Assembly: GCA_977016875.1 (NCBI GenBank)
Contig: CDRNST010000031.1
Span: 186,001-250,000, forward strand
Reading direction: 5' to 3'
DNA from: Pavona decussata
Lineage: Eukaryota
DNA length: 64,000 nucleotides
Shown here: piece after piece, positions 1 through 64,000 of the stretch
Layout: every line of letters begins with the position of its first letter
How positions within the stretch are numbered: the stretch's first letter is position 1
The notes under the pieces: generated by a model
What the model was told of the DNA's origin: nothing
Databases searched by the model: none
What the model saw: only the letters and a program-made list of their open reading frames with translations
Position numbers and translations under genes: made by a program

Positions 1-3000
1 ACTGCTTCACGTTGTCTTCTGGGGACTTCTCCGGTTCGTCGCTAAATAGTGTTTGTATCTACAGAAAGGAACTGGCGTTAGTTTTGAATTTCTAATAGGA
101 ATTATTTGACTCTCTACATTGTGGGATAAGAACTAAAATTGAAGGTAAGTGCAAATCGATCATAAAAGCACTGAATAATACTTTACTACAAGCGACAGTT
201 CATTCTTTTTTCATGTTTCTATTTTGTTCGCTCGCAACTAATGATTCATGAGCAAATGACTGTTTTCATTCAATAGAGTTTTGTAAAGTTTGCCGCGTTA
301 TGTTAGCTAAACTGGACTTAAATTCGATATTAAACATGTTAATTTCATCTAAAGTTGCCGTGAACAGGATCCTCACTGCTTTCAGCGCAAAATGTAAATG
401 CTCATATAACTTCGCGACCAACTAAAAAATTTAATATATGGCTTAAGAATCTTGAGAACTCGTGAGAACGTCATGTACGGTAAATAACGGGACCCTCTTT
501 CGTTTGTTTCTGTTGTTTACAGACAAATTTTGTATTTGACTGTATTGTGACAGTGCCGGATCACCAAATGGAATGCTTTCATGACCACTTGACTAAAAAT
601 GGATTACTTGCCTCGCAGTCAACAGAGCTCTAAGCCTACTACAAACTGAAACCGCTCATATAGTTACAGACTTACAGTTAGGTACGGTGAAACAGGCTTA
701 AAACGCAGCTAAAAGCTCGGGATTTTATTAACTTTACCACGACATAGACTAATATAATTTATTTTACGTGCACGGCTTGGAATTCATCAAAATTTGCTGG
801 CGCAAAATCAGTACATTGGCGGATCAAATTTTTGTGGGTAAAATACACAAATTTGACGATAATTGTCTCGTTTAGATCAAAACCTTAAAAGGTCCTAGTC
901 TTATTGCACACGCAAAAATACAAGATTTTTATTGTAAAATACACCTACAATAACAATTATTTTCTTCCTTCGTGTGGTCATTGAGTAATACCGATACGTT
1001 CGCGTGTCTGTAGCCTGACAAGCTAGGATAATTTTGGTGTTTAACGTTACCTTTCTCTTTGGCAAACTAAAGCCTTAAAAGATGGGTGAAAACGAAGAAA
1101 ATTTCAACCTACGCTAACAAACAATTCAAGTCATTAAGGTACCAGAGATCTGTGTTTATATCTCAGGGTACATATCATATCTCTGCAGCACTTTCGTCGT
1201 TTATAATCAGATGCTACTGATATGCAGCCGGTATGGCTTCGTCCCAATTTCGTAAAATTATCAAGTAAATGGTTTTCGGATATCACCAGAGCGGTGCCAT
1301 GAAAAAACACCTTTCCTGTAGTTCCAAAAAGAACGACAGCTTCCTTTTAAAAGCATAATAAGAAGAAATACTTTTCTCAACATTTTTGCTTCGCTAAAAA
1401 TTTTACTTTTGTATATCCAAGTCGCGTTACACTCGCGAGTGTTCTAAGGTTTCATAGTTATTGCTAACAATCATTGAATTTCTTGATTATATCTGGTGAT
1501 AAACACTTTGGACATCTGTTTCGACTTCCGACGTTAATGGTTTTATAATTTGATAGATCACCTCCGTCGGCCTGATTTTCTTGTTTTAATTTTTGAATGA
1601 ATTTCTTCCATGCAGTTAAACTGACAACTTAATTATTGCCCGGGGGTATGCCGCCTTCTACGTTACAATAATTTTTATATTCCTGCATAACTTTAATCAT
1701 TACTGTAGCCTTCTATGCCTGCTTTTCGCGAAAGGAGGAGCGCTGACAATGGAAGAACAAGAACCGCCTGATCATATCTGACCGTTGCTAAAGATGCGTA
1801 TTCTTGACGCTAAAGCTCTGTCCTTTTCCACAAGTCAGAGTAGACTATTAGCAATCCCTTATTTTTCTAAGGGATAGTAAAGCAAACCGATCCACGCGAG
1901 CCCTAGTGATAATTGCCTCCCAAGAGCCGGGACGCACGGTTAGTACAGAGATTTTTCTGCAATCAGCCTATTCACAGATCTTCTATTTTCTTAGAATTTT
2001 GAGGAGCGAGCAAGGGCGAAATAAAAACCGTGGGAGAATTAATGTATGTACGACGGCGGATGCAGACTCGCCCACTCTCTCAGGACAACGTTGACAACCA
2101 GAGATACTAGATCCAGCTTAGTGTGCCAGGGCTCCTGTGAAGGTTTTCTGCTGCTCCCGCGTTCCTTCCCGCTTCCCAGATTTTTCCTTGAAAAAAGATC
2201 TCGCTACTTTTGGTTCCTTCTCCGTTGTCTGTCCACAGGTCACTTAAGTCCCGCCTCCCTTGGGGCCTCCCTCTTAATGCATAACTGTCCTGCGTTTTCG
2301 TACAAAGACTGTTTTCACTTGCGAGATAAACATAAGCCGAAAAGGAATATTTACACTTCGTGATGACCGCAAGCGCATAGCAAAATGAAAGTTCTTCATC
2401 GTGGCTTGGTTTTGAGGATGAAGTTTCAGGTGGGCTTTTAATCTCACACTGATAACACCCTTATTCTATGCGTGATAAACAGGCTAATTGCCAGTGGAAT
2501 CCAGTAGATAATCAGAACTGGAGTTGGTTTCTGTCGTCCCAATAGCACATAAATAAATTGTACTTGAAGGTTCTTTTGTCCGATCTCTCGTGAGTAAATG
2601 AACAAAAGTGATAACAAGTTAAGCGTAACAACAAAAAGGTCAAATCTATTAGACGATCGCTAGTACAGCTAGTCTTATTCATAACCAGGACTAATATCGG
2701 CTGCCATAGACACTTTAAGGACTGTGGCTCCCTTTACTACTGTGCATGCGTTCTGCGCATCTCGGGATGGTCCGCGAAACTCGGTGCCTACCAATTCAAT
2801 TCAATTCAATCCAATAAAATAGAAGGTATTTTTGCGCGGTTCACGACTATGTTGGAAAAATCTTAAAAGAAAATGGAGGCATAACTACGCATGTTCAAAG
2901 AAAATTAAGCTCCAATTTGAACAAACATGTCATACATTCATATATATATTAAGGCTTTCTGGAATAATTGTTGCTTAATTATGTCTCGAATATTCAGAAA

Positions 3001-3224
3001 GCTGCAGATGGTCACGCTAGGAGCATGCAAGCAGTGCACGCGGTCCGGTTTTATAGATATTTAACCTGAGACAGCTAAAATAGTTTAATTTTAAAGTGGT
3101 TTTCTCTGGTGAAATAGGTCACTGACTGCTTCTCGTTCGCCACAGCTATTAATACCGATAATCACTTACCCTTGGACTTTTAAGAGTAGCTTATGCAGCT
3201 TATCTCCGAGCATTTATCCACCCA

Positions 3225-3526
3225 ACCATGAGAGTATACACAAAGACAAGACCACAAAACCAGGAACTACGTCCCTTACTCTTTGCGAACAGTGAGTGGG
3301 TCCTTTAACTTCCCACAGAGTTATTTACAAACGAGGGTTGTGAGACGGGATCTATGGTTTATCGTCCTTATCCGAGAAGACTAGAAAGTCTAACCATTTG
3401 CAGATGTCAGAGCAAAGGCAGCACATTCTCCTCAGTTATTTAAAGACCTTGAGTGGTGGTCCGGCCGCGGTTTGAACCCGCGACCTCCCGCACGGTAGTC
3501 CGGTACTCTACCAACTGAACTAACCG
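3225..3526 (-). mobile_element. tRNA-derived SINE
   Basis: The minus strand begins CGGTTAGTTCAGTTGGTAGAG (A box) and continues to GGTTCAAACC (B box), followed by about 230 bp of non-tRNA body. No complete cloverleaf or acceptor stem. The 3' boundary is approximate. Confidence 0.85.
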
Positions 3527-3895
3527 ATCTTCGGTTATAGCCAGGGCTGAGCTCTGTTTGCTGGGTCACGAATGAATCTGAAACCGTTATTATGCCATAT
3601 TATGGCCACGCGAGTGGCCGTTTATTCAAAAAGAACTAAATCAAATTACATAAATTCTCGAAAAACCCTTATCTACTTCTAGCCAAGGTGAGGGCAAAAC
3701 CACCTCAAAGAAACTAGGCCTATTTGTCCCCGCAGTCTATCTAACTGTTATGGGAGAGGCTCGGTTGGGAAAAAAAACCTTTACTGTACCGAAAAAGAAA
3801 AAGAGGACCTTAGTTTGCCGCGTATACATGGTTACCATGGGATCATGTTTACTTTGCGTGTAAGGTTAAGCAGTAATGATTATCTTTATTCCAGG

Positions 3896-6800
3896 ATGGG
3901 CACATGGATTGCCAAACTTGCGGGCCACGAAGATGACGCAGAGAAAGTGCTCAAAGACCCACATTCCATTGTGGCCTACGTCCTTGTGTTTGGTTTGGCA
4001 TTTCTTGTTCTTCTACTGTTTGCTGCTATTTTTGTTGTGACCGCAATCAGAGTTTATAAGAAGTACAGGAAACAAGACAAAAATCTGAAGGTAAGAGCGA
4101 CAGATATATTGAGAGTGAATAAATGTCGAATTTGCGTGGGTTGAGGGAGGGAGTTGCTGTATTTAGGCAGGATGGCCCAGTACTAACAGGTAATCAATCG
4201 TTTCAATCAACCGGTAATGGTTTTTCGTACAAACTCGCGTCCAATGTGTTTGTTAATCTTGCAAAATTTTCACCATTTTACCAGTTTCATAAACGTTAAA
4301 AATCGAAATTTTTGTTAACAAACACCTTGCAATCAAACCAGTTTTCTGGTGCGTTACAATCACACAAGGTAGACATTTCATCATAGGAGTTCTGTTCATT
4401 CGCACGCATTTAGAACCTACTTTTTCCAACTTCAGCTTTAAGACACAAACGTTAACTTCTTGTTGTTTTAAATGATTGTCAGCAGCAAGGAATGCCAACA
4501 AAGTAACGTTGACGAGTTTTGGTATTTCCTGTACTTGTTTTATTTTCCACAGACCACGCTGGACCTTCAAGTGGGAATGAAGGTTTTCAATAATCTCCGG
4601 CGTCGCATAAGTAGCGGTTACGGTTTGCAGAGAGAGGAGTTGCAGATGGTAGAGTTGACTACCACTCCTGGACCAGGTTTGTAAATTTAACAGATACTCA
4701 CATACTGTCCATTTTTTAGGGGCTCGCTGCATTCGCATAAACTCTCTAAAAGGGGTCATCAAATTATGTTTTTTGTTGGTAAAAGTTTCGCGGCGATAGT
4801 CGAAAGGTCATGTTAAGGACAAGAAAAGAACCCAAGACTTCCAGTCTAAAAGTATATACAAAGAATTTTCTCGTCAAATGCGTGATAGAACGTAAGCAAA
4901 ACATTTTCGGCTGGAATGGGGTGTAGCCCTTCTCTTCATTTCTGTTATATCAGCAAAGATAGTACCTTCAGCTAAACTTTATAAAAATTTGTACCAAATT
5001 TACAAGGATTGGCATATATAACAGAGACTTTTGATCATTTCCGGCGACCAATGTCTCCCAAAGATTATCCCAGTATCTTGGACTATTTTCGATTTCCCTC
5101 AAACGCCTGCACTTTAAAGCTCATAAAATTTTGAGAACGTTCAAAACAAGGTCCCAGTAGTAAAACTCACTCTACCAGAGTAGCACTGTTAAAAAAGAAA
5201 ATGTCGCTCTTTTTCTTCCTTTAATTGCTCAATGTAATGATCTGATCAAATCGTTCTCCCCTGAATTTTCTAGCTTCACAAGTACTCCGATCTTCAAAGC
5301 TGGGAATCAAGCTTGCAGGCGGTGAAGGATCCAACCATCTTCCTGGTGATCCAGGGATATTTATAGTGAATGTCAGGCCCGGAGGTTTAGCCGATGGAAA
5401 ACTTTACCCTGGAGATAGAATAGTAGCGGTTTGTAAAATTATTTCTAGCAAACCTGTTTTTAGTCATTTCCATCTTAGACAATTTCATTGAGATTTGATA
5501 TCAAGCTCTTGAATTTCCTGCAGATTAATAATTTTCAAATGAGTAAGGTCTCTCTGAAGTATGCCAAGGAGGTGATGCAAGCTCTGAAACAAGCAGAAGG
5601 GCATCTAACGTTTTACATAAAGAGAGCTCCACTAAGAGAGGTAATTGAAGTAAAAAGTAAAGGTTCCAACAGATCACTGAGTGTCCGCCTTGACTTTTAA
5701 CTTCCAAAGTTCTCCTTAACTTTATAATTACAGAGCAAAACAGGCTGAGCAGAATTGGATTCGCTCTGACAAACGGTTAACGCTCGATACACCAGCACTC
5801 GCATCTCTTTACGGCGATGCATCACCACTAACAGTACAAAAACTCCCTTATCTAGAAATTAAAATAAGCCTGGTACAGAAGCTTGGGTGAACTGGGAAGT
5901 TCTGAAAAGGGAATTATTTTAGACCTTTGTACGGTTTAAGCATTTCACTTCGTGTGATTTGATTACACTCAGGCCCCGCCGCCCCGGGTCATTGAACGAG
6001 GCGAGAAAAGCTAATTGAACGTAAACAAAATATTAACAAAATGGAGGCCACTTTGGAATAACGTTTACAGGAGGGACATAACTAGGAACTTAACATATTC
6101 GTCTGCTCGAATTGCATTCAATTGCCTTAAAGATGTGAAAATGTCTGGTATCTTTTAGCAAAGAGTAAATGAAGCATTTTCATTGTACTGCGATGACGTA
6201 GACACAGGAAAGAAGGAAGTAGTGTTCAGTAAAGAACACATGGAAGGTATGTAAACGATTACCGTAAAATTACAAAAAGTACAGCAAACTTAGGTACACG
6301 TTAATCTTATTTCTGTATGTGAGAAGTGCTTCACAACTGAGCAAGCAGTTCCCCTCATAAAAAGGAGTTGGGTTTTAATCACACCTAGTACAGAGGAATC
6401 TTATGCATAATCTCCAGTGCGAGTGATGAGATGATAGCTGAAAGTCTCTGATCCGCTAGTGTTATGATCCGCAAACCTTGAACGTTCGCTTCACAATCAT
6501 AGCATACAGTAGGCACATATGTACATAGGGACACTGATGGTTCATGTATAGCTGTCGATAGGTTTGATAGGCTTCAACTTTTAAGTTGAATTTAAAAATT
6601 CAGATGTGGAGCTAGCTTTATTGAACACTAGGAACTGTTTTCTGAAGAGAGAAATGTAAACAATAGAGAGATTCAGTCGCATTTACTATAAACGGCAAAC
6701 ATCCATGAGATTCGCGTTGAACTCTATGTTTTCTTGAAAATTTGTGTATAAAGACGGAGAATAGTGTAAACTAATTCTGGGTTTTGATACTAACGCCAGC

Positions 6801-8874
6801 TGACCAGTCAATTTTTCTAAGAAACTGAAAACATCGCGGAGCGGCAAATGTAGAGTAAACGGTCACGACGCCGAAATTCTACTGTCTCTTTATTGTCTTT
6901 TTTGCAGTATTCGAAGAAGCGTTCTCGGTATTTGACGTCCGCGCCTCGGGCAAGATACCAATGAAGCAGTTTTTCCCGTTGCTTAGAACTTTGGGATACA
7001 ACATTCACAAAGAGGAGGCTTTTGACTACATGAATGAGCTGGAGTTAGCAGGTACTTGTCCAGTGGTATCATATATACTATATCATATATCATATTATAT
7101 ACTAATAACTCTTGAATAAATTAATATGCAGTTGATCAAGTTTATTTCAACTTGTCTTGATTTGTGCAAAAACTCATTATAACTCGTCACTGATGTAATT
7201 TTGTAAATAGTTTAGTTTTTGTGTTTTTGCAATACTGTATGTATTTACGGTATGCAAAACAGTACCCTTCAAAACAATTTGAAATGTATAGTAGTTCATC
7301 GTTGGTGGGCTAAAAGTTATTGTAGAAAGTTTTAGAAACTCTTGAATCATGTTTCGCTGAGTTTCTTTTTCTGAGTTCCTTTTTCTTGTCGAAAGTAATT
7401 TCGCGTTTGCTTTGGTTTTGCTTTACTAAATTATATGATTGGTTGGAAAAGTTCCCGCCGTTTTCTCAACCAATGGGAAGCCAAACCCAAACAATCGTGT
7501 TTAGTCGGGCGCGTTTTCCCGCACTTGACGCAGGTTACATGTATTTGCTTCGAGTTCTTATTGGCTGATTGTGCTGGCGGTTTACATCTGTTGTGATTGG
7601 CCAGGGAAATTGCTTCGGGTTTTGGTTTTACAACACTCAATTGAAAACCGTTCTACTGTTTTAGACAAAGCAAAATTCACCTTCAACGAGTTGATCAAGT
7701 TTCTGGAGCACGTGGTAGCAGAACAAGCAGGAAAGATTGAAGTCCAATGCGCGTATAACGTGTTCGATACAGAACAGAGAGGTCACGTGCGGGTGAGTGA
7801 CCTAGATGAGGCGCTAGAGAGAATGTACAAAAAGAAACTTGCCCCCGAGGAATTACAAGAATTACTGTCTCTGGCCGATCTGGACAATGACGGAATTATT
7901 AAGGAAGAAGGTGAGTAATGAGTTAACTGTCGGGCCACGTCGGCGCCTTTATGGCCGAGTGATGCAAAGCCCTGCTCAAACTAAGCCAACCCCCAAATCA
8001 GTGATTGCCGCTAGTAAACAAATTAATACAGCCAAAGAGCATTTCAGAACCAGTTTTTCAACTACTGCTTCCTTCCGCAACTTTGTTACTGAGCACATGT
8101 TTCACCTTTTGCAGAATCACTTTGACATATTCTACCCCTGTACCTGGTCAATTGTACGATCCTTCCCCTGCTATCCCTAGCTTTTTAGCGTCTTTTAAAT
8201 TTGGCGTCTTTTGGTTGATCGTGTTTTAATTATTACTTGTATCATGGGAGGTGCCTCGCATGGGTCCTCGCGTCCCGTTCGCACCTGCCCTTTTGACCTT
8301 ATCACTTTAAATCACTTTGCACATATTTTTCATTTCTTTCTGGCTGTTTAATTTACTGTATTTAACATGTGTGATTAAAAAAAAAAAAAGAACCAGAAGG
8401 GGCCAGAAATATCTATTTAATTATATGAATAACTCTTGTTTCAGTACTGAGACCTTGAGACAAGAGTTATTCGTACAATTATCACTTTAACATTCCAATG
8501 CTAAGAATAAGAATTCACAGTATTATTTTCTACTTGTTTTTTGTCGAAGTTGAATTTTTTCATTGCATTTGTAAGCAAAATAGACAAAGGGTGGGATAGC
8601 CCACTTTAGGTCTGATCCCCTAAAAGTAGAAGGAAGTTCTTTCAGCCTCCTTTTCGTTCAACTATTCACAAAAAAGGGACAAAAGAAAACTTTATTGTTC
8701 TGTAACAGGGCCAGCGGTCTCCTCCAAACCTGAATGATAAGCTTTCAGTGCTTATAACAAAAGGACTTATCTTTTCTCAGATTTTCTCAGAAATTGATGA
8801 TCTAGTATTCCCTTTTCTTTGCTTCTTGGTTAGATTTTGAAAGACTACTCCTTCCTTCATTGATGCTGTACTAG
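3896..8874 (+). CDS. Single-pass membrane protein with a PDZ domain and a C-terminal calmodulin-like (4 EF-hand) domain, 369 aa
   Basis: Exons 3896-4090, 4553-4676, 5274-5428, 5524-5640, 6159-6246, 6908-7051, 7665-7910, 8834-8874. All introns are GT-AG with consistent phases (0,1,0,0,1,1,1), giving 1110 nt open. TM segment IVAYVLVFGLAFLVLLLFAAIFVVTAI followed by YKKYRK. PDZ: KLGIKLAGGEGSNHLPGDPGIFIVNVRPGGLADGKLYPGDRIVAIN. CaM-like: FEEAFSVFDVRASGKI...LLRTLGYN, AYNVFDTEQRGHV, LADLDNDGIIKEEDF. Confidence 0.88.
5759..5815 (+). repeat. Degenerate copy of a minimal hammerhead-type (Penelope-associated) repeat, intronic
   Basis: ATTCGCTCTGACAAACGGTTAACGCTCGATACACCAGC resembles the CTGACGA-stem-CGAAAC hammerhead core layout, but both catalytic boxes are mutated. 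Confidence 0.5.
7385..7656. repeat. Dispersed ~270-bp repeat family (MITE-like)
   Basis: Motifs GATTGG, TTTTCCCGC(G/A)CTT and CAACACTCAA recur in related copies at about 10130-10230 (reverse), 21240-21560 and 46190-46430. Confidence 0.7.
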
Positions 8875-8879
8875 GCGCT

Positions 8880-9510
8880 CACAAATCTACAGGCAGCTGG
8901 TCTCGCTTTGTGTCTCACAACGCGAGTCCATGAGCAGCCGGTAAATACAGCCACATCTGCCTTCATCATCAGCATTGGTTGGAGCCTAAACACTCGTAGG
9001 TCATTGCCTAGCACTGGACAATGCATAGATGGAACTCTACCACTTGCTACGGTTACAGTGGCGAAAATCGTGAGCTTTGCTGAGATAGAATTTGCGCTTT
9101 GCCTTAATAATTAGCTGTGCAACTTTCGTGCTTCGCTGCTGATATTTTATTCGGTGCCCTTGAACGTAAGCTTTTTGCCTCTCACGTCATGATCTTGGAT
9201 TTAATACATGATGTCAGATCCACGGCTTGTTAGAAGGATGCATGCGGACAATTCTCAGTGGCATAGCGTCATCCAAGATATTGGTGCGAATAAGGTTAGT
9301 TCCGGATCCTTTCTCGTTCGGCGACCTCTGAGAGGTATACTTCCTCCCATTCCTCAAGATGAAGTGGACATTTTCTAATTCTTGTCTCATCACTCGGACT
9401 TTTCGGGGCACAGCGGCGATCCTTTGCCTGATTATGGATGTTAATATCAGACACGAGCGACCAATGAGCGAAAGATGCTAAACGTCTTTGTATAGCTCCG
9501 ATATATTGTT
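8880..9510 (-). mobile_element. Decayed non-LTR retrotransposon fragment (endonuclease-RT linker, CR1/L2-group-like)
   Basis: Minus-strand frames read MPLRIVRMHPSNKPWI...RQKAYVQGHRIKYQQRSTKVAQLIIKAKRKFY...SKW, the typical linker pattern (P-x-K...KPW...RQxA...AKxxY) of LINE ORF2, with stop codons in frame. Confidence 0.7.
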
Positions 9511-12374
9511 CCAAATTAAGTTATTATGTACATAGTGATGGTAATATTCATATAATTAGTTCTTTTAGAGCATTCAATTTTAACCTTTGAACGTATTTTT
9601 TAGTCTTTTATTATTAAGGAAATTGTAAAAAAAAAAACTATAATAGGCCCTTAACTTACAACCTCCTCGTAATGTGCGGGACACAGAAATTTAAGTAAGA
9701 AAATGAGCAAGCTATATTCAGCCCCCACGCAGACGCCCTTTGGGCTTGTCATGCATTCCTCCCTTGCGTGGGGGAGGAATGCAAGCTATTAGGAATAATG
9801 CAGGGACCAGTTGAAAGGATCGAACGTTCGAGAAGCTGTTCCTTGAGAGGAATTGAACTCCCATGTCTCAAATCACGAGAGGGTATTCAATTCTCATATT
9901 AATTTCAAGCGGCTACAATGAACTTTTAGAATTGAGAACAAATCGCTGAGGGACTTAAGATGGGTCGGACTGATCCTCCTTGGCTAGAGGCTTTGTAGTT
10001 TATATTGATATCTAAAGAAAATATATTTTGTGTAACTGTTTGTTAAATCCGCCACTTTGTAGATTTATAAGAAAAGAGTTTAGCATATTGCAAACAGCTG
10101 AATAGATGAGTTTACAACACAGCGTCATAAAACAGCCTGAACAAAAGCAAATAACAACACGATTAATTAACCACTCAAAAATCAAAGCCAACAATGAGTA
10201 AACGGCATCAAGCGCGGAAAAGCGAACTCGTGCGCAACTTAACAGCCGCGGTTTCAATGAGCAATCTTTTGCTTGCGCAAACGATGCTATTTTTCTAGTT
10301 GCGTCCTCAACACGAGAGAAAAATTGCACGTGTAGCCACTGTTGCGCATGTGCAGGTGATACGACAAACCCGCGCCTTGTCGCAAAAGGTAAACTCGTCA
10401 ACTTTATTTCTTGCTGTCGCACTTTACTTGCGAGGAATTGGCTTTACGTGCAACTTTTGCCTCGCGTTCGAAACGCAGCAATTTTTTAAAATATCTTGTC
10501 GCCTGTGCAAGCAAGAAAACTGCTCATGCAGCCCTATAGCCGCAACTTTCGACAGAGAATAAGGTGAAACCAAAGAAAACGTGGATTTCGATCTACACTC
10601 AAATGAAAAGCGCTCTAAAAATTAGAATATAAATTACTTTGGTTTGAGGTTTAACCAAGTTACATGAAAAAAATGTAAATTTAAACGTTTTGTAGGATGT
10701 TAATTTGCTAGCCTTGAAAATTGTAAGGACATATTTAGTTAAAAATTAAATCTGTTCTCTGGCTTAATGTTTTGTATTCCTTATTTAGACAAAATAAAAT
10801 TATGAAAGAAATTAAAAGATTACACTAAAAAGCACCATGATTATTCACTTGTATGTTACTCAGTAACCGACACAAAAGCAAATATGTTTTATCGAAGCTG
10901 AAGTTTAGCACAAAACCCCGATATTGCGATACATGTCCGTTCCTATTCATAGAGCTTTTATAAATTTCTTCGTAAATATTTCTTCATTATATAATCCAGT
11001 GGGCTGACAGTGCGTTTAAATTCTCTAAAATAGCGCGCAGGGTTGGTGCGCATAGTATCACATATAATTTGGCCGGCTTTAACTTAACAAATTGTAGGAT
11101 GCCAAACTTCGGACTACACTAAAAGACGTTCAAACAAGACCATAACTGAAATTTACAACTTTTCTGTTACAGACGTTGTTTGCATATAAAGATTTGTGAA
11201 GCATGGGCCGGGCCAGGCTGGCGCAATTCTTAAAACCACCCGGAGAATTTGACAACTACAATGACAGGACATACAGCCCGGGTGTCGGGGAAGGGGATAC
11301 TCCCTTAGTTTTAAATTCATACTACGTAGGGATTTGCCGCCTCAAGGGAAGTCGCTTATAAGCTGATCACGTGACCTGTGACGTGATCAAGGCAAAAGAA
11401 GACACCAAATTTTACAGGCAGGAAAAATTTTTATGCTGTATCGAGGATCATTTATATTTTCCAAATAAACTTCAAACGCATGCAGTCTTTAAACTGCTTG
11501 AAATTATTTAGATATTTGAAGAAACCTGGCCGTGAATTAAATTCAGGAATAAAATGTTCACAAACGGGGCGGACTTCTACGGACAAAACACCCACAAATT
11601 TTGTCGATTATCTGACATTTTAAATGCTCTTCGAACTAAAATGAGACAGCGTAACAATTGAGGGGGAAAACAAATAGACATCTCGACTCATTCTGTGTGG
11701 CAACCTTCCGTTATTTGTCTCGGAAAAATACCCCAAATTATTCGTTCACAATTTGAATTCAATTGTATTTTGTCTTCTGTTAATTTGATGTCTCTTTGAA
11801 GTTTACTGTCGCGTCAATCAATTTTAACTACTTCTCGCTAAATCCTTTGTAACCAACTAAAGTAATTGTTTCTTTTAATAAGCAAGTCCTTCAATAGAAG
11901 AATTTTTAACCAATAAAGTTTCACTTGAGTTCCACCTGCCGTGTATATATGAAAGGAAACTTAAAAAGACCAGTAAATTGCAAAATGAACTGCGTTGCGT
12001 TTGGACAACCGCAAATTATAGATTGGTGAGGTTGCTCTTTCATGAATGCCGAAAACAAATATTGTTAGATAACCTATTCTACCTAGAGTTTATGGCAATT
12101 GTCCATGAAAATAAGTGGGAGTTTCAATTTCTGGCTGTGATGTGTTTAAGGTGTCGAAAATTGCCAGGCAGGTGAACTTGAAATGTGAGTGTATAAATCT
12201 ACTGAGTCGGCACTCAATGATCTTCAAAGCCGGCCGAAGCCATAACCTCTGAGCCGTGAGTAAATAAATTCAGTGACATTATTTAAGTAACAAGGCCTGA
12301 CAAGGATGTGAGTCAGCTAGAGGCTGTTGAAAACCTGTCGTTTTGAATTGCTGTATTAATACGTTCTCAAGAAA

Positions 12375-13931
12375 ATGAGTTCCAAGGTAACATGTTTCTG
12401 TGTTTCTTTAATTTTCAGTTACGTTACGTTTACATACAGATGCTTAAGTATATATTTTCCTTGATATAAACTTACCTTTTTGAAGGCCTTCAGCAAGTAA
12501 GAAACTTACCTGATTATATATTCCATCGTTACCTTAACAGCGGGAAAACAATTTCCCCTTTATACCAAAACATAGTGACAAATAGCATAGAATGAAATTT
12601 ATTATTTCTTGTGAGGGTAAAAATTCATATTTTCACTGATCATTAACACATAATCTGACCATGTATGTCTGGTACCCAATGCGATTATGAAGTAAAAAAC
12701 AAACATGAATTGTATCAAACAATCACAAAATTGGTTCTCAGCAACAGTTCCAATTCATCTCTTCGAAAACTGTTTATTTTTCACATTTATTTTCTCGTTC
12801 AGTTTTTGTTTAAATTTAACGAAAGTAAAACTCGCTTAAAAGGGAGAATTAATGGAACTGCTTACAAAAATTTGACTGGTTGTTTACAAACCGCTAAACC
12901 GCAAATATTGTCTTTCTCTTTGGCAGGAAACCACTGAAATGAGTTTTTTGAAAATTAAAGCAGTGCGTCTGGATTGTAAAGAACACTCTCGGCAAGCCGA
13001 CGAGAATGGTAACCTTGCCAACCAGGAGGATTTCTCTTGTTTCACAGATGATGGGAACGAAAGTAGAGAGCAGCAAAGAAAACTTAAACTATTGAGCGGC
13101 GAAAAGTTTTGGCGGGTTCCAAAGCAAGTTCAATTGCACGTCGAAAACAAGCCAACGAATATGTCGCCAAAAGCAACGAGTTCGAAAACAAGTTTACCTT
13201 CTTTTCCTAAGCTAGTAAGGTCATTAAAGAAAGATGACAACAAGATAGATTTCGGGGAAAATGGAACACAAACGGAGAAAAGGCGTTCAAGTTCGGCGCC
13301 GGGAAGTTCTAGATCTTACCCGCAAGCTAGAATAAGGAAACACAAAATTCGACTTCCGAATATCCCTGATCTGCGATCGTTGTCAATAATTGAAAAGCAG
13401 CCTATGAAGAGTTTTGTGGTGGAAGGAAAAAAGCTTGGATCGGCAGGTGATCTTAGTGAATTTTCTTCTCCAGATTCAAACGATAACGACAATGGTTTTA
13501 CAAACAGCGAGTCAAAAGTTATCGATGAAAATCCCAGCAAAACCCAAACAAAGAAAATGATAAGCGCAGAAAACACTAATGGCAAGAACGAATACGGGAA
13601 GGAACGTTGCTATGGAGACGCATGCGAAGACTTGTGTCCGTCAATCAGGAAAACTGAATTTCGTGTGAAGACAGCTTACGCTAACTCCAGCAGAAAGTTT
13701 AACACTTACCTGCAATCAAGATTCGGAAAAAGCGTTTATGAAGGCATCCACAAAAAGATAGGCACGGACCCAGGTAAAAAATATCAAGTTTATTGGGCAC
13801 CTGTGCTGATAAACAAGAAGGTCCTATATAACCGCTCTGATGCTGCGGTTAGAACGCAGGAAAACTGCGAAGATGCACGCCCAACCAAAGAGGGAAAAGT
13901 TAACTATGGAAGGGTGAAAGCCTCAGCGTGA
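12375..13931 (+). CDS. Uncharacterised basic low-complexity protein (cluster gene 1), about 334 aa
   Basis: 330-aa ORF at 12939-13931. A 12-nt micro-exon ATGAGTTCCAAG|gtaaca (12375-12386) splices in frame to the acceptor tttggcag|GAA at 12927, giving MSSK-ETTEMSFLK. Motifs RSSSAP and IRLPNI. Confidence 0.7.
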
Positions 13932-14249
13932 ATTTTGCAGACGTTTCACGCATTAGGACCGTTTAAACGAGCGAAATAAGTCAAGAGCTTATCTTAAATG
14001 TAATCATTTGAAACAGACCATTAATATATCATGTTCATAAAAAGTGTTTATTGATCATTTCCACTGGCACTGAACTGAAAATAAACAAGGGTGGATTAAC
14101 GTGAGAGCAAACGTGGAACAAACTCAGCGGTTCCGCTCTTACCAAATTGTTTCCCTAACCTGTTTAGGATCCAGGCATTCTTTCAAGAAATGTTCGCTAA
14201 AAGGCATCTTTACCTTAAGAAAAATGAAATGTTCTGCATGTGGCGAGGA

Positions 14250-14350
14250 CGGAAAAATTTCTTAGTCCCCAGCGGGAATCGAAACCATGACCTTTCGACC
14301 CACTGAGCTACAGGAAGACTCGTGGAGGATCATCAGGTTCGATTCCTTTC
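14250..14350. repeat. tRNA-related SINE fragments
   Basis: GGGAATCGAAACCATGACC and CACTGAGCTAC are reverse B-box/A-box-like; GGTTCGATTCC is a forward B-box. Truncated. Confidence 0.45.
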
Positions 14351-15955
14351 GAAGATTCTTATCCTATTTACTGTTTATTTCTTGTCTGTTGCAAAATATC
14401 ATCGTCGGTATTCATTGAATGACGATTTCATCTCTTTAATGCTTGTAAGTCTGTTTCTTTTTTTTTTATTTTGTAAGTTCTCAGAATTCCTGTATCATTA
14501 CTGACTGTTTAAACAATATATCGTTAATGATTTAATAAACGCATCCACTCTCTTACTAAAAGGCGCCCAGCATCTTTGCCACTCCTCCGCCCCCCAACAC
14601 TAGGTTCGGTCCTGTCTCTCCTAAACATCTTGTATCTAGTAAATGCCCTTGATAAAATACAGTCACATCAAGTATATCGAAAAAATGGAAGGTTTACATG
14701 TAGTACGCTTACCACAAACCTGCTCCATATAGAAGGGAAAGATACAAATTGTAAGGTAGAATTTATTTAGAGGACGTATTCAATAAACAAATGCTACAGG
14801 ATTGTTTGTTTCTTTCTCTTGCATAACGCTCGAAGAAACGGAATAGGAACCTTTTTCTACTAAATGCTCTTTATTTCATAAACGCCCCCTTTACAACAAA
14901 AATATTTAATTAAACAATCGGGTTACCATTCAAGTTATTTTACAGTAAACAAGTAAAGTAAACGTTGTTATGATTCACAATTTAATGACCTTAATATATT
15001 CAGCCTGGTCAATATCAGGGAGACCACATGAAAGGATAGTAGGACGTAGGAAATTGGAGCAAATGTTATTAGGGGGATTTTTCAGCCAATTTATCCCCCC
15101 TTTCCCCCCCCCCCCTCCCCCGCTCATGGGGATCGTCGAAATTTAAAAAGGAGTATGTAAGGGATGTAGAAACTTTTCAAAATTTATCACTGCCTCGTGG
15201 ATTATTTCATGGCAGCGATTTTCAGCCTTCATGGCTCTTATCCAAGAGTCTGGATAGGGGAGCTGGAATCTCAGTTATCATTTTAATTTTCGGCCATTTC
15301 TCACCCATCAGGTAAAACCTAAGCCACTTCTCTCCTATCAGCTAATTTATGGGTTCCTGTTCTCAGGTTTTGATTTAAAAACCCAGTATGGTATTTCTCA
15401 GCTTAGCCGAGCACTAACCAAAGTTTTAATTGATCTGTTAAACCCCTTCAGTACCAGCTTCTGTCAATTTTATACCAGCTTACAAACTGATATGTTCAGA
15501 AATACAAAGTTTGTCATCGAAATGCCTCCCCAGGAATAGGCTTTATTTACTCCGGCTGCCCTGATGCTATTGTATCAATGATTTACAGGCATGTTTTATT
15601 TCAGTGAGTACTTAATTCTGTTTTATACATCACACCCTAGAAAAAACGGTAACTAATATAAACATACTGTCTGACGTTCATAAAATGTATATGTCGCCTA
15701 AACTCACACAAATGTTGATCTTTTTGATCGTTCAATATAGCAATTACCCTCAAAAGCGTTTTTTGTTGTTTTTTCTAATGTTGTTGTCCAGATGTTTTTA
15801 ACCCATTAGTGTCGAGGGATAATTTGCCATTTTAATCAGGCCAGCTTTGAAAATTTCTGAAGAATTCGAGAAATTGGCTGAGAAATGTCTTTTTACCAAG
15901 TTGGCGGTTGGATTCACAAACTTTCTTCTCACATACTTAACCTGATGAACGATTT

Positions 15956-16747
15956 TCACGGTAACACCGCGCCAGAACTTGCCGCCCTCAAACGAAATCG
16001 CGTTTCAGCAAGGCTAATGGACGACTTGCACTTCTCCTTTTTGTAGAGTTCTTGCCTTCCAACCATCAAAGAGGTGTGAATGTTCCACGAGTCCTGTTTG
16101 GCGGGAATTGAGCGTGAAGGCTCTGATGCACGGCGCATGGTTTCCCGCCACAAATCTTGTCTATATATTGGTGGAAGTTGCTGCGAGCGAGCGGCGTTTT
16201 CCCGGCAACTATAATCGTCGTCTTCTTGAACACGAAGAGGAAAAACCTGTAAAATCTCGTCAACCTTGTTGTCTGGAGAGCTCTCTCTACGAGAAACAAG
16301 GTCCTTCTCAGAATCGTCAAAATCTGAGCTAGGAGGCCTCCTTCCATTGTAAGTTTCTTGAAGCGTTGGTTTCCCTGATGAGCGCGGAATCCAGTATTGT
16401 GATGTTGAATCGCGGCAAAAATCTCGTGGGAATTCCAATCCTTTTTCGTCCGGCTTAAAAGGCACAAGCCTTGAAACAGGAACACAAAGAGAAACTCGCG
16501 GCTTTCTTAGCTCTTCTTGCTTTTTTAGTGTTTCTTCGAGGACTTGTTTTGGTTTCTTTCGTGTTTTTTGTAAAACATTTTTCTCCTCTGTCGAGGTGTC
16601 ATCGCTTGAACCTTCATTGTCAGCTGCAGCAGCCGGCAAATCGTCGATGTTGATATTTCGTTCCTTCACTTCTCTGATGGCGTCTTCATAAAGTTTTTGC
16701 GTTCTTTTCTCGCTCCGGGAAGGCTTAGGCTTCCTTCTCCTACCCAT
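15956..16747 (-). CDS. Uncharacterised basic protein (cluster gene 2), 263 aa
   Basis: Single ORF starting at ATG, with a putative 5'UTR intron at 16759-16932 (cag|gtaagt ... cctag|). Motifs QLPPIY, RRASEP, RRESSP. Confidence 0.72.
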   Translation of the reverse strand: MGRRRKPKPSRSEKRTQKLYEDAIREVKERNINIDDLPAAAADNEGSSDDTSTEEKNVLQKTRKKPKQVLEETLKKQEELRKPRVSLCVPVSRLVPFKPDEKGLEFPRDFCRDSTSQYWIPRSSGKPTLQETYNGRRPPSSDFDDSEKDLVSRRESSPDNKVDEILQVFPLRVQEDDDYSCRENAARSQQLPPIYRQDLWRETMRRASEPSRSIPAKQDSWNIHTSLMVGRQELYKKEKCKSSISLAETRFRLRAASSGAVLP

Positions 16748-17156
16748 GCTTAAAATTCCTAGGTTAAGAGAATAATAATTTTATAACGAAAATAAACAAC
16801 GCTTCTTCTGCAATTATATTAGACATTTTTTTCAAATAATCGACCATAATGCACTCCTGTGCAAAGACAGCCCAAGGGCATATAAATAATTCAGATATGA
16901 TAAAAGATATTTTTACTAATAGTTAAACTTACCTGCCTCGTGAAAATGATACGATAACAAATCTTTCGTCTAAATACGACCACGTTTTGTTTAAATTTCC
17001 ACTGTTTTTCAATTGTATCTTTCTTAAACAAAACTCAGAAAGCCTATTTGGCGCAAGCAGGTGTTGGAAGTTGACAGTAATAGAAAATATGATTGAACAG
17101 ACAGCGCATGCGCTCTGTTCAGGTTATTTCCGAAGAGCCGGTTTGGTGAAGGTATT

Positions 17157-17164
17157 TGACGTCA
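17157..17164. promoter_or_regulatory. CRE palindrome TGACGTCA upstream of cluster gene 2
   Basis: Perfect 8-mer about 225 bp upstream of the putative first-exon donor. Confidence 0.35.
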
Positions 17165-19381
17165 CTTTTCATTGTGAAACGCAACAGGACATTGCAAGAC
17201 AAATAAGCTGTTCAAGTCTTTGTTTTGGGGAAATTTATTGTGTTGCAATAATCGAAAAATCTCTTACCAATGCAAAGCAGTTGTCTAAAATGAAAACAAA
17301 GCAACGTAATGGTATAGGCATGACTATTTCTGTTTTTGAATGTATTATTGTTGTCAAAACACTGGGGGAAAAATTTCATTCTAAGTAGCTAGAGCCCGGA
17401 AACCAACGTTTCTATTCTAGAATACGATTTATTAGCGATAAAAATGCTTTCTGTAGGCAAAATTAGAGTGAAGGTACGTGGGATTTAGAGAAGAAAAAGG
17501 CCGACTACAATAATGAAATAAAAATAAGCACAGACTGATATGTTATCTCGAATAGGTGTTTTAGAAGCGCACTTTTTTAAGGACGATATGTTGTTTAATT
17601 CTAGTGTCATGTTCGAATAATGTGGTATTTTTCGGTAGTCGAAAAAGCATTCTTCTCTTTCCTGTGAACTAGATGCGAAAGCATTCAGTCAGTCCGAAAT
17701 TGTGAAAATTTCAGTTGCCGTTTTTCTAAAGGAAGCCTTATGTATATATTTATTAAGTCACAATAAGCATTTCTAAGGAACTTAATTAAGGTATACCGAG
17801 CCGTATATCAGCGAGTAACGAGCAGGATGGCCTTGATAAAAAGGAATATTCCCCAACACCGTTTAACATTTCATAATACAATTATATAACTTTAAATTTC
17901 CTTTTTCGAAGGTGATAGTCAAAAGAAAACAAAATTATATTCCTAATTTTCGTTAATTCGTGGGGAGTTTCTCGAATAATAAAAACAATCAAAGCGATCA
18001 TAAAAGAAAGGAAATCAGTTAAAAATAACTCAAGATGGAAGAATATTGAATAAGATATTAATCCGACTATCAAAGGTGTTTAGTTGGTACGAGTTAATTA
18101 AGGACAATCTGCTAAAACCTATTTTACTTAAAAGAAAAAAGCAGAAAACTTATTTGCAGAAAATTGCTTAACTGTTGATTGTAATTTCGAGTGCAAGAGC
18201 GGAAGTTGTTGAGTTTGAGACTGATAAGTCTCTTCATATTGGCCCTGGTGGAAAAACCAAGCGAAATTCTGAGGGGGGGGGGGAGGGAAGCCTATTATTG
18301 ACTATCATCCCATCCAGGGAAGTAATTGATAAACCTTGTCACTTCACCTGGGAGAAAACCTCAGTCCAGCGCACGCGCGGTGCGATTTGAAAGAAAACAA
18401 GAAAATGGCGGGAAAGACGGAGAGGGAATTATGGACGACGATTCGGGTACAATTAATTGATACAATTTTAAATAAAATACTTAGCCACAACAAGTTCAAC
18501 TGAAAGGCTCAGTTTTAAGGACCATGGACCAGAGTAGAACGTATTTTAAAAATAAGTTCACTCATGACTGAGTTGAGTGCTGGACCCAGAACACGAAAAA
18601 CCCAACCATGATTTACGAGCGTTTTTAGAGATTTTGATGACACCTTATTTGCAAGTCATGGTACGTAATTTACAAAGAAAATCTCAAAATTGATAGTTCA
18701 GTAAAATAACCTTTAATTGGACCAAGATGAACACCAATCTCAAGGATCCATTGGGGGGGGGGGGGGGGGGGGAGGAAGATTGAAATAAATCGAAGCAATT
18801 TCAAAAAAGGTTTTAAAATTTGTTGCGAGGTCACAAAATAGTTCGTTGCGCGGAGGAACAATAAGAATCATTTAATCATATCTTTTCGGATTCTCGGTTA
18901 GTTCTTACAGAACCTGATACAATTTCAGATGTATGAAATATGTTTTCAATCTTGAAAGTACTCGGCTAATTTGATAGTACCTTCAAGACTACACACGCAG
19001 ATGGAATTAATCGTCCCAATTTAACTCAGCATTATGTCCTCGCCACCTACAAGCACAGCATTATACTTTTTCGCCCTTAATTGAAAACCAGTTCTTAGAA
19101 AGGCTTAACAAAATATCGCTTTCAAATTACAGACATTCAAAGTTTAGGAAATTGCTGTTTGCAAAACGACACATTGGCGGACAACAATAAAGAAAAAATA
19201 AATGAACGGAACTACCAAATGTATATAATTGTAAATATGTTGTCAGTTTTCATCCTTACTTTGAAAGAAATGAAATGATGCGTTGAGTACAGGAAATCCG
19301 TGAAATAAGCTCGCAATAAACCGAAGATAATTACGCAAAATATTTATATTGCCGGGATCAAAGTATTAAGTAATTTATGTA

Positions 19382-19393
19382 GTCCTTGGCAAC
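19382..19393. promoter_or_regulatory. RFX X-box-like site
   Basis: GTCCTTGGCAAC, upstream of a putative 5'UTR exon (intron 19520-19789) of the 19879 gene. Confidence 0.45.
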
Positions 19394-19878
19394 GTGAATT
19401 TCATCATGAATATTTGGTCTGCAAAATTGGTTTAGCTCTTGTTGACTGCGTTCGTGAATGTTTGTAATTCACATGTTCGCAAGATAAACAACAGTTTTAA
19501 AACAGCAAGTCTACAGGGAGTATGTTATTAAAGTTTTATTTGTTTTTCCAGCCCTGAACACGTTAAGCATAAACTACAGTTTGTTTTCCGCCAATAATAA
19601 CATTTTGTTTTCGGGTTATGTTGATAGTTCGCTAATTAAAAACTGTTAAAATTATTACCATAACTCAAAAGACAGACATCAACACCACAAAAAAGCTTCA
19701 TTCTTAGAGAAAAATTCATTGGTCGCCAAACAGTGTTAATTCATTCTGACCGACCTAGAGCTGTTACTAAACTGTTTTCTTGTTAATAGGTGCATTGTTT
19801 TCGCTAAGATTTTGAACAATAGCTTCTAAACGAAAGTATATTAATCCCTCCCGCGAAGACATAAGTGTATTAAGAAAT

Positions 19879-20823
19879 ATGGCAATACAGACCAGACGAA
19901 ATGTTACTGCAATGCAGTTAGACAAAGCAGAAGGTTCCTTTTTTCCGCTTATTCCTCACGTTACACCAATTTGGCCGCCGGATAAGCGCATCGAAAAGAT
20001 GAAGCCGAGAAGATCTACGTATTGGAGGCTTGTCCGCAACAAAATGATCGTCCTGAGATTTCTTCAAAGCATAAATCCGACAATTACAGATTTGTTTCCT
20101 AAAGTGCTGGATGAAGAGGAAAGCGGGAGCAATATTGTTACTCTGACGAAGAACTTTCGAGAAGAGCAAAGGAAAAAATACGAACGCGTTTACGAGATTC
20201 AGATGGAAGCATATCTTAGGGAAGAAAAGAAAAAAAGCATTTGGGAAAAGGTTCGAGACTGTGAATGTGCTACTCATGAATGGAGAACGACGAGAGAGAG
20301 TCTGGCGACTAGGAAGAGAAATTCAACAAACGTAACAGACAGAACTCGAGCGACTGCGAAAATTGATCTTTTGGGCGAACACGACATTCAAACTGCTAAC
20401 AGCAACGAGAACGATACATCATCGAAGACACAGCAAAAGAAATACAAGGCTCAGACATTCAGAAGCCTGAAGGAAGATTTTGGTCTTCCAGTAAAAACTG
20501 ACGAGATTTATTTGCCTCAGATATATGGAAGGAGAAAGGGGGCGAAACGACCAATGAACGACCCTCGCTTTCAAAGGCTGTTAGATGCACTCATTCCTCC
20601 CCAAGACAAAAAAGAAGAAGATTTTGGGACTAGCACGGATAAAAGTCGCAACAAGACCACTGCAGAGATGGAAACTGTTTCAAGAGGCAGATTAAATGGA
20701 AGGAGTTTGCACGAAAAATGGAAGGAAACCACCGCACCGATGAATATTCGCAAGAATTCAATGCCCAACAGTAAACAGACTAAGTTTACTCGGCCAATAG
20801 GTGGGCTGGGGCACTCGATTTAA
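19879..20823 (+). CDS. Uncharacterised DPRF-motif protein (cluster gene 3), 314 aa
   Basis: Long ORF with aatATGG start. Motifs VTPIW, YWRLVRNKMIVLRFL, YLPQI, NDPRFQRLLDALIP, RKNSMP. Confidence 0.82.
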   Translation: MAIQTRRNVTAMQLDKAEGSFFPLIPHVTPIWPPDKRIEKMKPRRSTYWRLVRNKMIVLRFLQSINPTITDLFPKVLDEEESGSNIVTLTKNFREEQRKKYERVYEIQMEAYLREEKKKSIWEKVRDCECATHEWRTTRESLATRKRNSTNVTDRTRATAKIDLLGEHDIQTANSNENDTSSKTQQKKYKAQTFRSLKEDFGLPVKTDEIYLPQIYGRRKGAKRPMNDPRFQRLLDALIPPQDKKEEDFGTSTDKSRNKTTAEMETVSRGRLNGRSLHEKWKETTAPMNIRKNSMPNSKQTKFTRPIGGLGHSI

Positions 20824-23800
20824 AACCTGTCAAGATTGACAAAAAATAACACCAGTAACAAATGGATGTAAACAATGTACCCAGGAAAAATGTTAATTAA
20901 GGGAAAGACATTTTAAACATGTTGTCAGACTGTTTCAACTGGGCAACAAACATGGTAATTGAAAAAGCGCTGTGGAGAAGAGCGGATTAGAATTTCCAAG
21001 GATTTCTCTCTTCTGCACCAGATCTCTTTGAGTTGGCGTAGCACAAAGAAAAGCTGAACTAACTTATTTCTGACAAACGTAGGTTAGAACCAGGAGTTAC
21101 TCTAAAGTCAAGTAAAACCTGAAGTTTTTTATTATAGCTTTTATCGTTTGTCGCGTAATGTGAGTCACTTTGACATGGGACTCTTAGCTTGCTGTCTGTC
21201 ATTCCTAGGTGATGGAGTCGAATGAGTGCGCTAAAAAGAGGTTTATAGTTGATTGTCAAAAATGACTCGCACTTGTTCTGGTTTTTCTTCATTACGCATT
21301 GTGATTGGTAAAAATAAAACTCGCGCTATCAGCTTTCTCAACCATTCAGAGCTTAAGACTGTACAAATCAACAGTGTTGCCAGTTTTTTCAACAATTAAG
21401 AAGTAAAGACATAGAGTTGCTCACAAATGTTTTCCCGCACTTGACGCTATTTCTCACAATTTCATTTCTGATTGGCTCACTCTATCGTTTTTGTCTGCTT
21501 CGAGCAGCTAGAGTGATTGTTTATGAATGTACAACACTCAACGCTGGGAGCACTCTGTATCGCAGCTGCTTTTTAGTGATTGGTTCATTTCTGTTCTCGA
21601 TGTGGTTAATGATGCTAGGAGAATTTCATCTTTCCTCATTGTTCTCACTAGAAACCGCTTGACTGTGTGCGTAACACTATCAAACTGATCCTTTTGCGGA
21701 CAGAGAACAGTCATTTTCTTGTTTATCAGTGTTAAATTTTTTGAGAGGACATTTTATTCAATCGTACATGACCTGATTGGTTATTACATTTTTTTGACTA
21801 CCCGGATGTGACCACATGTCTTTAATTTTTCACTCAGTTTTGGTCAGTTTTGTTATCTCTGAGAGTCTTCGTTGCAATTGTTAAGTGTTTATCGTCTAAA
21901 AATTTGGTGTTTGGTTTAGCCTGAATAGATGCAGTGCACAATCTTGGTTTCCAGGGGCGACAGGATGATCATTTATAACCTAACTTACAAACTTAAAACA
22001 GGTAATATCTTACCACATTTACTTCAGATTTCTAACACCGGAGAGGGGAAGGGCATTATAACTCCGAGAGTGTTAGAGTTATGACCATGAAACATGGAGG
22101 ATGGATAGCACGTCTAAAGATGTTTACTGTGACGTCGCAAAGAGACGTGATACCGTCATATGACGTAAGAATGTGGTCACGAGTTCCAAACGGCGGCCAT
22201 CTTGGATTCGCCTTGTGTTGGATTTCTCGATTTTGACCCAGAACTTCAGAAAACCTCTAAAGTTGAACAAAAAGTAATTAAAACCCATACAAGAACACTA
22301 AATTGATATAAAAAAATGAACGTTACTGTAAGAAAATTTCGAAAATCTGTAACTAAAAACACCTATTTTATAGTTCAAGAAAACTATAGTATAGCAATTT
22401 TAAACAAAGCAGTAGAATTCAATTTGCAATCCATTTTAATTCTCTATGTCCAGAGCCAGAAACAACTGTATAAAACTTTAAAAAAATTCGAATAATTTTA
22501 ACTGACTGGACCATTTGGAGAGTTTCCTTTAATTACAAATGAATATGACTTTTAGCTTGTTAAAGTAATACGAAGAAAAAGTGACTGACAAACCCTGTTT
22601 AACAAAAACAACTTGAAAGAGGCAAATCAAGGGTGGTCAGCAGTGTATCACGCTCTGACAAGCTGAACAAGGATCTCACGCAATATGTTTGGATTCGCGA
22701 TATTTGCTATGTTCTTGTCTAAATGCAAGCCTTTTAATTTTTGTTTGTTTGTTTTTAATTTGTTGCTGTTTTTAATTTGTGTACGTGTATTTGTTCACGG
22801 TTATTCGTTTTAACCTATCACAAAGCAGCATTTTAAGCTTACCCTTGTTTTAAATTTTAGGACAGTTTGTTTTCACTTACTTAGCTTTTCTGGCGCCAAT
22901 AAATGTTATTAGGCAATCTTAATAAAATACCAGCCGTTCGTTCAGCCTTACATCCTTCAAGTTGTTTTATTTAGTCCATTGCTGATCCTTATCTTGACGA
23001 AGATCCAGCTACAAGTTTCTCCTATTTGTAGAAGTGGTCCATGCTAACTTCCATTAAAGATGCTACAACCAGTGACAATATGTTGTTATACTTTGGCCTT
23101 GATAGCGTCTCCCTCCCTTTCCCACCATTCAATATTGTTTAGAAACCGTTACACGCGCCCTAAAAGATGTATTTTTCCTTGTGCTATCCAACATTGCACC
23201 AGGGGAAAAGGGGCGAGTGGTCGAACAAATTATGACATTCGTTGTAGCTAGTCGCCATTTTATATGAAGTGTATTGGTTTTTGTCTCTTTGCGCCGAAGA
23301 TCATCAACTGTTCTCTTCTGAAAGACTTGCCTGGAAGAGAAAACTTACATTTTTTTGTGAAAAAGGATGTTTTTGGAACACGTCATCTCTCCACCCTCCC
23401 CGCCCCCGGTCGCCCACAAAAGAAAATAAAAAGTTATTAGAAACCGCCCTAATGATGTAAACCCATTTAACATGACCAGACATTAAAATATTCGTGTCGG
23501 AAGTTTTGCTTACAACAAGTCATTACAAAGGTTATACATGTGAATGTTAATTACGTACTAGCTGTTCATAATAAATTTAAGGTGTACATTGTTAAGATTA
23601 ATTATTTTCGTCAGTTAATATTTTAGCCAGTTTCCTCCTCACGAATGCTGATTGTAAAATAAAATCTTCAACTGTGAAAATTGAAATCAACGCACTGTAA
23701 ACTGGGTAATATTTTTTTCCTTAAGGTCTCGGTAACGGAAGTTAAATGGTTTGAAGGAAACTTGACACAGTTTCGTGCGTTCCCAAGTAGAACAGACCAG

Positions 23801-23908
23801 TATTTAAGTAATTAAATCGACTTTTAAAAGTTTGCATTTAAACGGTACAATAATGACGTTTACAAAGAGGGATTACTGAACAACGAAAATAAGGATGAGA
23901 GGGATTTG

Positions 23909-23916
23909 TGACGTCA
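23909..23916. promoter_or_regulatory. CRE palindrome TGACGTCA upstream of cluster gene 4
   Basis: Perfect 8-mer about 115 bp upstream of ATG 24030. Confidence 0.4.
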
Positions 23917-24029
23917 TTTGACCATCTGCAGTGCACGTACGCAAGTCAATAAAAGGCCGTACTGCATATCCAGTTATAATCAGCGTTTGATGGAGTTTGA
24001 AAGCTAAGTTGCGTAATCAGTCCTTTAAT

Positions 24030-24749
24030 ATGGCTGAGTTACCAGATTTGAAACCCGTAGTGAGTATTACACCCATTTGGAGAAGGAGAAAGAAGAGAAT
24101 AACATCGTTTAAACAAGCGGCCCTGATGGTTGTCCACTTAATGCGGCTTGGTGCACACACACGTTTGTCAAGTCTTACTGTTGAAACTATGGCGGAGCAA
24201 CTAAAAGAACTCGCTAACGAAGATCAGGAGAAGGAGGAACGGATAAGGAAGGTACAGCGCCTGGCCAAGATTAAAAAGAAAGAAAATGTTGAGCTTGAAG
24301 AATGGAAGCAACACTACTTGAAGATATACAGGGAAAAGTTTCATCGTCTCACGCTGTTCGAGAAAATGAATCGGTACAATGGAAATCACTGGATGGAAAA
24401 AACCACAAACAATGCAACTTTAATGCCTTTTGGTATTGAAAACACAAAACTCGCAATTGGGAGTCCTACGTTTATGATGAACCAAAAACTTGTCACTGAA
24501 CGCAAAGCAATCACACCAGCGCCGAGATCTTGGCTGGCTGAAGATTGCGTGCTGAAACGATCCGATGAAATTGTTCGTAGGATAGCTGTGGTGCCTCATC
24601 AAGCGGACGGAAGACTTAACAGTGGCCATCAACTGACGAATGGTTCAACAAAGGACATTAAAAAGAACCTCCAAGTCACTTCGCTTGGCGGAAAACATGA
24701 TCCAAGATTTCAAAAACTATTACGCTCACTAACACCCATTGGATCCTAG
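24030..24749 (+). CDS. Uncharacterised DPRF-motif protein (cluster gene 4), 239 aa
   Basis: The first ATG is at 24030 (the track start at 23997 is TTG). Motifs LPDL, ITPIW, FKQAALMVVHLMRL, HDPRFQKLLRSLTPI. Confidence 0.82.
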   Translation: MAELPDLKPVVSITPIWRRRKKRITSFKQAALMVVHLMRLGAHTRLSSLTVETMAEQLKELANEDQEKEERIRKVQRLAKIKKKENVELEEWKQHYLKIYREKFHRLTLFEKMNRYNGNHWMEKTTNNATLMPFGIENTKLAIGSPTFMMNQKLVTERKAITPAPRSWLAEDCVLKRSDEIVRRIAVVPHQADGRLNSGHQLTNGSTKDIKKNLQVTSLGGKHDPRFQKLLRSLTPIGS

Positions 24750-25064
24750 AGACTGTTGTACCTTTCACCATGCGCGACTAGCTGCTTAAGTTAGACTTTA
24801 AAAAAAAGCTTACATCAAGGAAAAATGAACGAGGAAACTGCAGCACTCTATATAAACAGAAGAAAGCGCAAACACCTTGCACGAGGAACGATTTTATTGT
24901 AATGTGCTAGATTGAGAGCGAAGCTGAGCCAATTTCACTGTAAAATGATAAACGGACCTACACCGCCGGCGTAACTTGTACTAGCATTGCACCTTTACAT
25001 ACATTACGATAAACAAAGAGAATCTTTCATGGAAAGATATTTTCAGAAAACCTGTCTGTGATAC

Positions 25065-25152
25065 TGCACGTGCGCGTACAGTAGCGCGTAAACCAACGCG
25101 GGCGGGTACAGTAGCGCGTACACCAACACGTGCGGGTACAGTGGCGCGGACT
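25065..25152. repeat. 30-bp minisatellite, about 3 units
   Basis: Variants of the unit CACGTGCGGGTACAGTAGCGCGTACACCAA. Confidence 0.75.
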
Positions 25153-25623
25153 GGTGAAGTGGTCCAGGCGCATAAAACCCGTACTCGGTAATATCATCAC
25201 CAACAATCTGTACATACATGACTAACAAAAGCAGTTCATTAAATAAGCACAATATTCAGTCTAAGCTTCAATTGATAGAGTGGGCTCTTACAAAAGGTTA
25301 AAAGCATTTAACACCTATTATCAACATGCAAATTTTCTTCACTGATTTGTACATATCCTTATCGTGCGCGTTAGAAGAATTGGTTTGAGACATTTCATTT
25401 TTGGTGATCATTTCCTTTATTCTCATGACCTAAATGTTTAATCAAACAGTGATATTGTAAGGAGAAATAACATACTTATCACTGCTTGAGTTTATTGAAG
25501 GGATAAAGCATAAAGATATGTCCCAGGGATGCGTCTCGGGTTTTTTTTCTCTCCTTTTTTTTCTTTTTCTGTTGGGGGAGTGCCTTCCATTTCTTATTTC
25601 AGAAAATAGCCATTTTCAGACCT

Positions 25624-25806
25624 GGTCCCAGTTGTTCAAAGGACGGATAACTTGATCAGTCCACTGGACTAGTCGCCATCCAGCTGATAAAATGTATTGG
25701 TTTGAGCAAGAGAGGATTCATCCTCTCTTGGTTCGAGTAAATTTTATCCCTTGGAGAAAGATTTATCCACTAGATAAAGTTATCCGCTCTTTGAACAACC
25801 GAGGCC
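25624..25806. mobile_element. MITE with imperfect TIRs
   Basis: GGTCCCAGTTGTTCAAAGGACGGATAAC ... GTTATCCGCTCTTTGAACAACCGAGGCC. A related partial copy lies at about 55147-55230. Confidence 0.7.
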
Positions 25807-25925
25807 TGACTTCTAAGATCAATGCCCATTTTCAGAGCTGGCGTTTGCTAACTGAAGTAGTAAACTGAGCTTTATCCGGATTGAAAAATGTTTTTCTCTT
25901 ACTTCTCTTTCTCTCTTTCATCTTT

Positions 25926-27592
25926 TGTGATAAAGATTATAACTACGTATACTTTTCTGTACTCTCACGCTCCCTCGGAATCCATACCCAGTCATGACAG
26001 AGCGGAGGGCAAGGTCAGACCAAACTGCTGATTTCGCTAGCCGATTGTCAGAACTATTTAATACACCGTTATCAAAGTCATTTCGAAACCTACAAATCAA
26101 ATACAGATAGAAAGCTAAATACAGTCGAACCTGCATATAACGGCCCTGTATTAAGCGGCCACCCTCTATTAAGCGGTCAGTTTTCAAAGTCCGGATTGTT
26201 TGCTCATACAAACGCTGTATTTGTTACCTGTATTGAGCGGCCACCTCTATTAAGCGACCGCGGCCACCTCTATTAAGCGACCGCGGCCACCCTGTAGCAG
26301 TCCTATGTTTGTCTTTCTTTGTTATTGTTACCTGTATTAAGCGGCCACCCTTGAATGGAAACTAAGCCATATGTTATTTTATGCGGTATTTGATTGTGTT
26401 TAAAATGCGATCCAGCATCACTATAAAGAAATAACATGTACAAAGCTACTTTAAGCTGTACTCGGCCGTTTAATATAGTTAACGCTTTTCAGATGCCCGC
26501 AATGTGCTGAAGTACATTACCATATTACGAACGCTAAAGAAAAATTTGTTTTGAATATGCTTCACTCTTTAGCGAGAAATTCCTCTTTAATTAACTTGTT
26601 CTTCAGCCATGTGACATTGAACATTAAGTGTAACAACTATGAAATGACGGAATGAGATATTTTGTTGTGAACTGTAAGTCATAGAAATGGAGCACTGTTT
26701 TCCGTAGGAGAGTAGAGGACAATTTATTGTATAGTACTTTTACACAATGTTACGTATATTATACCGTTAAGTTAAAAGTTTGCACTGAACTTTGTTTAAA
26801 GTATTGATCACGTGAAAGAGTGTTGATTGCCCTATTATTTCTTTGCATGAAGTGTTTTTGTATGATACGCCATTAAAATTGACATTAGACCACGCCCAGT
26901 GAGTATTTTTAGTGATCCTGTATTAAACGGCCACCTGTATTAAGCGGCCAGTTACTCAAGTCCCGAGGGTGGCCGTTATATACAGGTTCGACTGTAATAC
27001 AGTAAGCGTATAACTAACACAAGTGCGTAAATCAAAGATAATTTCCCGGTGCTCTGTCTCTCTGCGTAAACGGCGCTAGCGAAATACAAAACTAAACTAT
27101 AGGAACACTAAATCGACTGGTGAAATTAACAACGAAAGCAGAATATAATTAAATTGGTTGAAGCACGCGCACGTGCACGTGTGCAATTTCGCACATGATT
27201 GCGCGAAACACTCCACCTTACAAAGCGTGACCAATACTCGATTAGAATAACTAATACTGAAATCGTTCACAGTTCATTGTTCAGAATTCCGCCTCTCTCC
27301 TCGTCAGCAGGCACCAGCACTACCAGCCTTTGCACAGGTCGCTGAACGGTTACGTATCCCTGACCTTAGTACTTGTTTACCGGTTCACCTGGTTTAGAGT
27401 TCTTATATTGCACCTCCACTTTTCGCACTTTGCCGTCTTCTACTGGCCTCTGACTTGGTTGGAATCTTGAATCAGTACAACGTCACCCACCATCACGTTG
27501 CGTCCCGCTGTATGCCACTTTTGATTAATGATTAAACTTGGGAAGAAATCTCTGGTCCACTTCCGCCAGAACGCGTCGACTACACGTTGATC
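25926..27592 (-). mobile_element. BEL/Pao LTR retrotransposon 3' relic (integrase C-terminal region, PPT and probable 3' LTR)
   Basis: Minus strand reads RVVDAFWRKWTRDFFPSLIINQKWH...VGDVVLIQD...RGQ, then a frameshift, then DGKVRKVEVQYK...QRPVQRLVVL (DUF5641-type). A purine tract AAGGTGGAG is followed by TGTTTCG at 27210. The LTR end near 25926 is tentative. Confidence 0.75.
26122..26994. mobile_element. Tc1/mariner(pogo)-type MITE
   Basis: 24-bp TIR CAGTCGAACCTG(C/T)ATATAACGGCC with 1 mismatch, TA on both flanks, and subterminal TATTAAGCGGCCACC repeats. Confidence 0.9.
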
Positions 27593-27764
27593 ATGACCGG
27601 CAGACTTGATTAGTTCAGAAACTGTACCCTTTGAAAAAGCAACTAGCAAAAGTGTATCTTCCAATGGATGGGTCAGATTTTCCGTGTGCCTATTGGTAAG
27701 ACCAGTGCAAATGTAAACGCAACTTTAAAATGAATGCATCACTTCAAACTCAGCTCAGGCTTTG

Positions 27765-28060
27765 GTGATGTTTATTGTGCTTTCCATAAGTGTTTTAACT
27801 TTTCAGTCCGTAAATGAAATTCTTAAGTGTGACCATTCAAATGAAAGCTGCTTAGCAGTACTTTCCTGTGGTGCTGTTTATTGTGCTGTACAAGGTGGCT
27901 CTAAATTTTGAGTCTGTGGGTGAAATCCTGCAGTATGTCCATTCCAATGAAAGCTACTGAGCAGTACTTTCCTCTGGTGCTCGGTTTATTGTGCTTTACA
28001 AGGTGGTTCTAACGTTTGAGTATGTGGACAAAATTCCCTAATGCACGTGGCCATTCAAAG
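27765..28060 (+). repeat. ~107-bp tandem satellite-like repeat, about 3 units
   Basis: Recurrent CCATTC(A/C)AATGAAAGCT...GCAGTACTTTCCT...GTTTATTGTGCT. Confidence 0.8.
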
Positions 28061-28215
28061 AGTGGTCGCTCAGTTCTGAGAAATGGTTCCATGTGGCGTT
28101 GTTTTTCTTCAATATTTTGGAAAAGAAAGTGATATTTTTGTTAACGTTGCAGTCTATTACTAGTGAGTAAATTAAAAAGGATTGCTGTAACCCCATGCAC
28201 TTCTGGTAGTATTTT

Positions 28216-28848
28216 TTACCCCTTGTGAAAATCTGCGTTTCCCTTGTTCATTATTTTGAACACTAAACGGCAAGTGTCGTTGAGGCAAATGTCTTTAAAA
28301 CAAATCTCATCCCATTTGTCGTAGGCTTTTCTGTTAGAATCCACTAACTTATTTCTATCCGCGTGAAGATGAGTTCGTAAAGGAACAAGTCGCTCAAGCA
28401 GACGTGTAAATCTTGGATCTTGTAACGGATTCCTGTCATAAAGGTAAGTGGATCGATAACCTTGGCGTTCAGTTTGAGTTGCCGATTCGAATTCAAGATT
28501 ACCTTTGTTTGACTCAGTTTTAGTCCATGCAATCTTCTTTACTTCTCCTTCTTGGTTGAGTTGTGGTTCATTATTATTCTCCGTTTCCCTGTCAGAACAG
28601 CACTCCTGACAAACTTGAGAATCAACCAATCCGTCGTTCGTCTTAAAACTAGTATCATAAACATCACCTAAGTGTTGAAATTGTGCGATTGCTGGCTCAG
28701 AAGCGCGTTTCTTCCACGTTTGATCATTGCTGCGGTTTAATTCATTATTTTTGTCGTTTCCTTTTCGATATTTTTCTTTTTCAACTTTGTAGCCTTCGCC
28801 ATCTTTTTCCCGTATTTTCGCCAATGTCTTACCGCCTATGAACGCCAT
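28216..28848 (-). CDS. Uncharacterised DPRF-motif protein (cluster gene 5), 210 aa; possibly N-terminally truncated or pseudogenising
   Basis: ORF with KRASEP and LQDPRFTRLLERLVPL. An in-frame upstream ATG at 28896 is separated from it by two TAA codons. Confidence 0.7.
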   Translation of the reverse strand: MAFIGGKTLAKIREKDGEGYKVEKEKYRKGNDKNNELNRSNDQTWKKRASEPAIAQFQHLGDVYDTSFKTNDGLVDSQVCQECCSDRETENNNEPQLNQEGEVKKIAWTKTESNKGNLEFESATQTERQGYRSTYLYDRNPLQDPRFTRLLERLVPLRTHLHADRNKLVDSNRKAYDKWDEICFKDICLNDTCRLVFKIMNKGNADFHKG

Positions 28849-28955
28849 ACGTATAGCTTTCCTTTACAGTTTGTAAATTATATCTTATTTCGCCATGTAC
28901 TGAAGACCAGAACACTTCTTGACAGATCCAATGAATCAGAATCGAATTTAAAGCT

Positions 28956-28969
28956 GTTTCCATGAGAAC
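28956..28969. promoter_or_regulatory. RFX X-box-like site
   Basis: GTTTCCATGAGAAC, 12/14 match to the palindrome GTTTCCATGGAAAC, 60 bp upstream of ATG 28896. Confidence 0.5.
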
Positions 28970-29875
28970 AAAAACAATTTTCGACGCCCGCTGTAAAACT
29001 GTGACCGTTTTCTAAAATGTTTGGGAAAATCGTATTTTAAGAATCCTTTGTCTATTATTTCCCGCCCTAAGAAAACTTTCGTTGAGATTATCATCCCACT
29101 GTTTAATATTGATAAATATCTTTGGATTTGCTGCCTTGAATGTTTTTCTTAATTGCCTAAAATTCACCCTGCATGCGGCAAGCCATTATTTTGCTATCAG
29201 TTTTTAGAAAAATACTTGAATTCTATACCTTTAATTTTTAGCCGATACTTTTTTCTGTTTATTTTTGAACAATTTTCTCTACGAATTTGAAATTCAAGTT
29301 AGTTTGAACTTGACGTAAGATTGTTTTTAATTACCTTAAACTGAGTTCTTACTGAGAACAAATGGTTGTTTGGAAACATCAAAAATTAAAACCAAAATAA
29401 AAAGGTCGAGTGATTATTTCACGAAAAATCCGAAATGTTATATAGTTAGACTTTATCTCAGAATTACAGGGAGAAAATGTTTTACCAGCTCGACAAAATA
29501 AGGCAAAAGCACATTTAAGAAGCGCCCTAATTTATTATTCCAGACTTTGACAGCCGCCGATCTTTAAGGGTAAAACATTAAGCTTTGATTTGTTCGGTAA
29601 AATTCTTGGCGGCGTTTTGATGGCTTACAGTTTCAGTAACTTTGAAAATCCAACTTTTCGGAAATTATTTGATGTCGGATTTCCATGAAAACACCGCTAT
29701 ATTTGACCTGGCTATTATCCCGAATATTTTTATAGTTGAATGAAAAATACAGAAACCTTAAACTTCTCTATTAGTCTTAGCAAAAACCAAGGCAAACTTT
29801 GTTTTTTAAAAATCTAGAATAAAATGATTTTTTTTTTCATACCTTCTGTTTACAAAACACAGAGAGAAAGGTTCC

Positions 29876-29889
29876 GTTTCCATGGTTTC
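29876..29889. promoter_or_regulatory. RFX X-box-like site between divergent genes 5 and 6
   Basis: GTTTCCATGGTTTC. Confidence 0.4.
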
Positions 29890-30564
29890 GTCTCAGTTGA
29901 AAGACCACGCGGGATTAGTTGTAACTCTACTGGCACAAGCTGAACAATTGAAGTTTTTAATCTTTTATCTGTTGTATTGTAAGTTCAAACAACAGCCCAC
30001 AAACACACCAATATTTCATTTCAAAAAATTCACAGACGTCTCGTGTTGTATACGTCATTTGCTGCACGAATGTACTTGGTGAATATTACAAATACATCAG
30101 TTTGCGCGCGTTCAACGAAATGAGAAGTGTACGAATGGCATGGAAGTATACTTAGCAGAGTCAGAAGTACTTAACAACAAGCAAACGTATCCATTACGTT
30201 TTTAGCGGACAATAACTGATTCAGTTTGACAAGGCGAAGAGCGTCGACTAACCTTTGAAACGTAAATCGTTCCTACTCATTATTAGTTACGGTTTGTGCG
30301 CGGAACGGCTTGAAAAAAATCCATTTGTCGATTGGTTGAGGAAATTGTGTAGAAAAAGAAACTGGAAACATCGTGTTGAACCTAATCGGCTTCCTGTGAC
30401 TACCTAAACAGTGCAAAGCATTATTATTGAACAAAACGTTCGCTAGACAGCTTGACCAACTGCGTGGTTGCATGTATTCAACTCAGTTCACTTTTTATCG
30501 CGTAAAACGGAAAACAAGGATTTCGTTTAAGCCGACGATCGAATATCGTCGCTAATACACAAAG

Positions 30565-31077
30565 ATGAAGAACAAGAGGAGAGATGATCGATTCTGCCAA
30601 TGTATCCCTTACGGGAAAATTGAGGCGAAAAAACTAGAGCGTTTGCAAAAGAACAGGCAACGACAAATGTGTACATGGAAGGACCTTGCTCCTTTCAGCG
30701 AACGTCAAGAAGAATTTTTGGCGGCAACTGTACGGGTTAGTAACGCAACTAACAAGCCTCTTTTCCCGCCAATTCATGAACTGCCGTGTATAACAAACCA
30801 TGACACTTACAAAGCTATGTATAATACAGGGAATAGTGGTGAAATGATAGCAGACGAATTACGCTCAAACAGTGACCGGGTTGGCGAAGAAAACAGAGCG
30901 ATTTCTCAGCATTACGGATGTGGCTGTTCCTCGCTGAAAGACAATAATGTCGTGGAAGAGGAGAGTGGGTGCATGATCAGTGAAGCCAAAGGATCTAGAA
31001 ACAGTACAGAGCCACAACCGTCTAGATTAAAACTTCCGAAAATAACTAACTTTAGCTTTGTAAATCAAAGACTTTGA
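30565..31077 (+). CDS. Uncharacterised protein (cluster gene 6), 170 aa
   Basis: ORF with aagATG start. Motifs ERQEEF, LFPPI, ELPCI, LKLPKI. Confidence 0.6.
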   Translation: MKNKRRDDRFCQCIPYGKIEAKKLERLQKNRQRQMCTWKDLAPFSERQEEFLAATVRVSNATNKPLFPPIHELPCITNHDTYKAMYNTGNSGEMIADELRSNSDRVGEENRAISQHYGCGCSSLKDNNVVEEESGCMISEAKGSRNSTEPQPSRLKLPKITNFSFVNQRL

Positions 31078-32925
31078 TAACTTTGAAGCGCTATTGAAAC
31101 TACGTCGAAAATGAACTATCAATAAGTGTTTCAAAGTGCTTGTACAGTTCAAGTTAGAGACTATATTAATAAAAGTGCAAAATATAGAAATATATGGCTT
31201 CTCTGACTGCATGAACTTCAGTATGAAATATCTTGAGAACGTAAGAAACGATGGAAAATAAAGACAAACGCAAAGTAGGAATTTAATTTGGTATATATAT
31301 GATCGAGGTAATTTAAAGACCGCCAGGCGACTTTGAACGCAAATCATTTAGAATCTGGTTTGCTATCCACAAACGTACGTGGCACGTACAAGCACCTTAC
31401 TTATCTTTGCTCTGTGAGTTGTATTTTATTATGCAATAAGTCACTGAACAGAGACCGGAATTTGGGGATAAGGAAAAGCGGATGTGCTAGTTATTAAGGT
31501 TTAAATTGTTCCCTCTCTTTCACAAAAATGCTGAAACGAGCGCTTTATTTTTCAATGGCTTATCACGAAGAGCATTTGTACACAAACTATCCGTGAACTA
31601 GGTAAACTGTCCGACAGACGAGTTCACAGTGAAGCCGGCCGGCTGTGAGAAGTTTGTTTGTACGAGTAAACAAGGTGCTAATCCTTTTCAGTGTCCCAGA
31701 GGGGTAAGACCATCTTGAAAACCTAATTAACGAAATACAACACTCGTGCAATTTTGAACGAAATAGGAGAGCAGTAAAGGTGGTGAAAACATCAGTTTGT
31801 CGTGTTGTTCAACACACAGTATTTCAAGAGCGTTTAACACTCGCCGATATGTCTCTGTTGTGCTTATTAAAACGTGTTATATGTGTGCGCATTGAACATA
31901 GCATTGGAATAAATGTGTATTAAGCTTCCAGGAGTGGAACAAATCAATTTGCAAAATAGTTAAAATACCATCAAGTAATATAGGAAACTTTTATTTGGAA
32001 AGCTTTCATTTGAGTGTAAAAGGAAAGGAACTTGAAAAGAAACCTGATCATGAAGAAATTGCGCATTGTTTTACGCGTCAACGGGAATAAATATCACAAG
32101 GGTACTGTTAAGTTTCCTTTTTAGATATAATAAATAAGTACGATTTACACCCTTAGAGAAACATTTATGAAACTATCACCTGGCTAAATATTTATGTTTG
32201 TTCACTGATACTTCTGTATTCTCGTTCAAAATTAAAACGGATGTATTGTATTAATTACCGCTAAAAGACCTTTTAATAAGGTTCTCTGGTAATCTCGTTC
32301 TCATTTCATTGGCCGTTACATCAAGTATATATAAACTTGTTGCTCTTGAGGCTGAGAAGCATCTTACTTATCATCGACAAAACAACGATGGATCGATTTG
32401 CCGTACGATGGTGTAACACGATAGTTCCTTTACAATCTAATCATATGTTTTCAAACCATTATGCATAGTTTATCAGTTCCCTGGTACACAATAGAAGTAA
32501 TAAACTATCACTGATTACTAAGACAAATTGAGAGTAACAATACAAACACACTGTTTTCGTAGGAGCGCGATATGGCTATGACATACGTAGTGAGTAAATA
32601 ACAAATTATGCAATTAGTTTTTGTACCCAAAAATAGGCGAAAGCTTTTTAGCCGTAATGACGCAAAACGCTTCTTCAACGTGTTCAGTCTCTATAAAAAC
32701 CAATTAAACGTCGTGGCTATGGCTTTAATTGTCAATTATCCCTAACTAGCCAATCAGGAAAGTCATTAGAAACAACAATATTGATAATGTCGGTGTGTAC
32801 ATGTCAAACAGAGATTACGGTTTTAAATTCCATTCACAAAAACACTGCTTTCAGTACAGAGCGAGTAACGTGCAAACAGGATACGTTCCAGTGTTTCTTC
32901 GACGACAAAGACCCCACCATATGCC

Positions 32926-33486
32926 ATGAATTCAGCTATAAAATTCGACCAAGAAAATGCAGATATCGAGAAGAACGAGAAAAGAATCCCCTACAGGCTT
33001 TGCTACAAGGACAGGATAAAAGTCATAAACATTCGCCCGACGAATGAAGATAAAATAATTGACACGACTCGTGATCAGCTCCACGAATCAGACTGCCCAG
33101 AAACACGAGAAGTCTTGCGAATGGCAACCGTTAACTCCGTCGATGCAATTCAAACGAGGGCGATTCACGAGCATTATGGAAATATAAAAAATCGAAGTGT
33201 TACTTCTATGGAACGACGAGCGACCTCAGGTTTATACCTTCCTTGTTTACTGGGAAATAAGGACAATATTCACGCTCCAGTGTTCAATGTGGCGACTTAC
33301 AAGGGATTTAGAACTCAAGAAGACCGAAAGTGTTGGGCTTTTACCAAGACTTTAGAACGTGATCAAAAGGAGTTATTCGGCGGGAAAGAGAAACGTTTGA
33401 CGTCGACCACAGCTGTGATAGACATCTCAAAACCAGCACAGCTGCACTCACGGTACGCCATCTTGCATCCAAAGAGCGCCACGTGA
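32926..33486 (+). CDS. Uncharacterised protein (cluster gene 7), 186 aa
   Basis: ORF with gccATG start and a CCAAT box at about 32750. Motifs RRATS and LYLPCL. Confidence 0.55.
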   Translation: MNSAIKFDQENADIEKNEKRIPYRLCYKDRIKVINIRPTNEDKIIDTTRDQLHESDCPETREVLRMATVNSVDAIQTRAIHEHYGNIKNRSVTSMERRATSGLYLPCLLGNKDNIHAPVFNVATYKGFRTQEDRKCWAFTKTLERDQKELFGGKEKRLTSTTAVIDISKPAQLHSRYAILHPKSAT

Positions 33487-33606
33487 CCCAGTCTATGAGC
33501 TTGACTATCTTGGAAACACATAGGCAACTCAGGATGTAATAGAACTGCAGTGAGTTGTGACTCCTGTAGCAATACGAGTATAACTATGTTCATAGTTGGA
33601 CAGATA

Positions 33607-33845
33607 GGGCCAGTTATTTAAACAGAGTCTAACTTAGGCCGCGGCTAAGACAATCAGTGGGGCTCCAAATCGGTTTAGAAGTGGTTTATTTTAAGTAGGT
33701 AAATAGTTTTCTAGTCTCGGGATGCAAGCCCTCTTGTTACCATCAGCAGCAGACAATGTTTAGATATGACTGTTGGCAAAATTGAAAATGGCTTAGAACG
33801 TGGTTTTGTTAAACACCGTCTAAACTGTCTTTTAACAACTGGCCC
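33607..33845. mobile_element. MITE (PIF/Harbinger-like termini)
   Basis: GGGCCAGTTATTTAAA ... TTTTAACAACTGGCCC, with ATA/TTA flanks. Confidence 0.6.
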
Positions 33846-34114
33846 TTAATGTTTATCCTGTGGATGGTCGGTGAAAGAACATTTTCATGTGACTGATCAT
33901 CGAAAGCCGAAAACTGTCAAGAGGCGTTCACGCAAGAAACTTACGCTGGCTAAAACCCAGGACAGTGTCCAGTAACGCCAAAACTATTGACTTATTGCTT
34001 AAGTTGTAGTTTGATGGAAATCCTCTCCAGATCTAAGGTCTTCTTTCTGGTACAGTTTTTATTAAAAATAATAATAACGATAAGAAACAGTTCAAGATTG
34101 AAGAAGAATGATAG

Positions 34115-34123
34115 TGATGATGC

Positions 34124-34157
<34 letters not shown>
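34115..34157. repeat. (GAT)n microsatellite
   Basis: Direct inspection. Confidence 0.95.
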
Positions 34158-35623
34158 CATTACCATGATAACAATCACGTTAACGACAATAAATAATGAT
34201 AATGACGAACCTATTTCGTGCTATTTTACGTCTATTTAGGTGTAGTTTGCGCCTTACATTATCGTGAATTAAAAGTAAAAATTAAGAATTTTTTAAGTTA
34301 TCAAAAGTTGAGAAAAAAGAAAAGTCTTCAGTTTCTTGCACTTAGAATTGTTCATCACCAGTGCAGTTCGGCAATGAATTTCAAAGTAATGGAGCAGCAA
34401 TAGGCCATTTCTGAGTTGCTCTCAACCTCATTACGAAACCATGGCTAGTTGCGAAGCCTTTCATTAGGACAACAGGCGCACAATTTTGCTCACGTGGTCA
34501 AGGACGATTGATAGTCTGTGTCCGCAATATTTAATGAATGTGTTGAGCGCGCAGTTAAAATAAGACTTCAGGGATTATTTCAGTCTCCGCAATATATGAC
34601 AAATCAGACAGGATAGCGTTACAGCTCAAACCATTTAAAACAGTACAGTGCAACTATCGACTGAAGCAACAGATATGTACTGAGTGGTACAAAGTTCAAT
34701 TACACAAAATTGCGGCACTCGCGAAATATGGTGAGGTTATCTCTCAGTCATGGTCTGTTTTCGATGGCCAGAAAGCTAAAAAAGGAACCGTATTTGTTGG
34801 TTTGCATTTTGGCCCTCTGCCACTTTTTAGACCAATTTTAGCAGCCGTAAAAAACAGATGACCCCGGTCCCTTAAAACTGAGCATCGGCTGAGTGCACGC
34901 AAAGGCTATGCACTCATCACAGGGCGAGACAGATTCGAGTTTGTTCTTCTTAATATATAACCAAAGTTTCAAAACTATTTGAACTAAGAGCAAAGACACC
35001 TTCATCCCCCAAGGCTGGGTCTTGTGGAAGACAACACCATTTTGCGGTAGCCCCGGGTTACTTAAATCAAACTCCTTCTGTTTCCTTGAGATAAGTTTGT
35101 CATGGTACCCTTCTCAGTATAAAAAGCGGCTGGGGTAGCGTTTAGAACTAACAACAATAATAATATAATCTTTCCGGTAAACATTAAACATTGAATTGCC
35201 TTATCGTTTATTGAGGCGGAAATCCCGCGTAACTGAAGTAGGGTATTGGTCTATAATCTGTAGATGGATGTACGACATACACCAAGACAGGAACTTCAAG
35301 AGAGAACAATAGAAGAAACAGCAGCAACAAGGTCCCTACCCTAAAAACAATTAAACTGACAGCTCTATAGCAGCGTTATCCCACTAAACTGGAGATGAGA
35401 CCCCAAAAGGTACTCAGCCATCAGTGACTGGAAGGTGTGAATGAAACCGACCTAAAATGTCCTATTAGGCTCAGACTTGCCCTTATAAAGCCCAGCTAAT
35501 GGCCCACAAGGTAAACTAAAGTATGTTCCTCTCCTTATAAAACCCTTTAAAAAATCAGCGGAAATTTCAAATCAAAGAAAGTATATTTTCCACTATTAAA
35601 ACATGAAAAGCAAAGCTATAAAA

Positions 35624-36082
35624 GTTGACATCCCATTTGCGCAATTTATCAAAGTCAAACAGGACTACATTTCCTTACTGGTTTTCCTTATGGTCACCGA
35701 TCCCGATTTGAAGAACTAGGAGAAGATTCTACATTTCTTCGTATGTTATAACACTTTTTAATCATAAGTTTAAACAGGCCAAGGATGATTTTAATAGTGC
35801 ATTGATGGGTTTGTAATGCCCTAACCAACTTCCACTGAATTAAAATATGAAGGCAGACTAAAGGTGACATCCCATTTGCGCAATTTAATTAACGTCAAAC
35901 CGGACCACATTTCCTTATTGATTTTCCTTATGGTCACCGCGATCCCGATCTGAAGAATTGGTTGAAGATTCTACATTTCTTCGTATGTTTTAACAACTTT
36001 TTCTTCCGGATCATAACTTTAAACAGGCCAAGGATGAGTTCAATGCCTTGATGGGGGTTTGAAAGTACGCTAACCAACTTCC
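35624..36082. repeat. Tandem duplication, two units with a period of about 240 bp
   Basis: GACATCCCATTTGCGCAATTT at about 35627 and 35865. Both units share TTTTCCTTATGGTCACCG, GAAGATTCTACATTTCTTCGTATGTT and CTAACCAACTTCC. Confidence 0.85.
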
Positions 36083-36769
36083 TATATCAAAAAAGCAAAC
36101 AAATTGTTGAAATTTTTGGAATAATTGCATTCACATAGGCCATGCCATAATTAATAGCCTGTTCCAGGTATTCAGGAGCGAAGAAAATTGCGATGCGAAA
36201 GAATAATTAAAGCGACGAGACCATCCTTCTCGTTTATTAGCCCCGCTCACAATATTTTTCTCCACTCCCTGAAAGCTAGGCTACTGAAGAAATCTCAATA
36301 TATTAGTCATGAAGAAACGGAAAAAAAACGGCGTTTGATTGAATATATTTAGTAATAAAAATCAGCGAAAAATCAAGCGACGTTTTGATATCATCAGTGC
36401 CATCATTATCTAGCTAGGACAGAAGGCCGGCCAAAAGCATGTACGTCATCAGAACTTAACGTATGGGAAAAAGTTGACAACAAATTGCGTGCATAAATGG
36501 AATAAAGTAAGATTAGGTGAAGATAAAATAATTGTTTTAATAATAAAAGTGTTCGTCACAACGTCGTAAAAGTGTTAGAAAGTCTGTAAATAAATTGCGC
36601 GTGTTAAGCAAATAAATTAGCACGGATTTCGCTGAGTTTTACTCATTAAATGTAATCATTTCGAAGTTTATTCCTCCGAAAACCGTTGTGATCATAACAA
36701 TTAAAGAAACCCACACGCGAGTTCTCTATAAATTACAAGGTTTAAGCTTAGGTTTTAATTAAAACTTGG

Positions 36770-37681
36770 TCACTTCCAATGTCTCGTAAACACGGTAGTT
36801 TTTCTTGCAATCTCGTTATCGGTTTTCTGCAACTGGGATATCTTTCTCCGGTTCTTGTCACGGACTTTCATGACAACATGGTAAAATTTAGGATCTCTGG
36901 GATTTAAGTGAGGGATTTTAGCGGGATCAGGCATTTTTATAACCTTTTGGTAAGTAACTCCGCGAAACGTCCTTGTGTTCCAGGATGTGTCGTTCTTGGG
37001 AGCTTTTTCTTGATTCCGATTCAAGTTTTTCTCACGAAAATTTTCTCTGTCTCTTTTTAATTCTTCCTCTTCCAACAAGAACGGAAAACAGCTTCCAGCG
37101 TAAGCGTTTTTTCTCCTCCGATTAAGCCGAGTAACCCACGAGTTGTCATCGATTTCAACCGCGGCGTGCAAAGGCGGCAATGGTGCTCCTATGGAAGTTT
37201 TTCTGTTGTTCTCTGAAATAATATTAAACGTTTTCTCTTTACTCTTAGCCGTCAAATTTAAGAGCATTTGTCTTTTTACCTCAGTGATTGACTCCCTTCG
37301 ACCTTTCAGCCACATTGGTGTTTGATCCAAAACAGAGGCGCGTTGCCTCCCAATTTCCTCCCTCCCAACCGGCTTCACCTCGACTGCCTTCTTCTCTTCT
37401 TGTGCTAAAGGAGGCAGAAACTTCGATAATGATCTCTTTTGTGACTCCTTGAAGTCTCGCTGTCTTTTGTTGCATTCATTGGCAACTCGTCTCTGTTCGC
37501 GTGAAATAACACTTAAGTTTATCTCTAATTCTTTCAACAGGCCAGCGTTGGTGTGGCTCGCATGTTTCAATCCGTACTTGTTCGCGATTTTAATCTTGCT
37601 TCGTTTTGGAAGATTGCGAATTCTAATAAGTTCCTGATTGAGTCGCTCGTCTGCGTTCCTTCTTGCCGCTTCAAAATCCAT
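36770..37681 (-). CDS. Uncharacterised coiled-coil/DPKF protein (cluster gene 8), 303 aa
   Basis: The first ATG is at 37681 (aaaATGG; the track start is TTG). Motifs NAGLLKELEINLSVISREQ...RQRDF, FLPPL, PLPPL, RDPKF. Confidence 0.8.
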   Translation of the reverse strand: MDFEAARRNADERLNQELIRIRNLPKRSKIKIANKYGLKHASHTNAGLLKELEINLSVISREQRRVANECNKRQRDFKESQKRSLSKFLPPLAQEEKKAVEVKPVGREEIGRQRASVLDQTPMWLKGRRESITEVKRQMLLNLTAKSKEKTFNIISENNRKTSIGAPLPPLHAAVEIDDNSWVTRLNRRRKNAYAGSCFPFLLEEEELKRDRENFREKNLNRNQEKAPKNDTSWNTRTFRGVTYQKVIKMPDPAKIPHLNPRDPKFYHVVMKVRDKNRRKISQLQKTDNEIARKTTVFTRHWK

Positions 37682-37896
37682 TTTGACGATAATTAGAAAA
37701 GACCGTTTATAGAACAACCAACACGATCCTGGATAATCCAAAGTATTTTAATCGCGTGAAAACAATATTTGAGAAACTTGCCACAAGCACGGAGTCAGGT
37801 AAAGTTACAGCCCCCATTTCGTGTCAATCTCATATGGTTATAAGTGTTGCAGTGCCACTATCTTAGTGTTAGTCCTTCCAGTTGACCGTATTTCAA

Positions 37897-37910
37897 GTTG
37901 TCTTGGTCAC
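37897..37910. promoter_or_regulatory. RFX X-box-like site
   Basis: GTTGTCTTGGTCAC, about 215 bp upstream of ATG 37681. Confidence 0.45.
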
Positions 37911-38789
37911 CTCAGCGAAGATAAATCAATTTGCTCTGCAGAGCAACAGGCCGTAATTGAGTGACTCAGTTCGACTCAGTCCAAGGATCGAGATTAAGTG
38001 CGAAAATAGAGTGAAGTTACCTCAAATACACGCTCACAGAAAGTTTCGTTTTGCAGTGGTTTCGCAGTCCTCTGGTTTCGGAGATTGTAGACCAACGCAC
38101 GTAATATTCAGTTTTGTGTGTGTTTTTCTGTTACAATGCCTTCCGTAGCCTTAAGCCATGCACCAGCAGTACTCAACAATGCGCGAACAGACACAAAGAC
38201 TAACGACTGGCGGCCGAAAACCGCTGACGCAAATATCACCTTGATATAAATCACAGTATAAGATGTCGCTTTGACAGTTTGGACCGCAACAGCGACAACC
38301 TTATAGCTTAGCACTTAAGTGTCGAAGGACAAGATGGGACCACTGATCTCGGCGTCGTAGAGGGAAACAATCAGGTAAATATTAAAAAACACCGTCAAAC
38401 AGCGGTGTTTATGTGGCTTTGTCCCATGGCTTACATGATATTGTGTTTTATTGTCCGGTTATTGGATAGTAGGGCGACAAATCTCAAAAGTTGTTTGCTC
38501 GATAATAACAGTGCGGGTTTCATATGCAAATACGTGTGTAGTGTATAATACGCATCAGGTAAACATTGTGCGTTTACGTACCACTCGTGAAATATAAATG
38601 CAATATTTGTTTGCGGAAAAATCTGATGACCAAACGTGTTTTTAATACCACTCAGCTAGCACTAAGTGTGTGGATACATAGGTGCGTCTGATTGGCGCGG
38701 CTTTCTCTAGTTCTCCAGACTCGATCGAGGCAGTTAAAAATTAAACGAAAAGCTGTCACTATCTTATGAAAGTGTTGTCCGATAGGCCC

Positions 38790-39370
38790 AGTTCAAGAGT
38801 CAACTGCTCAGTAATTTCGTTTGAATGGTAACACAGTTAGGATTTCATTCACAGACTTAAAAGTTAGAACCTTGTACCACATAATAAACAGCACCACAAG
38901 AAAGCAGCTTTCATTCGAATGGTCACACTTTGGGATTTTATCCATCAACGGAAACTGGCGGTTAGTACCACCTTGAACAGCAGATCTAGACGGCTCAACT
39001 GCTCAATGGCTTTCATGCGAATGGTTAAACCACATTGTACAATATGATAAACACCACCACAGGAAAGTACTGCATACTCCACCGTATTTACAAACTGCTA
39101 GCAGTCTTTCTTTTTACCTCAGATACTAGACGCAAGCGGAAATCTAGAAATTATCCAATGAATGGTCACACTTTAGGATTTCATTCAGAGGCTCAAAAGT
39201 TAGAACCACGTTGTACTAGTATAACACAGGCATACAGCAGGCAGCGCAAAAAAAGCTGCCGCCTGCTTTAAATTTACATGTACTTTAGGGCCTTCATTTG
39301 AATCGGTTCATTGGCTTCAGTTTGAGTAGAATTTCATCCAAAGGCTCAAAAAATACTTTTAACCACGTTG
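38790..39370 (-). repeat. Decayed array of the same satellite as 27765-28060, reverse orientation
   Basis: Recurrent GAATGGTCACAC, GGATTTCAT, CAGCACCAC and GGAAAGTACTGC. Confidence 0.7.
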
Positions 39371-40950
39371 TTGAGTCGCAAAAGATTAAAAGCTCGACAG
39401 GAAAGAAAATCATTTTCCATACAAAACAAATTACATGAATAAAGGGAGAAAAGCCGAAAGTTTGGTTTTAAATTTATTGTCTTCGGTTCCTGTGTCACTG
39501 TAATTATAATTTTATCTGGTATACCTTTCTAGATTATTTGTTTTACCTAAAAGCTGTTTGTTTTGGTACTTTAGGCAGTGCTGAAATGGAATAACTTGAG
39601 CATCAGGCCTTCGTTAGGGGAGGGGAGGAAAATACAAGCAGGGAAGGCATAATTATAAACCCTATTTTCGATTTTATAGATATATTAGAGACTGAAACTG
39701 GAACCGGCGCCGAAGACTGAAACCATTCGGCCGTCAGAACTGAAAAACATCGCCGGAAAAAAATCAAACATAAGAGAAAGATACAGAGTAAATTGGAGAG
39801 GAGATGGTAGAATCTTTACTAAAGCCGGATCAGCGTCCCCAGTTAGCTTGGAATTACTTCGAATCCGCCCTGACCCTCTTACGTTTATACACTGATCTAT
39901 TTGTTGCTAGCAGCTGGGTCAGCTTAACTCTCCATAGATTATCACCTAGTTAGTAACAATCTTGAAGACCAATGCAAAAAGATGAGACTGGTATCTCGTT
40001 TCTGTAATCCAATTCTTTCCAACGACCCTTGCTGAGTCTCTCTCCTTCTCTGCCTATCTCTCCTCCCCTATGTTTTTGTTTTTCCCTCTCCGTATGCGTC
40101 CTACCCAGCCTGATCCCACGACTCACCCCACTCCCCAAGAAAGAAGCATTCTTAATATTGCAAACCATATGCAAGAACAACGGGAAGTAAATTTGGCTCT
40201 GCTTGACTCCCATGCAAAGTGCACCATCTTTCTTTGTTGGATTGTTCTCGAATGTAGATTTTCCAGAATTACTGCAAAATGCCACGCGAGACAGCCCACC
40301 GCGCAGCTGACAAATAGGTGTTTATGAAAAATTCGCACTTAGTTAAAAACAAATAAAAAGGTCGAGTTTTTTTTCACATGGCTAGCGAACTATTTAAGAC
40401 ACCCATTTGAACTTTGTTCTTTAGGATTCAAATTCCTGGTGTGTTGAAAGAAAGAAAGAAAGCTAAGTCATCATTAATGCATGTTAATCTAGGATTCTCG
40501 CGGGACCTGTTAAACTGAAAGAGCCTTTAGAAATGTAAATTATGTCACAATATATATTCAAAACAAAGACCGAGACAAACAAATCGACGGGTATATTTTA
40601 TTAGGGCTTTATTCATCACTTTTAAAGAAAGATATTTATCGTCGGATATCCGATCTTTATAAGGAAACGCAAAAATTTTAAAAACGCTTGAGAGGCTGAG
40701 CGATCAAGAGTTTGTCAACGCAACGTTGGTTTTTGTATTCATAAACCTCTAGACAGAAGGATTGGGTTTCGTAATACAACAACAAAACGGAAAGCAATTT
40801 GTCACTCGTATCCACTAATGCGGGACGGAATTCGAAGATTTTAGCGAAGTTGGATTGTTGGGTCTGTGGAAGGGATTTTGGCTCGTACACGCAAGCTGTT
40901 ATAGACGAATCGAGACCGATTTTTACTTGTTTAAAGGACATTTATTGAAG

Positions 40951-41730
40951 ATGAGTGTTAGTTCTTCAAGGTGTCCACTGATTCGAATCAGCAAAACTGG
41001 CGAAATGAGGCTCAAAAACAAAGTTGGAAACGCAATACTGAAAGAGAACGCGTACGAAGACCGCGCTCTGAACACAACGCTGGACACCCTATCTAGACAT
41101 CAGTTCAGGCAGGATAAATACATGACTTACAGGCAGCTAGAGTTTGCCACGAAGCAGGTCTCCGCTTCAGAAGAGAGACCTAGGACAATGAATATGGAAA
41201 GTAAACATTCTCAATCTAGCGAGCAGAGTTTACCTCCCATAGACTCACTGCGAAGGTCGAATGTAGTGGCTCCGAATATGGAGGAAAGACGTTCAAGTCA
41301 CACCGCAGAGGCGGGAGGGAACAATAAGGCGAAAGGACGGTGGGAAAAGGCGATAACTCTTGTTCGACTAGCAGTACAGAACAGACCGGCTAAAGACTCC
41401 AGTGGCAAGGCTACAACTCAGCATAGAAAAATCTCTGGAATTCATGAGATACATTCGAAGGACATGAACGCGAACCAACTGCCCCCAATAAACCCTCGTT
41501 GCGAAGGAGGACCCAGAGAACCTTCTTCTGTAAAGGGACCCCTGCGAAAACAGCCGAGTTTGCCAGAAATGCTTAAGGTTTCGAGGGAAAAATCGCAAAA
41601 CGGCCTCAAGGATCCTAGGTTTATGAAACTAGAGCAGTGTTTGAGCGAAACGAGGAGTGCACGTGACGGAAAACATCGAAAGAATTCAAGAACGAATCCA
41701 CTGCATGACAGAATTCGTTATACGCGCTGA
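40951..41730 (+). CDS. Uncharacterised coiled-coil/DPRF protein (cluster gene 9), 259 aa
   Basis: The first ATG is at 40951, just after a putative acceptor (tttacttgtttaaag|). Motifs NAYEDRALNTTLDTLSRHQ...RQLEF, SLPPI, RWEKAITLVRL, QLPPI, RKQPSLP, LKDPRFMKLEQCL. Confidence 0.83.
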   Translation: MSVSSSRCPLIRISKTGEMRLKNKVGNAILKENAYEDRALNTTLDTLSRHQFRQDKYMTYRQLEFATKQVSASEERPRTMNMESKHSQSSEQSLPPIDSLRRSNVVAPNMEERRSSHTAEAGGNNKAKGRWEKAITLVRLAVQNRPAKDSSGKATTQHRKISGIHEIHSKDMNANQLPPINPRCEGGPREPSSVKGPLRKQPSLPEMLKVSREKSQNGLKDPRFMKLEQCLSETRSARDGKHRKNSRTNPLHDRIRYTR

Positions 41731-44394
41731 AACGAGCGAGGAAAGGAGAGATTTATAATTTATTTATTTATTTACACAGACATATATAAAAGTATTGTCG
41801 AAAAATTAGCTTAGACATTACGGAGACTAAAGAAAATCTTCCTACATACCTATAATTATTCATTTATTGTAAAATAATATCAGTTTTAAATATTAAGTGT
41901 ACATGAGTGTTTTAAACCTGTAAGGTATGCTTTTAAAACATAAGTCAACCGGCTCACAATCTTTGTGTACTTAACTAATTTAGCTCACCTTAAGTATTCA
42001 TAAAACAGCATTGTTTGTCTACTAAATGAAAATTCCCAGAAGATTTTCAATAGAAAGGAGCGGCTTCCATTGAGGTCTTCTGAGGTCTTTTCTACCAATA
42101 TTTAACGAGGGGTATGTACACTTACGTGAGTTTAGCATAGAACTCAAACAGTACTTAATATGCGAAAGCTTCGTGACGAGAAAGGTTGATCCTTTCGGTC
42201 TAAAAGTCCAACCTATTAGCAAAGCTCAAGTTTAGGACTTTTTGAGTTCTGTAATTCAATTCATGTGGTGCTGCTGGTGTTTTCAGAGTTCGCTCAGCGA
42301 TTGAGGTGTTGAACTCTTTTGAGACCTGAGTGGCTGGGTAAATTTAATTTCATTCGTATTTGGCACGGTATATTGTATTCATCAGGTGATACCTTTGTAT
42401 TCTTAACTGACGTGCAAGTATGCAGAGGGCTTCCATGCACTTGCAAGGGTCAAGAGAAAAGCTATCACAAGAAGAGACAAAAGACGGTCTGGTAAATATG
42501 AACTGATAACTTAAAGTAAATGACAGACTTTAAGCAATAAAAAGCTAACGATGTGATAACACAGTTAATTGCGTACGTGTCACTGATGCAGAGAAATTTA
42601 GTGATCCGTTACGACCTGAACATGCCGGACGTGTATTTACAAATTACGCTCTTATTTTGTATGAATATCACGTCTTTACTCGCAAAGATCTGCCAACTGG
42701 CACGAAAACAGAATATCTACTTGTACGCTTGTAACTTCCTGTTTCGCAGAGCAGCGGAGGAAGCAGTATGAATTTAGATTACGTCACTATTTTTTTACTT
42801 ACGAAACGATACTATAGCTACTAAAATAAATTTATGCCTCTCAATTTAGCTTCATAAAATACTTAGATTACAAATAGAACTTCTAAGAAAGCTCTGTTTC
42901 GGCTAACAAACAAATGGCAACAAAACGTTTCATAGCGGCCATTTTTGGAAACGTTTGGTATTAAGGTCACGTGATATCTACGTAACAGTTGTGTGGAGCG
43001 CGAAGACCGTGACGTTTCCGCTTGCGGATTTTAGTAGAGTTGACGTTTCAAAGTGTCCATTAATATTGCGTTACAAATAATGTTAAAACAATTACTGAAT
43101 GGAGCCAAACAAAATATTAAAGACACTAGCTTTTAAAAAAAAAAAAAATGAAACTAAGGAAGAAAGCCTAAAGTATTCGCTGTATATTTTCCCAATATTT
43201 CAAACAATTTTCCATTTTCAACAACAAAGTTATACTTTTGACAACGGGGAAGGAGACTCCTTCGTTGTAGACCGCGAATAAAGTTTTCCGAAAGCTTTGA
43301 CATTGTAAAGTCAAAACCAGCAACTGAAGATGCCCAAGTATGCAAGCAAGGGACTGTTTACATGGACTGAGAGGAAGATCCCAACACTGGCCGAAGAATA
43401 GACGGATTATCAAAGCGTCATATGTTTTCTGTATTCAGTTTACATGCAAAAGGTTGTACATGGCCCTAGTGCTAGGATACTTCTGCAATGGGATCTTCCT
43501 TCTTCCTAGCTGAGAGATATGAAGATCCTATCGCTAGAAAGATGCCAGCACAATGTAAAACTGAAAGTGGATATGTGAAAATACATACATTTGAACTGCC
43601 GCGGAAGAAAGAATGAATAAGTGAATGATCATAGCAATATAACTGTATATCTTGTATAGATGACTGCGATGATCATTCACTTATGCATACAATGTAAACT
43701 ACCTGCATCAGACGGGTCCTAGTATAGTACCAGGGACAAAAAAATTAACATGGCGGCGGCCTGGCGTTCAGCTGCTAAAGGCAAACTGTCAATTAGTTTG
43801 CAAAATTTCTGTATGTAAACAAAACGAAAAGTTGTTTCGCCTTCTGGGATCTTCCTCCCTCAATCAGTCAATGTAAACAGAACCTTGGATATCCTCTACT
43901 CGACAAAAATAGAAAATGATCATGACTCAAAACAGCTAAATTTGTTAAACTTGTGCCAACTTAAATAAAAATCGATTTGGCACTAGTAACGTAAACCTCC
44001 CTTGCAAATACAGGAGAAAATTACCATGAACTAACAGTACAAATTAGTTCCGACGACAATCAAACTTTAATTACTTAAAAGTAGTGTTTGAATTGTACGG
44101 AATTTTTCTAGTATGTTAGCGTATATACCAGATATAGTTTTCGAAAAACATAGTACATTTTTAGTCCTGAAAGCTTTATTCTTCTGCTTCTTGTTGTTCA
44201 GTGTAGTATTGATTCATAAATTTTTCATGCTTCTAAAAACATTCCTTCATCTCCAAGATGCAGCTTTAAACAAACATGTTGACTCCTTGTCTTCTTTTTG
44301 TAGTTATTCCTACTTTAATATCAAGCTGAAAAGGTATCTCTTTAGACAGTTAAGTGTCCCATTCCTGTAAAATTACGCAGAGAAACATGAGGAT

Positions 44395-44970
44395 TCATTT
44401 GTCAAGTGACCTCTTAGGCAGGGGCCTGTCAAGCAATAATCTGCCATCATTGTAATTCCACTGCTGTCGCTTCACAAATGCGATCATCTGAGGTGGTGCG
44501 TCCGGGAATAGTGTGTCATTTGCCGAATTAACTGGAAGAGGTTTGACAGCCCAACACGGCCGCGGAGTTGTACTGTTAGCGGCCTTTCTCCCACAACCTA
44601 ACGAAATGTCAGAATGTTCGCGAAGATCTCTGCTGTTAGACGCCGTTTTGGCGCGGATTTGAACTGTCTTCAGCTTCTCCTGGTTGAGATTAAACGGCCG
44701 TACTCGATGCAAGTAACCCATTCGAGTGTGGTTCTTCCGAAGATCGGGCAAAAAAGCTTCGATAAGTTTCTCTCTGTTGTGTTCGCTCATTAGCGACATG
44801 TCAATCTCTGAGCGGCATGATTTAATGCGTCTAGAGTCTGGAGAATTTGTCGATGAATTCCATGAAGAGTGTGTTTTTCGAGTCCTTGCAGGCTCTGATT
44901 TTGTCCTGGATATGTTGTGACTTCGTGATGGAGGTGAAGACGCTTCAAAACGTTCGCGATTCAAGTCCAT
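44395..44970 (-). CDS. Uncharacterised basic Ser/Arg-rich protein (cluster gene 10), at least 191 aa
   Basis: ORF with agcATGG start; the frame stays open up to a putative acceptor at 45035. Motifs RTKSEP and FLPDL. Confidence 0.62.
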   Translation of the reverse strand: MDLNRERFEASSPPSRSHNISRTKSEPARTRKTHSSWNSSTNSPDSRRIKSCRSEIDMSLMSEHNREKLIEAFLPDLRKNHTRMGYLHRVRPFNLNQEKLKTVQIRAKTASNSRDLREHSDISLGCGRKAANSTTPRPCWAVKPLPVNSANDTLFPDAPPQMIAFVKRQQWNYNDGRLLLDRPLPKRSLDK

Positions 44971-45340
44971 GCTTCCAACTGTTGTGTAATGTTTGGTTGA
45001 AACCTTTGCACACTGATTCGGTTGTGATTGATGTCTGTTAATATAAACTTAGCAATTAATACTATACCATATTAATCCAGAAGTTTTTGAAAGACAGATC
45101 CACTTGTAGAATGAGAGCACAAAACTGTACAGCACAAACGGACACGAGAAAGAAAGTTGTTCTTAACTGTTGTTTGTAATCGTATCGTAAGTTGACAGTT
45201 CCAGTAGAGACAAAGAAGGTTTTTACGCTTGAATAAATTATTAACCATTACTGGTTGACAACGTTTATTGTTTACCGAAAAGAATACGATCTGTTTATCA
45301 TTATAATTGATTTACATAGCGCTTGTCTGATAGCTAGTTT

Positions 45341-45353
45341 GTTGCTAGGATAC
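45341..45353. promoter_or_regulatory. RFX X-box-like site
   Basis: GTTGCTAGGATAC, about 370 bp upstream of ATG 44970. Confidence 0.5.
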
Positions 45354-46189
45354 CATCTGTCTGGGAGACTGGAAGATCACCGAGTAACCTCGTTCCCAGG
45401 ATCCCTCTTTTATCTTGCCTAAACCAAATTAGTTGAGTGCCTTCGATTTGCGGTATTCGGGTACAAGAATACAATAAGAATACATACATTAACGTAACAT
45501 TAATTATCAAAAATCCTTCAAAACTGGCTTTTGGAATTTTTTAGAATACAAAATGGGCCTTAAAGATCGTATGCTAGCAAAAATTAGCAGATATGTTTTC
45601 ACGCAAATTTACCAACAGAAAGCTAGAGGGCTGTTCGATCCCGTTCATGATTCTTATTCCGGAATACGGTTAATTACAAAATGGCTCATTTTTGTTACAA
45701 CGCGACGGTGCCATCCTTTCGACTGTGTCTTGTTTCGGTTTACCACGGTTTGATTTTCTTTTGTGTCCCTGGCATTTTTTTTAGGTGTGCTAACTAGAAA
45801 GCTTTTGCATAGGTTGTTGGTGCTCAATACATCGAAAAGATTCTGTGCCATTCAAAGAAAAGAGATCTGGTAATGTAGTTTCTTTGCAGTGCTTTCTCCT
45901 ACCTTCTTATTTAGTAGGTACATAAGTTCTATCCGTTCGCCATTGTTACAGTCAGCAGATCACAAATTTCTAATTTCTTTTTTGTTTATAAGTTTTGGGG
46001 GATCGTTACTGACTCTACAATATAGCAGTCTTTGCTGCATGTTTTCGGTAAATTCCATCCACTTCAGAGGAAAGAAAAAGGATAGACCCTGTGCTGTCAG
46101 CTAAAAAAGGGCGCCGGTCAATGCGCCATCAAGAGCAAGACCCGACAGAACAGGTCGCGGCGACCCGACCTTGACTTGAGCGCGTTTTC

Positions 46190-46430
46190 TATCGTTGGTA
46201 CTGGTTGACGGTTTTCCCGCGCTTTGGCACTGGTTGTATGTTTTCCCGCACTTTGGCACTGGTTGTATGTTTTCCCGCGCTTTGGTACTGGTTGTATGTT
46301 TTCCCGCGCTTTGGCACTGATTGCATGCTTTTCCTCGTTTGCTACTGGCTGCATGGTTTCCCGCGCTGGTTCCGTTTGCTGAGAGTCACTTGCTTCGGCG
46401 TTTCGGACATGTTTTCCCTCGCTTGACACC
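46190..46430. repeat. 29-bp tandem array derived from the dispersed repeat family
   Basis: Unit GGTTGTATGTTTTCCCGCGCTTTGGCACT, about 4 clear units plus degenerate ones. Confidence 0.85.
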
Positions 46431-46535
46431 ATCTTTAGCTTTGGCAGCGATGTCAGTGGTTTACTGTTTCATGATTGAGAAGATGAGATTAATTCAGTAA
46501 GGCATATTTTTTTGACATTCATCAGTAAAAAACAT

Positions 46536-48110
46536 CTAACAACGAAAAACTATTCTATCAGAAATCCCATAACGAAAATATAATGGCGTCATTGGGTTTC
46601 TAGGGGTATTCAACGGCTTTGAGTCCTTATCTGGAACTGCATTCTTGGAATTCTTCAAGTTCACTGATTTGTGTTCGATCTGCAGAACGTCCGCGAAACC
46701 CTTCATGATTTTATCAAATTCCGTCCACATCCACCTTTCATGGGCTGACTGAGTTTGTGCTTTCTTCGTGTTTGCTTCTTGCATTTCTGTTCGGGCTGGA
46801 CTAATTGGTCCTCCGCTCACACGAGAAATCCTGCTCCCTGATCTTCGTGATGAGGCTTCCGAACCTGCTTCAGACCCAAGAGCTGAATGCATTCTACTAT
46901 TATGTTCTTTAGTACTTTCAGAAAATTCATTGTCAGGATCAGTTTCTATAGTTTTCTCCATGCGGCTTTGTCTAAAGTCTTTTGAACTCTTTGCGCTATG
47001 TCCGCCTTCAATTAGATTCTCTCTTTGTCCCGTCGGCTCAACCACAACGAAGTTGCTTTCAAATGAATTCCTGTTACCGCTACCTACATCCTTCGACGGC
47101 GTTATCTGAACACTAGGTGTCTTGGCTGTCATTTGCCTTTGTTTTCCTGCCACGTCTCTTTTTCCCGCCACATATGACGCCCGTGACGAACTCAAATTTA
47201 CAACACCGAGTGTTTTGTTCCGTTTTCCCGCCACAGATGACGCCCGTGACGAACCTCCAACGCAGAGTCTTTTGTCCCTTTTTCCCGCCGCAGATGGCGC
47301 CCGTGACGAACTCAGAGCTGCAACACCGAGTGTTTTGTCCCGTTTTCCCGCCACAGATGACGCCCGTGACGAACTCCGGCTCAAATCTGCAAGGTTAAGC
47401 CTTTTGTTCTGTTTTCTTGCCACAGATGGCGCCCGTGGCGAACTCAAAGCTTCAACGCTAAGCCTTTTGGTCTGTTCTCCCGACAAATTACATTTTTCCG
47501 CTACAGATGACGCCCTTGACGAACTCGAAGCTGCAACGCTGAGTCTTTTGTCCTGTTTTCCAGACAAATCGCGTTTAAAATCCTCGACATTTGAAATCCT
47601 CGACAATGTTACCTGGATTTTTGGCCTCGTGGGGGTGGTCATGTCGCATCTTCCCGCCGAATCGCGTTTTCCTGCCACCAAGGAGGAGCGTGAGGGACTC
47701 AAAGAAGCAAAACTGAGGCCCGTACTCTCATGTTTTTCATCCTCGGTTTCACCCATATTTTCATTTCCAGGCGTTGTACTCGTTGGACCTACTTTTGTCT
47801 CCTTTTCAATCATATCGCGACTTTCACGACGAATTTTCCTCCTGTTTTTTTCCTGTTTAAGCATAGCATTACGTGCGCGCTCCATTTCAGCCAGTCTCAG
47901 TTTTCTTCCTTGTTCAATTCGGTTATTTTTTTCTTCTAAATCGCATTTCAAAAACGAATTTCTGTACCTGGCGAAGTGGGCCTCGCGACGAATTCTTGAA
48001 AATTTACTGAGATGAAGCTGCCTTGTTTCTCGACGTAGACGGTCTGTAGTGAAGTCATCACCGATTAAAAAGTTGCCATCCTCAGAGTAGACCCGGCGAG
48101 ATGTCGACAT
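46536..48110 (-). CDS. Uncharacterised coiled-coil and Ser/Arg tandem-repeat protein (cluster gene 11), 524 aa
   Basis: Long ORF with aaaATG start. N-terminal helix NSFLKCDLEEKNNRIEQGRKLRLAEMERARNAM, then about 6 internal SSSRASSVAGKRDKxL repeats. Confidence 0.82.
   Translation of the reverse strand: MSTSRRVYSEDGNFLIGDDFTTDRLRRETRQLHLSKFSRIRREAHFARYRNSFLKCDLEEKNNRIEQGRKLRLAEMERARNAMLKQEKNRRKIRRESRDMIEKETKVGPTSTTPGNENMGETEDEKHESTGLSFASLSPSRSSLVAGKRDSAGRCDMTTPTRPKIQVTLSRISNVEDFKRDLSGKQDKRLSVAASSSSRASSVAEKCNLSGEQTKRLSVEALSSPRAPSVARKQNKRLNLADLSRSSSRASSVAGKRDKTLGVAALSSSRAPSAAGKRDKRLCVGGSSRASSVAGKRNKTLGVVNLSSSRASYVAGKRDVAGKQRQMTAKTPSVQITPSKDVGSGNRNSFESNFVVVEPTGQRENLIEGGHSAKSSKDFRQSRMEKTIETDPDNEFSESTKEHNSRMHSALGSEAGSEASSRRSGSRISRVSGGPISPARTEMQEANTKKAQTQSAHERWMWTEFDKIMKGFADVLQIEHKSVNLKNSKNAVPDKDSKPLNTPRNPMTPLYFRYGISDRIVFRC
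47140..47570 (-). repeat. Coding minisatellite, units of about 63-78 bp, frame-preserving
   Basis: CAGATG(A/G)CGCCCGTGACGAAC recurs about 6 times. Confidence 0.9.
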
Positions 48111-48321
48111 TTTCTCACTACTTCTTGGGAAGAACTGAGTCTACACTCCGCACAACAATTAAGAAAGAAGACCAAACTAACAAATTGAGTGTAAGAATTC
48201 GGTTTTCAGTCAATTTCGATTGCCTTTCGAATGGTCTCTTATTTTGTGAGTTGAACTCAAGCTATACAGGCTGTAGCTGTGTGGTAAGATGTTGGAAAAA
48301 CTGTTCCACGCGTGATTCAAG

Positions 48322-48344
48322 GTATTCTAGTAACCTATGGCAAT
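48322..48344. promoter_or_regulatory. Overlapping RFX X-box-like sites
   Basis: GTATTCTAGTAAC (reverse complement GTTACTAGAATAC) and GTAACCTATGGCAAT, about 215 bp upstream of ATG 48110. Confidence 0.4.
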
Positions 48345-51300
48345 AACACCAAATTCAATTTGTGGTCTTTATTCAATAAATAAAATATTAGTTATTAATA
48401 AGAGAACAGTTTGAGAAGCACTTGACCAATGGGCCGTTATGATCTTGTTCTTGAGACGCAACCATCAACGGAAGCTCATCTTACTAGTTTCTGAATGCTT
48501 GTTATCAGTGATGAATAATTAAGTTATATTTATCAACGTTTCAGTTTCATGGTCTTCGAAAATGTAATTGTTTTTATTTGAACAAATTGTTTTTATAGGA
48601 CATAGAAACCAAATTTAAAGCGTCTGTTTTTAGTAATTTGTGATAAAATCAAAGCCACAAAATTCAATTATTAATGTGGCCGTTAGAATAACTGATCAAC
48701 AATCTTCTGAAATGACCATTTCCCTCACAATGGCAATTATTTTCCAATAGTTATTGTATGGCGAGGCTGTACTGAGATTTTCTCTTCATACATCAAACAA
48801 AAATGTGACGCTACGAATGATTTCACTCTAATCAATCAATGTTACTATTGGGTAAATTTTATCTTTACTCCAGTAGATACCAAACAGGTGTACCTAATCT
48901 TTGAGGTTTTATTGCGAGGACTAAACGTGTAAACAGAATTGAGCTTTATATTGCAAGGGAGAATAACAAACTATTGGAACATCTAAAAAAATGACAAAAA
49001 TTAATCCTCATACTATAATAACATTACGTGTGTCTCAGTGAGTGAATTGTGTTTGTGTATTTTCTCTTGTGATTTATTTCGTATTGCTGTTATTCTGGCT
49101 TTATTTTAAGTACTAGTATTACGTCGTCTTTCCCTTTCTGTTGCTGTAAAATTGTATTCTTGAATATTTAATAATCACTAAATATTTAATTAAAAAAATC
49201 AAACAGGTTTTCGTGGTTACGAGTCTTCGATTCTTCACGAGAAGGAGTGTCGACAAAACAGCCGTAGGATTAAAAAATAGTCGGTGTTTTTATTAGGTCG
49301 CGTTCGATCGATTGACCAAAACGAGAATCAACGGAAATAAATAAGTAAATTCGGGAAGACGTATCGCAAACTTTAGAGCCATTTTGTACTGATTCGATTC
49401 TAGTAACTCCAAAATCCTCTTATGAACGATCTCTAAAATCATTGTGTGTATTCTTATTATACAGAGTACGGCAAATCGAGTGCACCCTTAACATTCTTTT
49501 GCAAGCAGCTGCGAATTGCAGGTGCATAGATAGTAGGGTGCCGACCGTGCCGCGCGGAGAAATAAAGGAGAGACTGGACTGGAGGGAGAAGGCGAGGCGC
49601 TACTCTCCTCAATCTCTTCTCGTTTTTTTGCCCCCCTCGCAATATTTTTTCTCGACTGCCTTTATTATCCGCGCAGGTCACAATTTTTCTTCGCGGGAAT
49701 ACCGTCCTGGCAATTTAGGTGCTTGATATTCCTCATCAACTTGATCTGTTGTTGATACGCCATTCTACTATCATTTTGGTCGGCGGAAACTTATCAGCGT
49801 TTCTTGAGAATTCTCTTTTTTCTTTCTCTCTTAACTTGTTTGTTTTCATGAATTGTTTTTGTTGCTGTCTCTTGGTGGTGACCATTTTCAGACCTGGTTT
49901 CAAGAATCCATACCCGTTTCTCACCAAAACGACTCAAAAAAAATACATACCCTTTGGTGCCACACGTAGCTATATAGCTTACGTAGGGGAATGCCTACTG
50001 GCGGCCTCAGTGTAGGCCTTATTTGCCAAATCGGCGAGCTCCTTGGGCTCGCCGATTTTTTGTCGCGGCTTCTTTGAAGTTTGGTAAGGTCGGAAAAAAT
50101 TTTGTCAAGGCGAAACACGCCGGTCGCACTCGTCTACAACACTCGTTGACAGTTTTTTTTTGCAAAGTAAACAAAAATTCTGCCTAGTGCGACCGGCCCC
50201 TCTTACTTTTGAAATTCTGTGAAAATTTCTGTCTACTACTATAGGAATTCAAATACAAGCATGTGCATAGGCACCGCACTTGGAATATTTTATACGTCAT
50301 CAGTATATATTCACGGAGTACCAAACTGACTAATAATAAATATGAGTTTGTTAATTTATCAACGTAAATAGTGGTTTTTCAAGTTAATTGCAAAATATTT
50401 GCCTTAAATCTTAAGAACAACAGAGAACATTTTCAACAAATGTTTTAATTATGTTGATAATTTGAAAAATTTCCCAAACAATAATTGGCACGACCTGTTA
50501 TCTCAAGTGGAGTTTGGCCACGGCACTTATAATACTCTAAACAAGTATTGGACAAATTTCCAAAACAGGAGATGACATTCAAAGCCCTTCGCCAAAATAT
50601 ATTAACAATTTTCGCCTGAATCAATACAGTCAGTAAAAACTCGCATATAAGAACCTGCATTTTTCAAGTTACTTGTATAATAGTTTCTTAAACAGTCTCT
50701 TATTTTCTTAAGAATTTTTTTTTTTTGATACTGGAAGAAAATTGGTATACTGTTTGTTGTTTATATAAAATATGCATATAATCTGATCATGTCTAAACTG
50801 ATGACTGCAATATAAACAAATGCAAACCATATTATGAGTTATTTTATTTCTCTCAATGCTTTTATGCCAATATAACATTATGAATTCTATAAAAAAAAAC
50901 GTTTTAAATTTGAGGCTAAAACAGGTTCTTATACGTAAAAGGAGTCTAAATGTAAATCTTTGCCTAACAGGTTTTTATATACTGGTTTTTACTGTAGTTC
51001 AGAAATTAAAGCTTGCAGAACATGAGGGGACCTTGGCCTGACGTTCTAATTACTGTACTTTTTACCAGAGGCTTATGACAACGCGTGATCAATTGACTGA
51101 CTTGAAACAGCGAACAGTGGGTTGCAAAGCACATGCAGGGAATCGGTCAAGCTTAATCTTTATCGACGTCATAATAGAGTCAATAGACATTACAGCTGAT
51201 TGACTGTGATCTGCGCAGCCAGGTCTAAAACTATACGCTAATAGAGAAACAGTGCTTTCCGTTTTTCGACCAGAGATTGGTTGACAAATATACAGAGATT

Positions 51301-53260
51301 TATGCCGCGGCAAACGTTCAGTCGGTTGGCCAGACCTTAATATCGGGACAAAGCACCCAGAGTCCGAATTATAAACTAAATTGGTAATACATTTCAGCTG
51401 AAATTGGTTCATCCTTAATATGAAACTCGTGGTCGATAGAACGAGACTTCAGTTGAACCAACATCAGTCCCTTAAAAGTAATGATGCACCCCCTCAGAAT
51501 GTTTCTGTTAATTACTTTCTGTCGGTGGATTTAAGGGGCAAAGAGGTGTTTACTCAAGCGATTGAGCCAAAATAGAACCTTTTGTTTTGTAAATTATTTT
51601 GTACAAAAAACAGGAAATCATTTGAGGTAAATAAGGATTGAAACTCGTGAGAAAATTGGGCCTTACGCCCAAGCACCGCTTTTCAGTGATCAGGATGAAA
51701 AGGGCTGCAGAGGCCTTTTCCCTGACTGCCGGGGAGTTAAAGACCGATTCATGTCGTAGAGAATATGTGGTTCTATAACTAGCATAAGAATCTATGGATC
51801 AATGCGCATGCCCTACAATACAACCGAAGCTTATCCAGTAACATTTTGCAGTGGTTCTGATTGCATTTGTTTTTCAAGCTTTTTCAAATTAAAATTTTGC
51901 CTCAATTTTGGCCTTCAATGGGATTGGCGTGATAATGAAAGTATTTTGGAAGAAATATATTAATGATGGCTTATAATAATATTGCAGAACTCCGGGCTAT
52001 TTAAAAGGCATCCTTTCCAAAATGCAATATTTACCCTCGGGAACATTTAAGGAAAACAGTTGCCGAAAGGTTCGGTGAATTATTTCGGCGCAAGTACCTA
52101 TATCAGAGTAGCATTTCAAATGTCATACATGGACATATTTCAGGCGAACGAAAAGAATAACTAAAAGAAAACGAAAATAATCATGAGCTGAGTTGTTTAA
52201 TATTCAGGATAGAAACAACATCATTGCCAGCAGCTCTAAAGCAAACATTTGTAGTTAAAACAAGAGCCGTCCATTTCCAATCATTATTGCAAACAAACCA
52301 TTTATCTCAAAATGGCGGCTTTTTACGAACGTGCGACAAATTTTGAACGAGGTTTGGCCAGTTTAGCACAACAAAATGTGTCTCGTTTTGCCTGAATACA
52401 CGATAGACAATTGTGATGCGACCACACACTCAATACTCAAGGCATTGACTTCCAAATAGTCGGCAAATTTAATGAAGAGAGTCATTCCAATTATTTTCTT
52501 TGAAGCAGCCACAATTGATCTTGCCACTCTTCCCCCTTAAAATTTGCAAAGTTGACTTTATATAAGCATAAAAGATAAAAAAAAAATAATTAAAAGGAAC
52601 TTTTCATTACCTAAAGAATCAATTTGTTTTTTATTACAACTATACAAGTGGTTTTTATAGACATATTCACTGGCGGAAAGCCACCTTTCGAAGCGTATGA
52701 TCAGACTCTAGGATACCGACTATGTTTACAAAAATCTTTTTCTTAAACCACATAAAAATATACAGTAAAGATTGGTTGATTAAATCATGAAATTTTCAAA
52801 ATCATTCATTACTCTTATTCTGTTAGAAGAGACCCAAAAAAGATATGACTCATGAGGAATAAATATATCACAACTAAGACATTAACATGTATTAGTTTGG
52901 CATTGACAAATCCGAAAACAACAAGTATGTTTTCGCAGCTGCACATTCAAAAGTTGACATCATCGCACATAAATAGATATGCAAACTGTATAATATTTAA
53001 AATTTCAAAAAAATGAAATTTAAAACATAAAAATTTAGTAAAACGATTGAAAATCAAGCCCACGAAAATATATCTACATGCAATATAACCTCCAAAAATG
53101 GCATACATTAAATTGGTAACTACGAAGTTAAATATGTCCAGTGTTTTTTTTACATTTGCATGATTTTCTACACCAAAATAGTGAAGCTAATATAAATTTC
53201 ACCTAAAAGGACGCTGGATGCATAATTTATGCATTGAAAATAATTTCTGACGAACTCGAA

Positions 53261-54409
53261 CTAATGTACATATTTTTCTATGAATCCCGACAAAATGTTT
53301 CTTTTCGTCTTCCCTTCTCTTCGCGCTCCGCTCGCACTTCCTTGTTTTTGCGCACATAAACCTTTGTCCTGATCTGTTGCAATGGATCCAGCTTGCTCTG
53401 AACGCCGCATCGCGCTTGATGTTTCATTAGCGGCACTTGAGGAACTCCAACTTTCAGGCAATGGGAATCTATTGCTGCTTGAAATTGGCGGTCGAGACAG
53501 CGATTGAGTTTTAGGATAGCGCTGCTCTTCGCCGCGCGGAGAAATATAATACGACTCATTCTCGCCAAAGGTTACGGTCTTCCGTCTTAAAGGATCTCGG
53601 CGATTTCTCTGTTGCCTGCGATATCTCGCTGTATACGCTGCATCCTCGGCGCCTACAGCGGCGTTTTCTAATTTCTCGCTGTATTCATGTCGTGTCCCCG
53701 TGAAAGAGTTACTTTTCATTACCGTAGCGTGTGGAACTACAGGTTCAACTCGCCGAGCGTAAATAACCTCTTCCCTGTCAGCTCTTTGGTACCGATTAGA
53801 ATCGCTTCCATAATAATCCGCGGTTTGTTCCTGATTGTTCCAACTTGTGGTTTTGTAGTATCTGTTCGGATATCTAGAGTCTAAACCACTATCATGGCTG
53901 AAAGCAGAGTCCTCTGACACACCAGAATCAGTTGATGTACTCGATATAGAGTAACGCCAACCCGGTACGTTTTTAAAGCCATAACTCTCTTGATCCCAAC
54001 CTGGCGCGACACAGCATTTCTGTTTAAAACTCTCCGATAGCATTGCTTGCGAAAGCAACGCTCTAACTTGTTCATTCTTAGCAACATCGACCGCTTTCTG
54101 GCCGGAGCTGTTTCTTGCGTTAACATCAGCGCAAGCGGAGTTTACAAGCAAGCTGACAATATTCAAATGACCTTGTTCAGAGGCAAGATGAAGGGCGGAC
54201 CGGCCATCTGAATCCACTACTTTTAAGTCCGCGCCACGCTCGAGTAGAAAATTAGCCAAACTCAAGTTGCCATCAATACACGCTTGCTGTAGAGCTGTAA
54301 GCCCATACTTGTTCGGTTGATTCACTCGTATTCCTTGTCCATACTTAAGAATAAACTTGACTTTGGTCGTATCGCCATCCAATACGGCTTGATGAAACAC
54401 TGCACTCAT
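53261..54409 (-). CDS. Ankyrin-repeat protein (NRARP/PPP1R27/MYPT-like N-terminal 3-4 repeats) with a disordered tail, 382 aa
   Basis: Ankyrin repeats GLTALQQACIDGNL...LLERGAD and DGRSALHLASEQGHLNIVSLLV. Putative 5'UTR intron 54458-54694 and a CCAAT box at about 54913. Tail motifs DSGVS, HDSGLDS, RKTVTF. Confidence 0.9.
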   Translation of the reverse strand: MSAVFHQAVLDGDTTKVKFILKYGQGIRVNQPNKYGLTALQQACIDGNLSLANFLLERGADLKVVDSDGRSALHLASEQGHLNIVSLLVNSACADVNARNSSGQKAVDVAKNEQVRALLSQAMLSESFKQKCCVAPGWDQESYGFKNVPGWRYSISSTSTDSGVSEDSAFSHDSGLDSRYPNRYYKTTSWNNQEQTADYYGSDSNRYQRADREEVIYARRVEPVVPHATVMKSNSFTGTRHEYSEKLENAAVGAEDAAYTARYRRQQRNRRDPLRRKTVTFGENESYYISPRGEEQRYPKTQSLSRPPISSSNRFPLPESWSSSSAANETSSAMRRSEQAGSIATDQDKGLCAQKQGSASGARREGKTKRNILSGFIEKYVH

Positions 54410-57400
54410 GATATCTGAGGCAACATTAAGTTCCTGGCGCGATTACAATTCGTGCTCCTGAAAGAGTGGACACAAATACATTGATTAACCACGAGGCAAT
54501 TTCACTTTCTGAACCTAAAGTATTTCGTAACATTCTCTAAAATGTTTTCTTTGAAAACAGAACAAAGAAGGGTATTTAGAATATTCGCCACAAAAATTAA
54601 TTAACGGTAGACAACTCTAGAAATTCAAAAAGAGAGTTGGTTTACAGACAGTGACGCCACCGCTTAACTGAATAACATGAGCGATTCCGCTTACCCGCGA
54701 AGATTTCCGACAAGTCTTTGAAGCAAAAATGCTAAGCCTCTCGTGCTGTTGCACCCACCTAAAATGAGGTATTCTCCGACTGGGGCTGCTTTCCACGAAA
54801 TTTAGTGAAGCGAATCGCTAAAACCCGCAGGGAGGAATCAAATTTACATGTATTTTTTCCGGAAGCGCTCGGGCGCGTGTGATACGTCCATAGGCCACGT
54901 AACTCTCGCTCTGATTGGCCGAGTTCTGGCCTAGTCGAGTTACTATCTTCTGTTTATGTAATGCGGTTTATTGTTTTCGTTTCGAAACAACGGGTGGCAA
55001 GATTTCATCAACACTTCGAACCGATCTGAAAGGATCATTTCAAGGTCATTTAAAAACTTAAAATTCAGAAGGGCGGAATGGGGTTTGATAGCAAAGAAAC
55101 GGTCAATATTTTTAATCACCAGCGAGAAAGAGATATCATTTCACTGACCCCAGTTTTTCAAAGAGCGGATAACCTTATCCAGCGAATAAAATGTATTGGT
55201 TGGAGTACATTCAGTATCCACTGGATAGCGCGCCTGACAGATAAGAAGTATCATGAACAAATGTCAAAAAGGATCGTGAAAATATGAGTGAAATTTATTA
55301 CAATTTTAGCCTCATTTTGACAACTGCTGCGACCATTTTACGGAATAAATTGCGGTCATTTTTATTTAATTATACGTTTTACCTATGCCTCCCTCCCAGC
55401 CCATCAGCCCTCCCCTACCCCATACAGATACAGGTAACACAGGTATAGTCTGTTTTTCTTCTCCTGCAGAGGAGACCTGTTGAGATCCAATTAGTATTCA
55501 ACTTGCGCAAAAATATTAAAAAGACAAAACGAACTGCGTGTGTGTTTCTGCTTTTGGAAGTCGTGCGTCATGAGTTATTTGATCTGCTCTTACAGTTTCT
55601 GAAGAGTGTACACATGGTAAGGAGCCAAAGTTTATTTTATTCCATGTTTTTAATTTCTCTATTTTCAGTTTTGACGCCCTTTGTCTCACAGGAGGGTGAT
55701 TCTGTTTGGCGTCCAAAGAGCTTTTAGCGTTGTTATAGAAAACAAAACAGCCCGGTTGGAGACCTACACAATGACCTGACACACTATTTTTTAGGTTCCA
55801 ATTTTAGATTGGATAAAATTGTTTTCATTTTCTAAAACAAAACAGATCAAATTAGCTATTGAACTGAAACCGCTCTATGGCCTTCACAAAATAGGTTAGA
55901 AAACCCCTAATTTTTTTTTCCCACGCACCCAACATTTATTTATCAGAACCAAAAGTTTACACAAGCTAAAAGCGTAAGATCAGATGTATAAATATTGTCA
56001 AAACTTTCGTATTTTAATATCAAACATGTTTGTCGACTTCTTTGTCTAATTATTTGAACCGATTTAAACCCACTTGGGCAGACCGGAAATGACGCAAGGC
56101 TAGTAGCGCGGGAAAGAGCTAGAGAAGTCCTTGACTAGCGGAAGTCATTGGCAGTTCAGGTCTTGAGGAAGTGAGAGCCGAAGTTTTAGCCATTTGAAAA
56201 GTTCGGCGTTGAACGTTCTGAACTACATTTCAAAGTAAATTCACTTCACTTTCACTTTATTTATTTTTGCCACTTTTCTTACTTACATCAATTGAATCTA
56301 CAGTTACTTATCAGTAGCAGGATGATCTCAGCAGGCTTGTAAGAGCTTTTCAGGGGAGATCACCCTTGGAAACGGACCTTTTATCATTTCAGTCTTTCAC
56401 TCTGGTGGAGAAAAAAAGACTGCAAAACTCAGTCTCGTCATCTGCATGATGCAGAAAAGTTGGAAATAGTGTTAGGCAAGTATGCCGTCTTTCTTACAAC
56501 GGAACGTTCATTATCGGCGACGCATTGGAAGGCAGATATGATCATCAATGCACAAAAAGCCGGAACAAAAGTTCTTAGATCAGGAGATATATTGAGTGCC
56601 GACATTTTTCTGTACTGAGTGCCTCGAGTGTGTGGGAGATAAACTGATAACCTGGCACACGGTTCAGACTTTGGGTTCCCGATGGAAATGCTATCACTGA
56701 TCGATTTCGTGTCAAATCACGATCAAATTTTCTCCATACATTCAAAACGGCAGGAAACGACATGACTGATACGAAATGGCTTATCAGGTTCGCAATTTAC
56801 ACGCTCAAAAGTACATGGAAAGGGAGTTTCCAAGTTTGGCGAAGAAGTTCACCTAGCAAAATTCTACCTCTAACCAGCATTACAGGCATTGCAACCGAAG
56901 TCAGTGGGCCTGTCAAGCTAGCTAAATTCTGCTGTCTCTTCTGTTGGTTCATTCTAATCAAAAATAAGATTATTTAAAAAAGTATACTTTTATCTGACCT
57001 TCAAACGATGCGTTAGTGCGACCGAAACGAAGTTTTCAGAGTTTTGATCTGCGCAACATCACACTGAGTGTCTCTGCAGAAGCTGCAGTCGATCAATTAA
57101 TTCCATGGATCTCAATGGCCGCAAAAATCAGTCTGGTGCATTCCTTGTATGGCGGGCTATTTCTCAAGTCCCTAACGCATAATGGTGACGCTCTGCCCTT
57201 CTGATGCATCAAGAGTGACTCGACGCAATATTAACTGGATACATCGTCAACGTTTGCGTCACAAACAAATCGACTGAATTTTCCGGTACTGAATTAAAAA
57301 CTGCGTCGGCTCTAACTTGTTACCCTCAAGTAAAAACGTTCTTTGTTTGATCATTTAGTAGGTTTTTGTTATGTGCGTTAATTGTTTCTAAGACGTTATT

Positions 57401-59145
57401 GTCTTAAACGAAATTGAGTCTTACTTCCCCACGTGAAAGGTATGTAACAGAGAGGCACAATCTGGGCACCTTTGTTTGGGGTCGGGAATTGCAAAGAAAA
57501 TGATTGTTCCAACCGAACCAGTGCCTGTCTACCATCGCACGCGAAAGCTTTTTAAAACCGAGAGAAGATTATCGCTATAGGGCGCACCTGCTTGGTATAA
57601 ATAGAAAATGTGCCACGACAATGGAATTAAAAAGTGTTTCAAGCAAAGACAAAGCCGATATGTCGATGTTGTTCGGGACAAGAAAACCTCAAAAGCGCAA
57701 CCTCAAAAGCTAACAATTGAAAAGTGTATCACGAACCTCCTAGCAAATAGCCGACTACAATAAAAGAGTAATCATATCCCTCGAACCGCAAGACAAAGAA
57801 AGATTTAAGGCAAGAGAGTGTCTAGTGAATTCTGGGTGCTTCAGTCAGAAAATAAAGATTCAACCCGCCTTTTAGCCTTCCGCCAACATGCATAAGGCGA
57901 TAAAAGCTACCTGCGGTTTCCACCGAAACGGATGTTTTCAAGATCGTCTGACAACGGCGGATATTTTTCATGACTTTAACACACCAAGTTGATAAATTTA
58001 TATGAGCTTATTCGTTTTCCGATTACTCGTTTACATATCGGACATTGTTAAATCAGCAAGATTTTAAAAGAATTGCTCGATTGTAATAGAACGACTAGAT
58101 TAAAAATAATAGATTTTGTAATTTGCTTTATAACCTGATTCGACCAGTCTATCCATGGGTTTATTCTTGCCAGGGAGCCTAGATATATTACCACAATCCA
58201 AGAAACGAAAACAAGACGAAAATAACATAGCGCTCCCTTTGCAGTTTAAGGTTACGACGTTCATAGCGTTGGCAATACATTGCGCTTTTCGATACTATCA
58301 GGCTTGTTGTATTAAATATTGTACTTACTTTTAGACCTTCAAAAGCCGGTTGTAAGATTCCCAGATTCAGTCAGCTCTATCCTACTGCCATACATCGCAC
58401 ACAAGGAGCAAATAGCACAAAGGCCTCGAGCGATACTAGCTACACAAGGCACTGAACAGGTGTTGGCACTGACTATACATCAGTGAAGCAAATTAATGCA
58501 CAAGAACTAAAGCCGGACATTTCTTGCTTTAATATTGAACGGTTTTGGGTGAAAAGTATTTATCGATATTGGGTGACGATAGGCGAAGGTCATTCATGAA
58601 ATTAGAGAGTTTTTAGGTCACGGCTATTTAAGGCAATTCAAGCATAGGCAAGGTAGTGTCACGTGAAAGCATGAGACCATAAAATCATCCATAAAAGGTT
58701 GACTGAAGCAGAAATAACTAAATAAGAATAGAAATCGAGAAGCTGCAGACTTGGTAAGGTTTATCCTGAACAATGATGCGATACTGACAATGTCTGAAAA
58801 AGGAAACTTTTTTTGTCGGGCAACAGATCCGATTTGCATTAAAGCCTGCTGTAGTTTTTAATCGATGTTGGTTACTGTATATAGTTGGAATTCATTGTTC
58901 AATAAACATTCCATTCAAATCGTTAAGTTAAGAGTTAACGAAGATAAAACTGGCGTCCCGTCAGTTCCAGTCTTGTGCGATACCTATTTTTAAAGCAATT
59001 CACTGATCCTAGTTAATCAAGCAAAAGTTCAGTTAACTTGTGACAACAGCCTGACCAGACGGACGCGGCGGGGCTAACTCGACCACGTGCGCTTTTAAAA
59101 CTTTGAAGTGGACACGCTATCCTTCTGAAAATCCTCTCTTCTGTA

Positions 59146-59380
59146 CCCGGAGGGGGGGGGGGGGAGGGGCTTACTCCATTTTTGGTCGGGGTGTACGATT
59201 TGGTTCTCCAAACTCTGACCCTATTTCAGACCAAAACCCATTTTTAAGACCAGGTTTCTAGAATCTATACCTGCTTCTTTAAGACCTATACCCATTTTCA
59301 GACCTGAAACAGCTCAAAAACCATATCCTTTGGCCCCGCACACATAGGGAACTACCCCCACCACCCCCCCCCCCCCCCCG
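59146..59380. repeat. MITE-like repeat with poly-G/poly-C termini
   Basis: CCCGG(G)n...TACTCC ... GGAACTACCCC termini with internal TTTCAGACC repeats. A related fragment lies at about 49880-49995. Confidence 0.6.
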
Positions 59381-59524
59381 TTCGTGTATAAGTACTGCAG
59401 CTTAAAAAGGCGTCCAAGGTAAAAGAATATTGTACTCACTTTGTGACTTGAGCTGTCGAAACTGATTCGTAACTTTCTTACGAACTGTTTCAGGCACCTG
59501 CTAGACAATTGTTCCTGTTTCGAT

Positions 59525-61463
59525 CAGTCCGGCACAGTTATCAAATTTGATAACCGCGTGACGTCACAACATGGCGCCAGCTCAGAGCTCGGTGAGTTTT
59601 CGGAGAGCGTTCAATAGTTTCGGTAATTTTTCGGTTGTGCTCGCGTTCCATACCCAGAATTCCAGGCCTGAACGTCGATAGAACAATAAACTTCAAGGCC
59701 CTGCAAAAATGGAGACCATCGGGAAAGAATTATGCGAGATCTTCCCTTGCGATTTGAAGAGGTGGTACGAAATGACAGTCCTTTTCAGGTATGTTTATTG
59801 TCTTTGCCATCAATTTTTAGGTAGTTGTAAATTTTTGTGGTACACGAAGAAAAAATGTCGTGATCTTCATTAATATATCTTTCGATTCAACACTTATTTG
59901 TCGGAGGGCATGAAGAATTGTAAGAGGGCACTATGATATTTTGATTCCGCCACTGACCGCCATTGTTAATTACTTGTGCTTCTAGGATGACTAGAAATGA
60001 AGGCAGCATGATGGATTTCCACCGAGAGAAAATAGCTACTTAACCTTTGGAAACAGGGATTCGTTTTAACTTACAATGCGAGTTGCCCTCGGTGGAATAA
60101 ATACCGGAGGAATCTTGATGTCCAAGAGCGCCAAGAAACTGAAAGCGTGTACGTTGAGAGATGTTGCAGGCAGAGTACCATACTTTCTCAATAAAGAGAA
60201 AAAGGAGCTCATGGACTGCGGGAAAGTCTAGTGATGAAGGGTAGGATTTCAAAATTAAGACGGGTATCCAGGAACGATTTTGATAAACAACTCAGTCGAA
60301 AATTATCGAACGCTTTGTTCCGGAAATGCCTCTTTGGCAATTACATGTCTTTGTCTTGTTTAGTATCGTTACTAATATGACCGGATACGAACGGAAATAA
60401 TTCGTATTTTTCTAGGTGGTACATTTAAGCTTACATTTACATGACTGTAATATTTTTATTTCTGTTCTCGTCGTTAGATTAATAACCAGCCAGCCGACAG
60501 TAACCACAGCGAGTGATTTCAGAGCTCGGTGATGAACATGAAGTTGACATGCCGGATGTTGAGGTATGCCTTCACAGTACGATTTTACGAATTTCCCAAA
60601 ATGTAATTATCCTTTACAAATTTATGCTTGGTGTTTTAAGCCCGTGTAATGCCAGACTCACAACAGTTCGAGCTTTGAGCCACAGCAAACAACCTCAATA
60701 CGCCCTTTCAAGAACAATTTAAACGGGACTTGGCCGTTGCACTTCTATTTTATTTTTTTATTTTACTTCAGTTGCAGTACGTCGCTTCAATTATCTAGGA
60801 CAGATCGAAGCGACTCAACACACGTCGCTACTCAATCGAATCATCACCTCCTGCACTTTCGAAATCCCTGGTACAAGAAACGGAAACAAAATTTATTTGA
60901 AGTCCCATTTTAAAAGTTAGTTATAACGCAAAATTTCTTCATTTCTTCATTCATACAGATTGACGAAGGACAAGAAGGAGAGGAGCAAGGCAACAAGACG
61001 TTCAAATCATGTTAATATTTCTGCAATAAACAAGCATCTTTGATGGAAGTTATTTTCTTGGGATTAGTGTTTCTTTTTGATCGGCTATCGCTTAGGAATT
61101 CTGTTCTTTAGCCAAAGCCGCTCGAGGTTTCCTCCGTCCACCACGACGCTATGAGGCTTTCGATAGATATCAAAATGAGCTTTGTCAGTTAATTATGGAC
61201 AAAGATTGTTTCGTATTTTCCTGATGTCAGGCCAAAATTCCTATTCTAAACCTTTCCTTGCGTACAATTCACTGTGCGACCGAAATCGAATGTTGAATTA
61301 GAGCCCCATTAAAGACATTAAAATGTTTTCATATTGAAATGGCCAGCATATTGAAAGAAGATGGTTACTACGATAACATGTCACGTGAACTGTAACTTGA
61401 GGTTTGATTGGCTAATAGTTTGTTTTGGTTCCGGTTATCAAATTTGATAACTGTGCCGGACTG
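59525..61463. mobile_element. Non-autonomous DNA transposon, 1939 bp, with perfect 32-bp TIRs and a 5-bp TSD
   Basis: TIR CAGTCCGGCACAGTTATCAAATTTGATAACCG at 59525-59556 and its exact reverse complement at 61432-61463. TCGAT flanks both ends (59520-59524, 61464-61468). Confidence 0.9.
59571..61016 (+). pseudogene. Decayed multi-exon cargo gene inside the TIR element
   Basis: caacATGGCG start with donor gtgagt at 59592. Further exon-like blocks at about 59658-59787, 59986-60240, 60478-60563, 60773-60870 and 60959-61016 have GT/AG borders. In-frame stops are present, e.g. TAG in NSRPERR*NNKLQGPAKMETIGKELCEIF. Confidence 0.5.
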
Positions 61464-62539
61464 TCGATAGGTGAATCCGGTGTTATCATTTCCAACAATA
61501 CCGGGATTACGTTTCGATGAAGGCTTTGGATACAGTAAAGTACCTGTGAATGTGGACATCAACTAATACCACATGTTTACAACTTTTTTGAAAGATTCAT
61601 GGTTCCGATATAAGACCTACAAATGACGGTTCATACCCGATTATTAATTAATTATCACTTCGGTACATCACGCAAGCTGACCGCAGCCGCGGAGCCAACA
61701 CGCAAACTGTTCAAGGTTAAAAAAAAGTTCAACTCCATCAAGGCGTTTAGAGTTCACATTGTTAGAGCCCCGAAATAAGCTTTATTCAGCTAAAGCGCAC
61801 TGCACATCGCAATCAATAAAACGGACTAAACTTCAAGATATGTTCAAACTAAAACTGTCGCCGAAATCGGAGCATTCTCGCAGTCAATTAACATTTTTTT
61901 CTGCTCTCTAATTTTACTAATGAGTCCTGTAATTATCGACTTTCGTAATTTGTACTTTTTAATTTTTTAGTAACAGCTCGTTATATCATGTAGAATTTGC
62001 ACCACCTCACACGTAAACCTTACGCAGACCCACAAATTGAAACAGCTCTGGCTGAAGATATTCTGTACCACTGTTATACTATATTAAACACCAGGACACT
62101 AATACTGCTTTTTAACTAAGGTAGGACTAATTAACTTTGCCAGAAACGATCGACGTGAAACGCCAAAGTTTTCACTGAGAGAGATTAAACATTTATTTTT
62201 ACGCCTTTAACAATTTTACTTGACCGTGAGTAGAAATTGAAATGGCAAAATGTTTCATCCTTCAGTTCGACTGCAAAAAATTTTAATTAATTATTTTTTC
62301 TTCTTAAAAAGTTCACTTGCGAATCGTGTCCACTTCCCGTGAGAACCCTGTCATGGTGAATGGTGATTTGTCTCACGCACTACAGATGTGAAGTACTTGA
62401 TGCCGATGCCAGAGAAACTATAATTAATGCTTGGTTGCTGCCAGTAGACCTACTATGAATAGTCACGTGTTCTAAGGGCTTGTTCGGTTGGTTCTTTGAG
62501 GAGAGGTGTCTGTCAAAGAAAGATGTCATCTGCCTTAAC

Positions 62540-62815
62540 GCCGTTTTGGACAGTACAACATTTGCTTACGACTGTCGCATGCGATTTCTATATAGAGCGC
62601 GCTCTGCTCGCGTCATGAAAAAATCGCACACAACTCTCGTCATTCAAGATTGCACATACCTACGATTGTCGTAGGATTTTAAAACATGACATTTTTTGTG
62701 ACACACACGACAGTCGCAAGCGAGTTGTAGCTTTGATTTACACGAAACAATTCGTGTCGTACGCCTGCGCAAGCTTGTCGCATGCGACAAAGTCGTACAG
62801 TCTAATTCGCCTTTT
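62540..62815. repeat. Palindromic MITE-like element
   Basis: TGTCGCATGCGA occurs near both ends with roughly inverted flanks and multiple internal ACGAC/GTCGT inverted motifs. Confidence 0.55.
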
Positions 62816-63275
62816 AGACAGGTGTGTAGCTTAAAAAGGTGTCTGACTGAAGAGCAGTAGTTGTAAGAACTACAGAATGTCAGCCTTAGAGCTGATAGGT
62901 CGTTCTGAGCTGTCCATCCGAGAGAAATCTCCTTCTAAGATAGTTAAAGAGGTGTCCATCTTGGAGAAGCGTCTGTCCGCTCTTAGGAAATCTTAGCTGC
63001 TTAAGAGAAGTGTTCATCAAATATAGGTGATTGCCTTAAGGGGGTGTCTGTCCTTTTAAAAAAAAAGTTTATCTTGGAGAGGTGTCCGGTCCGATTAGAA
63101 CAGTTCTCCATCTTAAAGAGGTGTCCGGCAAGTGATGTAAAGGACAGAAACGACAGGAGTAAACTTTGTGTTCGTCTATTAAAGAGAGGTATACGTTGGT
63201 CTACTCCAGGTATTATTTCGAATTCCACACCTCTGTTTTACATGACTTGTTGAGAGGTGTCCATTGATAGAGAGA
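62815..63275. repeat. Decayed short tandem repeats (AGAGGTGTCC), MITE subterminal-like
   Basis: The GAGGTGTCC/GGTGTCTG motif recurs at least 6 times. Confidence 0.5.
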
Positions 63276-64000
63276 TTTGCCTATTAATTCATTTTACATG
63301 GCTGTTTACCCGGCTGAGCCGGTTGACAATACAAGCTACACGCTCAATCCATCATTGTGTAGCTCAATTTTGCCTTCAGGACCAACATTCCCCCCCCCCC
63401 CCCCCCCCAAAAAAAAAAAAGGTTTGAAAAGGTTTTCTAGCTTGAAAATTAGCATTTAGCATATAAGCTGTCGTAGTTCGCCTGACAAAGCGTTAAGTTC
63501 ATAGGCAATACAGCGGCAACTTGGCAAAACCTCCTTGGAGATCCAGGTGCAGATTATTCTTAATAATTTAGGCGCGGATAACGCTATTAAATTTGAAACG
63601 TGGAATTTGCTACTATTCAAAGAAGGCCTATCACATAATGTAAAGAAAACCAGTAATTAGCCGTCATTTCGTCCCTCGTGCTCTTTGCACGAGCAATATC
63701 GCCAGTCAGTTATATAGACTAGGGGTTGTGTAAATCGACCTTACCGATAACAACGGCCAATTTTCCTTTTCCTTGAAAGCTTGTACGTGGTTAAAGATGC
63801 CAGCTGACGATGGCCCAAACAGCGTACATACATTTGAAATGATGAGAATGACGATGGACTTGTTTATATACATCACCAGGGAGGTTCATAATTGGTCGAG
63901 ATCGGGGTCGAGATATGACCACCGAAAAAGCCAATTTGTAGGATAGGCTTTATGCCCGTGATGCGGCTTCTCGTTATATTGCCTTGTTGAAAGGAAATGG

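What the first reader, a model, noticed from the sequence alone, without database searches (positions are those of the whole stretch)
3896..8874. Unusual TM-PDZ-calmodulin fusion protein hidden across 8 exons
Seen: a short N-terminus without a signal peptide, one TM helix followed by a basic patch, a DLG-PDZ-like domain (GG-x-G-x-x-H-L-PGD-x-x-IF), then a whole calmodulin/myosin-light-chain-like domain. Only EF4 (DLDNDGIIKEED) and perhaps EF3 (DTEQRGHVRVSD) look Ca2+-competent. Established: the positive-inside rule puts the PDZ and EF-hands in the cytosol. I do not know a characterised protein with this architecture. Inference: a membrane-anchored Ca2+-sensing adaptor, e.g. for channels or transporters with PDZ-binding tails. 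The ORF track shows only fragments of it.
Basis: partly seen in the sequence, partly recalled or inferred. Interest (0 to 1): 0.75.

Follow-up and report, generated by a model that had tools for sequence, protein, structure and literature searches.

The report
Coral membrane-anchored PDZ–calmodulin-like fusion gene
This is a real eight-exon stony-coral gene for a membrane-anchored protein that joins a PDZ docking domain to a largely calcium-blind calmodulin-like domain; other stony corals have it too, but nobody has studied it.

Summary
Eight exons (3896-8874, + strand) all have AG/GT borders, keep one frame and give 369 codons. In order they encode a short acidic N-terminus, one very hydrophobic helix, a basic patch, one DLG-type PDZ domain and a complete four-EF-hand calmodulin-like domain.

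Indirect support for one gene is strong:
- cDNA-like contigs from other corals align to the window exon by exon and cross the critical 5640|6159 junction.
- A congener's genomic locus keeps all eight exons gap-free (91-98% identity, dN/dS 0.26), while its introns carry indels.
- Full-length orthologs with the same domain order occur in Acropora, Montipora, Porites, Orbicella, Oculina and Stylophora. All are labelled "uncharacterized protein" or auto-named "Calmodulin".

Outside corals I found one relative, a PDZ+EF protein without a membrane helix from a marine metatranscriptome.

EF1 and EF2 are dead and EF3 is weak. Only EF4 is canonical, with an invariant Asp at loop position 12. The PDZ has Leu where class I domains have His.

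Most likely it is a signal-anchored cytosolic adaptor rather than a true Ca2+ sensor. It is a new variant of known kinds, of moderate interest.

The parts
3896..4090 (+). Coding exon 1 (65 aa): start codon, conserved N-terminus MGxWxAKLAGH, hydrophobic helix (residues 25-51, nt 3968-4048) and basic stop-transfer patch RVYKKYRKQDKNLK
   Evidence: hydropathy, flank charges -3/+6. 95% identity and no gaps in congener L008. Orthologs start at the same MG. An acceptor-like site at 3894|3895 hints at an upstream non-coding exon.
4553..4676 (+). Exon 2 (41 codons + 1 nt): juxtamembrane TTLDLQV motif, basic amphipathic helix KVFNNLRRRIS (an RRxS kinase-type site) and linker MVELTTTPGP
   Evidence: cDNA contigs L009, L014 and L015 end their match at 4676. 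AF2 of the Montipora ortholog predicts a helix here at low confidence.
5274..5428 (+). Exon 3: N-terminal half of the PDZ domain, with carboxylate-binding loop K-L-G-I and GGEGSNHLPGDPGIF
   Evidence: Pfam PDZ 2.3e-7, 31.5 bits against cut-off 23.2. Best PDB matches PSD-95 PDZ1/2, E 5e-14.
5524..5640 (+). Exon 4: C-terminal half of the PDZ domain (alphaB helix VSLKYAKEVMQAL with Leu at alphaB1, last strand LTFYIKRA). Reading through the donor at 5640 would give a TM-PDZ-only product ending at 5700
   Evidence: Ortholog alignment to PSD-95 PDZ1 residues 70-150. Donor 5640 is the end of the match in L009 and L015; L014 reads on into the intron. ORF 5488..5700.
6159..6246 (+). Exon 5: most conserved exon (QRVNEAFSLYCDDVDTGKKEVVFSKEHME). 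It links the PDZ directly to the first EF-hand helix
   Evidence: 98% nt and 100% aa identity to the congener. 97% aa identity to P0153. L009 joins it to exon 4.
6908..7051 (+). Exon 6: EF1 (loop DVRASGKIPMKQ, non-binding) and the entering helix of EF2. Skipped in frame in Montipora foliosa isoform X2
   Evidence: Pfam EF-hand_6/7 below cut-off on its own. Loop table. P0158 lacks it.
7665..7910 (+). Exon 7: rest of EF2 (degenerate), EF3 (DTEQRGHVRVSD, 7766-7801) and most of EF4 (DLDNDGIIKEE, 7877-7909)
   Evidence: Pfam EF-hand_8 1.3e-9 and EF-hand_7 1.8e-8, both above cut-off. PDB centrin and calmodulin about 1e-10. L015 matches 7663-7910.
8834..8874 (+). Exon 8: last residue of the EF4 loop (Asp, split codon), exiting helix and invariant C-terminal tail FERLLLPSLMLY, then stop
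   Evidence: The tail ...PSLxLY is identical in all corals and P..LY is kept in the distant relative P0102. L015 joins 7910 to 8834.

Best explanation
This is one single-copy stony-coral gene with eight coding exons. It encodes a 369-residue type III (N-out, C-in) signal-anchored membrane protein.

Layout of the protein:
- About 25 residues of conserved N-terminus face the lumen or the outside.
- One helix crosses the membrane.
- Everything after it sits on the cytosolic face: a basic amphipathic juxtamembrane helix with an RRxS site, one PDZ domain, and, joined to it without a flexible linker, a four-EF-hand calmodulin-like domain. The protein ends in an invariant PSLxLY tail.

Proposed mechanism (inferred, not shown): it is a membrane-tethered adaptor. 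The PDZ groove has an intact K-L-G-I carboxylate loop and Leu at alphaB1, hence probably hydrophobic, class II-like tails. It would hold the C-terminus of a membrane or cortical partner. The EF domain would behave more like a myosin light chain than like calmodulin: it grips an amphipathic helix, either of a partner or its own juxtamembrane helix. It has at most one divalent-cation site (EF4, Asp at position 12), which would tune or stabilise the domain rather than switch it.

My confidence differs by layer. That the gene and its architecture are real: about 0.93. Cytosolic orientation: about 0.75. The adaptor mechanism: about 0.5.
For: Gene structure:
- AG/GT at every border and an intact frame.
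- The orthologous cDNA-like contig L009 (1941 nt, uninterrupted 373-aa CDS) aligns to the window in blocks that end exactly at donors 4676, 5640, 6246 and 7051 and restart within 2 nt of each acceptor.
- L015 does the same and also covers 7910|8834.
- In congener locus L008 all eight exons have identical length, no gaps, kept splice sites and 91-98% identity. Its introns are 80-92% identical with 1-10 gap openings each. dN/dS is 0.26.
- L011, a relative about 50% identical, has the same eight exons in the same order.
- The gene is single-copy in its own genome.

Architecture:
- Pfam PDZ and EF-hand pair on the exons and on the orthologs.
- The PDB's closest sequences are PSD-95 PDZ1 for the PDZ and calmodulin residues 7-146 for the EF domain.
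- Orthologs exist in Montipora, Acropora, Porites, Orbicella, Oculina and Stylophora.

Topology:
- Hydrophobic stretch with Kyte-Doolittle mean 3.17 and flank charges -3/+6, read with the positive-inside rule (established knowledge).
- A plant precedent for a signal-anchored calmodulin-like protein with the CaM domain facing the cytosol: AtCML4/5 (PMC4915527).

EF-hand state: loop table over 12 sequences.

Transcription of the locus: RNA-labelled coral runs hold 6-10% of the sampled words of the 5.3-kb stretch, against 73-86% in the likely DNA runs. This is weak and not resolved by position.
Against:
- The window's own full-length protein, or a congener's, is not in the 5.8-billion-protein collection.
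- Both AF2 models have low confidence (mean pLDDT 60.5 and 58.7, pTM 0.33 and 0.39). Nothing structural supports a PDZ-EF unit, tail docking or helix capture.
- The invariant Gly2 with Ala/Thr at position 6 and Lys at 7 resembles an N-myristoylation signal. That would need a cytosolic N-terminus and conflicts with the N-out model.
- One cDNA contig (L014) stops being spliced after exon 4, so a TM-PDZ-only product may exist.
- No partner, localisation or expression pattern is known.
Confidence: 0.6

Rival explanations
1. There are two separate genes: a TM-PDZ gene (exons 1-4) and a calmodulin-like gene (exons 5-8). They happen to lie head to tail in compatible frames, and the junction 5640|6159 is not used in this species.
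For: A cDNA-like contig of another coral (L014) carries exons 1-4 spliced and then runs into intron 4, giving a 211-aa TM-PDZ product. No same-species reads could be laid.
Against: - Sister contig L015 from the same project is 98.5% identical up to the exon 4 end and is spliced on to exon 5. L009 is too.
- RefSeq and GenBank models in at least six genera join the two parts.
- Exon 5 has no start codon context of its own. It is the best conserved exon and abuts the PDZ in every ortholog.
- The distant relative P0102 also has PDZ and EF domains on one 1482-nt transcript.
Confidence: 0.04
2. Same gene, different anchoring. The N-terminal Gly is myristoylated and the hydrophobic stretch is a hairpin or monotopic anchor, so both ends are cytosolic. 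Alternatively the orientation is reversed, with the PDZ and EF domains lumenal or extracellular in a high-Ca2+ compartment.
For: M-G is invariant in all orthologs, including L011. Small residues follow at position 3, Ala/Thr at 6 and Lys at 7, which resembles N-myristoyltransferase substrates (own knowledge). The N-terminal 11 residues are unusually conserved for a short ectodomain.
Against: The hydrophobic run is 27 residues with no central proline, which is short for a hairpin. The charge bias of -3 before and +6 after is the classical N-out/C-in signature and is kept in all orthologs. From own knowledge, PDZ and calmodulin-like domains are nearly always cytosolic.
Confidence: 0.15
3. Same gene, but a real Ca2+ sensor. 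Ca2+ binding to EF4, and perhaps EF3, switches the calmodulin-like domain and thereby gates PDZ-bound channels or pumps such as a PMCA-type Ca2+-ATPase in calcifying cells.
For: EF4 has ligands at positions 1, 3 and 5 and Gly6 in nearly all orthologs. EF3 keeps positions 1, 3, 6 and 12 in most. The family was found only in calcifying stony corals, plus one unknown marine eukaryote.
Against: The N-lobe is dead in all sequences. EF3 has Lys, Arg, Ile or Thr at position 5. EF4 has Asp12 throughout and is degenerate in Stylophora (DEENTGFCREQD). The PDZ lacks the class I His that recognises S/T-x-V tails of the PMCA type. There are no expression data.
Confidence: 0.2

Closest known systems
DLG/PSD-95 family PDZ domains (PDZ1/PDZ2), also Erbin and Scribble PDZ
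   Same: Best sequence matches of the PDZ (E 5e-14 for exon 3 alone). They share the AGG-x-G-x-x-H-[IL]-PGD-x-x-I[FY] stretch and the G-Φ-G-Φ loop, and the alignment covers the whole PDZ1, residues 70-150.
   Different: There is a single PDZ, with no SH3 or guanylate-kinase domains. It has Leu instead of His at alphaB1, a 3-residue longer alphaB helix and a 2-residue shorter beta3-alphaA loop. It is membrane-anchored by its own helix.
Calmodulin / centrin / myosin light chains (four-EF-hand CTER group)
   Same: The EF region aligns to calmodulin residues 7-146, all four EF-hands, at E about 1e-18. Centrin and calmodulin are the top matches for exon 7.
   Different: Identity is only about 30%. 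EF1 and EF2 are non-binding and EF3 is impaired. EF4 has Asp12, as in the Ca2+/Mg2+ site of myosin regulatory light chain (own knowledge, not tested). The domain is fused to a PDZ and a membrane helix and has a conserved 6-residue tail after EF4.
AtCML4/AtCML5, plant signal-anchored calmodulin-like proteins (PMC4915527)
   Same: N-terminal signal anchor, single pass, and a calmodulin-like domain shown experimentally to face the cytosol. This is the same anchoring logic.
   Different: It is a flowering-plant-specific subfamily with no PDZ and typical Ca2+-sensor properties according to the paper. It is an analogy only; homology beyond the EF-hand fold was not tested.
SYNJ2BP/OMP25 (PDZ plus membrane anchor)
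   Same: A single DLG-like PDZ tethered to a membrane by one helix. It appears among the PDB matches of exon 3.
   Different: Its anchor is C-terminal (tail anchor; own knowledge) and it has no EF-hands.
P0102, an unnamed 381-aa protein from a marine metatranscriptome (JGI 3300018935)
   Same: The only non-coral relative found. It has PDZ and four EF-hands in the same order, EF4 with Asp12, and the C-terminal P..LY tail. It aligns from the PDZ to the end at 31-35% identity.
   Different: It has no hydrophobic helix and a long acidic/Ser-Thr-rich N-terminus. It lacks the conserved exon 5 segment. The organism is unknown.

Membership tests
PDZ domain (Pfam PF00595) | Profile score above the curated cut-off | tested here: met
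   Exon 3 alone scores 31.5 bits against 23.2. Orthologs score 30.1 to 56.9 bits.
PDZ domain (Pfam PF00595) | Carboxylate-binding loop (basic residue, then x-Φ-G-Φ) and a full-length domain with an alphaB helix | tested here: met
   The loop reads R-S-S-K-L-G-I-K-L in the window. L-G-I is kept in all corals and I-G-I in P0102. The ortholog aligns to PSD-95 PDZ1 residues 70-150. The three-dimensional model was too uncertain to add anything.
Class I (DLG-type) PDZ specificity | His at alphaB1, which binds Ser/Thr at ligand position -2 | tested here: not met
   Leu aligns with the His of PSD-95 PDZ1 (VSLKYA against VTHSAA). Of the aligned corals, all have Leu except P0014, which has Pro; P0102 has Met.
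EF-hand pair (Pfam PF13499 / PF13833) | Profile score above the curated cut-off | tested here: met
   Exon 7: EF-hand_8 38.1 bits against 28, EF-hand_7 35.1 bits against 30.
Calmodulin proper | Four Ca2+-competent 12-residue loops (ligands at 1, 3, 5 and 12, Glu12) in a free protein of about 149 aa | tested here: not met
   EF1 is DVRASGKIPMKQ (Arg3, Gln12). EF2 is irregular. EF3 is DTEQRGHVRVSD (Arg5). EF4 is DLDNDGIIKEED (Asp12). The domain is fused, not free.
MAGUK (DLG/PSD-95) scaffolds | PDZ domains followed by SH3 and guanylate-kinase-like domains | tested here: not met
   Pfam finds only PDZ and EF-hand families in the full-length orthologs.
Signal-anchored (type III) membrane protein | No cleavable signal peptide, one hydrophobic helix near the N-terminus, positive charge on the C-terminal side | tested here: met
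   Kyte-Doolittle mean 3.17 over residues 30-48, flank charges -3/+6, conserved in orthologs. The actual topology is not testable with these tools.
Myosin light-chain-like (Ca2+/Mg2+ structural site) | A single functional loop with Asp at position 12, and binding to an IQ or amphipathic helix | not tested
   The Asp12 pattern is seen in all sequences. The likeness to the regulatory light chain loop is from memory.

The most novel reading that the evidence does not exclude
A gene born in the stony-coral lineage by domain shuffling: a membrane helix, a PDZ and a light-chain-like EF domain. It would act as a dedicated membrane-tethered regulator of a Ca2+-handling membrane protein (pump, exchanger or channel) in calcifying or symbiont-hosting cells. 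The fused PDZ-EF pair would work as one unit, so that cation binding at EF4, or phosphorylation of the RRxS helix, changes what the PDZ holds.
Probability: 0.12. Interest if true: 0.7.

Novelty: new variant of a known kind. Interest (0 to 1): 0.4.

Why it matters
PDZ domains and calmodulin-like domains are both very common, yet I found no described protein that fuses them, let alone on a membrane anchor. The fusion is old enough to be shared by both major stony-coral clades. It is single-copy and under purifying selection, and it was not seen in the other animals reached by my searches.

Lineage-restricted genes tied to calcium are natural candidates for coral-specific biology such as calcification or symbiosis, and this one is easy to test. 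More practically, the case corrects public annotation. Two GenBank models call it 'Calmodulin'. One of them (Stylophora PFX16130) merges it with the neighbouring gene, and the other (Acropora cervicornis) drops part of the PDZ.

Tried and rejected
- **Joined model.** Exons were searched one by one by reference, and orthologs returned by the tools served as full-length proxies.
- **Word search with P0102.** It found only itself.
- **Profile word search with alignment A1.** It added no new lineage.
- **JGI metagenome scan with A2.** It gave 8 coral loci, none from this species.
- **ESM Atlas.** Only a generic EF-hand cluster at 0.91.
- **AF2.** The full-length Montipora ortholog and the PDZ-EF part both came out at low confidence (pLDDT 60.5 and 58.7, pTM 0.33 and 0.39). 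I therefore ran no fold search, and made no claim about tail-in-groove or domain packing.
- **Papers.** Five searches, including eleven accession and LOC numbers, found no paper on this family.
- **UTRs.** The 5' and 3' UTRs of L009 do not align to the window, so the upstream exon stays open.
- **Self-binding of the tail to the PDZ.** I considered this and rank it low. The tail is conserved at positions 0, -1 and -3 but varies at -2 (M, V, I, T, K, E), which is the position a PDZ reads most.
- **Cassette exon.** A cassette like the extra 13-aa repeat of Orbicella and Oculina was not found in intron 1.
- **tRNA genes.** None in 1-12000.


Full report
**What is there.** The window is eukaryotic, about 39% G+C. 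The sequencing runs that hold it are labelled as a coral or coral metagenome. It lies on contig C31 of a 602-Mb assembly.

On the + strand between 3896 and 8874, eight stretches are bounded by AG and GT and keep one reading frame across their split codons. They are 3896-4090, 4553-4676, 5274-5428, 5524-5640, 6159-6246, 6908-7051, 7665-7910 and 8834-8874. Together they make 1110 nt, i.e. 369 codons and a stop.

**Domain content, exon by exon.** All searches used single exons by reference, or full-length orthologs that the tools returned.

- Exon 1 encodes MGTWIAKLAGHEDDAEKVLKDPHS, then a 27-residue hydrophobic run (best 19-residue Kyte-Doolittle mean 3.17), then RVYKKYRKQDKNLK. The flank charges are -3 and +6.
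- Exon 3 alone passes the Pfam PDZ cut-off (31.5 against 23.2 bits). Its best PDB matches are PSD-95 PDZ1 and PDZ2 at E 5e-14.
- Exon 7 alone passes EF-hand_7 and EF-hand_8 and matches centrin and calmodulin at about 1e-10.
- The PDZ of an ortholog colinear with exons 3-4 aligns to the whole of PSD-95 PDZ1, residues 70-150.
- The EF region of that ortholog aligns to calmodulin residues 7-146, that is all four EF-hands.

**Is it one gene?** The direct test, RNA reads across 5640|6159, failed for a technical reason. I kept those letters out of every later search. The indirect evidence is nevertheless strong and comes from independent sources.

1. *Orthologous proteins.* An exhaustive HMMER search with exon 7 found full-length proteins of 346-382 aa. 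These carry the same N-terminus, helix, PDZ, EF-hands and tail. Follow-up searches and cluster look-ups name them in Montipora capricornis and M. foliosa, Acropora muricata, A. millepora, A. palmata and A. cervicornis. They also occur in Porites lutea, P. lobata, P. harrisoni and P. evermanni, in Orbicella faveolata, in Oculina patagonica and in Stylophora pistillata. Each window exon maps to a contiguous block of these proteins, and neighbouring blocks abut.

2. *cDNA-like contigs.* Many of these proteins sit on contigs of 1.3-2.8 kb, too short to hold a 5-kb split gene.
   - L009 is 1941 nt with an uninterrupted 373-aa CDS. It aligns to the window in seven blocks whose ends are the predicted donors 4676, 5640, 6246 and 7051. 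Their starts lie within 2 nt of the acceptors, and the 5640|6159 junction is contiguous in the contig at 770/771.
   - L015 behaves the same way and also joins 7910 to 8834.

3. *A congener's genomic locus.* L008 is about 87% identical overall. It keeps all eight exons at identical length with no gaps, with AG/GT preserved and 91-98% identity. Its introns are 80-92% identical with 1-10 gap openings each. Summed over the in-frame parts of the exons, dS is 0.140, dN is 0.036 and dN/dS is 0.26.

4. *A more distant genome.* L011, about 50% identical at the protein level, has the same eight exons in the same order. They run from MGSWL... to ...DFERLLLPSLTLY.

The gene is single-copy in its own genome. 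I put the chance that these are two separate genes at about 4%.

One caveat concerns isoforms. Contig L014 is 98.5% identical to L015 up to the last base of exon 4 and then runs on into GTAAT.... It would encode a 211-aa TM-PDZ product. This may be unspliced precursor or a real short isoform. In the window the same read-through would stop at 5700. Montipora foliosa isoform X2 skips exon 6 in frame.

**Anatomy in detail.** The most conserved parts are the following:
- the first eleven residues (MGxWxAKLAGH)
- the motif TTLDLQV just after the basic patch
- a basic amphipathic stretch with an RRxS-type site (KVFNNLRRRIS in the window)
- MVEL.TTPGP
- the PDZ core
- exon 5 (QRVNEAFSLYCDD..TGKK.VVF.KEHME), which joins the PDZ to EF1 without any low-complexity linker
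- the C-terminal DFERLLLPSLxLY

The PDZ keeps the carboxylate-binding loop (K-L-G-I). Where PSD-95 PDZ1 has the class I histidine it has Leu, and its alphaB helix is three residues longer.

The EF loops are as follows.

| Loop | Window sequence | State |
|---|---|---|
| EF1 | DVRASGKIPMKQ | No acidic residue at position 12 in any coral; non-binding |
| EF2 | irregular | Basic in all sequences; non-binding |
| EF3 | DTEQRGHVRVSD | Non-ligand residue at position 5 in nearly all sequences (Glu in Acropora muricata); impaired |
| EF4 | DLDNDGIIKEED | Canonical at positions 1, 3, 5 and 6 in all but Stylophora; always Asp, never Glu, at position 12, also in the distant relative P0102 |

From my own knowledge, Asp12 loops favour Mg2+, or bind Ca2+ and Mg2+ as structural sites, as in myosin regulatory light chain. 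I did not test this.

**How it most likely works.**

- *Shown:* the gene, its exon structure by comparative evidence, the domain order, its conservation, and the state of the binding motifs.
- *Follows from established knowledge:* a single very hydrophobic helix with -3/+6 flanks and no cleavable signal inserts N-out/C-in (positive-inside rule). The PDZ and EF domains would therefore be cytosolic. A plant precedent for this kind of anchoring of a calmodulin-like domain has been shown experimentally (AtCML4/5, PMC4915527).
- *Inferred:* the protein is a membrane-tethered adaptor. Its PDZ holds a partner's C-terminal tail, probably hydrophobic at position -2. Its EF domain acts like a light chain that clamps an amphipathic helix, either of a partner or its own juxtamembrane helix. 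One cation site and possibly phosphorylation modulate it.

An alternative topology, with a myristoylated Gly2 and a hairpin anchor, cannot be excluded (about 0.15). Both AF2 attempts were too uncertain to say anything about packing of the domains or docking of the tail.

**Comparison with what is known.** The parts belong to the PDZ and EF-hand families; both Pfam cut-offs are met.

- It is not calmodulin proper: three loops are impaired, identity is about 30%, and the domain is fused rather than free.
- It is not a MAGUK: there is no SH3 or GuK domain.
- It is not a class I PDZ: there is no alphaB1 His.
- It works somewhat like signal-anchored CMLs of plants and like PDZ proteins tethered by one helix, such as SYNJ2BP. 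Neither has this combination.

I found no paper on the family in five literature searches, which included eleven accession and LOC numbers.

Among the best 150 hits of the exhaustive search, only corals and one 381-aa protein (P0102) also carry the PDZ. P0102 comes from a marine metatranscriptome and has no membrane helix. The restriction to stony corals is provisional for two reasons. Only the top 150 of 604 hits were listed. The word-based searches also miss relatives below roughly 40% identity.

**Novelty and value.** The gene is already present in public coral proteomes as an unnamed prediction, so it is not a new gene. What is new is recognising a conserved, lineage-restricted TM-PDZ-calmodulin-like architecture, together with the state of its binding sites. 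I class it as a new variant of known kinds and score interest at 0.4. It is correct, tidy and testable, but built from common modules and so far without a phenotype, a partner or an expression pattern.

**Limits.**
- There are no same-species RNA reads.
- The joined model was not searched or folded, by rule.
- Places 8364-8406 were kept out of all searches.
- The organisms of L008, L009, L011, L015 and P0102 are not named by the tools.

Noticed in passing
window 3163-3577: An interspersed repeat of about 370 bp lies some 320 bp upstream of the start codon. It gave at least 1611 first-look candidates in the same genome, 40 of them scored at 88-92% identity. It is absent at this place in the congener locus L008, so it is a recent insertion next to the gene's 5' end.
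   Followed up: partly
window about 8054-8520 (intron 7): About 470 bases have no counterpart in the congener locus L008, probably another insertion.
   Followed up: no
window 12939-13931 (+): An intronless 330-aa ORF with no Pfam match lies downstream of the gene. The same neighbour is present in congener L008 (12449-13429) and in Porites contigs L012/L013 (324 aa). In the Stylophora GenBank model PFX16130 ('Calmodulin', 538 aa) it is fused to the EF-hand part. This shows conserved microsynteny and a mis-merged public model.
   Followed up: partly
L014 against L015 (JGI contigs of another coral); window 5641-5700: A transcript form has exons 1-4 spliced but intron 4 retained, giving a TM-PDZ-only product of 211 aa. 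In the window the same read-through would add 19 residues and stop at 5700.
   Followed up: partly
P0158 (Montipora foliosa isoform X2); window exon 6, 6908-7051: Exon 6 (144 nt, a multiple of three) is skipped in an annotated isoform. This removes EF1 and the entering helix of EF2 while keeping the frame.
   Followed up: no
P0187 (Orbicella) and P0152 (Oculina), after the membrane helix: Robust-clade orthologs carry an extra 13-residue copy of the TT(L/F)DLQxGKK motif, so the juxtamembrane motif is duplicated. No such cassette was seen in the window's intron 1.
   Followed up: partly
window 3880-3895: A strong acceptor-like site (ttatctttattccag|G) lies directly before ATG 3896 and is conserved in L008. 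An in-frame ATG lies at 3845. Orthologs all start at MG, so 3896 is the likely start, but an untranslated upstream exon may exist.
   Followed up: partly
window 15956-16747 (-): A 263-aa ORF rich in Lys, Glu and Ser on the minus strand, with no Pfam match.
   Followed up: no

Follow-up and report, generated by a model that had tools for sequence, protein, structure and literature searches.

Two general classes of system come close to this locus. Lineage-restricted families of disordered, motif-built proteins are low in complexity, basic and without domains, and conserve only short motifs and helices with fast divergence between them. The products of the array of 11 genes (g1 to g11) described here have the same character, but no catalogued family or motif class covers any array member or motif. 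Metazoan micro-syntenic blocks of unrelated genes keep order and orientation for very long periods and contain conserved non-coding blocks, as the array does. However, such blocks consist of a developmental regulator with bystanders, whereas the array packs small intron-less orphans closely together, and it yielded no shared regulatory motif.

Two described ligand types resemble the LPx[IL] motif of the array. The PP2A-B56 docking motif LxxIxE has Glu at position 6, and L-[SP]-P-I resembles its preferred start. We rejected this assignment, as Glu occupied position 6 in 1 of 16 array instances and was variable in the alignment of g9 with its homologs (A2). The ankyrin repeats of ANKRA2 and RFXANK bind a PxLPx[I/L] peptide (PMC12066720), whose L-P-x-[I/L] core is shared with the array motifs, and the array has a gene with ankyrin repeats as its conserved neighbour. 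This candidate was also rejected: the defining Pro at −2 was found in 0 of 16 instances, and the neighbouring ankyrin protein is not specifically ANKRA2-like.

By language-model features, the cluster nearest to g10 (Atlas, score 0.83) was TEX33/CIMIP4, a ciliary microtubule inner protein that is, like g10, small, basic and poorly structured. The lead failed. Neither g10 nor three of its orthologs matched the TEX33 model (PF15400, Pfam cut-off 27 bits) at E ≤ 10; the true PF15400 match of this coral (30 bits) lies on another contig, C294, and hhalign aligned g10 with that protein at 0.2% probability.

Gene content, synteny and expression of the array

An ORF check of the window (the whole stretch of coral DNA analysed, 64 kb) gave 11 single-ORF, intron-less genes between 12375 and 48110, at the positions listed in an earlier note on this DNA. 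Orthologs indicated that the true starts of g4, g8 and g9 are internal ATGs at 24030, 37681 and 40951. Judged by their sequences, all 11 ORFs are real protein-coding genes, because they have full-length colinear orthologs in other corals, dN/dS values of 0.08–0.33 (computable for eight genes, with dS saturated), conserved promoter-proximal non-coding blocks and, over g9, RNA-like contigs. The description of each gene as one coding exon holds within the window but not for Nematostella g8, which has one called intron. Existing annotations miss or mis-merge several of the array genes.

The products are largely disordered and without known domains. All are basic (pI 8.1–10.5), with a K+R+S share of 22–34%, and transmembrane or signal segments were not found in any of them. 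None of the 11 matched a Pfam family, as expected from the earlier note's account of K/R/S-rich proteins lacking a recognised domain, and no named protein or solved structure matched them; all homologs found were unnamed. PDB searches with g3, g8, g9 and g10, by profile or by sequence, returned nothing relevant, and no axoneme-structure chain was resembled. A g9 profile searched against 1.84 billion representative proteins recovered only 14 clusters. The named sources of homologs are anthozoan cnidarians only. By these comparisons, the array proteins are outside every described family. The earlier observation that the genes share no DNA-level similarity was also borne out, the sole repeat being internal to g11.

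Gene order and orientation are strongly conserved. In Desmophyllum a PDZ/EF-hand gene is followed by g1–g10, and in Pocillopora g2–g10 are kept in the same way, with TMEM107 in place of g1 and the PDZ gene; g1 itself was not detected at that site. The Nematostella series runs g3, g5, g7, g8, g9, g10, g11 and then the same ankyrin gene, with the orientation of these eight genes also kept. Corals and sea anemones separated roughly half a billion years ago. The g9–g10 linkage recurs in a distant contig (L010), where a g10 homolog (42% identity over 90 aligned residues) adjoins a g9-like gene. We therefore describe the interval, from its sequence, as a micro-syntenic array of 11 genes with a PDZ/EF-hand gene to the left and an ankyrin/RVxF gene to the right. 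The synteny check proposed in the earlier note thus came out in its favour, with the PDZ/EF-hand gene adjoining g1 in Desmophyllum and the ankyrin gene adjoining g11 in Nematostella. The ankyrin-repeat gene (53261–54409, minus strand) is single-exon, has Ank Pfam matches and forms the right border of the conserved block. It is 46% identical to the Nematostella gene at the same relative position and orientation, and its RVxF-like tail, RRKTVTF, is conserved; its ankyrin domain matches the generic repeat consensus only.

Conservation extends into non-coding DNA. A block directly upstream of g3 (19454–19878), which may be promoter or 5'UTR, showed 66–67% identity to Desmophyllum and Pocillopora in blastn, in alignments that begin 5' of the ATG and continue into the g3 coding sequence. 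A second block (38142–38606) lies between the divergent pair g8 and g9, with 70% identity over 491 bp in Desmophyllum and over 180 bp in Pocillopora (blastn). The third (44971–45303) lies upstream of g10; its Desmophyllum blastn alignment reaches 45301, and further blocks are shared with Pocillopora.

Clear RNA-like coverage was seen for g9 only among the array genes. Here colinear contigs from four RNA-like runs (four studies) span about 40633 to beyond 42400, while the adjacent intergenic DNA had no coverage in RNA-like runs. Coverage of g8 was thin and came from one such run. Two X-box sites (GTTRCY N1-3 RGYAAC or a relaxed form) were found, a strict one at 10855, with 2 kb between it and the closest start, and a relaxed one within the g1 coding sequence, against a chance expectation of 0.2 (strict) or 0.2–0.5 (overall). 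There were three full CRE sites compared to 0.8 expected, with half-sites at background. Neither RFX-type X-box nor CRE sites were enriched, and no promoter word shared between the genes was found. The ciliary or sperm role suggested earlier on the strength of such sites was not upheld, given this result, the lack of likeness to axoneme chains and the failure of the TEX33/CIMIP4 lead.

The DPRF family and its two-part module

All-against-all hhalign comparison, with shuffled alignment columns as nulls, linked g3, g4, g5 and g9 at scores of 27–81 (null mean about 14.5, null maximum 24). By this measure the four genes are one undescribed family, new in cnidarians. The single tandem family of 11 envisaged in the earlier note was not recovered, as only these four rose above the null, with g8 borderline. 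The family is marked by a two-part module in the C-terminal region, [LF]Px[ILM] followed after 12–14 residues by DPRFx[RK]LxxxL. To our knowledge this LPxΦ–DPRF module is undescribed, and 'DPRF motif' as a phrase was not found in the literature. Both g3 and g9 have the complete module and share it with their orthologs, with a spacing that is fixed across the two subfamilies (alignment A6); g4 and g5 of the window have the DPRF half only, and some of their orthologs carry LP-type motifs. A genome search with A6 recovered the four cluster genes at E = 1e-9 to 1e-17, together with members on contigs C46 and C191. At least four further single-ORF family copies lie on C150, C191 (two, 10 kb apart) and C46; the copies outside the window in which the module was seen are x6, x7, x8 and the one on C46. 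The neighbours of the C191 pair differ from those of the array.

The g3 protein (314 aa; 19879–20823, plus strand) has a TPIW N-terminus, a central helix, LPQI and the DPRF helix. Its module (20512–20598, plus strand) consists of LPQI, 12 residues and DPRFQRLLDALIP, and columns P213, D228–F231, L234, L238 and P240 are nearly invariant (alignment A1). The 38 homologs of g3 in Acropora, Pocillopora and Desmophyllum are all unnamed and without Pfam domains, and a g3-like ORF is present in Nematostella. Across 25-sequence ortholog alignments LPx[IL] and DPRF..L...L were invariant or nearly so, which agrees with the earlier proposal of old, fast-evolving genes whose short motifs are best conserved. 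The next gene, g4 (239 aa; 24030–24749, plus strand), carries TPIW and a C-terminal DPRFQKLLRSLTP at 24699–24737. It is a member of the DPRF family and, from its hhalign match to g3 (E = 3e-11 over 191 columns, 97% probability), a tandem paralog of that gene. Its orthologs are 29–36% identical, its N-terminal LPDL is not conserved among them, and it was not detected in the Nematostella DNA examined. The family member g5 (210 aa; 28216–28848, minus strand) has DPRFTRLLERLVP at 28381–28419 and an extra conserved, Cys-rich C-terminal block. Among 725 ORFs of the window the g3 HMM picked it out with E = 2e-7, its hhalign score was 41.5 (null maximum 18.5), and its orthologs include one in Nematostella.

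The best-conserved member is g9 (259 aa; 40951–41730, plus strand), with 49 homologs reaching Nematostella (alignment A2). It has a long N-terminal helix, LPPI, a WEKAI basic helix, a second LPPI and an SLPEML–DPRF module at 41560–41643. AlphaFold predicted one long confident helix and short helices within disordered linkers, and modelled the two-part module as two short adjacent helices.

Whether judged by motif or by profile, g8 (303 aa from the ATG; 36770–37681, minus strand) is a borderline case and possibly a remote relative of the family. It has an N-terminal helix, two LPP[IL] motifs and a degenerate [DN]PK[FL]..VV. Its DPKF is replaced by DPKL, NPKL or EPRL in orthologs, so that DP[RK]F occurs in five window genes, as the earlier note had counted, but is not a conserved module in all five. 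The N-terminal regions of g8 and g9 scored 16.8 in hhalign (null maximum 13.7), while the whole-protein score of 21 was inside the null. Orthologs of g8 are 62% identical, and the Nematostella N-terminus is 63% identical.

Six orphan families and the recurrence of short motifs

The remaining genes, g1, g2, g6, g7, g10 and g11, had hhalign scores at background, with no link to other genes, and by sequence are six separate orphan families. The single-exon g1 (330 aa; 12939–13931, plus strand) contains conserved RLPNI/RLPCI and RRSSSAP motifs; its dN/dS is 0.33, and its Desmophyllum ortholog, 52% identical, adjoins the PDZ/EF-hand gene. The conserved motif of g2 (263 aa; 15956–16747, minus strand) is [QH]LPPIYRQ; g2 has a dN/dS of 0.08 and orthologs of 59% (Pocillopora) and 67% (Desmophyllum) identity. 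In g6 (170 aa; 30565–31077, plus strand) FPPI-x-ELP-x-IT and KLPK[IL]T are conserved, with orthologs at 53–61% identity and a dN/dS of 0.08–0.16. The orphan g7 (186 aa; 32926–33486, plus strand) has orthologs of 44–60% identity in corals and 26% in Nematostella. The most conserved gene of all, g10 (191 aa; 44395–44970, minus strand), is 72–76% identical among corals and 55% in Nematostella, with an invariant FLPD...PFN.N.E...KAAN..P.P.W core. Despite this strongly conserved core, it had no confident fold (pLDDT 52) and no match in the PDB or Pfam. Lastly, g11 (524 aa; 46536–48110, minus strand) is Ser-rich, has an internal 21-residue (63-bp) repeat and carries no shared motif; over its first 80 residues it shares 51% identity with the gene next to g10 in Nematostella.

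We recounted the short motifs reported for these proteins. The counts stood for DP[RK]F (5 genes), LPx[IL] (9 of 11), TPIW (2) and RQxxF (3), but RxxSxP, the 14-3-3 mode-1 type, was present in 4 genes and not in 6–7. Its five sites compare with 1.4 expected (p about 0.02), and the RRSSSAP site of g1 is conserved in orthologs. Residue shuffles gave expectations of 0.04 for the five DP[RK]F genes and 1.3 for the nine LPx[IL] genes. When all patterns with three fixed residues were enumerated and compared with 200 shuffles, DPxF (p = 1e-6) ranked first over the whole set and LPx[IL] (p = 4e-6) second. The DPxF value was reached by 0 of 200 shuffles; for LPx[IL], the smallest null value (2.7e-6) was slightly lower than the observed p, which in turn lay under the 5th percentile of the nulls (1.4e-5).

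Outside the DPRF family, LPx[IL] is present in 6 of 7 genes (p = 1e-4 as a pre-specified motif). Once all patterns were allowed, 31% of shuffled sets matched this, and as a motif discovered anew LPx[IL] does not recur significantly in these genes. Orthologs of g1, g2, g6, g7, g8 and g10 keep their instances, with LPP[IL] invariant in those of g2 and g8; the g10 instance is part of the FLPD core and not a disordered-linker motif.

Explanations for the array

What could hold such a set of genes together? The reading we favour, with a probability of roughly 60%, is that the array encodes disordered proteins restricted to anthozoans, which are regulated together and function by way of short binding motifs. 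They would act via short linear motifs, and via short helices that gain order upon binding. One or a few folded partners may dock on the DPRF helix and on motifs of the LPP[IL] type (the latter conserved in g2, g6 and g8), and the long N-terminal helices could serve oligomerisation or filament binding. What would hold the array together is regulation: in a particular cell type, its genes would share a single chromatin or enhancer domain. Against this reading, no promoter word common to the genes was found, LPx[IL] outside the DPRF family is not significant when newly discovered, and micro-synteny can persist for reasons other than shared function.

The first two of these points also fit a sparser account, in which only the DPRF family is meaningful, the other genes are unrelated and lineage-restricted, their LPx[IL] motifs arose by chance, and the linkage, without shared function or partner, has either persisted passively or been held in place by the regulatory elements of other genes. 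The exchange of g1 and the PDZ gene for TMEM107 in Pocillopora and the second DPRF pair among different neighbours on C191 point the same way. We nevertheless think this account unlikely, if the most credible of the alternatives: eight genes have kept order and orientation from coral to anemone, g9 and g10 stay linked on a contig more distant still, the pre-specified LPx[IL] motif and the invariant LPP[IL] of g2 and g8 argue against chance, and the unusual intron-less, basic, disordered character is common to all 11. That same character, with similar gene size, the near-ubiquity of LPx[IL] and its conservation in orthologs, the weak similarity of the g8 and g9 N-termini and the Atlas lead for g10 would suit a single old tandem family of disordered scaffolds, diverging rapidly and expressed in cilia or sperm, of which only the interaction motifs survive. 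With six genes at background in profile comparison, LPx[IL] in the non-DPRF genes failing the multiple-testing null, no enrichment of X-box or CRE sites, no likeness to solved axoneme chains and a TEX33 model that hits another contig and not g10, we regard this one-family reading as improbable.

A cytoskeletal role is rather doubtful, though less so than the one-family reading. Here the proteins would be extended components, for example lineage-specific axoneme- or microtubule-associated ones, that are ordered only inside a large assembly. A conserved g10 core without an autonomous fold, the predicted long helix of g9 with short helices in disordered linkers, the basic nature of all the proteins and the weak Atlas lead to a ciliary microtubule inner protein are consistent with this, and the remainder of the case would follow by analogy from the general character of such proteins. 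However, PDB searches with g3, g8, g9 and g10 revealed no similar chain, X-box sites are not enriched, the TEX33 lead was rejected, and the phyletic range is narrow compared to widespread core axonemal proteins. Least probable is a phosphatase-adaptor module, in which the ankyrin/RVxF protein, as a candidate PP1-targeting subunit, would bind LPx[IL] or DPRF motifs through its ankyrin groove. Its conserved linkage and orientation, the conserved RRKTVTF tail and the ANKRA2/RFXANK precedent (PMC12066720) favour it; the missing Pro at −2 and the generic ankyrin consensus do not, and being neighbours is weak evidence alone.

Beyond the favoured reading of co-regulated, motif-driven proteins lies a bolder one, to which we give little credence: that the whole block (the PDZ/EF-hand gene, at least nine unrelated intron-less orphans and the ankyrin/RVxF gene) is an anthozoan-specific functional module kept for roughly half a billion years, whose products are switched on together and assemble into one complex or structure via LPP[IL] and DPRF. 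If true, animals would have a counterpart to the functional gene clusters in which non-homologous genes are regulated together. It is uncommon for animal genes that are not homologous to stay clustered in one order and orientation for so long, and where they do, this usually points to common regulation or function. With the two-part LPxΦ–DPRF module, the work gives a new cnidarian family a precise signature that can be tested, and it provides a colinear gene set for co-expression and partner tests in Nematostella, a tractable model. Should the genes prove to be expressed together, the block would offer a compact setting in which to study how motif-driven disordered proteins and regulatory neighbourhoods are maintained.

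The gene array and its products

The window (G000:C31:186001-250000, in a 602-Mb stony-coral genome) contains eleven ORFs of 170-524 codons, named g1 (12939..13931(+)) to g11 (46536..48110(-)) from left to right. They lie on both strands at a spacing of 1.6-3.5 kb, within 12.9-48.1 kb of the window, and ortholog alignments showed that internal ATGs are the true starts of g4 (24030), g8 (37681) and g9 (40951). All eleven products are basic (pI 8.1-10.5) and rich in Lys, Arg and Ser (22-34% together). No hydrophobic segment suitable for a signal peptide or membrane helix was found in any of them, and none of the 11 matched Pfam. The genes share no similarity at the DNA level. Only g11 has an internal repeat (63 bp, or 21 residues; 3.6 copies at 47160-47376), of which a long antisense ORF (47122-48015(+)) is a by-product; a 29-bp tandem repeat (6 copies, 46195-46367) sits just 3' of its stop codon. 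No masked stretches were met in the window.

These ORFs are real genes. Full-length homologs, dozens each for g3, g9 and g10, were found in Acropora, Montipora, Pocillopora, Oculina and Desmophyllum, and for g9 also in Nematostella; all were unnamed or 'uncharacterized', and none had a precomputed Pfam domain. Codon-aligned coral orthologs gave dN/dS ratios of 0.08-0.33, as dN was 0.16-0.60 against saturated dS. In four sequencing runs guessed to be RNA, from four studies, colinear contigs covered g9 from ~40633-40843 to past 42400, and the adjacent intergenic DNA (39455-40636), an internal control for RNA, had zero coverage in the RNA-like runs. Coverage of g8 was thin (one RNA-like run and a fragment in another). 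Throughout, such coverage consists of assembled contigs and reports presence only, without expression level, strand or exact ends. By blastn, collinear conserved non-coding blocks lie directly 5' of g1, g3, g7, g8, g9 and g10 and between g5 and g6, and there were no further conserved coding segments in the window. The observation in the earlier note was largely right: the genes are genuine, and they have no known domain. Our literature search returned no paper containing 'DPRF motif' or any accession or locus name of the homologs.

Contigs from the RNA-like runs stack on 38.7-39.3 kb of the window (38667-39257) as numerous short pieces and joints of high depth. The sequences at their loose ends match, in reverse complement, a 106-bp tandem unit (2.5 copies) at 27763-28028, and this interspersed short repeat probably represents a SINE- or MITE-like element abundant in transcripts.

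One family or several

It had been proposed that all 11 genes form a single tandem family built from shared motifs. We compared ortholog alignments of each gene all-against-all with hhalign, using shuffled alignment columns as the null (mean score ~14.5, maximum 24). The strongest pair was g3-g4 (score 81, E=3e-11, 191 columns). With x6 and x7, two copies from elsewhere in the genome, included, g3-x7 (48), g3-x6 (42), g3-g5 (41.5), g3-g9 (34) and g9-x6 (32) also exceeded the null, as did, at lower scores, g4-g9 (29), g5-g9 (29) and g4-g5 (27). The g3 HMM also found g5 independently among 725 window ORFs (E=2e-7). Over the whole protein g8-g9 scored 21, inside the null, and every pair involving g1, g2, g6, g7, g10 or g11 scored 10-19. 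The array therefore comprises one multi-copy family (the DPRF family: g3, g4, g5, g9 and perhaps g8) together with six singleton families. The proposal thus holds for a new family of four or five members within the array, and not for the eleven genes as a whole.

When N-terminal regions alone were compared, g9-x6 gave a strong signal (30.6; null maximum 15), and g9-g8 rose weakly above its null (16.8; maximum 13.7; 35 gap-free columns). An N-terminal module common to g8, g9 and g11 was rejected: g8-g9 is weak, and g11 matches neither.

Recurrence of short motifs had been the basis for the single family, and two of these motifs do recur beyond chance. Against shuffles, DP[RK]F occurred in 5 genes where 0.04 were expected, and LPx[IL] in 9 where 1.3 were expected. 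They were also the top two patterns (p=1e-6 and 4e-6) in an unbiased enumeration of every pattern with three fixed residues, for which the 5th percentile of the minimum p under the null was 1.4e-5. Outside the DPRF family, LPx[IL] is present in 6/7 genes, p=1e-4, a value that counts only as a pre-specified test; as a new motif it was matched by 31% of shuffled sets and was not significant. Individual instances are well conserved in orthologs of g2 (LPPI), g6 (FPPI/LPxI/LPK[IL]) and g8 (LPP[IL], twice), and in g10 LPx[IL] sits within an invariant FLPD core. The N-terminal LPDL of g4 and the DPKF of g8 were not conserved as such. The window instances differ from two known motif classes: the Pro at -2 of the ANKRA2/RFXANK class (PxLPx[I/L]) is present in 0/16, and the Glu of the PP2A-B56 class (LxxIxE) in 1/16.

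When aligned, the C-terminal blocks of both DPRF subfamilies share a module of two parts at a fixed distance, in which [LF]Px[ILM] is followed after 12-14 residues by DPRFx[RK]LxxxL. Its D, R and F, as well as two of its Leu positions, do not vary, and SLPEML of g9 aligns with YLPQIY of g3. A genome search with the module recovered g9, g3, g5 and g4 (E=5e-17 to 2e-9) and found further members on contig C46 (344 aa) and, 10 kb apart on contig C191, x7 (321 aa; 1037209-1038174) and x8 (186 aa; 1027328-1027888); x6, on contig C150, came from a search with the g3 profile. All four copies outside the window are single ORFs in which LP[PK][IL] motifs precede the DPRF helix. Among 1.84 billion representative proteins, the g9 profile matched no more than 14 clusters, and the order of the full set of modules is preserved in the distant ones.

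On C191, x7 and x8 belong to another array of single-ORF genes rich in K/R/S (1008000-1047999; 402, 448, 286, 186, 321 and 233 aa), whose other genes are not paralogs of the non-DPRF genes in the window. In g5 (28216-28848, -) the DPRF helix is followed by a Cys-containing block, I-CF-D-CL-DTCR-[VI]F..MN, which is kept in orthologs including that of Nematostella and is absent from other family members; this block might bind metal or form a small fold.

Predicted structures and possible roles

In the AlphaFold model of g9, the module is folded as a pair of short neighbouring helices (204-220 and 222-236, pLDDT 70-79). A long helix at 24-74 (pLDDT >90) and a basic helix at 126-143, at WEKAI, are also predicted, and the LPPI motifs sit in low-confidence linkers. 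As the model is mostly one long helix, we judged a fold search with it uninformative. The g10 model has no confident fold (mean pLDDT 52) despite a highly conserved core. The conserved g10 core without a confident fold and the long helix plus motifs of g9 would fit proteins that gain order only when bound to a partner or built into a larger assembly. PDB searches with g3, g8, g9 and g10 returned nothing, no member resembling any solved chain, and an Atlas search with g8 gave no usable match. The only PDB matches of the 39-position module profile were to an 11-residue segment of Ku80 ('PRFQRLFQCL', residues ~480-491); at E ~2 they were not significant and are probably chance.

A ciliary or sperm role, which the earlier note had guessed from X-box and CRE sites, found no support. 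X-box sites were not enriched in the window, and full CRE sites numbered 3 in 64 kb, two of them near promoters, again without enrichment. No promoter word was common to the genes, and the upstream 8-mers both common to them and conserved in orthologs were A/T-rich words only. An Atlas lead assigning g10 to TEX33/CIMIP4 was ruled out by Pfam, genome search and hhalign. The coral's genuine TEX33/CIMIP4-family ORF is on another contig (C294:111853-112098; L011:1351-2064, -). It encodes 237 aa, exceeds the PF15400 cut-off with a score of 30 bits, and is unrelated to the cluster.

Beside the array is a single-exon ankyrin-repeat gene (53261-54409, -) encoding about four repeats and a disordered tail with RRKTVTF (RRRTVTF in the Nematostella ortholog). 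The repeats and this conserved RVxF-like motif, which resembles a PP1-docking site, make the protein a candidate PP1-targeting subunit. It may be a PP1 regulatory subunit, and it is conceivable that it is a partner of the cluster proteins.

Conserved gene order

In Pocillopora meandrina (CALNXJ010000029), g2(-), g3(+), g4(+), g5(-), g6(+), g7(+), g8(-), g9(+) and g10(-) have the same order and orientation as in the window, at 29-72% protein identity. Here g1 is absent, TMEM107 and an ATP10 gene lie on the left side, and g10 (L004:18953-19516) is present without annotation. Desmophyllum pertusum (MU825398) has a PDZ/EF-hand gene followed by g1 to g10. Its g2, g3 and g8 orthologs align in two reading frames, from small introns or assembly frameshift errors; these, and the Nematostella g8, which has one intron, were used piece by piece and not as joined models.

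In Nematostella vectensis (DS469539) the order is g3-like(+), g5-like(-), g7-like(+), an inserted mucin-like gene, g8(-), g9(+), g10(-), g11(-) and an ankyrin gene that is the ortholog of the one in the window. The mucin-like gene (L008:3707-5656(+)) encodes 649 residues, rich in Thr, Pro and Glu, with a hydrophobic N-terminal segment, and has no counterpart in the window. In the old Nematostella annotation g10 and g11 are merged, and neither the g3-like nor the g5-like ORF is called; such small genes without introns are probably under-annotated in cnidarian genomes.

As these orders are kept in corals and Nematostella, the block is older than the coral-anemone split. The g9-g10 linkage is older still, since a distant metazoan contig (L010) has g9-like and g10-like genes 3 kb apart. 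A 272-residue gene between them has its best alignment, a weak one, with the N-terminus of g8. In the array, unrelated orphan genes without introns are densely packed, and their order and orientation are kept across Hexacorallia. This conserved array is itself the most notable result, and it includes a small new family marked by a precise signature in two parts.

Follow-up and report, generated by a model that had tools for sequence, protein, structure and literature searches.

The described helical motifs that come closest to the block reported here are the centrin-binding hydrophobic triad W1xxL4xxxL8, found in XPC and in reversed form in Sfi1 (PMC3871271), and the LD motifs of paxillin, which follow the consensus LDXLLXXL (PMC2572193, PMC2150668). 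In the 64,000-nucleotide stretch of Pavona decussata DNA analyzed here (the window), four adjoining genes (genes 1, 2, 3, and 5) encode the pattern DPRF-x-x-L-x-x-x-L (Table 1). Like the centrin targets, this block is a predicted short amphipathic helix with hydrophobic residues at i, i+3, and i+7 in an otherwise unstructured sequence, but its anchor is an invariant Phe instead of Trp, it has an invariant Asp-Pro-Arg before the anchor that is absent from the centrin targets, and neither XPC nor Sfi1 showed sequence homology to it. Like the LD motifs, which serve as docking modules, the block is a predicted leucine-rich helix of 8 to 10 residues in a disordered region, and its hydrophobic residues at positions 0, 3, 4, and 7 (F-x-x-L-L-x-x-L) in genes 1 to 3, as well as in the further loci L007, L008, and L010 of this genome, match theirs. 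The block differs from LD motifs in that position 4 of gene 5 is Glu or Gln instead of a second Leu, and the Asp at position 2 is missing (E/Q in gene 1, Q/K in gene 2, T in gene 3, and M/L/Q in gene 5; i.e., Glu occurs there in only part of the gene 1 set), with a basic residue at position 3. Each protein has one motif copy, and none is homologous to paxillin.

Table 1. Genes of the cluster and their motif blocks (positions in the window)
Feature	Position	Strand	Description
Gene 1	19879..20823	+	Single ORF, 314 aa, basic (pI 9.9), mostly disordered
Gene 1 motif	20560..20598	+	DPRFQRLLDALIP
Gene 2	24030..24749	+	Gene 1 paralogue; likely start at ATG 24030
Gene 2 motif	24699..24737	+	DPRFQKLLRSLTP; four residues before the C-terminus
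Gene 3	28216..28848	-	210 aa
Gene 3 motif	28381..28419	-	DPRFTRLLERLVP; DPRF at 28419-28408
Gene 4 block	36863..36895	-	DPKFYHVVMKV; DPKF at 36895-36884; not a DPRF motif
Gene 5	40951..41730	+	259 aa from ATG 40951; P0039 is 100% identical
Gene 5 motif	41611..41643	+	DPRFMKLEQCL

A preliminary description of this DNA had proposed that five cluster proteins share the motif in their C-terminal third. All five strings are present, each inside a long ORF and at 69 to 94% of its length, and for four of them (exact DPRF-xx-L-xxx-L copies) the claim stands. The fifth, DPKF of gene 4, is part of a separate conserved block, IPHLNPR[DN]PK[FL]YHVVMK. Among gene 4 orthologues, the D, K, and F positions vary (RDPKL in L002 and RNPKL in L005), and the flanks IPHLNPR and YHVVMK are constant. 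The gene 4 block was not detected when the motif profile was run against the genome (E<=10), nor was gene 4 detected with the gene 1, 3, and 5 profiles. On these grounds gene 4 was rejected as a fifth member, and because its block is distinct, the motif is common to four cluster proteins and not to five.

That a short motif arose by chance or convergence in unrelated adjoining ORFs is extremely improbable; the preliminary description, too, had judged chance unlikely. In favor of chance, the extended pattern at the DNA level is no more frequent across this stony-coral genome (602 Mb) than its reversed control (41 versus 44 matches), so that single matches of the degenerate pattern are usually fortuitous. 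However, 4 of the 41 matches lie within this 21-kb stretch, and the 12 long ORFs (3,402 residues) contain four DPRF copies where 0.024 would be expected; in every one of 5,000 protein shuffles, DPRF occurred in at most one ORF (two or more in 0/5,000). The DNA-level pattern has six matches against 0.74 expected, a number reached in 0 of 100 shuffles, and two of the six encode DPSF in short frames. Chance is further contradicted by the retention of the motif in orthologues, by profile matches that run past the motif and are restricted to motif-bearing ORFs, and by a second common block that genes 1 and 2 have in the same order. The lack of enrichment over the reversed control also indicates that the motif is a family signature and has not been recruited by unrelated proteins.

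Of the 146 homologues retrieved, 138 have the motif and the other 8 are short or truncated models; conservation in orthologues, on which the preliminary description had staked its claim, holds for all four genes. Position 1 of the hydrophobic triad is Phe in 138/138 sequences, and Leu is invariant at both positions 4 and 8. Gene 1, with the N-terminal block FPLIPHVTPIWP, has 38 stony-coral homologues (alignment A2), of which 37 preserve D, P, R, F, R, L, L, and P, and in many orthologues the motif reads F-E-R-L-[LM]-x-S-L. Orthologues of gene 2 were found at the syntenic position in four other coral genomes, and D-[PS]-RF-x-x-L-[LM]-RSLTP is present in 5/5 coral sequences. In gene 3 (34 homologues; alignment A4), a conserved tail that contains Cys, EICFKDICLNETCRLVFKIMN, comes after the motif; residues D, R, F, R, L, E, L, and P are preserved in 33 of the 34, and Q, R, S, or L occasionally replaces the Pro of DPRF. 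The alignment for gene 5 (A3) takes in the sea anemone Nematostella, to which the motif thus extends, and its 68 full-length homologues have invariant D, R, F, L, and L, with P in 67. In this protein, an N-terminal LIRISKTGEMRLKNKV block is accompanied by a long helix, a pair of LPPI motifs, and helices at the C-terminus; the protein matched only 14 clusters among 1.84 billion representative proteins. Ranked by conservation among the 11-residue windows of each orthologue set, the motif came first in genes 2 and 3, fourth in gene 5, and sixth in gene 1. The copies use different codons (Arg CGC/AGA/AGA/AGG; Leu CTG/CTA), which points to selection on the protein. The block is under strong purifying selection, while the disordered parts have diverged almost beyond recognition.

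As judged from these sequence comparisons, genes 1, 2, 3, and 5 are best explained as members of one unannotated, fast-evolving family of disordered basic proteins, which this analysis could trace to cnidarians only. The four adjoining genes would thus share the motif because the block was inherited by diverged paralogues. Using a gene 1 HMM against 126 ORFs of at least 80 aa (from the window and four other loci), we obtained matches to DPRF-bearing ORFs only, i.e., L010 (2.5e-9), gene 3 (1.2e-7), L007 (2.8e-7), L027 (6e-7), L008 (7e-6), and gene 2 (4e-3), in alignments of 80 to 160 columns (including L010, gene 3, L007, and L008), although composition can inflate HMM alignments between low-complexity basic proteins. 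Profile-profile comparison (hhalign) related gene 1 to gene 2 over 73 N-terminal columns (95% probability; P=2.6e-8) and to gene 3 over 43 columns around the motif (84% probability; P=8e-6). Outside the motif, the gene 5 subfamily was only weakly similar to genes 1 to 3 (P about 1e-3), and hhalign of A3 against A4 gave no motif match; what ties the gene 5 branch to the others by descent is therefore a shared architecture, together with intermediates such as L010.

Beyond this contig, the genome contains at least four additional members, two of them 10 kb apart on C191 and others on C46 and C150. We propose to define the family by two features: D-P-R-F-x-x-L-x-x-x-L located within the final third of a disordered, basic protein of 190 to 350 aa, and profile similarity that extends past the motif. 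Genes 1, 2, 3, and 5 and loci L007, L008, L010, and L027 have these features, the profile signal being weak for gene 5, and gene 4 does not. DPRF-x-x-L-x-x-x-L, usually followed by [VIT]-P, would then be the signature block of basic, largely disordered proteins with a single coding exon. The family probably grew in part by tandem duplication, which would have left four members side by side. The order gene 1-gene 2-gene 3 is identical in four other coral genomes. A syntenic gene with an ankyrin domain lies at 53261-54409, and the listed ORF of gene 2 opens at a TTG (23997) upstream of the likely start. Low-depth contigs that are probably RNA (the runs are only guessed to be RNA) cover 20233-20904 and 21148-21533, i.e., the 3' half of gene 1 and downstream sequence; gene 1 is the only cluster gene so covered, and gene 2 has no coverage in these contigs. 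Metatranscriptome matches were confined to a repeat at 22947-23146.

The preliminary description had proposed an N-capped amphipathic helix, and two AlphaFold2 models agree with it, the helix starting exactly at the Pro after Asp. The motif helix spans residues 222 to 238 in gene 5 (pLDDT about 70 to 75) and residues 145 to 154 in gene 3, where it ends before V-P (pLDDT about 55 to 67); confidence in it is thus only moderate. Such a start fits an amphipathic helix capped by Asp that would carry F1, L4, (L5), and L8 on one face. Gene 5 additionally has a long conserved N-terminal helix (residues 24 to 74; pLDDT 83 to 94), which gene 3 lacks, and the rest of both proteins is predicted to be disordered (pTM 0.22 and 0.16, respectively). 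Most likely, the block would fold, alone or upon binding, into a three-turn amphipathic helix that begins at Pro with Asp as the N-cap and is stopped in most paralogues by the downstream Pro, so displaying F1, L4, L8, and the invariant Arg as a small interface.

Such a helix might instead serve self-association, packing on the long N-terminal helix of its own or another family member to form homo- or hetero-oligomers with no outside partner. The F1/L4/L8 series has the a-d-a' spacing of a coiled coil, most members have the long N-terminal helix, and the family members are co-located in the genome. Even so, we consider self-association rather unlikely: no packing is predicted with confidence in the AlphaFold2 monomer models, Pro limits the helix to about 11 residues in genes 1 to 3, which is short for a coiled coil, and gene 3 carries the motif without the long N-terminal helix.

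By analogy with the centrin targets, the helix could also be a putative target of an EF-hand protein of the centrin or calmodulin-like type, bound by a single lobe. The invariant F, L, and L are spaced exactly as in the centrin triad (1-4-8; PMC3871271), and a calmodulin-like exon lies in the window at 7571-7918. That spacing, however, is generic among amphipathic helices, the Trp anchor never occurs at position 1, the peptide has no net basic character, and calmodulin could not wrap around so short a helix; moreover, the Pocillopora genes upstream of the cluster encode ATP-synt_10 and TMEM107 and not a calmodulin-like protein. No single-exon centrin was seen on inspection by eye of eight intronless EF-hand ORFs of this genome, which look like myosin light chains or other EF-hand proteins. 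We regard the EF-hand reading as very unlikely. Calmodulin wrap-around binding, binding to the PKA-RII D/D domain (AKAP-type), and CRM1 export were likewise judged unlikely from the sequence alone in comparison with their consensus motifs, since the helix of about 11 residues is Pro-bounded in genes 1 to 3 and not net basic and the fourth and fifth hydrophobic positions are missing.

No Pfam-A family scored above the cutoff for the five ORFs, 16 gene 1 orthologues, gene 5, the four extra members, or distant homologues, so the motif and its genes do not belong to a characterized Pfam family, which would have undercut the preliminary description. Against the PDB, including chains from axonemal cryo-EM structures, the motif profile gave chance-level matches only (E>=0.45), the A3 profile gave 0 matches, the A2 profile gave one (E=0.067), and two neighboring genes had no matches either; these sequence and profile searches thus rule out any detectable relationship to axonemal or other proteins of solved structure. 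In the ESM Atlas, gene 5 had no usable match, and the nearest neighbors of gene 1 in the feature space of the protein language model (C10orf120/DUF5520, C16orf78/DUF4638, TEX33, and FAM47E) scored 0.85 or less, i.e., below the threshold. Gene 1 resembles these vertebrate testis-expressed orphan disordered proteins in size, composition, and lack of a known function, but the scores are below the level of relatedness and hmmscan gave no Pfam match to those families, so that the likeness is compositional only. A literature search for "DPRF motif" and for public gene identifiers of the family found nothing.

Taken together, we favor, as probable though well short of certain, a reading in which the DPRF block is a family signature that forms an amphipathic helix and putatively docks to one common partner. 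The conserved helix is probably a binding site, for which a docking role can reasonably be inferred: being a helical short linear motif, it would tether every family member to the same conserved partner. Because the genes are diverged paralogues, the shared motif alone does not imply a common partner; we infer both the binding and the single partner. A bolder extension, which we consider unlikely, is that the DPRF helix and the recurrent upstream [LF]-P-x-[IL] motifs would make these proteins cnidarian-specific multivalent disordered adaptors that would have stayed together with an ankyrin/RVxF protein in a single microsyntenic block over hundreds of millions of years and would all be recruited by one conserved machine, such as a centrin-type EF-hand protein or a phosphatase holoenzyme. 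If so, the motif would represent a new class of docking motif, read by a domain dedicated to it.

The analysis connected the family to no known pathway, and the kind of object is unsurprising, as conserved helical motifs are common in paralogous disordered proteins. Members appear in databases only as "uncharacterized," "hypothetical," or "predicted" proteins (e.g., Acropora millepora LOC114965509, Stylophora LOC111343333, Oculina LOC144657056, Desmophyllum OS493_006345 and OS493_006350, and a Nematostella "predicted protein"). With the DPRF block, a cnidarian gene family that is conserved yet entirely without annotation gains a name and a diagnostic signature, and the survival of one block of 11 to 13 residues in fast-diverging disordered proteins offers a well-defined experimental handle on lineage-specific genes.

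Sequence comparisons indicate that the DPRF-bearing neighbors (genes 1, 2, 3, and 5) are diverged paralogs and that their shared DPRF-xx-L-xxx-L motif reflects paralogy within a new, unannotated cnidarian family. The window (G+C content, ~39%; host genome, 602 Mb) contains a row of long ORFs at ~12.9 to 54.4 kb, whose products are basic (pI 8 to 10.5; ~20% Lys+Arg) and several of which matched complete annotated proteins. Homologs of the window ORFs came from the stony corals Pocillopora, Desmophyllum, Acropora, Montipora, Oculina, and Stylophora and, for one gene, also from Nematostella, a distribution that marks the host as a scleractinian coral. The listed ORFs for genes 2, 4 (a neighbor with DPKF), and 5 opened at TTG (bacterial code). 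An internal ATG is the likely start of gene 2 and probably that of gene 4, and one is the real start of gene 5, as shown by a 100% identical protein (P0039). Gene 1 was covered in its 3′ half, along with ~700 bases downstream, by low-depth contigs from two runs that are RNA only by guess, which is weak evidence of transcription. Coral metatranscriptome contigs and the probable RNA runs also contained, at high depth, a short repeat with loose ends on both sides; it is probably dispersed and transcribed, with no relation to the cluster genes.

Features of the window and DPRF family members on other contigs (window coordinates unless a contig is named)
Feature	Position	Strand	Remark
[LF]-P-x-[IL] motifs	~16160-16180	-	approximate
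	20510-20530	+	approximate
	30760-30790	+	approximate
	37150-37420	-	approximate
	41230-41490	+	approximate
Gene 1	19879-20823	+	
Gene 1 N-terminal block	19940-20070	+	FPLIPHVTPIWP…KR…F…V…FL
Short repeat	22947-23146		
Gene 2	24030-24749	+	likely start, ATG 24030; listed ORF from TTG 23997
Gene 2 N-terminal block	24050-24150	+	VSITPIW…SFK…RL
Gene 3	28216-28848	-	
Gene 3 C-terminal block	28216-28310	-	EICFKDICLNETCRLVFKIMN
Gene 4, listed ORF	36770-37741	-	opens at TTG; probable start, ATG 37681
Gene 5	from 40951	+	259 aa; listed ORF from TTG 40855
L027	C191:1027331-1027912		DPRFQGLISCL
L007	C191:1037209-1038207		DPRFQKLISCLVP

The five strings that the preliminary description had assigned to a motif common to five cluster proteins were all found where it had placed them. 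At the DNA level, the DPRF pattern matched the window six times, versus 0.74 expected, and none of 100 shuffles reached six; two of these matches encode DPSF in short frames. Among the 12 long ORFs (3,402 residues), only 0.024 DPRF occurrences were expected, four ORFs carried the string, and 5,000 residue shuffles never placed it in more than one, which bears out for these four ORFs the earlier view that chance is an unlikely source of the sharing. The codons of the four copies differ (Arg, CGC/AGA/AGA/AGG; Leu, CTG/CTA), so constraint acts on the peptide rather than on the DNA. Genome-wide, the extended pattern DPRF-x-[basic-like]-L-xxx-L had 41 matches, four of them inside this 21-kb stretch; since a reversed control was as frequent (44 matches), the motif is not in use by many unrelated proteins.

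Similarity among the DPRF ORFs extended outside the motif. In hhalign, genes 1 and 2 shared a 73-column N-terminal block (…TPIW…SFK…RF…EERxxKVQ; 95% probability, P = 2.6e-8). This block does not depend on the motif, is invariant in the corals, and forms a second element common to the gene 1/gene 2 subfamily. Genes 1 and 3 aligned over 43 columns around the motif (84%; P = 8e-6). An HMM of gene 1 orthologs, searched against all 126 ORFs of at least 80 aa in the window plus four other loci, matched DPRF-bearing ORFs only, with alignments of 80 to 160 columns (E values: L010, 2.5e-9; gene 3, 1.2e-7; L007, 2.8e-7; L027, 6e-7; L008, 7e-6). Gene 5 was the most distant branch (P ~1e-3), and the ORF L010 joins the gene 5 N-terminal "SKTGxM…" module and LPPI motif to a gene-3-like DPRFTNLMRQLVP. 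A whole-genome motif-profile search (E ≤ 1e-5) returned seven members, namely, the four in the window and those at C191:1037260, C150:533546, and C46:2811848; an eighth, at C191:1027427, is a 194-aa ORF. The two C191 members (L027 and L007) form a second small cluster, 10 kb apart, and L008 (C46) and L010 (C150) are single. Matches at C188:640121, C486:557867, and C132:3354684 are possible exon-borne or decayed copies.

The fifth string, in gene 4, did not hold up as a member. Its RDPKFYHVVMKV is conserved as part of a distinct block (NPRDPKLYHVVMKA and NPRNPKLYHVVMKV in the L002 and L005 orthologs, respectively), in which the flanks are fixed and the DPRF-defining residues are either missing, with Lys in place of Arg, or variable (D/N and F/L). 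The motif profile did not find the string at E ≤ 10, and no family HMM matched gene 4 significantly.

The motif was retained in 37 of 38 gene 1 homologs (D-P-R-F-[EQ]-R-L-[LM]-x-x-L-[VI]-P), the exception being a gene model that lacks the region; in all five coral orthologs of gene 2 drawn from syntenic loci (D-[PS]-R-F-x-x-L-[LM]-R-S-L-T-P); and in 33 of 34 gene 3 homologs (D-x-R-F-T-R-L-[IVL]-E-x-L-V-P), in which Pro was occasionally Q, R, S, or L. In gene 5, D, R, F, L, and L were found without exception in 68 full-length homologs, including Nematostella and six more distant clusters. Among nonoverlapping 11-residue windows, the motif had the top conservation rank in genes 2 and 3; it ranked fourth in gene 5 and sixth in gene 1. 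No other island in the C-terminal half of gene 1 is strongly conserved. On the two points by which the preliminary description let its proposal stand or fall, orthologs keep the motif and Pfam returned no match to the DPRF family.

Other conserved elements were observed. One to three copies of a short [LF]-P-x-[IL] motif (QLPPIYR, YLPQIYG, LFPPIHE, FLPPLAQ, PLPPLHA, SLPPIDS, QLPPINP, KLPKIAR, and KLPPIES) occur in nearly all cluster proteins, some without DPRF among them, and in L007, L008, L010, and L027; this may be a second family motif. Most DPRF members have one copy 17 to 30 residues upstream of DPRF, neither LPP copy of gene 5 varies between coral and Nematostella, and two copies contain PPIY, a PPxY-like string. 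The C-terminal end of gene 3 is a block of strong conservation with three near-invariant Cys residues, for which AlphaFold2 predicted a low-confidence helix (192 to 201).

Gene order is conserved as well. The window and Pocillopora meandrina have the same succession of a 263-aa gene (-), genes 1 (+), 2 (+), and 3 (-), 170-aa (+) and 186-aa (+) genes, and gene 4 (-); three more coral assemblies also keep the gene 1-2-3 triplet. Between window positions 32926 and 54409 and the Nematostella locus (L004, 1360 to 20063), microsynteny is deep: a 186-aa-like gene, gene 5, 191-aa and 524-aa genes, and an ankyrin gene keep their order and strands (BLASTP E values, 7e-7 to 1e-83); the 186-aa gene, gene 5, and the 191-aa and 524-aa genes matched no Pfam family. 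In a word-seeded search, homologs of genes 1 to 3 were found only in stony corals, a distribution that makes gene 5 look like the older member. A 204-kb contig (L006; ENA ERZ25073802) carries a distant gene 5 homolog (29% identity) with neighbors resembling the 524-aa and 191-aa genes; thus, the family and part of its synteny reach beyond the corals and Nematostella sampled.

AlphaFold2 models of genes 5 and 3, run with ortholog alignments, were nonglobular. The gene 5 model (mean pLDDT, 61; pTM, 0.22) had confident helices at 24 to 74 and 126 to 143 and further helices at 204 to 217 and 222 to 238, the last starting at Pro222 of D221-P-R-F (pLDDT, ~70 to 75). In gene 3 (mean pLDDT, 45), the best-scoring stretch was helix 145 to 154, P-R-F-T-R-L-L-E-R-L, ending before V-P. 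The motif F, L, (L), and L at i, i+3, (i+4), and i+7 lie on one helix face. With helices predicted from the Pro of DPRF, a DPRF helix is plausible, and the N-capped amphipathic helix proposed earlier gains moderate support.

The family had no PDB relative and no paper in the literature, and we found nothing that links it to any known system; in the ESM Atlas, gene 1 had only a subthreshold resemblance to vertebrate testis orphan proteins. The helix has the 1-4-8 spacing of the centrin-binding triad, W1xxL4xxxL8 (PMC3871271), but lacks its defining Trp, and genes 1 to 3 have the 0-3-4-7 spacing of the paxillin LD motif, LDXLLXXL (PMC2572193), but lack its defining Asp; both likenesses are therefore analogies, not memberships. 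None of the intronless EF-hand ORFs inspected in this genome was a centrin. On the most economical reading, the DPRF block would be a helical short linear motif whose retention reflects binding, and a docking role for it can reasonably be inferred. The recurrence of the same F/L/L face and Asp-Pro-Arg in at least eight paralogs suggests that their motifs may bind the same partner.

Follow-up and report, generated by a model that had tools for sequence, protein, structure and literature searches.

Genes at the locus

The window analysed was a stretch of 64,000 nt from the stony coral Pavona decussata, and all coordinates count from its start. Three peptides in it had been described in a first-pass annotation as calmodulin-binding helices of DPRF proteins. 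These peptides translated exactly as quoted at 20008-20067, 24081-24149, and 41326-41370, and their assignment to DPRF proteins was borne out: they sit in three intronless, single-copy genes (ORF1, ORF2, and ORF3), all of them real genes and each with a C-terminal DPRF motif. The genes discussed below are as follows.

3896-8874, plus strand: multi-exon TM-PDZ-EF gene (TM 3899-4141, PDZ 5282-5458, EF 6913-7050 and 7649-7915; exons checked singly)
12939-13931, plus strand: ORF, orphan gene lying between the EF gene and ORF1
15956-16747, minus strand: ORF, second orphan gene lying between the EF gene and ORF1
19879-20823, plus strand: ORF1, 314 aa, intronless; scleractinian/anthozoan orphan family
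24030-24749, plus strand: ORF2, 239 aa, intronless, pI 10.2; orthologues begin at MAEL
28216-28848, minus strand: ORF4, 210 aa, a fourth DPRF gene, with YLYDRNPLQDPRFTRLLERLVPLR and a C-terminal Cys-rich block
40951-41730, plus strand: ORF3, 259 aa, intronless, pI 10.4; separate, older family across Hexacorallia

The products of ORF1, ORF2, and ORF3 are basic and mostly disordered, and all proteins of the cluster are basic, with pI values of 8.1-10.5. Pfam and PDB searches gave no relatives for the ORF1, ORF2, and ORF3 proteins, whose families occur in corals and sea anemones only. Five other coral assemblies kept the order g12939-g15956-ORF1-ORF2-ORF4-g30565-g32926, and one distant assembly kept part of it. 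Orthologues of the two intervening genes, for which Pfam gave no match, were found in unchanged order in other corals. Read contigs, examined from 19500 to 25000, were of low depth and of uncertain RNA or DNA origin; they covered the 3' half of ORF1, and none lay over ORF2.

Conserved helices in ORF1, ORF2, and ORF3

The helices and short motifs in the three proteins are located as follows.

19978-20073, plus strand: ORF1 N-terminal helix, aa 34-65, which includes the peptide at 20008-20067 (AF2 helix, pLDDT 56-80)
20560-20598, plus strand: ORF1 DPRFQRLLDALIP motif, short helix (AF2 helix 229-238, pLDDT ~78)
24081-24149, plus strand: ORF2 basic cluster and helix RRRKKRITSFKQAALMVVHLMRL (translation)
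24699-24737, plus strand: ORF2, DPRFQKLLRSLTP motif at the very end of the protein
41326-41379, plus strand: ORF3 mid-protein helix KAKGRWEKAITLVRLAVQ, aa 126-143 (AF2 isolated helix, pLDDT ~81)
41611-41649, plus strand: ORF3 DPRFMKLEQCLSE motif (AF2 helix 222-239)

AF2 predicted mostly disordered chains with discrete helices exactly at the reported peptides of ORF1 and ORF3, in models of low overall confidence (pTM 0.20-0.23). For ORF1 (pI 9.9, mean pLDDT 53.7, mostly disordered) the predicted helices span residues 34-65, 82-143, and 229-238; for ORF3 they span 24-74, 126-143, 204-218, and 222-239.

The 38 orthologues of ORF1 (38-99% identity) included no named protein and no Pfam domain, a search of 1.84e9 representative proteins gave only 14 matches, and the gene is single copy in its own genome. 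Its N-terminal helix is preceded by FPLIPHVTPIWP and consists of a basic cluster, R[RK]x[ST/N/A][FY], and then LVRNKMIxFxFLQSI. In an alignment of 20 ORF1-family sequences (A2) this helix was the most conserved block. The conserved register was V52-M56-L59-I65, with a bulky hydrophobic residue in 100% of orthologues; W49 was replaced by Arg in 60% and was bulky hydrophobic in just 40%.

Judged from its sequence, ORF2 is a paralogue of ORF1, the two having the N-terminal module and the DPRF motif in common. Residues 17-65 of ORF1 matched the ORF2 orthologue at locus L038 with E = 9e-6. The common module comprises PIWP, a Lys/Arg cluster, an aromatic anchor, and a hydrophobic-rich helix, followed by a long charged helix; between the basic cluster and the helix lies a Ser/Thr in the context R-x-x-[S/T]-[F/Y]. 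ORF2 has syntenic orthologues in five other coral loci. Over its helix region the P, W, and S-F-K were invariant among six orthologues (alignment A3), positions 1, 8, and 14 (F1, V8, L14) were bulky hydrophobic in 6/6, and the pattern was also kept in the gene at the distant locus L045 (KKKKKKKRPAKHFFRKVSLLVNALKIF).

ORF3 is single copy, and its 49 orthologues are 65-94% identical within Scleractinia, with identity falling to ~45% for Nematostella and Actinia. Profile comparison of ORF3 with the ORF1 family gave no significant match. Its isolated helix reads KGRWEKAITLVRLAVQNR, in which W-E-K-A was invariant and I/L/V/R/A nearly so among 22 sequences including Nematostella; the anchors were bulky hydrophobic in 100% (W1), 95% (I5), and 91% (L10) of orthologues. 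The three proteins do not have one homologous helix in common; that of ORF3 lies mid-protein and belongs to a different family.

All four proteins, ORF1 through ORF4, carry a short C-terminal helix of the form DPRFxxL(L)xxL, and ORF4 has no basic N-terminal helix. The DPRFQRLLDALIP motif was nearly invariant in alignment A2 and was the only ORF1 segment that hhalign matched to ORF2 and ORF4. In ORF2, the D, R, and F of the DPRF region and RSLTPI were invariant in alignment A3. The ORF3 motif DPRFMKLEQCLSE is a variant with Glu for the second Leu and without the trailing Pro.

Conservation of the helices in orthologues, one of the tests that the first-pass annotation had set for its proposal, held for ORF1 (n = 20), for ORF2 (n = 6 plus the distant locus), and for ORF3 (n = 22, including Nematostella). 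This conservation was far beyond chance, unlike the match to calmodulin-binding motifs described next.

Matches to calmodulin-binding motifs

The residue spacings given for the peptides (F1-A5-V8-L14, W1-M8-L14, and W1-I5-L10) were correct. The ORF1 peptide does not qualify as a strict 1-8-14 motif and counts as 1-14 only, since the strict published table does not accept Met as an anchor. With the strict anchor residue sets (PMC4076516, Table 1), ORF1 had a 1-8-14 match at aa 52-65 and a 1-14 match at aa 49-62, ORF2 had a 1-5-8-14 match at aa 27-40 and a basic 1-8-14 match at aa 21-37, and ORF3 had a 1-5-10 match at aa 131-140, within which the net charge was +1.

Because the helices are conserved and are predicted to be helical, one or more of them might be physiological sites for Ca2+/calmodulin, or for a centrin-like EF protein, of the MLCK/CaMK type, most plausibly the N-terminal module of ORF1 and ORF2. 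The canonical matches fall on the helices, the anchor columns are conserved column by column in orthologues, and every ORF1 and ORF2 orthologue has its top-scoring motif cluster at the N-terminal helix. The segments also lack Pro, are flanked by Lys/Arg clusters, and have an aromatic anchor (F/Y/W) adjoining the basic cluster. As a distinguishing sign, however, the motif did not survive comparison with composition-matched shuffles, 35-73% of which held at least one qualifying motif; the match was no more than chance, and the peak motif-cluster scores were not significant (p = 0.22, 0.87, and 0.92). The Trp anchor of ORF1 was not conserved. By the classical rule, calmodulin-binding segments carry a net charge of +3 to +6. 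Inside the motif the charge was +3/+4 for ORF1 and just +2 for ORF2 and +1 for ORF3, where a Glu is invariant; with the flanking basic clusters it was +6, +8, and +4, respectively. When a filter of at least +3 inside the motif was added, the ORF1 helix alone passed. The Eisenberg hydrophobic moment was 0.23-0.40, and an equally amphipathic basic 18-mer occurred in at least 97% of composition-matched shuffles. The predictor of Mruk et al. requires at least +1 per 10-mer (PMC4076516), and its thresholds class the segments as predicted binding regions; the same thresholds flagged 30-75% of every cluster protein and 100% of shuffles. The one positive sign of calmodulin binding is a degenerate pattern. 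Binding of the calmodulin type would be consistent with these helices, and the data favour calmodulin no more than any other groove-type partner. We consider calmodulin binding possible and, on balance, rather unlikely.

The upstream TM-PDZ-EF gene

A further proposal, marked as speculative, made the DPRF proteins clients of the upstream gene's TM-PDZ-EF product, the two forming a linked sensor-client locus. That this gene has PDZ and EF-hand exons was confirmed by Pfam (PDZ, 2.5e-8; EF-hand_8/7, 8e-10 and 2e-8), and among its best PDB sequence matches the larger EF exon matched the calmodulin/centrin C-lobe with E ~1e-10. It lies 11 kb upstream of ORF1 in the same orientation. Because the PDZ-EF part follows a transmembrane segment that reads as positive-inside, it should face the cytoplasm, and the DPRF proteins, which read as having no signal peptide, would be cytoplasmic too. 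To call the two next door, as the first-pass annotation did, is an overstatement: the EF gene ends at ~8874, and two unrelated genes and 11 kb separate it from ORF1, with 15 kb to ORF2 and 32 kb to ORF3. Linkage in relatives was uneven. All five checked exons were syntenic at locus L039 and one EF exon was present at L040, but in Pocillopora (L033) the upstream 10 kb held TMEM107 and ATP10 and no PDZ or EF exon, with the orphan block intact. At the distant anthozoan locus L045 a carboxylesterase and an L7Ae gene lay upstream, with no EF gene within 3.9 kb, and there too the orphan block was preserved. Even where linkage is found, synteny is shared generally among corals and implies no functional link. 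At least two EF loops read as noncanonical, and the cluster proteins have no canonical PDZ-binding C-termini. The tie to this neighbour is weak, the data give no support for it as a dedicated receptor, and we regard a sensor-client relationship as very improbable.

Putative promoter elements

Two palindromic elements lie upstream of ORF2 and ORF4.

23909-23916: palindromic CRE TGACGTCA (121 bp before the ATG of ORF2)
28956-28969: X-box-like palindrome GTTCTCATGGAAAC (108 bp before the ATG of ORF4)

The X-box-like pattern occurred four times in the window against 0.37 expected. In 6/6 genomes the ORF4 orthologue was preceded, at 103-132 bp, by a GTNNNCATGGAAAC-type element; it formed a discrete footprint and was the most clearly conserved stretch of a promoter alignment with poor conservation elsewhere. 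This distance falls within the ~50-200 bp from the start codon expected of the X-box in RFX-controlled, ciliary-type genes. We take the element to be a putative X-box on the general consensus, as with the other transcription-factor sites named here; a literature search turned up no paper that gives the X-box string. The CRE of ORF2 was retained in 5/6 genomes, at about -120 to -175, and ORF1 is preceded by a SOX-like AACAATAG block.

Such elements raise the alternative that the cluster encodes structural proteins of the cilium or flagellum, or of germ cells (spermatid type). On this view the helices and the DPRF motif would attach to the microtubule lattice, or to other scaffolds of the axoneme or nucleus, and not to an EF-hand protein. 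The conserved element at ORF4, as the main promoter footprint, the CRE before ORF2, and the SOX-like block before ORF1 fit this alternative, as does the character of the genes: they form a cluster, lack introns, encode basic products, evolve fast, and are lineage-restricted. Weak look-alikes in the ESM Atlas were all chordate testis-type orphan proteins, but their scores (<0.9) were under the reliable range. The X-box-like element is found at ORF4 only, and solved axonemal proteins gave no sequence match. A structural role of this kind is unlikely, more so than calmodulin binding. Least credible is the view that the motif matches are pure chance in nonfunctional or noncoding ORFs. The high motif frequency in shuffles would agree with it, but full-length orthologues across Scleractinia keep the start, the stop, and the helices, ORF3 does so in Actiniaria as well, and synteny is conserved; conservation has already refuted this view.

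Probable docking elements in disordered proteins

Each helix is among the best-conserved segments and is predicted by AF2 to be helical, and the helices are therefore taken to be functional elements. Because they are real and conserved, they probably dock onto partner proteins. We consider it probable (roughly 60%) that the three peptides serve as docking elements, conserved and helix-forming, of basic, disordered orphan proteins encoded in an ancient anthozoan block of intronless genes. We infer docking from conservation and disorder. Each protein would act as a flexible, positively charged adaptor in which a few short helices fold on touching partner proteins. The N-terminal module of ORF1 and ORF2 and the isolated helix of ORF3 would be two separate modules, and the basic cluster adjoining the helix of ORF1 and ORF2 might act as a nuclear-targeting or phospho-regulated switch.

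Comparison with known systems

By analogy only, the coral genes resemble germ-cell gene clusters whose members are small, basic, specific to a lineage, and either intronless or poor in introns, such as the mammalian protamine/transition-protein cluster. The likeness lies in being tandem, small, basic, and fast-evolving outside short motifs, and in the CRE-, X-box-, and SOX-like promoter elements. The coral proteins differ in having no homology to these proteins and a much lower Arg content.

Like the helices of MLCK, CaMKI/II, and calcineurin, the coral helices are 10-20 residues long, with bulky anchors at canonical (1-8-14, 1-5-8-14, or 1-5-10) spacing and an aromatic first anchor, and they lie within a disordered region, flanked by Lys/Arg and free of Pro. 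Unlike those helices, they have no homology to known targets and a low hydrophobic moment. Hydrophobic residues ring most of the ORF1 helix, net charge within the motif is low in ORF2 and ORF3, one Glu of ORF3 is invariant, and the pattern shows no enrichment over shuffles.

The basic effector domains of MARCKS and neuromodulin bind calmodulin or acidic lipids under the control of phosphorylation. The coral proteins have no sequence relationship to them, and the Ser/Thr is often Asn or Ala in the ORF1 family; they are similar in that a Lys/Arg cluster directly adjoins aromatic or hydrophobic residues and that ORF2 orthologues invariably carry a Ser/Thr placed as in a basophilic-kinase site (R-x-x-S-F).

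Motifs of the FxxLLxxL and LxxLL types are short amphipathic docking helices of disordered proteins that fold on binding. Unlike these named motifs, DPRF is, as far as established, apparently absent from motif catalogues. DPRFxxLLxxL likewise places hydrophobic residues at i, i+3/4, and i+7, and it has an Asp-Pro N-cap, is predicted to form a short helix, and is common to otherwise dissimilar proteins.

The DPRF genes and their families

The first-pass annotation had proposed that three DPRF proteins of the window carry calmodulin-binding-type helices. The window is free of N, and the genes for these proteins, together with a fourth DPRF gene, are as follows:

19879-20823, + strand: ORF1, 314 aa, a long ORF with a C-terminal DPRF motif
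24030-24749, + strand: ORF2, 239 aa, true start at the MAEL methionine at 24030, C-terminal DPRF motif
40951-41730, + strand: ORF3, 259 aa, true start MSVSSS at 40951, C-terminal DPRF motif
28216-28848, − strand: ORF4, the fourth DPRF gene, without a comparable basic helix

Full-length homologues of ORF1 (n = 38) were found in stony corals, including Pocillopora, Desmophyllum, and Acropora, and all are unnamed or "uncharacterized." Because a family profile built from 20 homologues found only 14 matches among 1.84 billion representative proteins, all of the same family, we conclude that the ORF1 family is narrowly anthozoan. ORF3 is better conserved than ORF1: its orthologues are 65-94% identical in Scleractinia and about 45% in Nematostella and Actinia; a word-index profile search found no ORF3 relatives beyond Scleractinia and Actiniaria. 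Both genes are single-copy in the 602-Mb genome. No Pfam families were found in the roughly ten neighboring ORF genes; the Pfam run gave matches only for an ankyrin gene and for exons (PDZ, EF) of an upstream gene. When PDB sequences were searched with family profiles of ORF1 and ORF2, the matches were chance ones only, and in the ESM Atlas ORF3 had no match and ORF1 only weak ones (below 0.9). The cluster proteins are all basic, with pI values of 8.1-10.5, and disorder-promoting residues abound in them.

A DPRFxxL(L)xxL helix is common to all four proteins, and it was the sole segment matched, with ORF2 and ORF4, when the ORF1 family was compared with ORF2, ORF3, and ORF4 by hhalign. A genome-wide search for the pattern DPRFxxLLxxL gave 51 matches vs. 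29 in the control; most are dispersed repeat or low-complexity sequence, and one further gene (L013) looks related.

Several other features of these genes were observed. Between 12939 and 48110 the window holds about ten intronless genes encoding basic disordered proteins without a Pfam family. ORF4 has a Cys-rich stretch of strong conservation at its C-terminus (28240-28308, −): EICFKDICLN(D/E)TCRLVFK(I/M)M. L013 (G000:C46:2810364-2813395) is an unlinked 348-aa ORF, K/R/E-rich, with the C-terminal end SLDDPRFTNLLESLTP, and is, outside the cluster, the fifth ORF with the complete DPRFxxLLxxLxP motif. A near-identical 32-nt match that would encode DPRF(E/Q)ALLKRL, present in about 17 copies across contigs (L009, L010, L015, L023, L024, L029, and about ten more) without a surrounding ORF of at least 80 aa, probably belongs to a repeat element that has nothing to do with the DPRF family. 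A 488-aa database protein, P0045, combines an ORF1-like N-terminal PIWP-plus-helix module with a C-terminus resembling that of the gene at 46536-48110 (−), encoded at 46536-46760 of the window (pattern WMWxxFDxIM ... YF+xG..D.I.xRC); this architecture suggests that modules were shuffled between the families of the cluster or that the gene call is a fusion.

Conservation of the helices

The three peptides translate exactly as had been quoted, with the hydrophobic spacings correctly assigned, and all three helices are conserved in orthologues and predicted to be helical by AlphaFold2. The best-conserved part of the ORF1 protein in its alignment is FPLIPHVTPIWP...KRIE...R[RK]x[ST][FY]...LVRNKMIxFxFLQSI. 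In the six ORF2 orthologues from syntenic loci, P, W, and S-F-K are invariant and helix positions 1, 8, and 14 keep bulky hydrophobic residues; the design is also retained at L045, an anthozoan locus that is far more distant. All 22 ORF3 sequences have W-E-K-A in the helix, and I/L/V/R/A show next to no variation.

In the alignment-based AlphaFold2 model, ORF1 is a mostly disordered chain whose helices span aa 34-65, 82-143, and 229-238 (mean pLDDT 53.7). The AlphaFold2 model of ORF3 has helices at 24-74, 126-143, 204-218, and 222-239 (mean pLDDT 62.3), the second of which coincides exactly with the proposed segment and has a pLDDT of about 81. Because the models are mostly disordered (pTM 0.20-0.23), fold matches to them would be meaningless.

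The first-pass observation was confirmed in part: the peptides and their spacings are real and the helices are conserved and predicted helical, but the helices belong to two unrelated modules and one of the proposed anchors is not conserved. ORF1 and ORF2 are paralogues with a common N-terminal module visible in their alignment, and ORF1 aa 17-65 matches an ORF2 orthologue with E = 9e-6. The ORF3 helix lies in mid-protein, and profile comparison does not join the ORF3 family to ORF1. The Trp proposed as the ORF1 anchor is Arg in 60% of the orthologues; the conserved register is V52-M56-L59-I65.

The calmodulin-binding pattern

The first motif scan took the canonical classes and additionally required a net charge of at least +3 inside the motif and no Pro. 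Among composition-matched shuffles of these proteins, 35%-73% contained at least one motif, and the net-charge filter was passed by the ORF1 motif only. The Eisenberg hydrophobic moments of the proposed segments were 0.23-0.40, and at least 97% of the shuffles held an equally amphipathic basic 18-mer. The motif-clustering predictor of Mruk et al., applied with its motif table and thresholds (PMC4076516), labeled the three helices as candidates, as it did 30-75% of every cluster protein and 100% of the shuffles; the peak cluster scores were nonsignificant (p = 0.22, 0.87, and 0.92). Because shuffled sequences score the same, spotting calmodulin motifs in basic disordered proteins yields essentially no information.

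The N-terminal helix is the highest-scoring region in every ORF1 and ORF2 orthologue, which is the one point that mildly favors a calmodulin pattern. The ORF3 helix has a low score and an invariant Glu. The pattern is thus compatible with calmodulin binding, and its evidential weight is almost nil.

Other docking motifs were also considered. No IQ motifs were found on the helices in the motif scan, and canonical RVxF PP1 motifs, LxVP calcineurin motifs, and class I/II PDZ-binding C-termini were rejected on reading of the sequences.

The EF-hand gene and gene order

The proposed partner of the DPRF proteins is the product of an upstream gene, the exons of which were checked singly, by reference. 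It and the genes that follow it are:

3896-8874, + strand: TM-PDZ-EF gene (EF gene); one transmembrane segment, one PDZ domain (Pfam 2.5e-8), and EF-hand pairs (8e-10, 2e-8)
12939-13931, + strand: orphan gene g12939
15956-16747, − strand: orphan gene g15956

The larger EF exon has matches to centrin and calmodulin C-lobes (E = 1e-10 to 1e-8), and the label "calmodulin-like" is a fair one. The gene had been described as next door, but 11 kb and the two conserved orphan genes separate it from ORF1. Gene order was compared for g12939-g15956-ORF1-ORF2-ORF4-g30565-g32926, with the following results:

L035, L036, and L038 (three other coral assemblies): orphan order preserved; upstream walks of L035 and L036 are L039 and L040
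L037 (coral): order kept from g15956 onward; neither g12939 nor g32926 found at the locus, g12939 found in L041
L033 (Pocillopora): preserved from g15956 on; EF gene absent, no PDZ or EF exon in the upstream 10 kb
L039 (coral): orphan order preserved; all five tested TM-PDZ-EF exons syntenic
L040 (coral): orphan order preserved; one EF exon only
L041 (coral): orphan order preserved
L045 (distant anthozoan): g12939-g15956-ORF1-ORF2 core retained; upstream, carboxylesterase and L7Ae genes in place of TM-PDZ-EF

At the Pocillopora locus, TMEM107 and an ATP10-family gene (L033 1-4054) flank the orphan block upstream, and the g12939 orthologue is not there. Because the EF gene is present in L039, partial in L040, and absent from the upstream 10 kb in L033 and the upstream 3.9 kb in L045, its linkage is lineage-limited; the orphan block is ancient. 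Synteny lends no support to a locus with the sensor beside its clients. Other coral assemblies retain the arrangement of the first seven genes (12939 to 33486), and Pocillopora that of the genes beginning with g15956.

Upstream sequences and transcripts

An X-box-like palindrome, GTTCTCATGGAAAC, lies at 28956-28969, 108 bp upstream of the ORF4 start, and the X-box pattern is enriched in the window (4 matches vs. 0.37 expected). In each of six genomes (the window, L035, L036, L037, L038, and L033) the element stands at −103 to −132 relative to ORF4 or its orthologue, and it is the clearest conserved island of the ORF4 promoter alignment. Allowing up to one mismatch within 600 bp upstream, no X-box was found for ORF1, ORF2, ORF3, g12939, g30565, g44395m, or g46536m, and g15956m and g32926 had weak or isolated matches only. 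A literature search with the X-box string and the orthologue accessions found nothing.

Upstream of ORF2, a perfect palindromic CRE, TGACGTCA, at 23909-23916 (121 bp upstream of the ATG) is kept in five of the six genomes. Upstream of ORF1 are CCAAT boxes and a conserved AACAATAG block. The CCAAT-type blocks TTCCGCCAAT (19585-19595) and TCATTGGTC (19715-19724) are each present in 5/6 genomes, as is AGATTTTGAACAATAGCTTC (19807-19826), which has a SOX-like core. The transcription-factor names attached to these elements (X-box, CRE, SOX-like, CCAAT) are our presumption and serve as leads only.

The gene at 15956-16747 (−) has a further CRE at 17157-17164, about 410 bp upstream. Its upstream region (window about 16930-17115) also contains a conserved GCGCATGCGC palindrome (−366), a CACCTG E-box (−319), and AGGTAAGTT (−187). 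Because AGGTAAGTT resembles an intron donor site within the 5'UTR, a non-coding first exon may precede the coding exon of this "intronless" gene.

Over the 3' half of ORF1 the read data consisted of low-depth contigs of uncertain RNA or DNA nature, uninformative as RNA evidence, and none covered ORF2. Between the two genes, at 22951-23146, there were many ~35-nt high-depth contig fragments from two coral metatranscriptomes; because these continue into unrelated sequence, the signal is probably a repeat common to other loci or organisms. Contigs carrying P0010 were rejected as transcripts; they are metagenomic DNA.

Discussion

Calmodulin binding, if true, would give a first functional handle on a block of roughly ten orphan genes of corals and sea anemones for which databases offer no explanation. 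We put physiological calmodulin-type binding of any kind at a probability of about 0.2. That the DPRF proteins are clients of the upstream PDZ-EF protein in particular is very improbable. A broader proposal, which we regard as a long shot, is that the ORF1/ORF2 module (PIWP, basic cluster, R-x-x-S/T-F, and hydrophobic helix), and perhaps the ORF3 W-E-K-A helix, is a Ca2+-dependent, phosphorylation-gated docking site for an EF-hand partner such as calmodulin, centrin, or the membrane-anchored PDZ-EF neighbor. The anthozoan-specific intronless cluster, with its conserved X-box-, CRE-, and SOX-like promoters, would then form a lineage-specific, Ca2+-responsive cilia or sperm module, and the common DPRF helix would tie the proteins to a second shared partner.

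Most likely, the cluster proteins are basic, intrinsically disordered adaptors, in which a few short conserved helices would fold upon binding. In ORF2 orthologues an invariant Ser lies directly ahead of the helix in an R-x-x-S-F context, a hint of phospho-regulation; nuclear targeting by the Lys/Arg runs is equally conceivable.

For now, the useful outcome is a negative result. The calmodulin proposal was a speculative motif call, and what the window actually contains is an unexplained, well-defined anthozoan orphan cluster with shared short helical motifs. The by-products are this deeply syntenic set of intronless genes, a pair of conserved helical modules that, like the DPRF motif common to the proteins, are usable as baits, and conserved X-box-like and CRE promoter elements that point to where expression may be sought. 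As a rival or a complement to the adaptor reading, a role in the cilium, flagellum, or germ cell would be reasonable: it is suggested by the promoter elements (X-box-like, CRE, and others) upstream of ORF4, ORF2, and ORF1, by the intronless and clustered genes, and by a weak ESM-Atlas likeness to chordate testis-type orphans.
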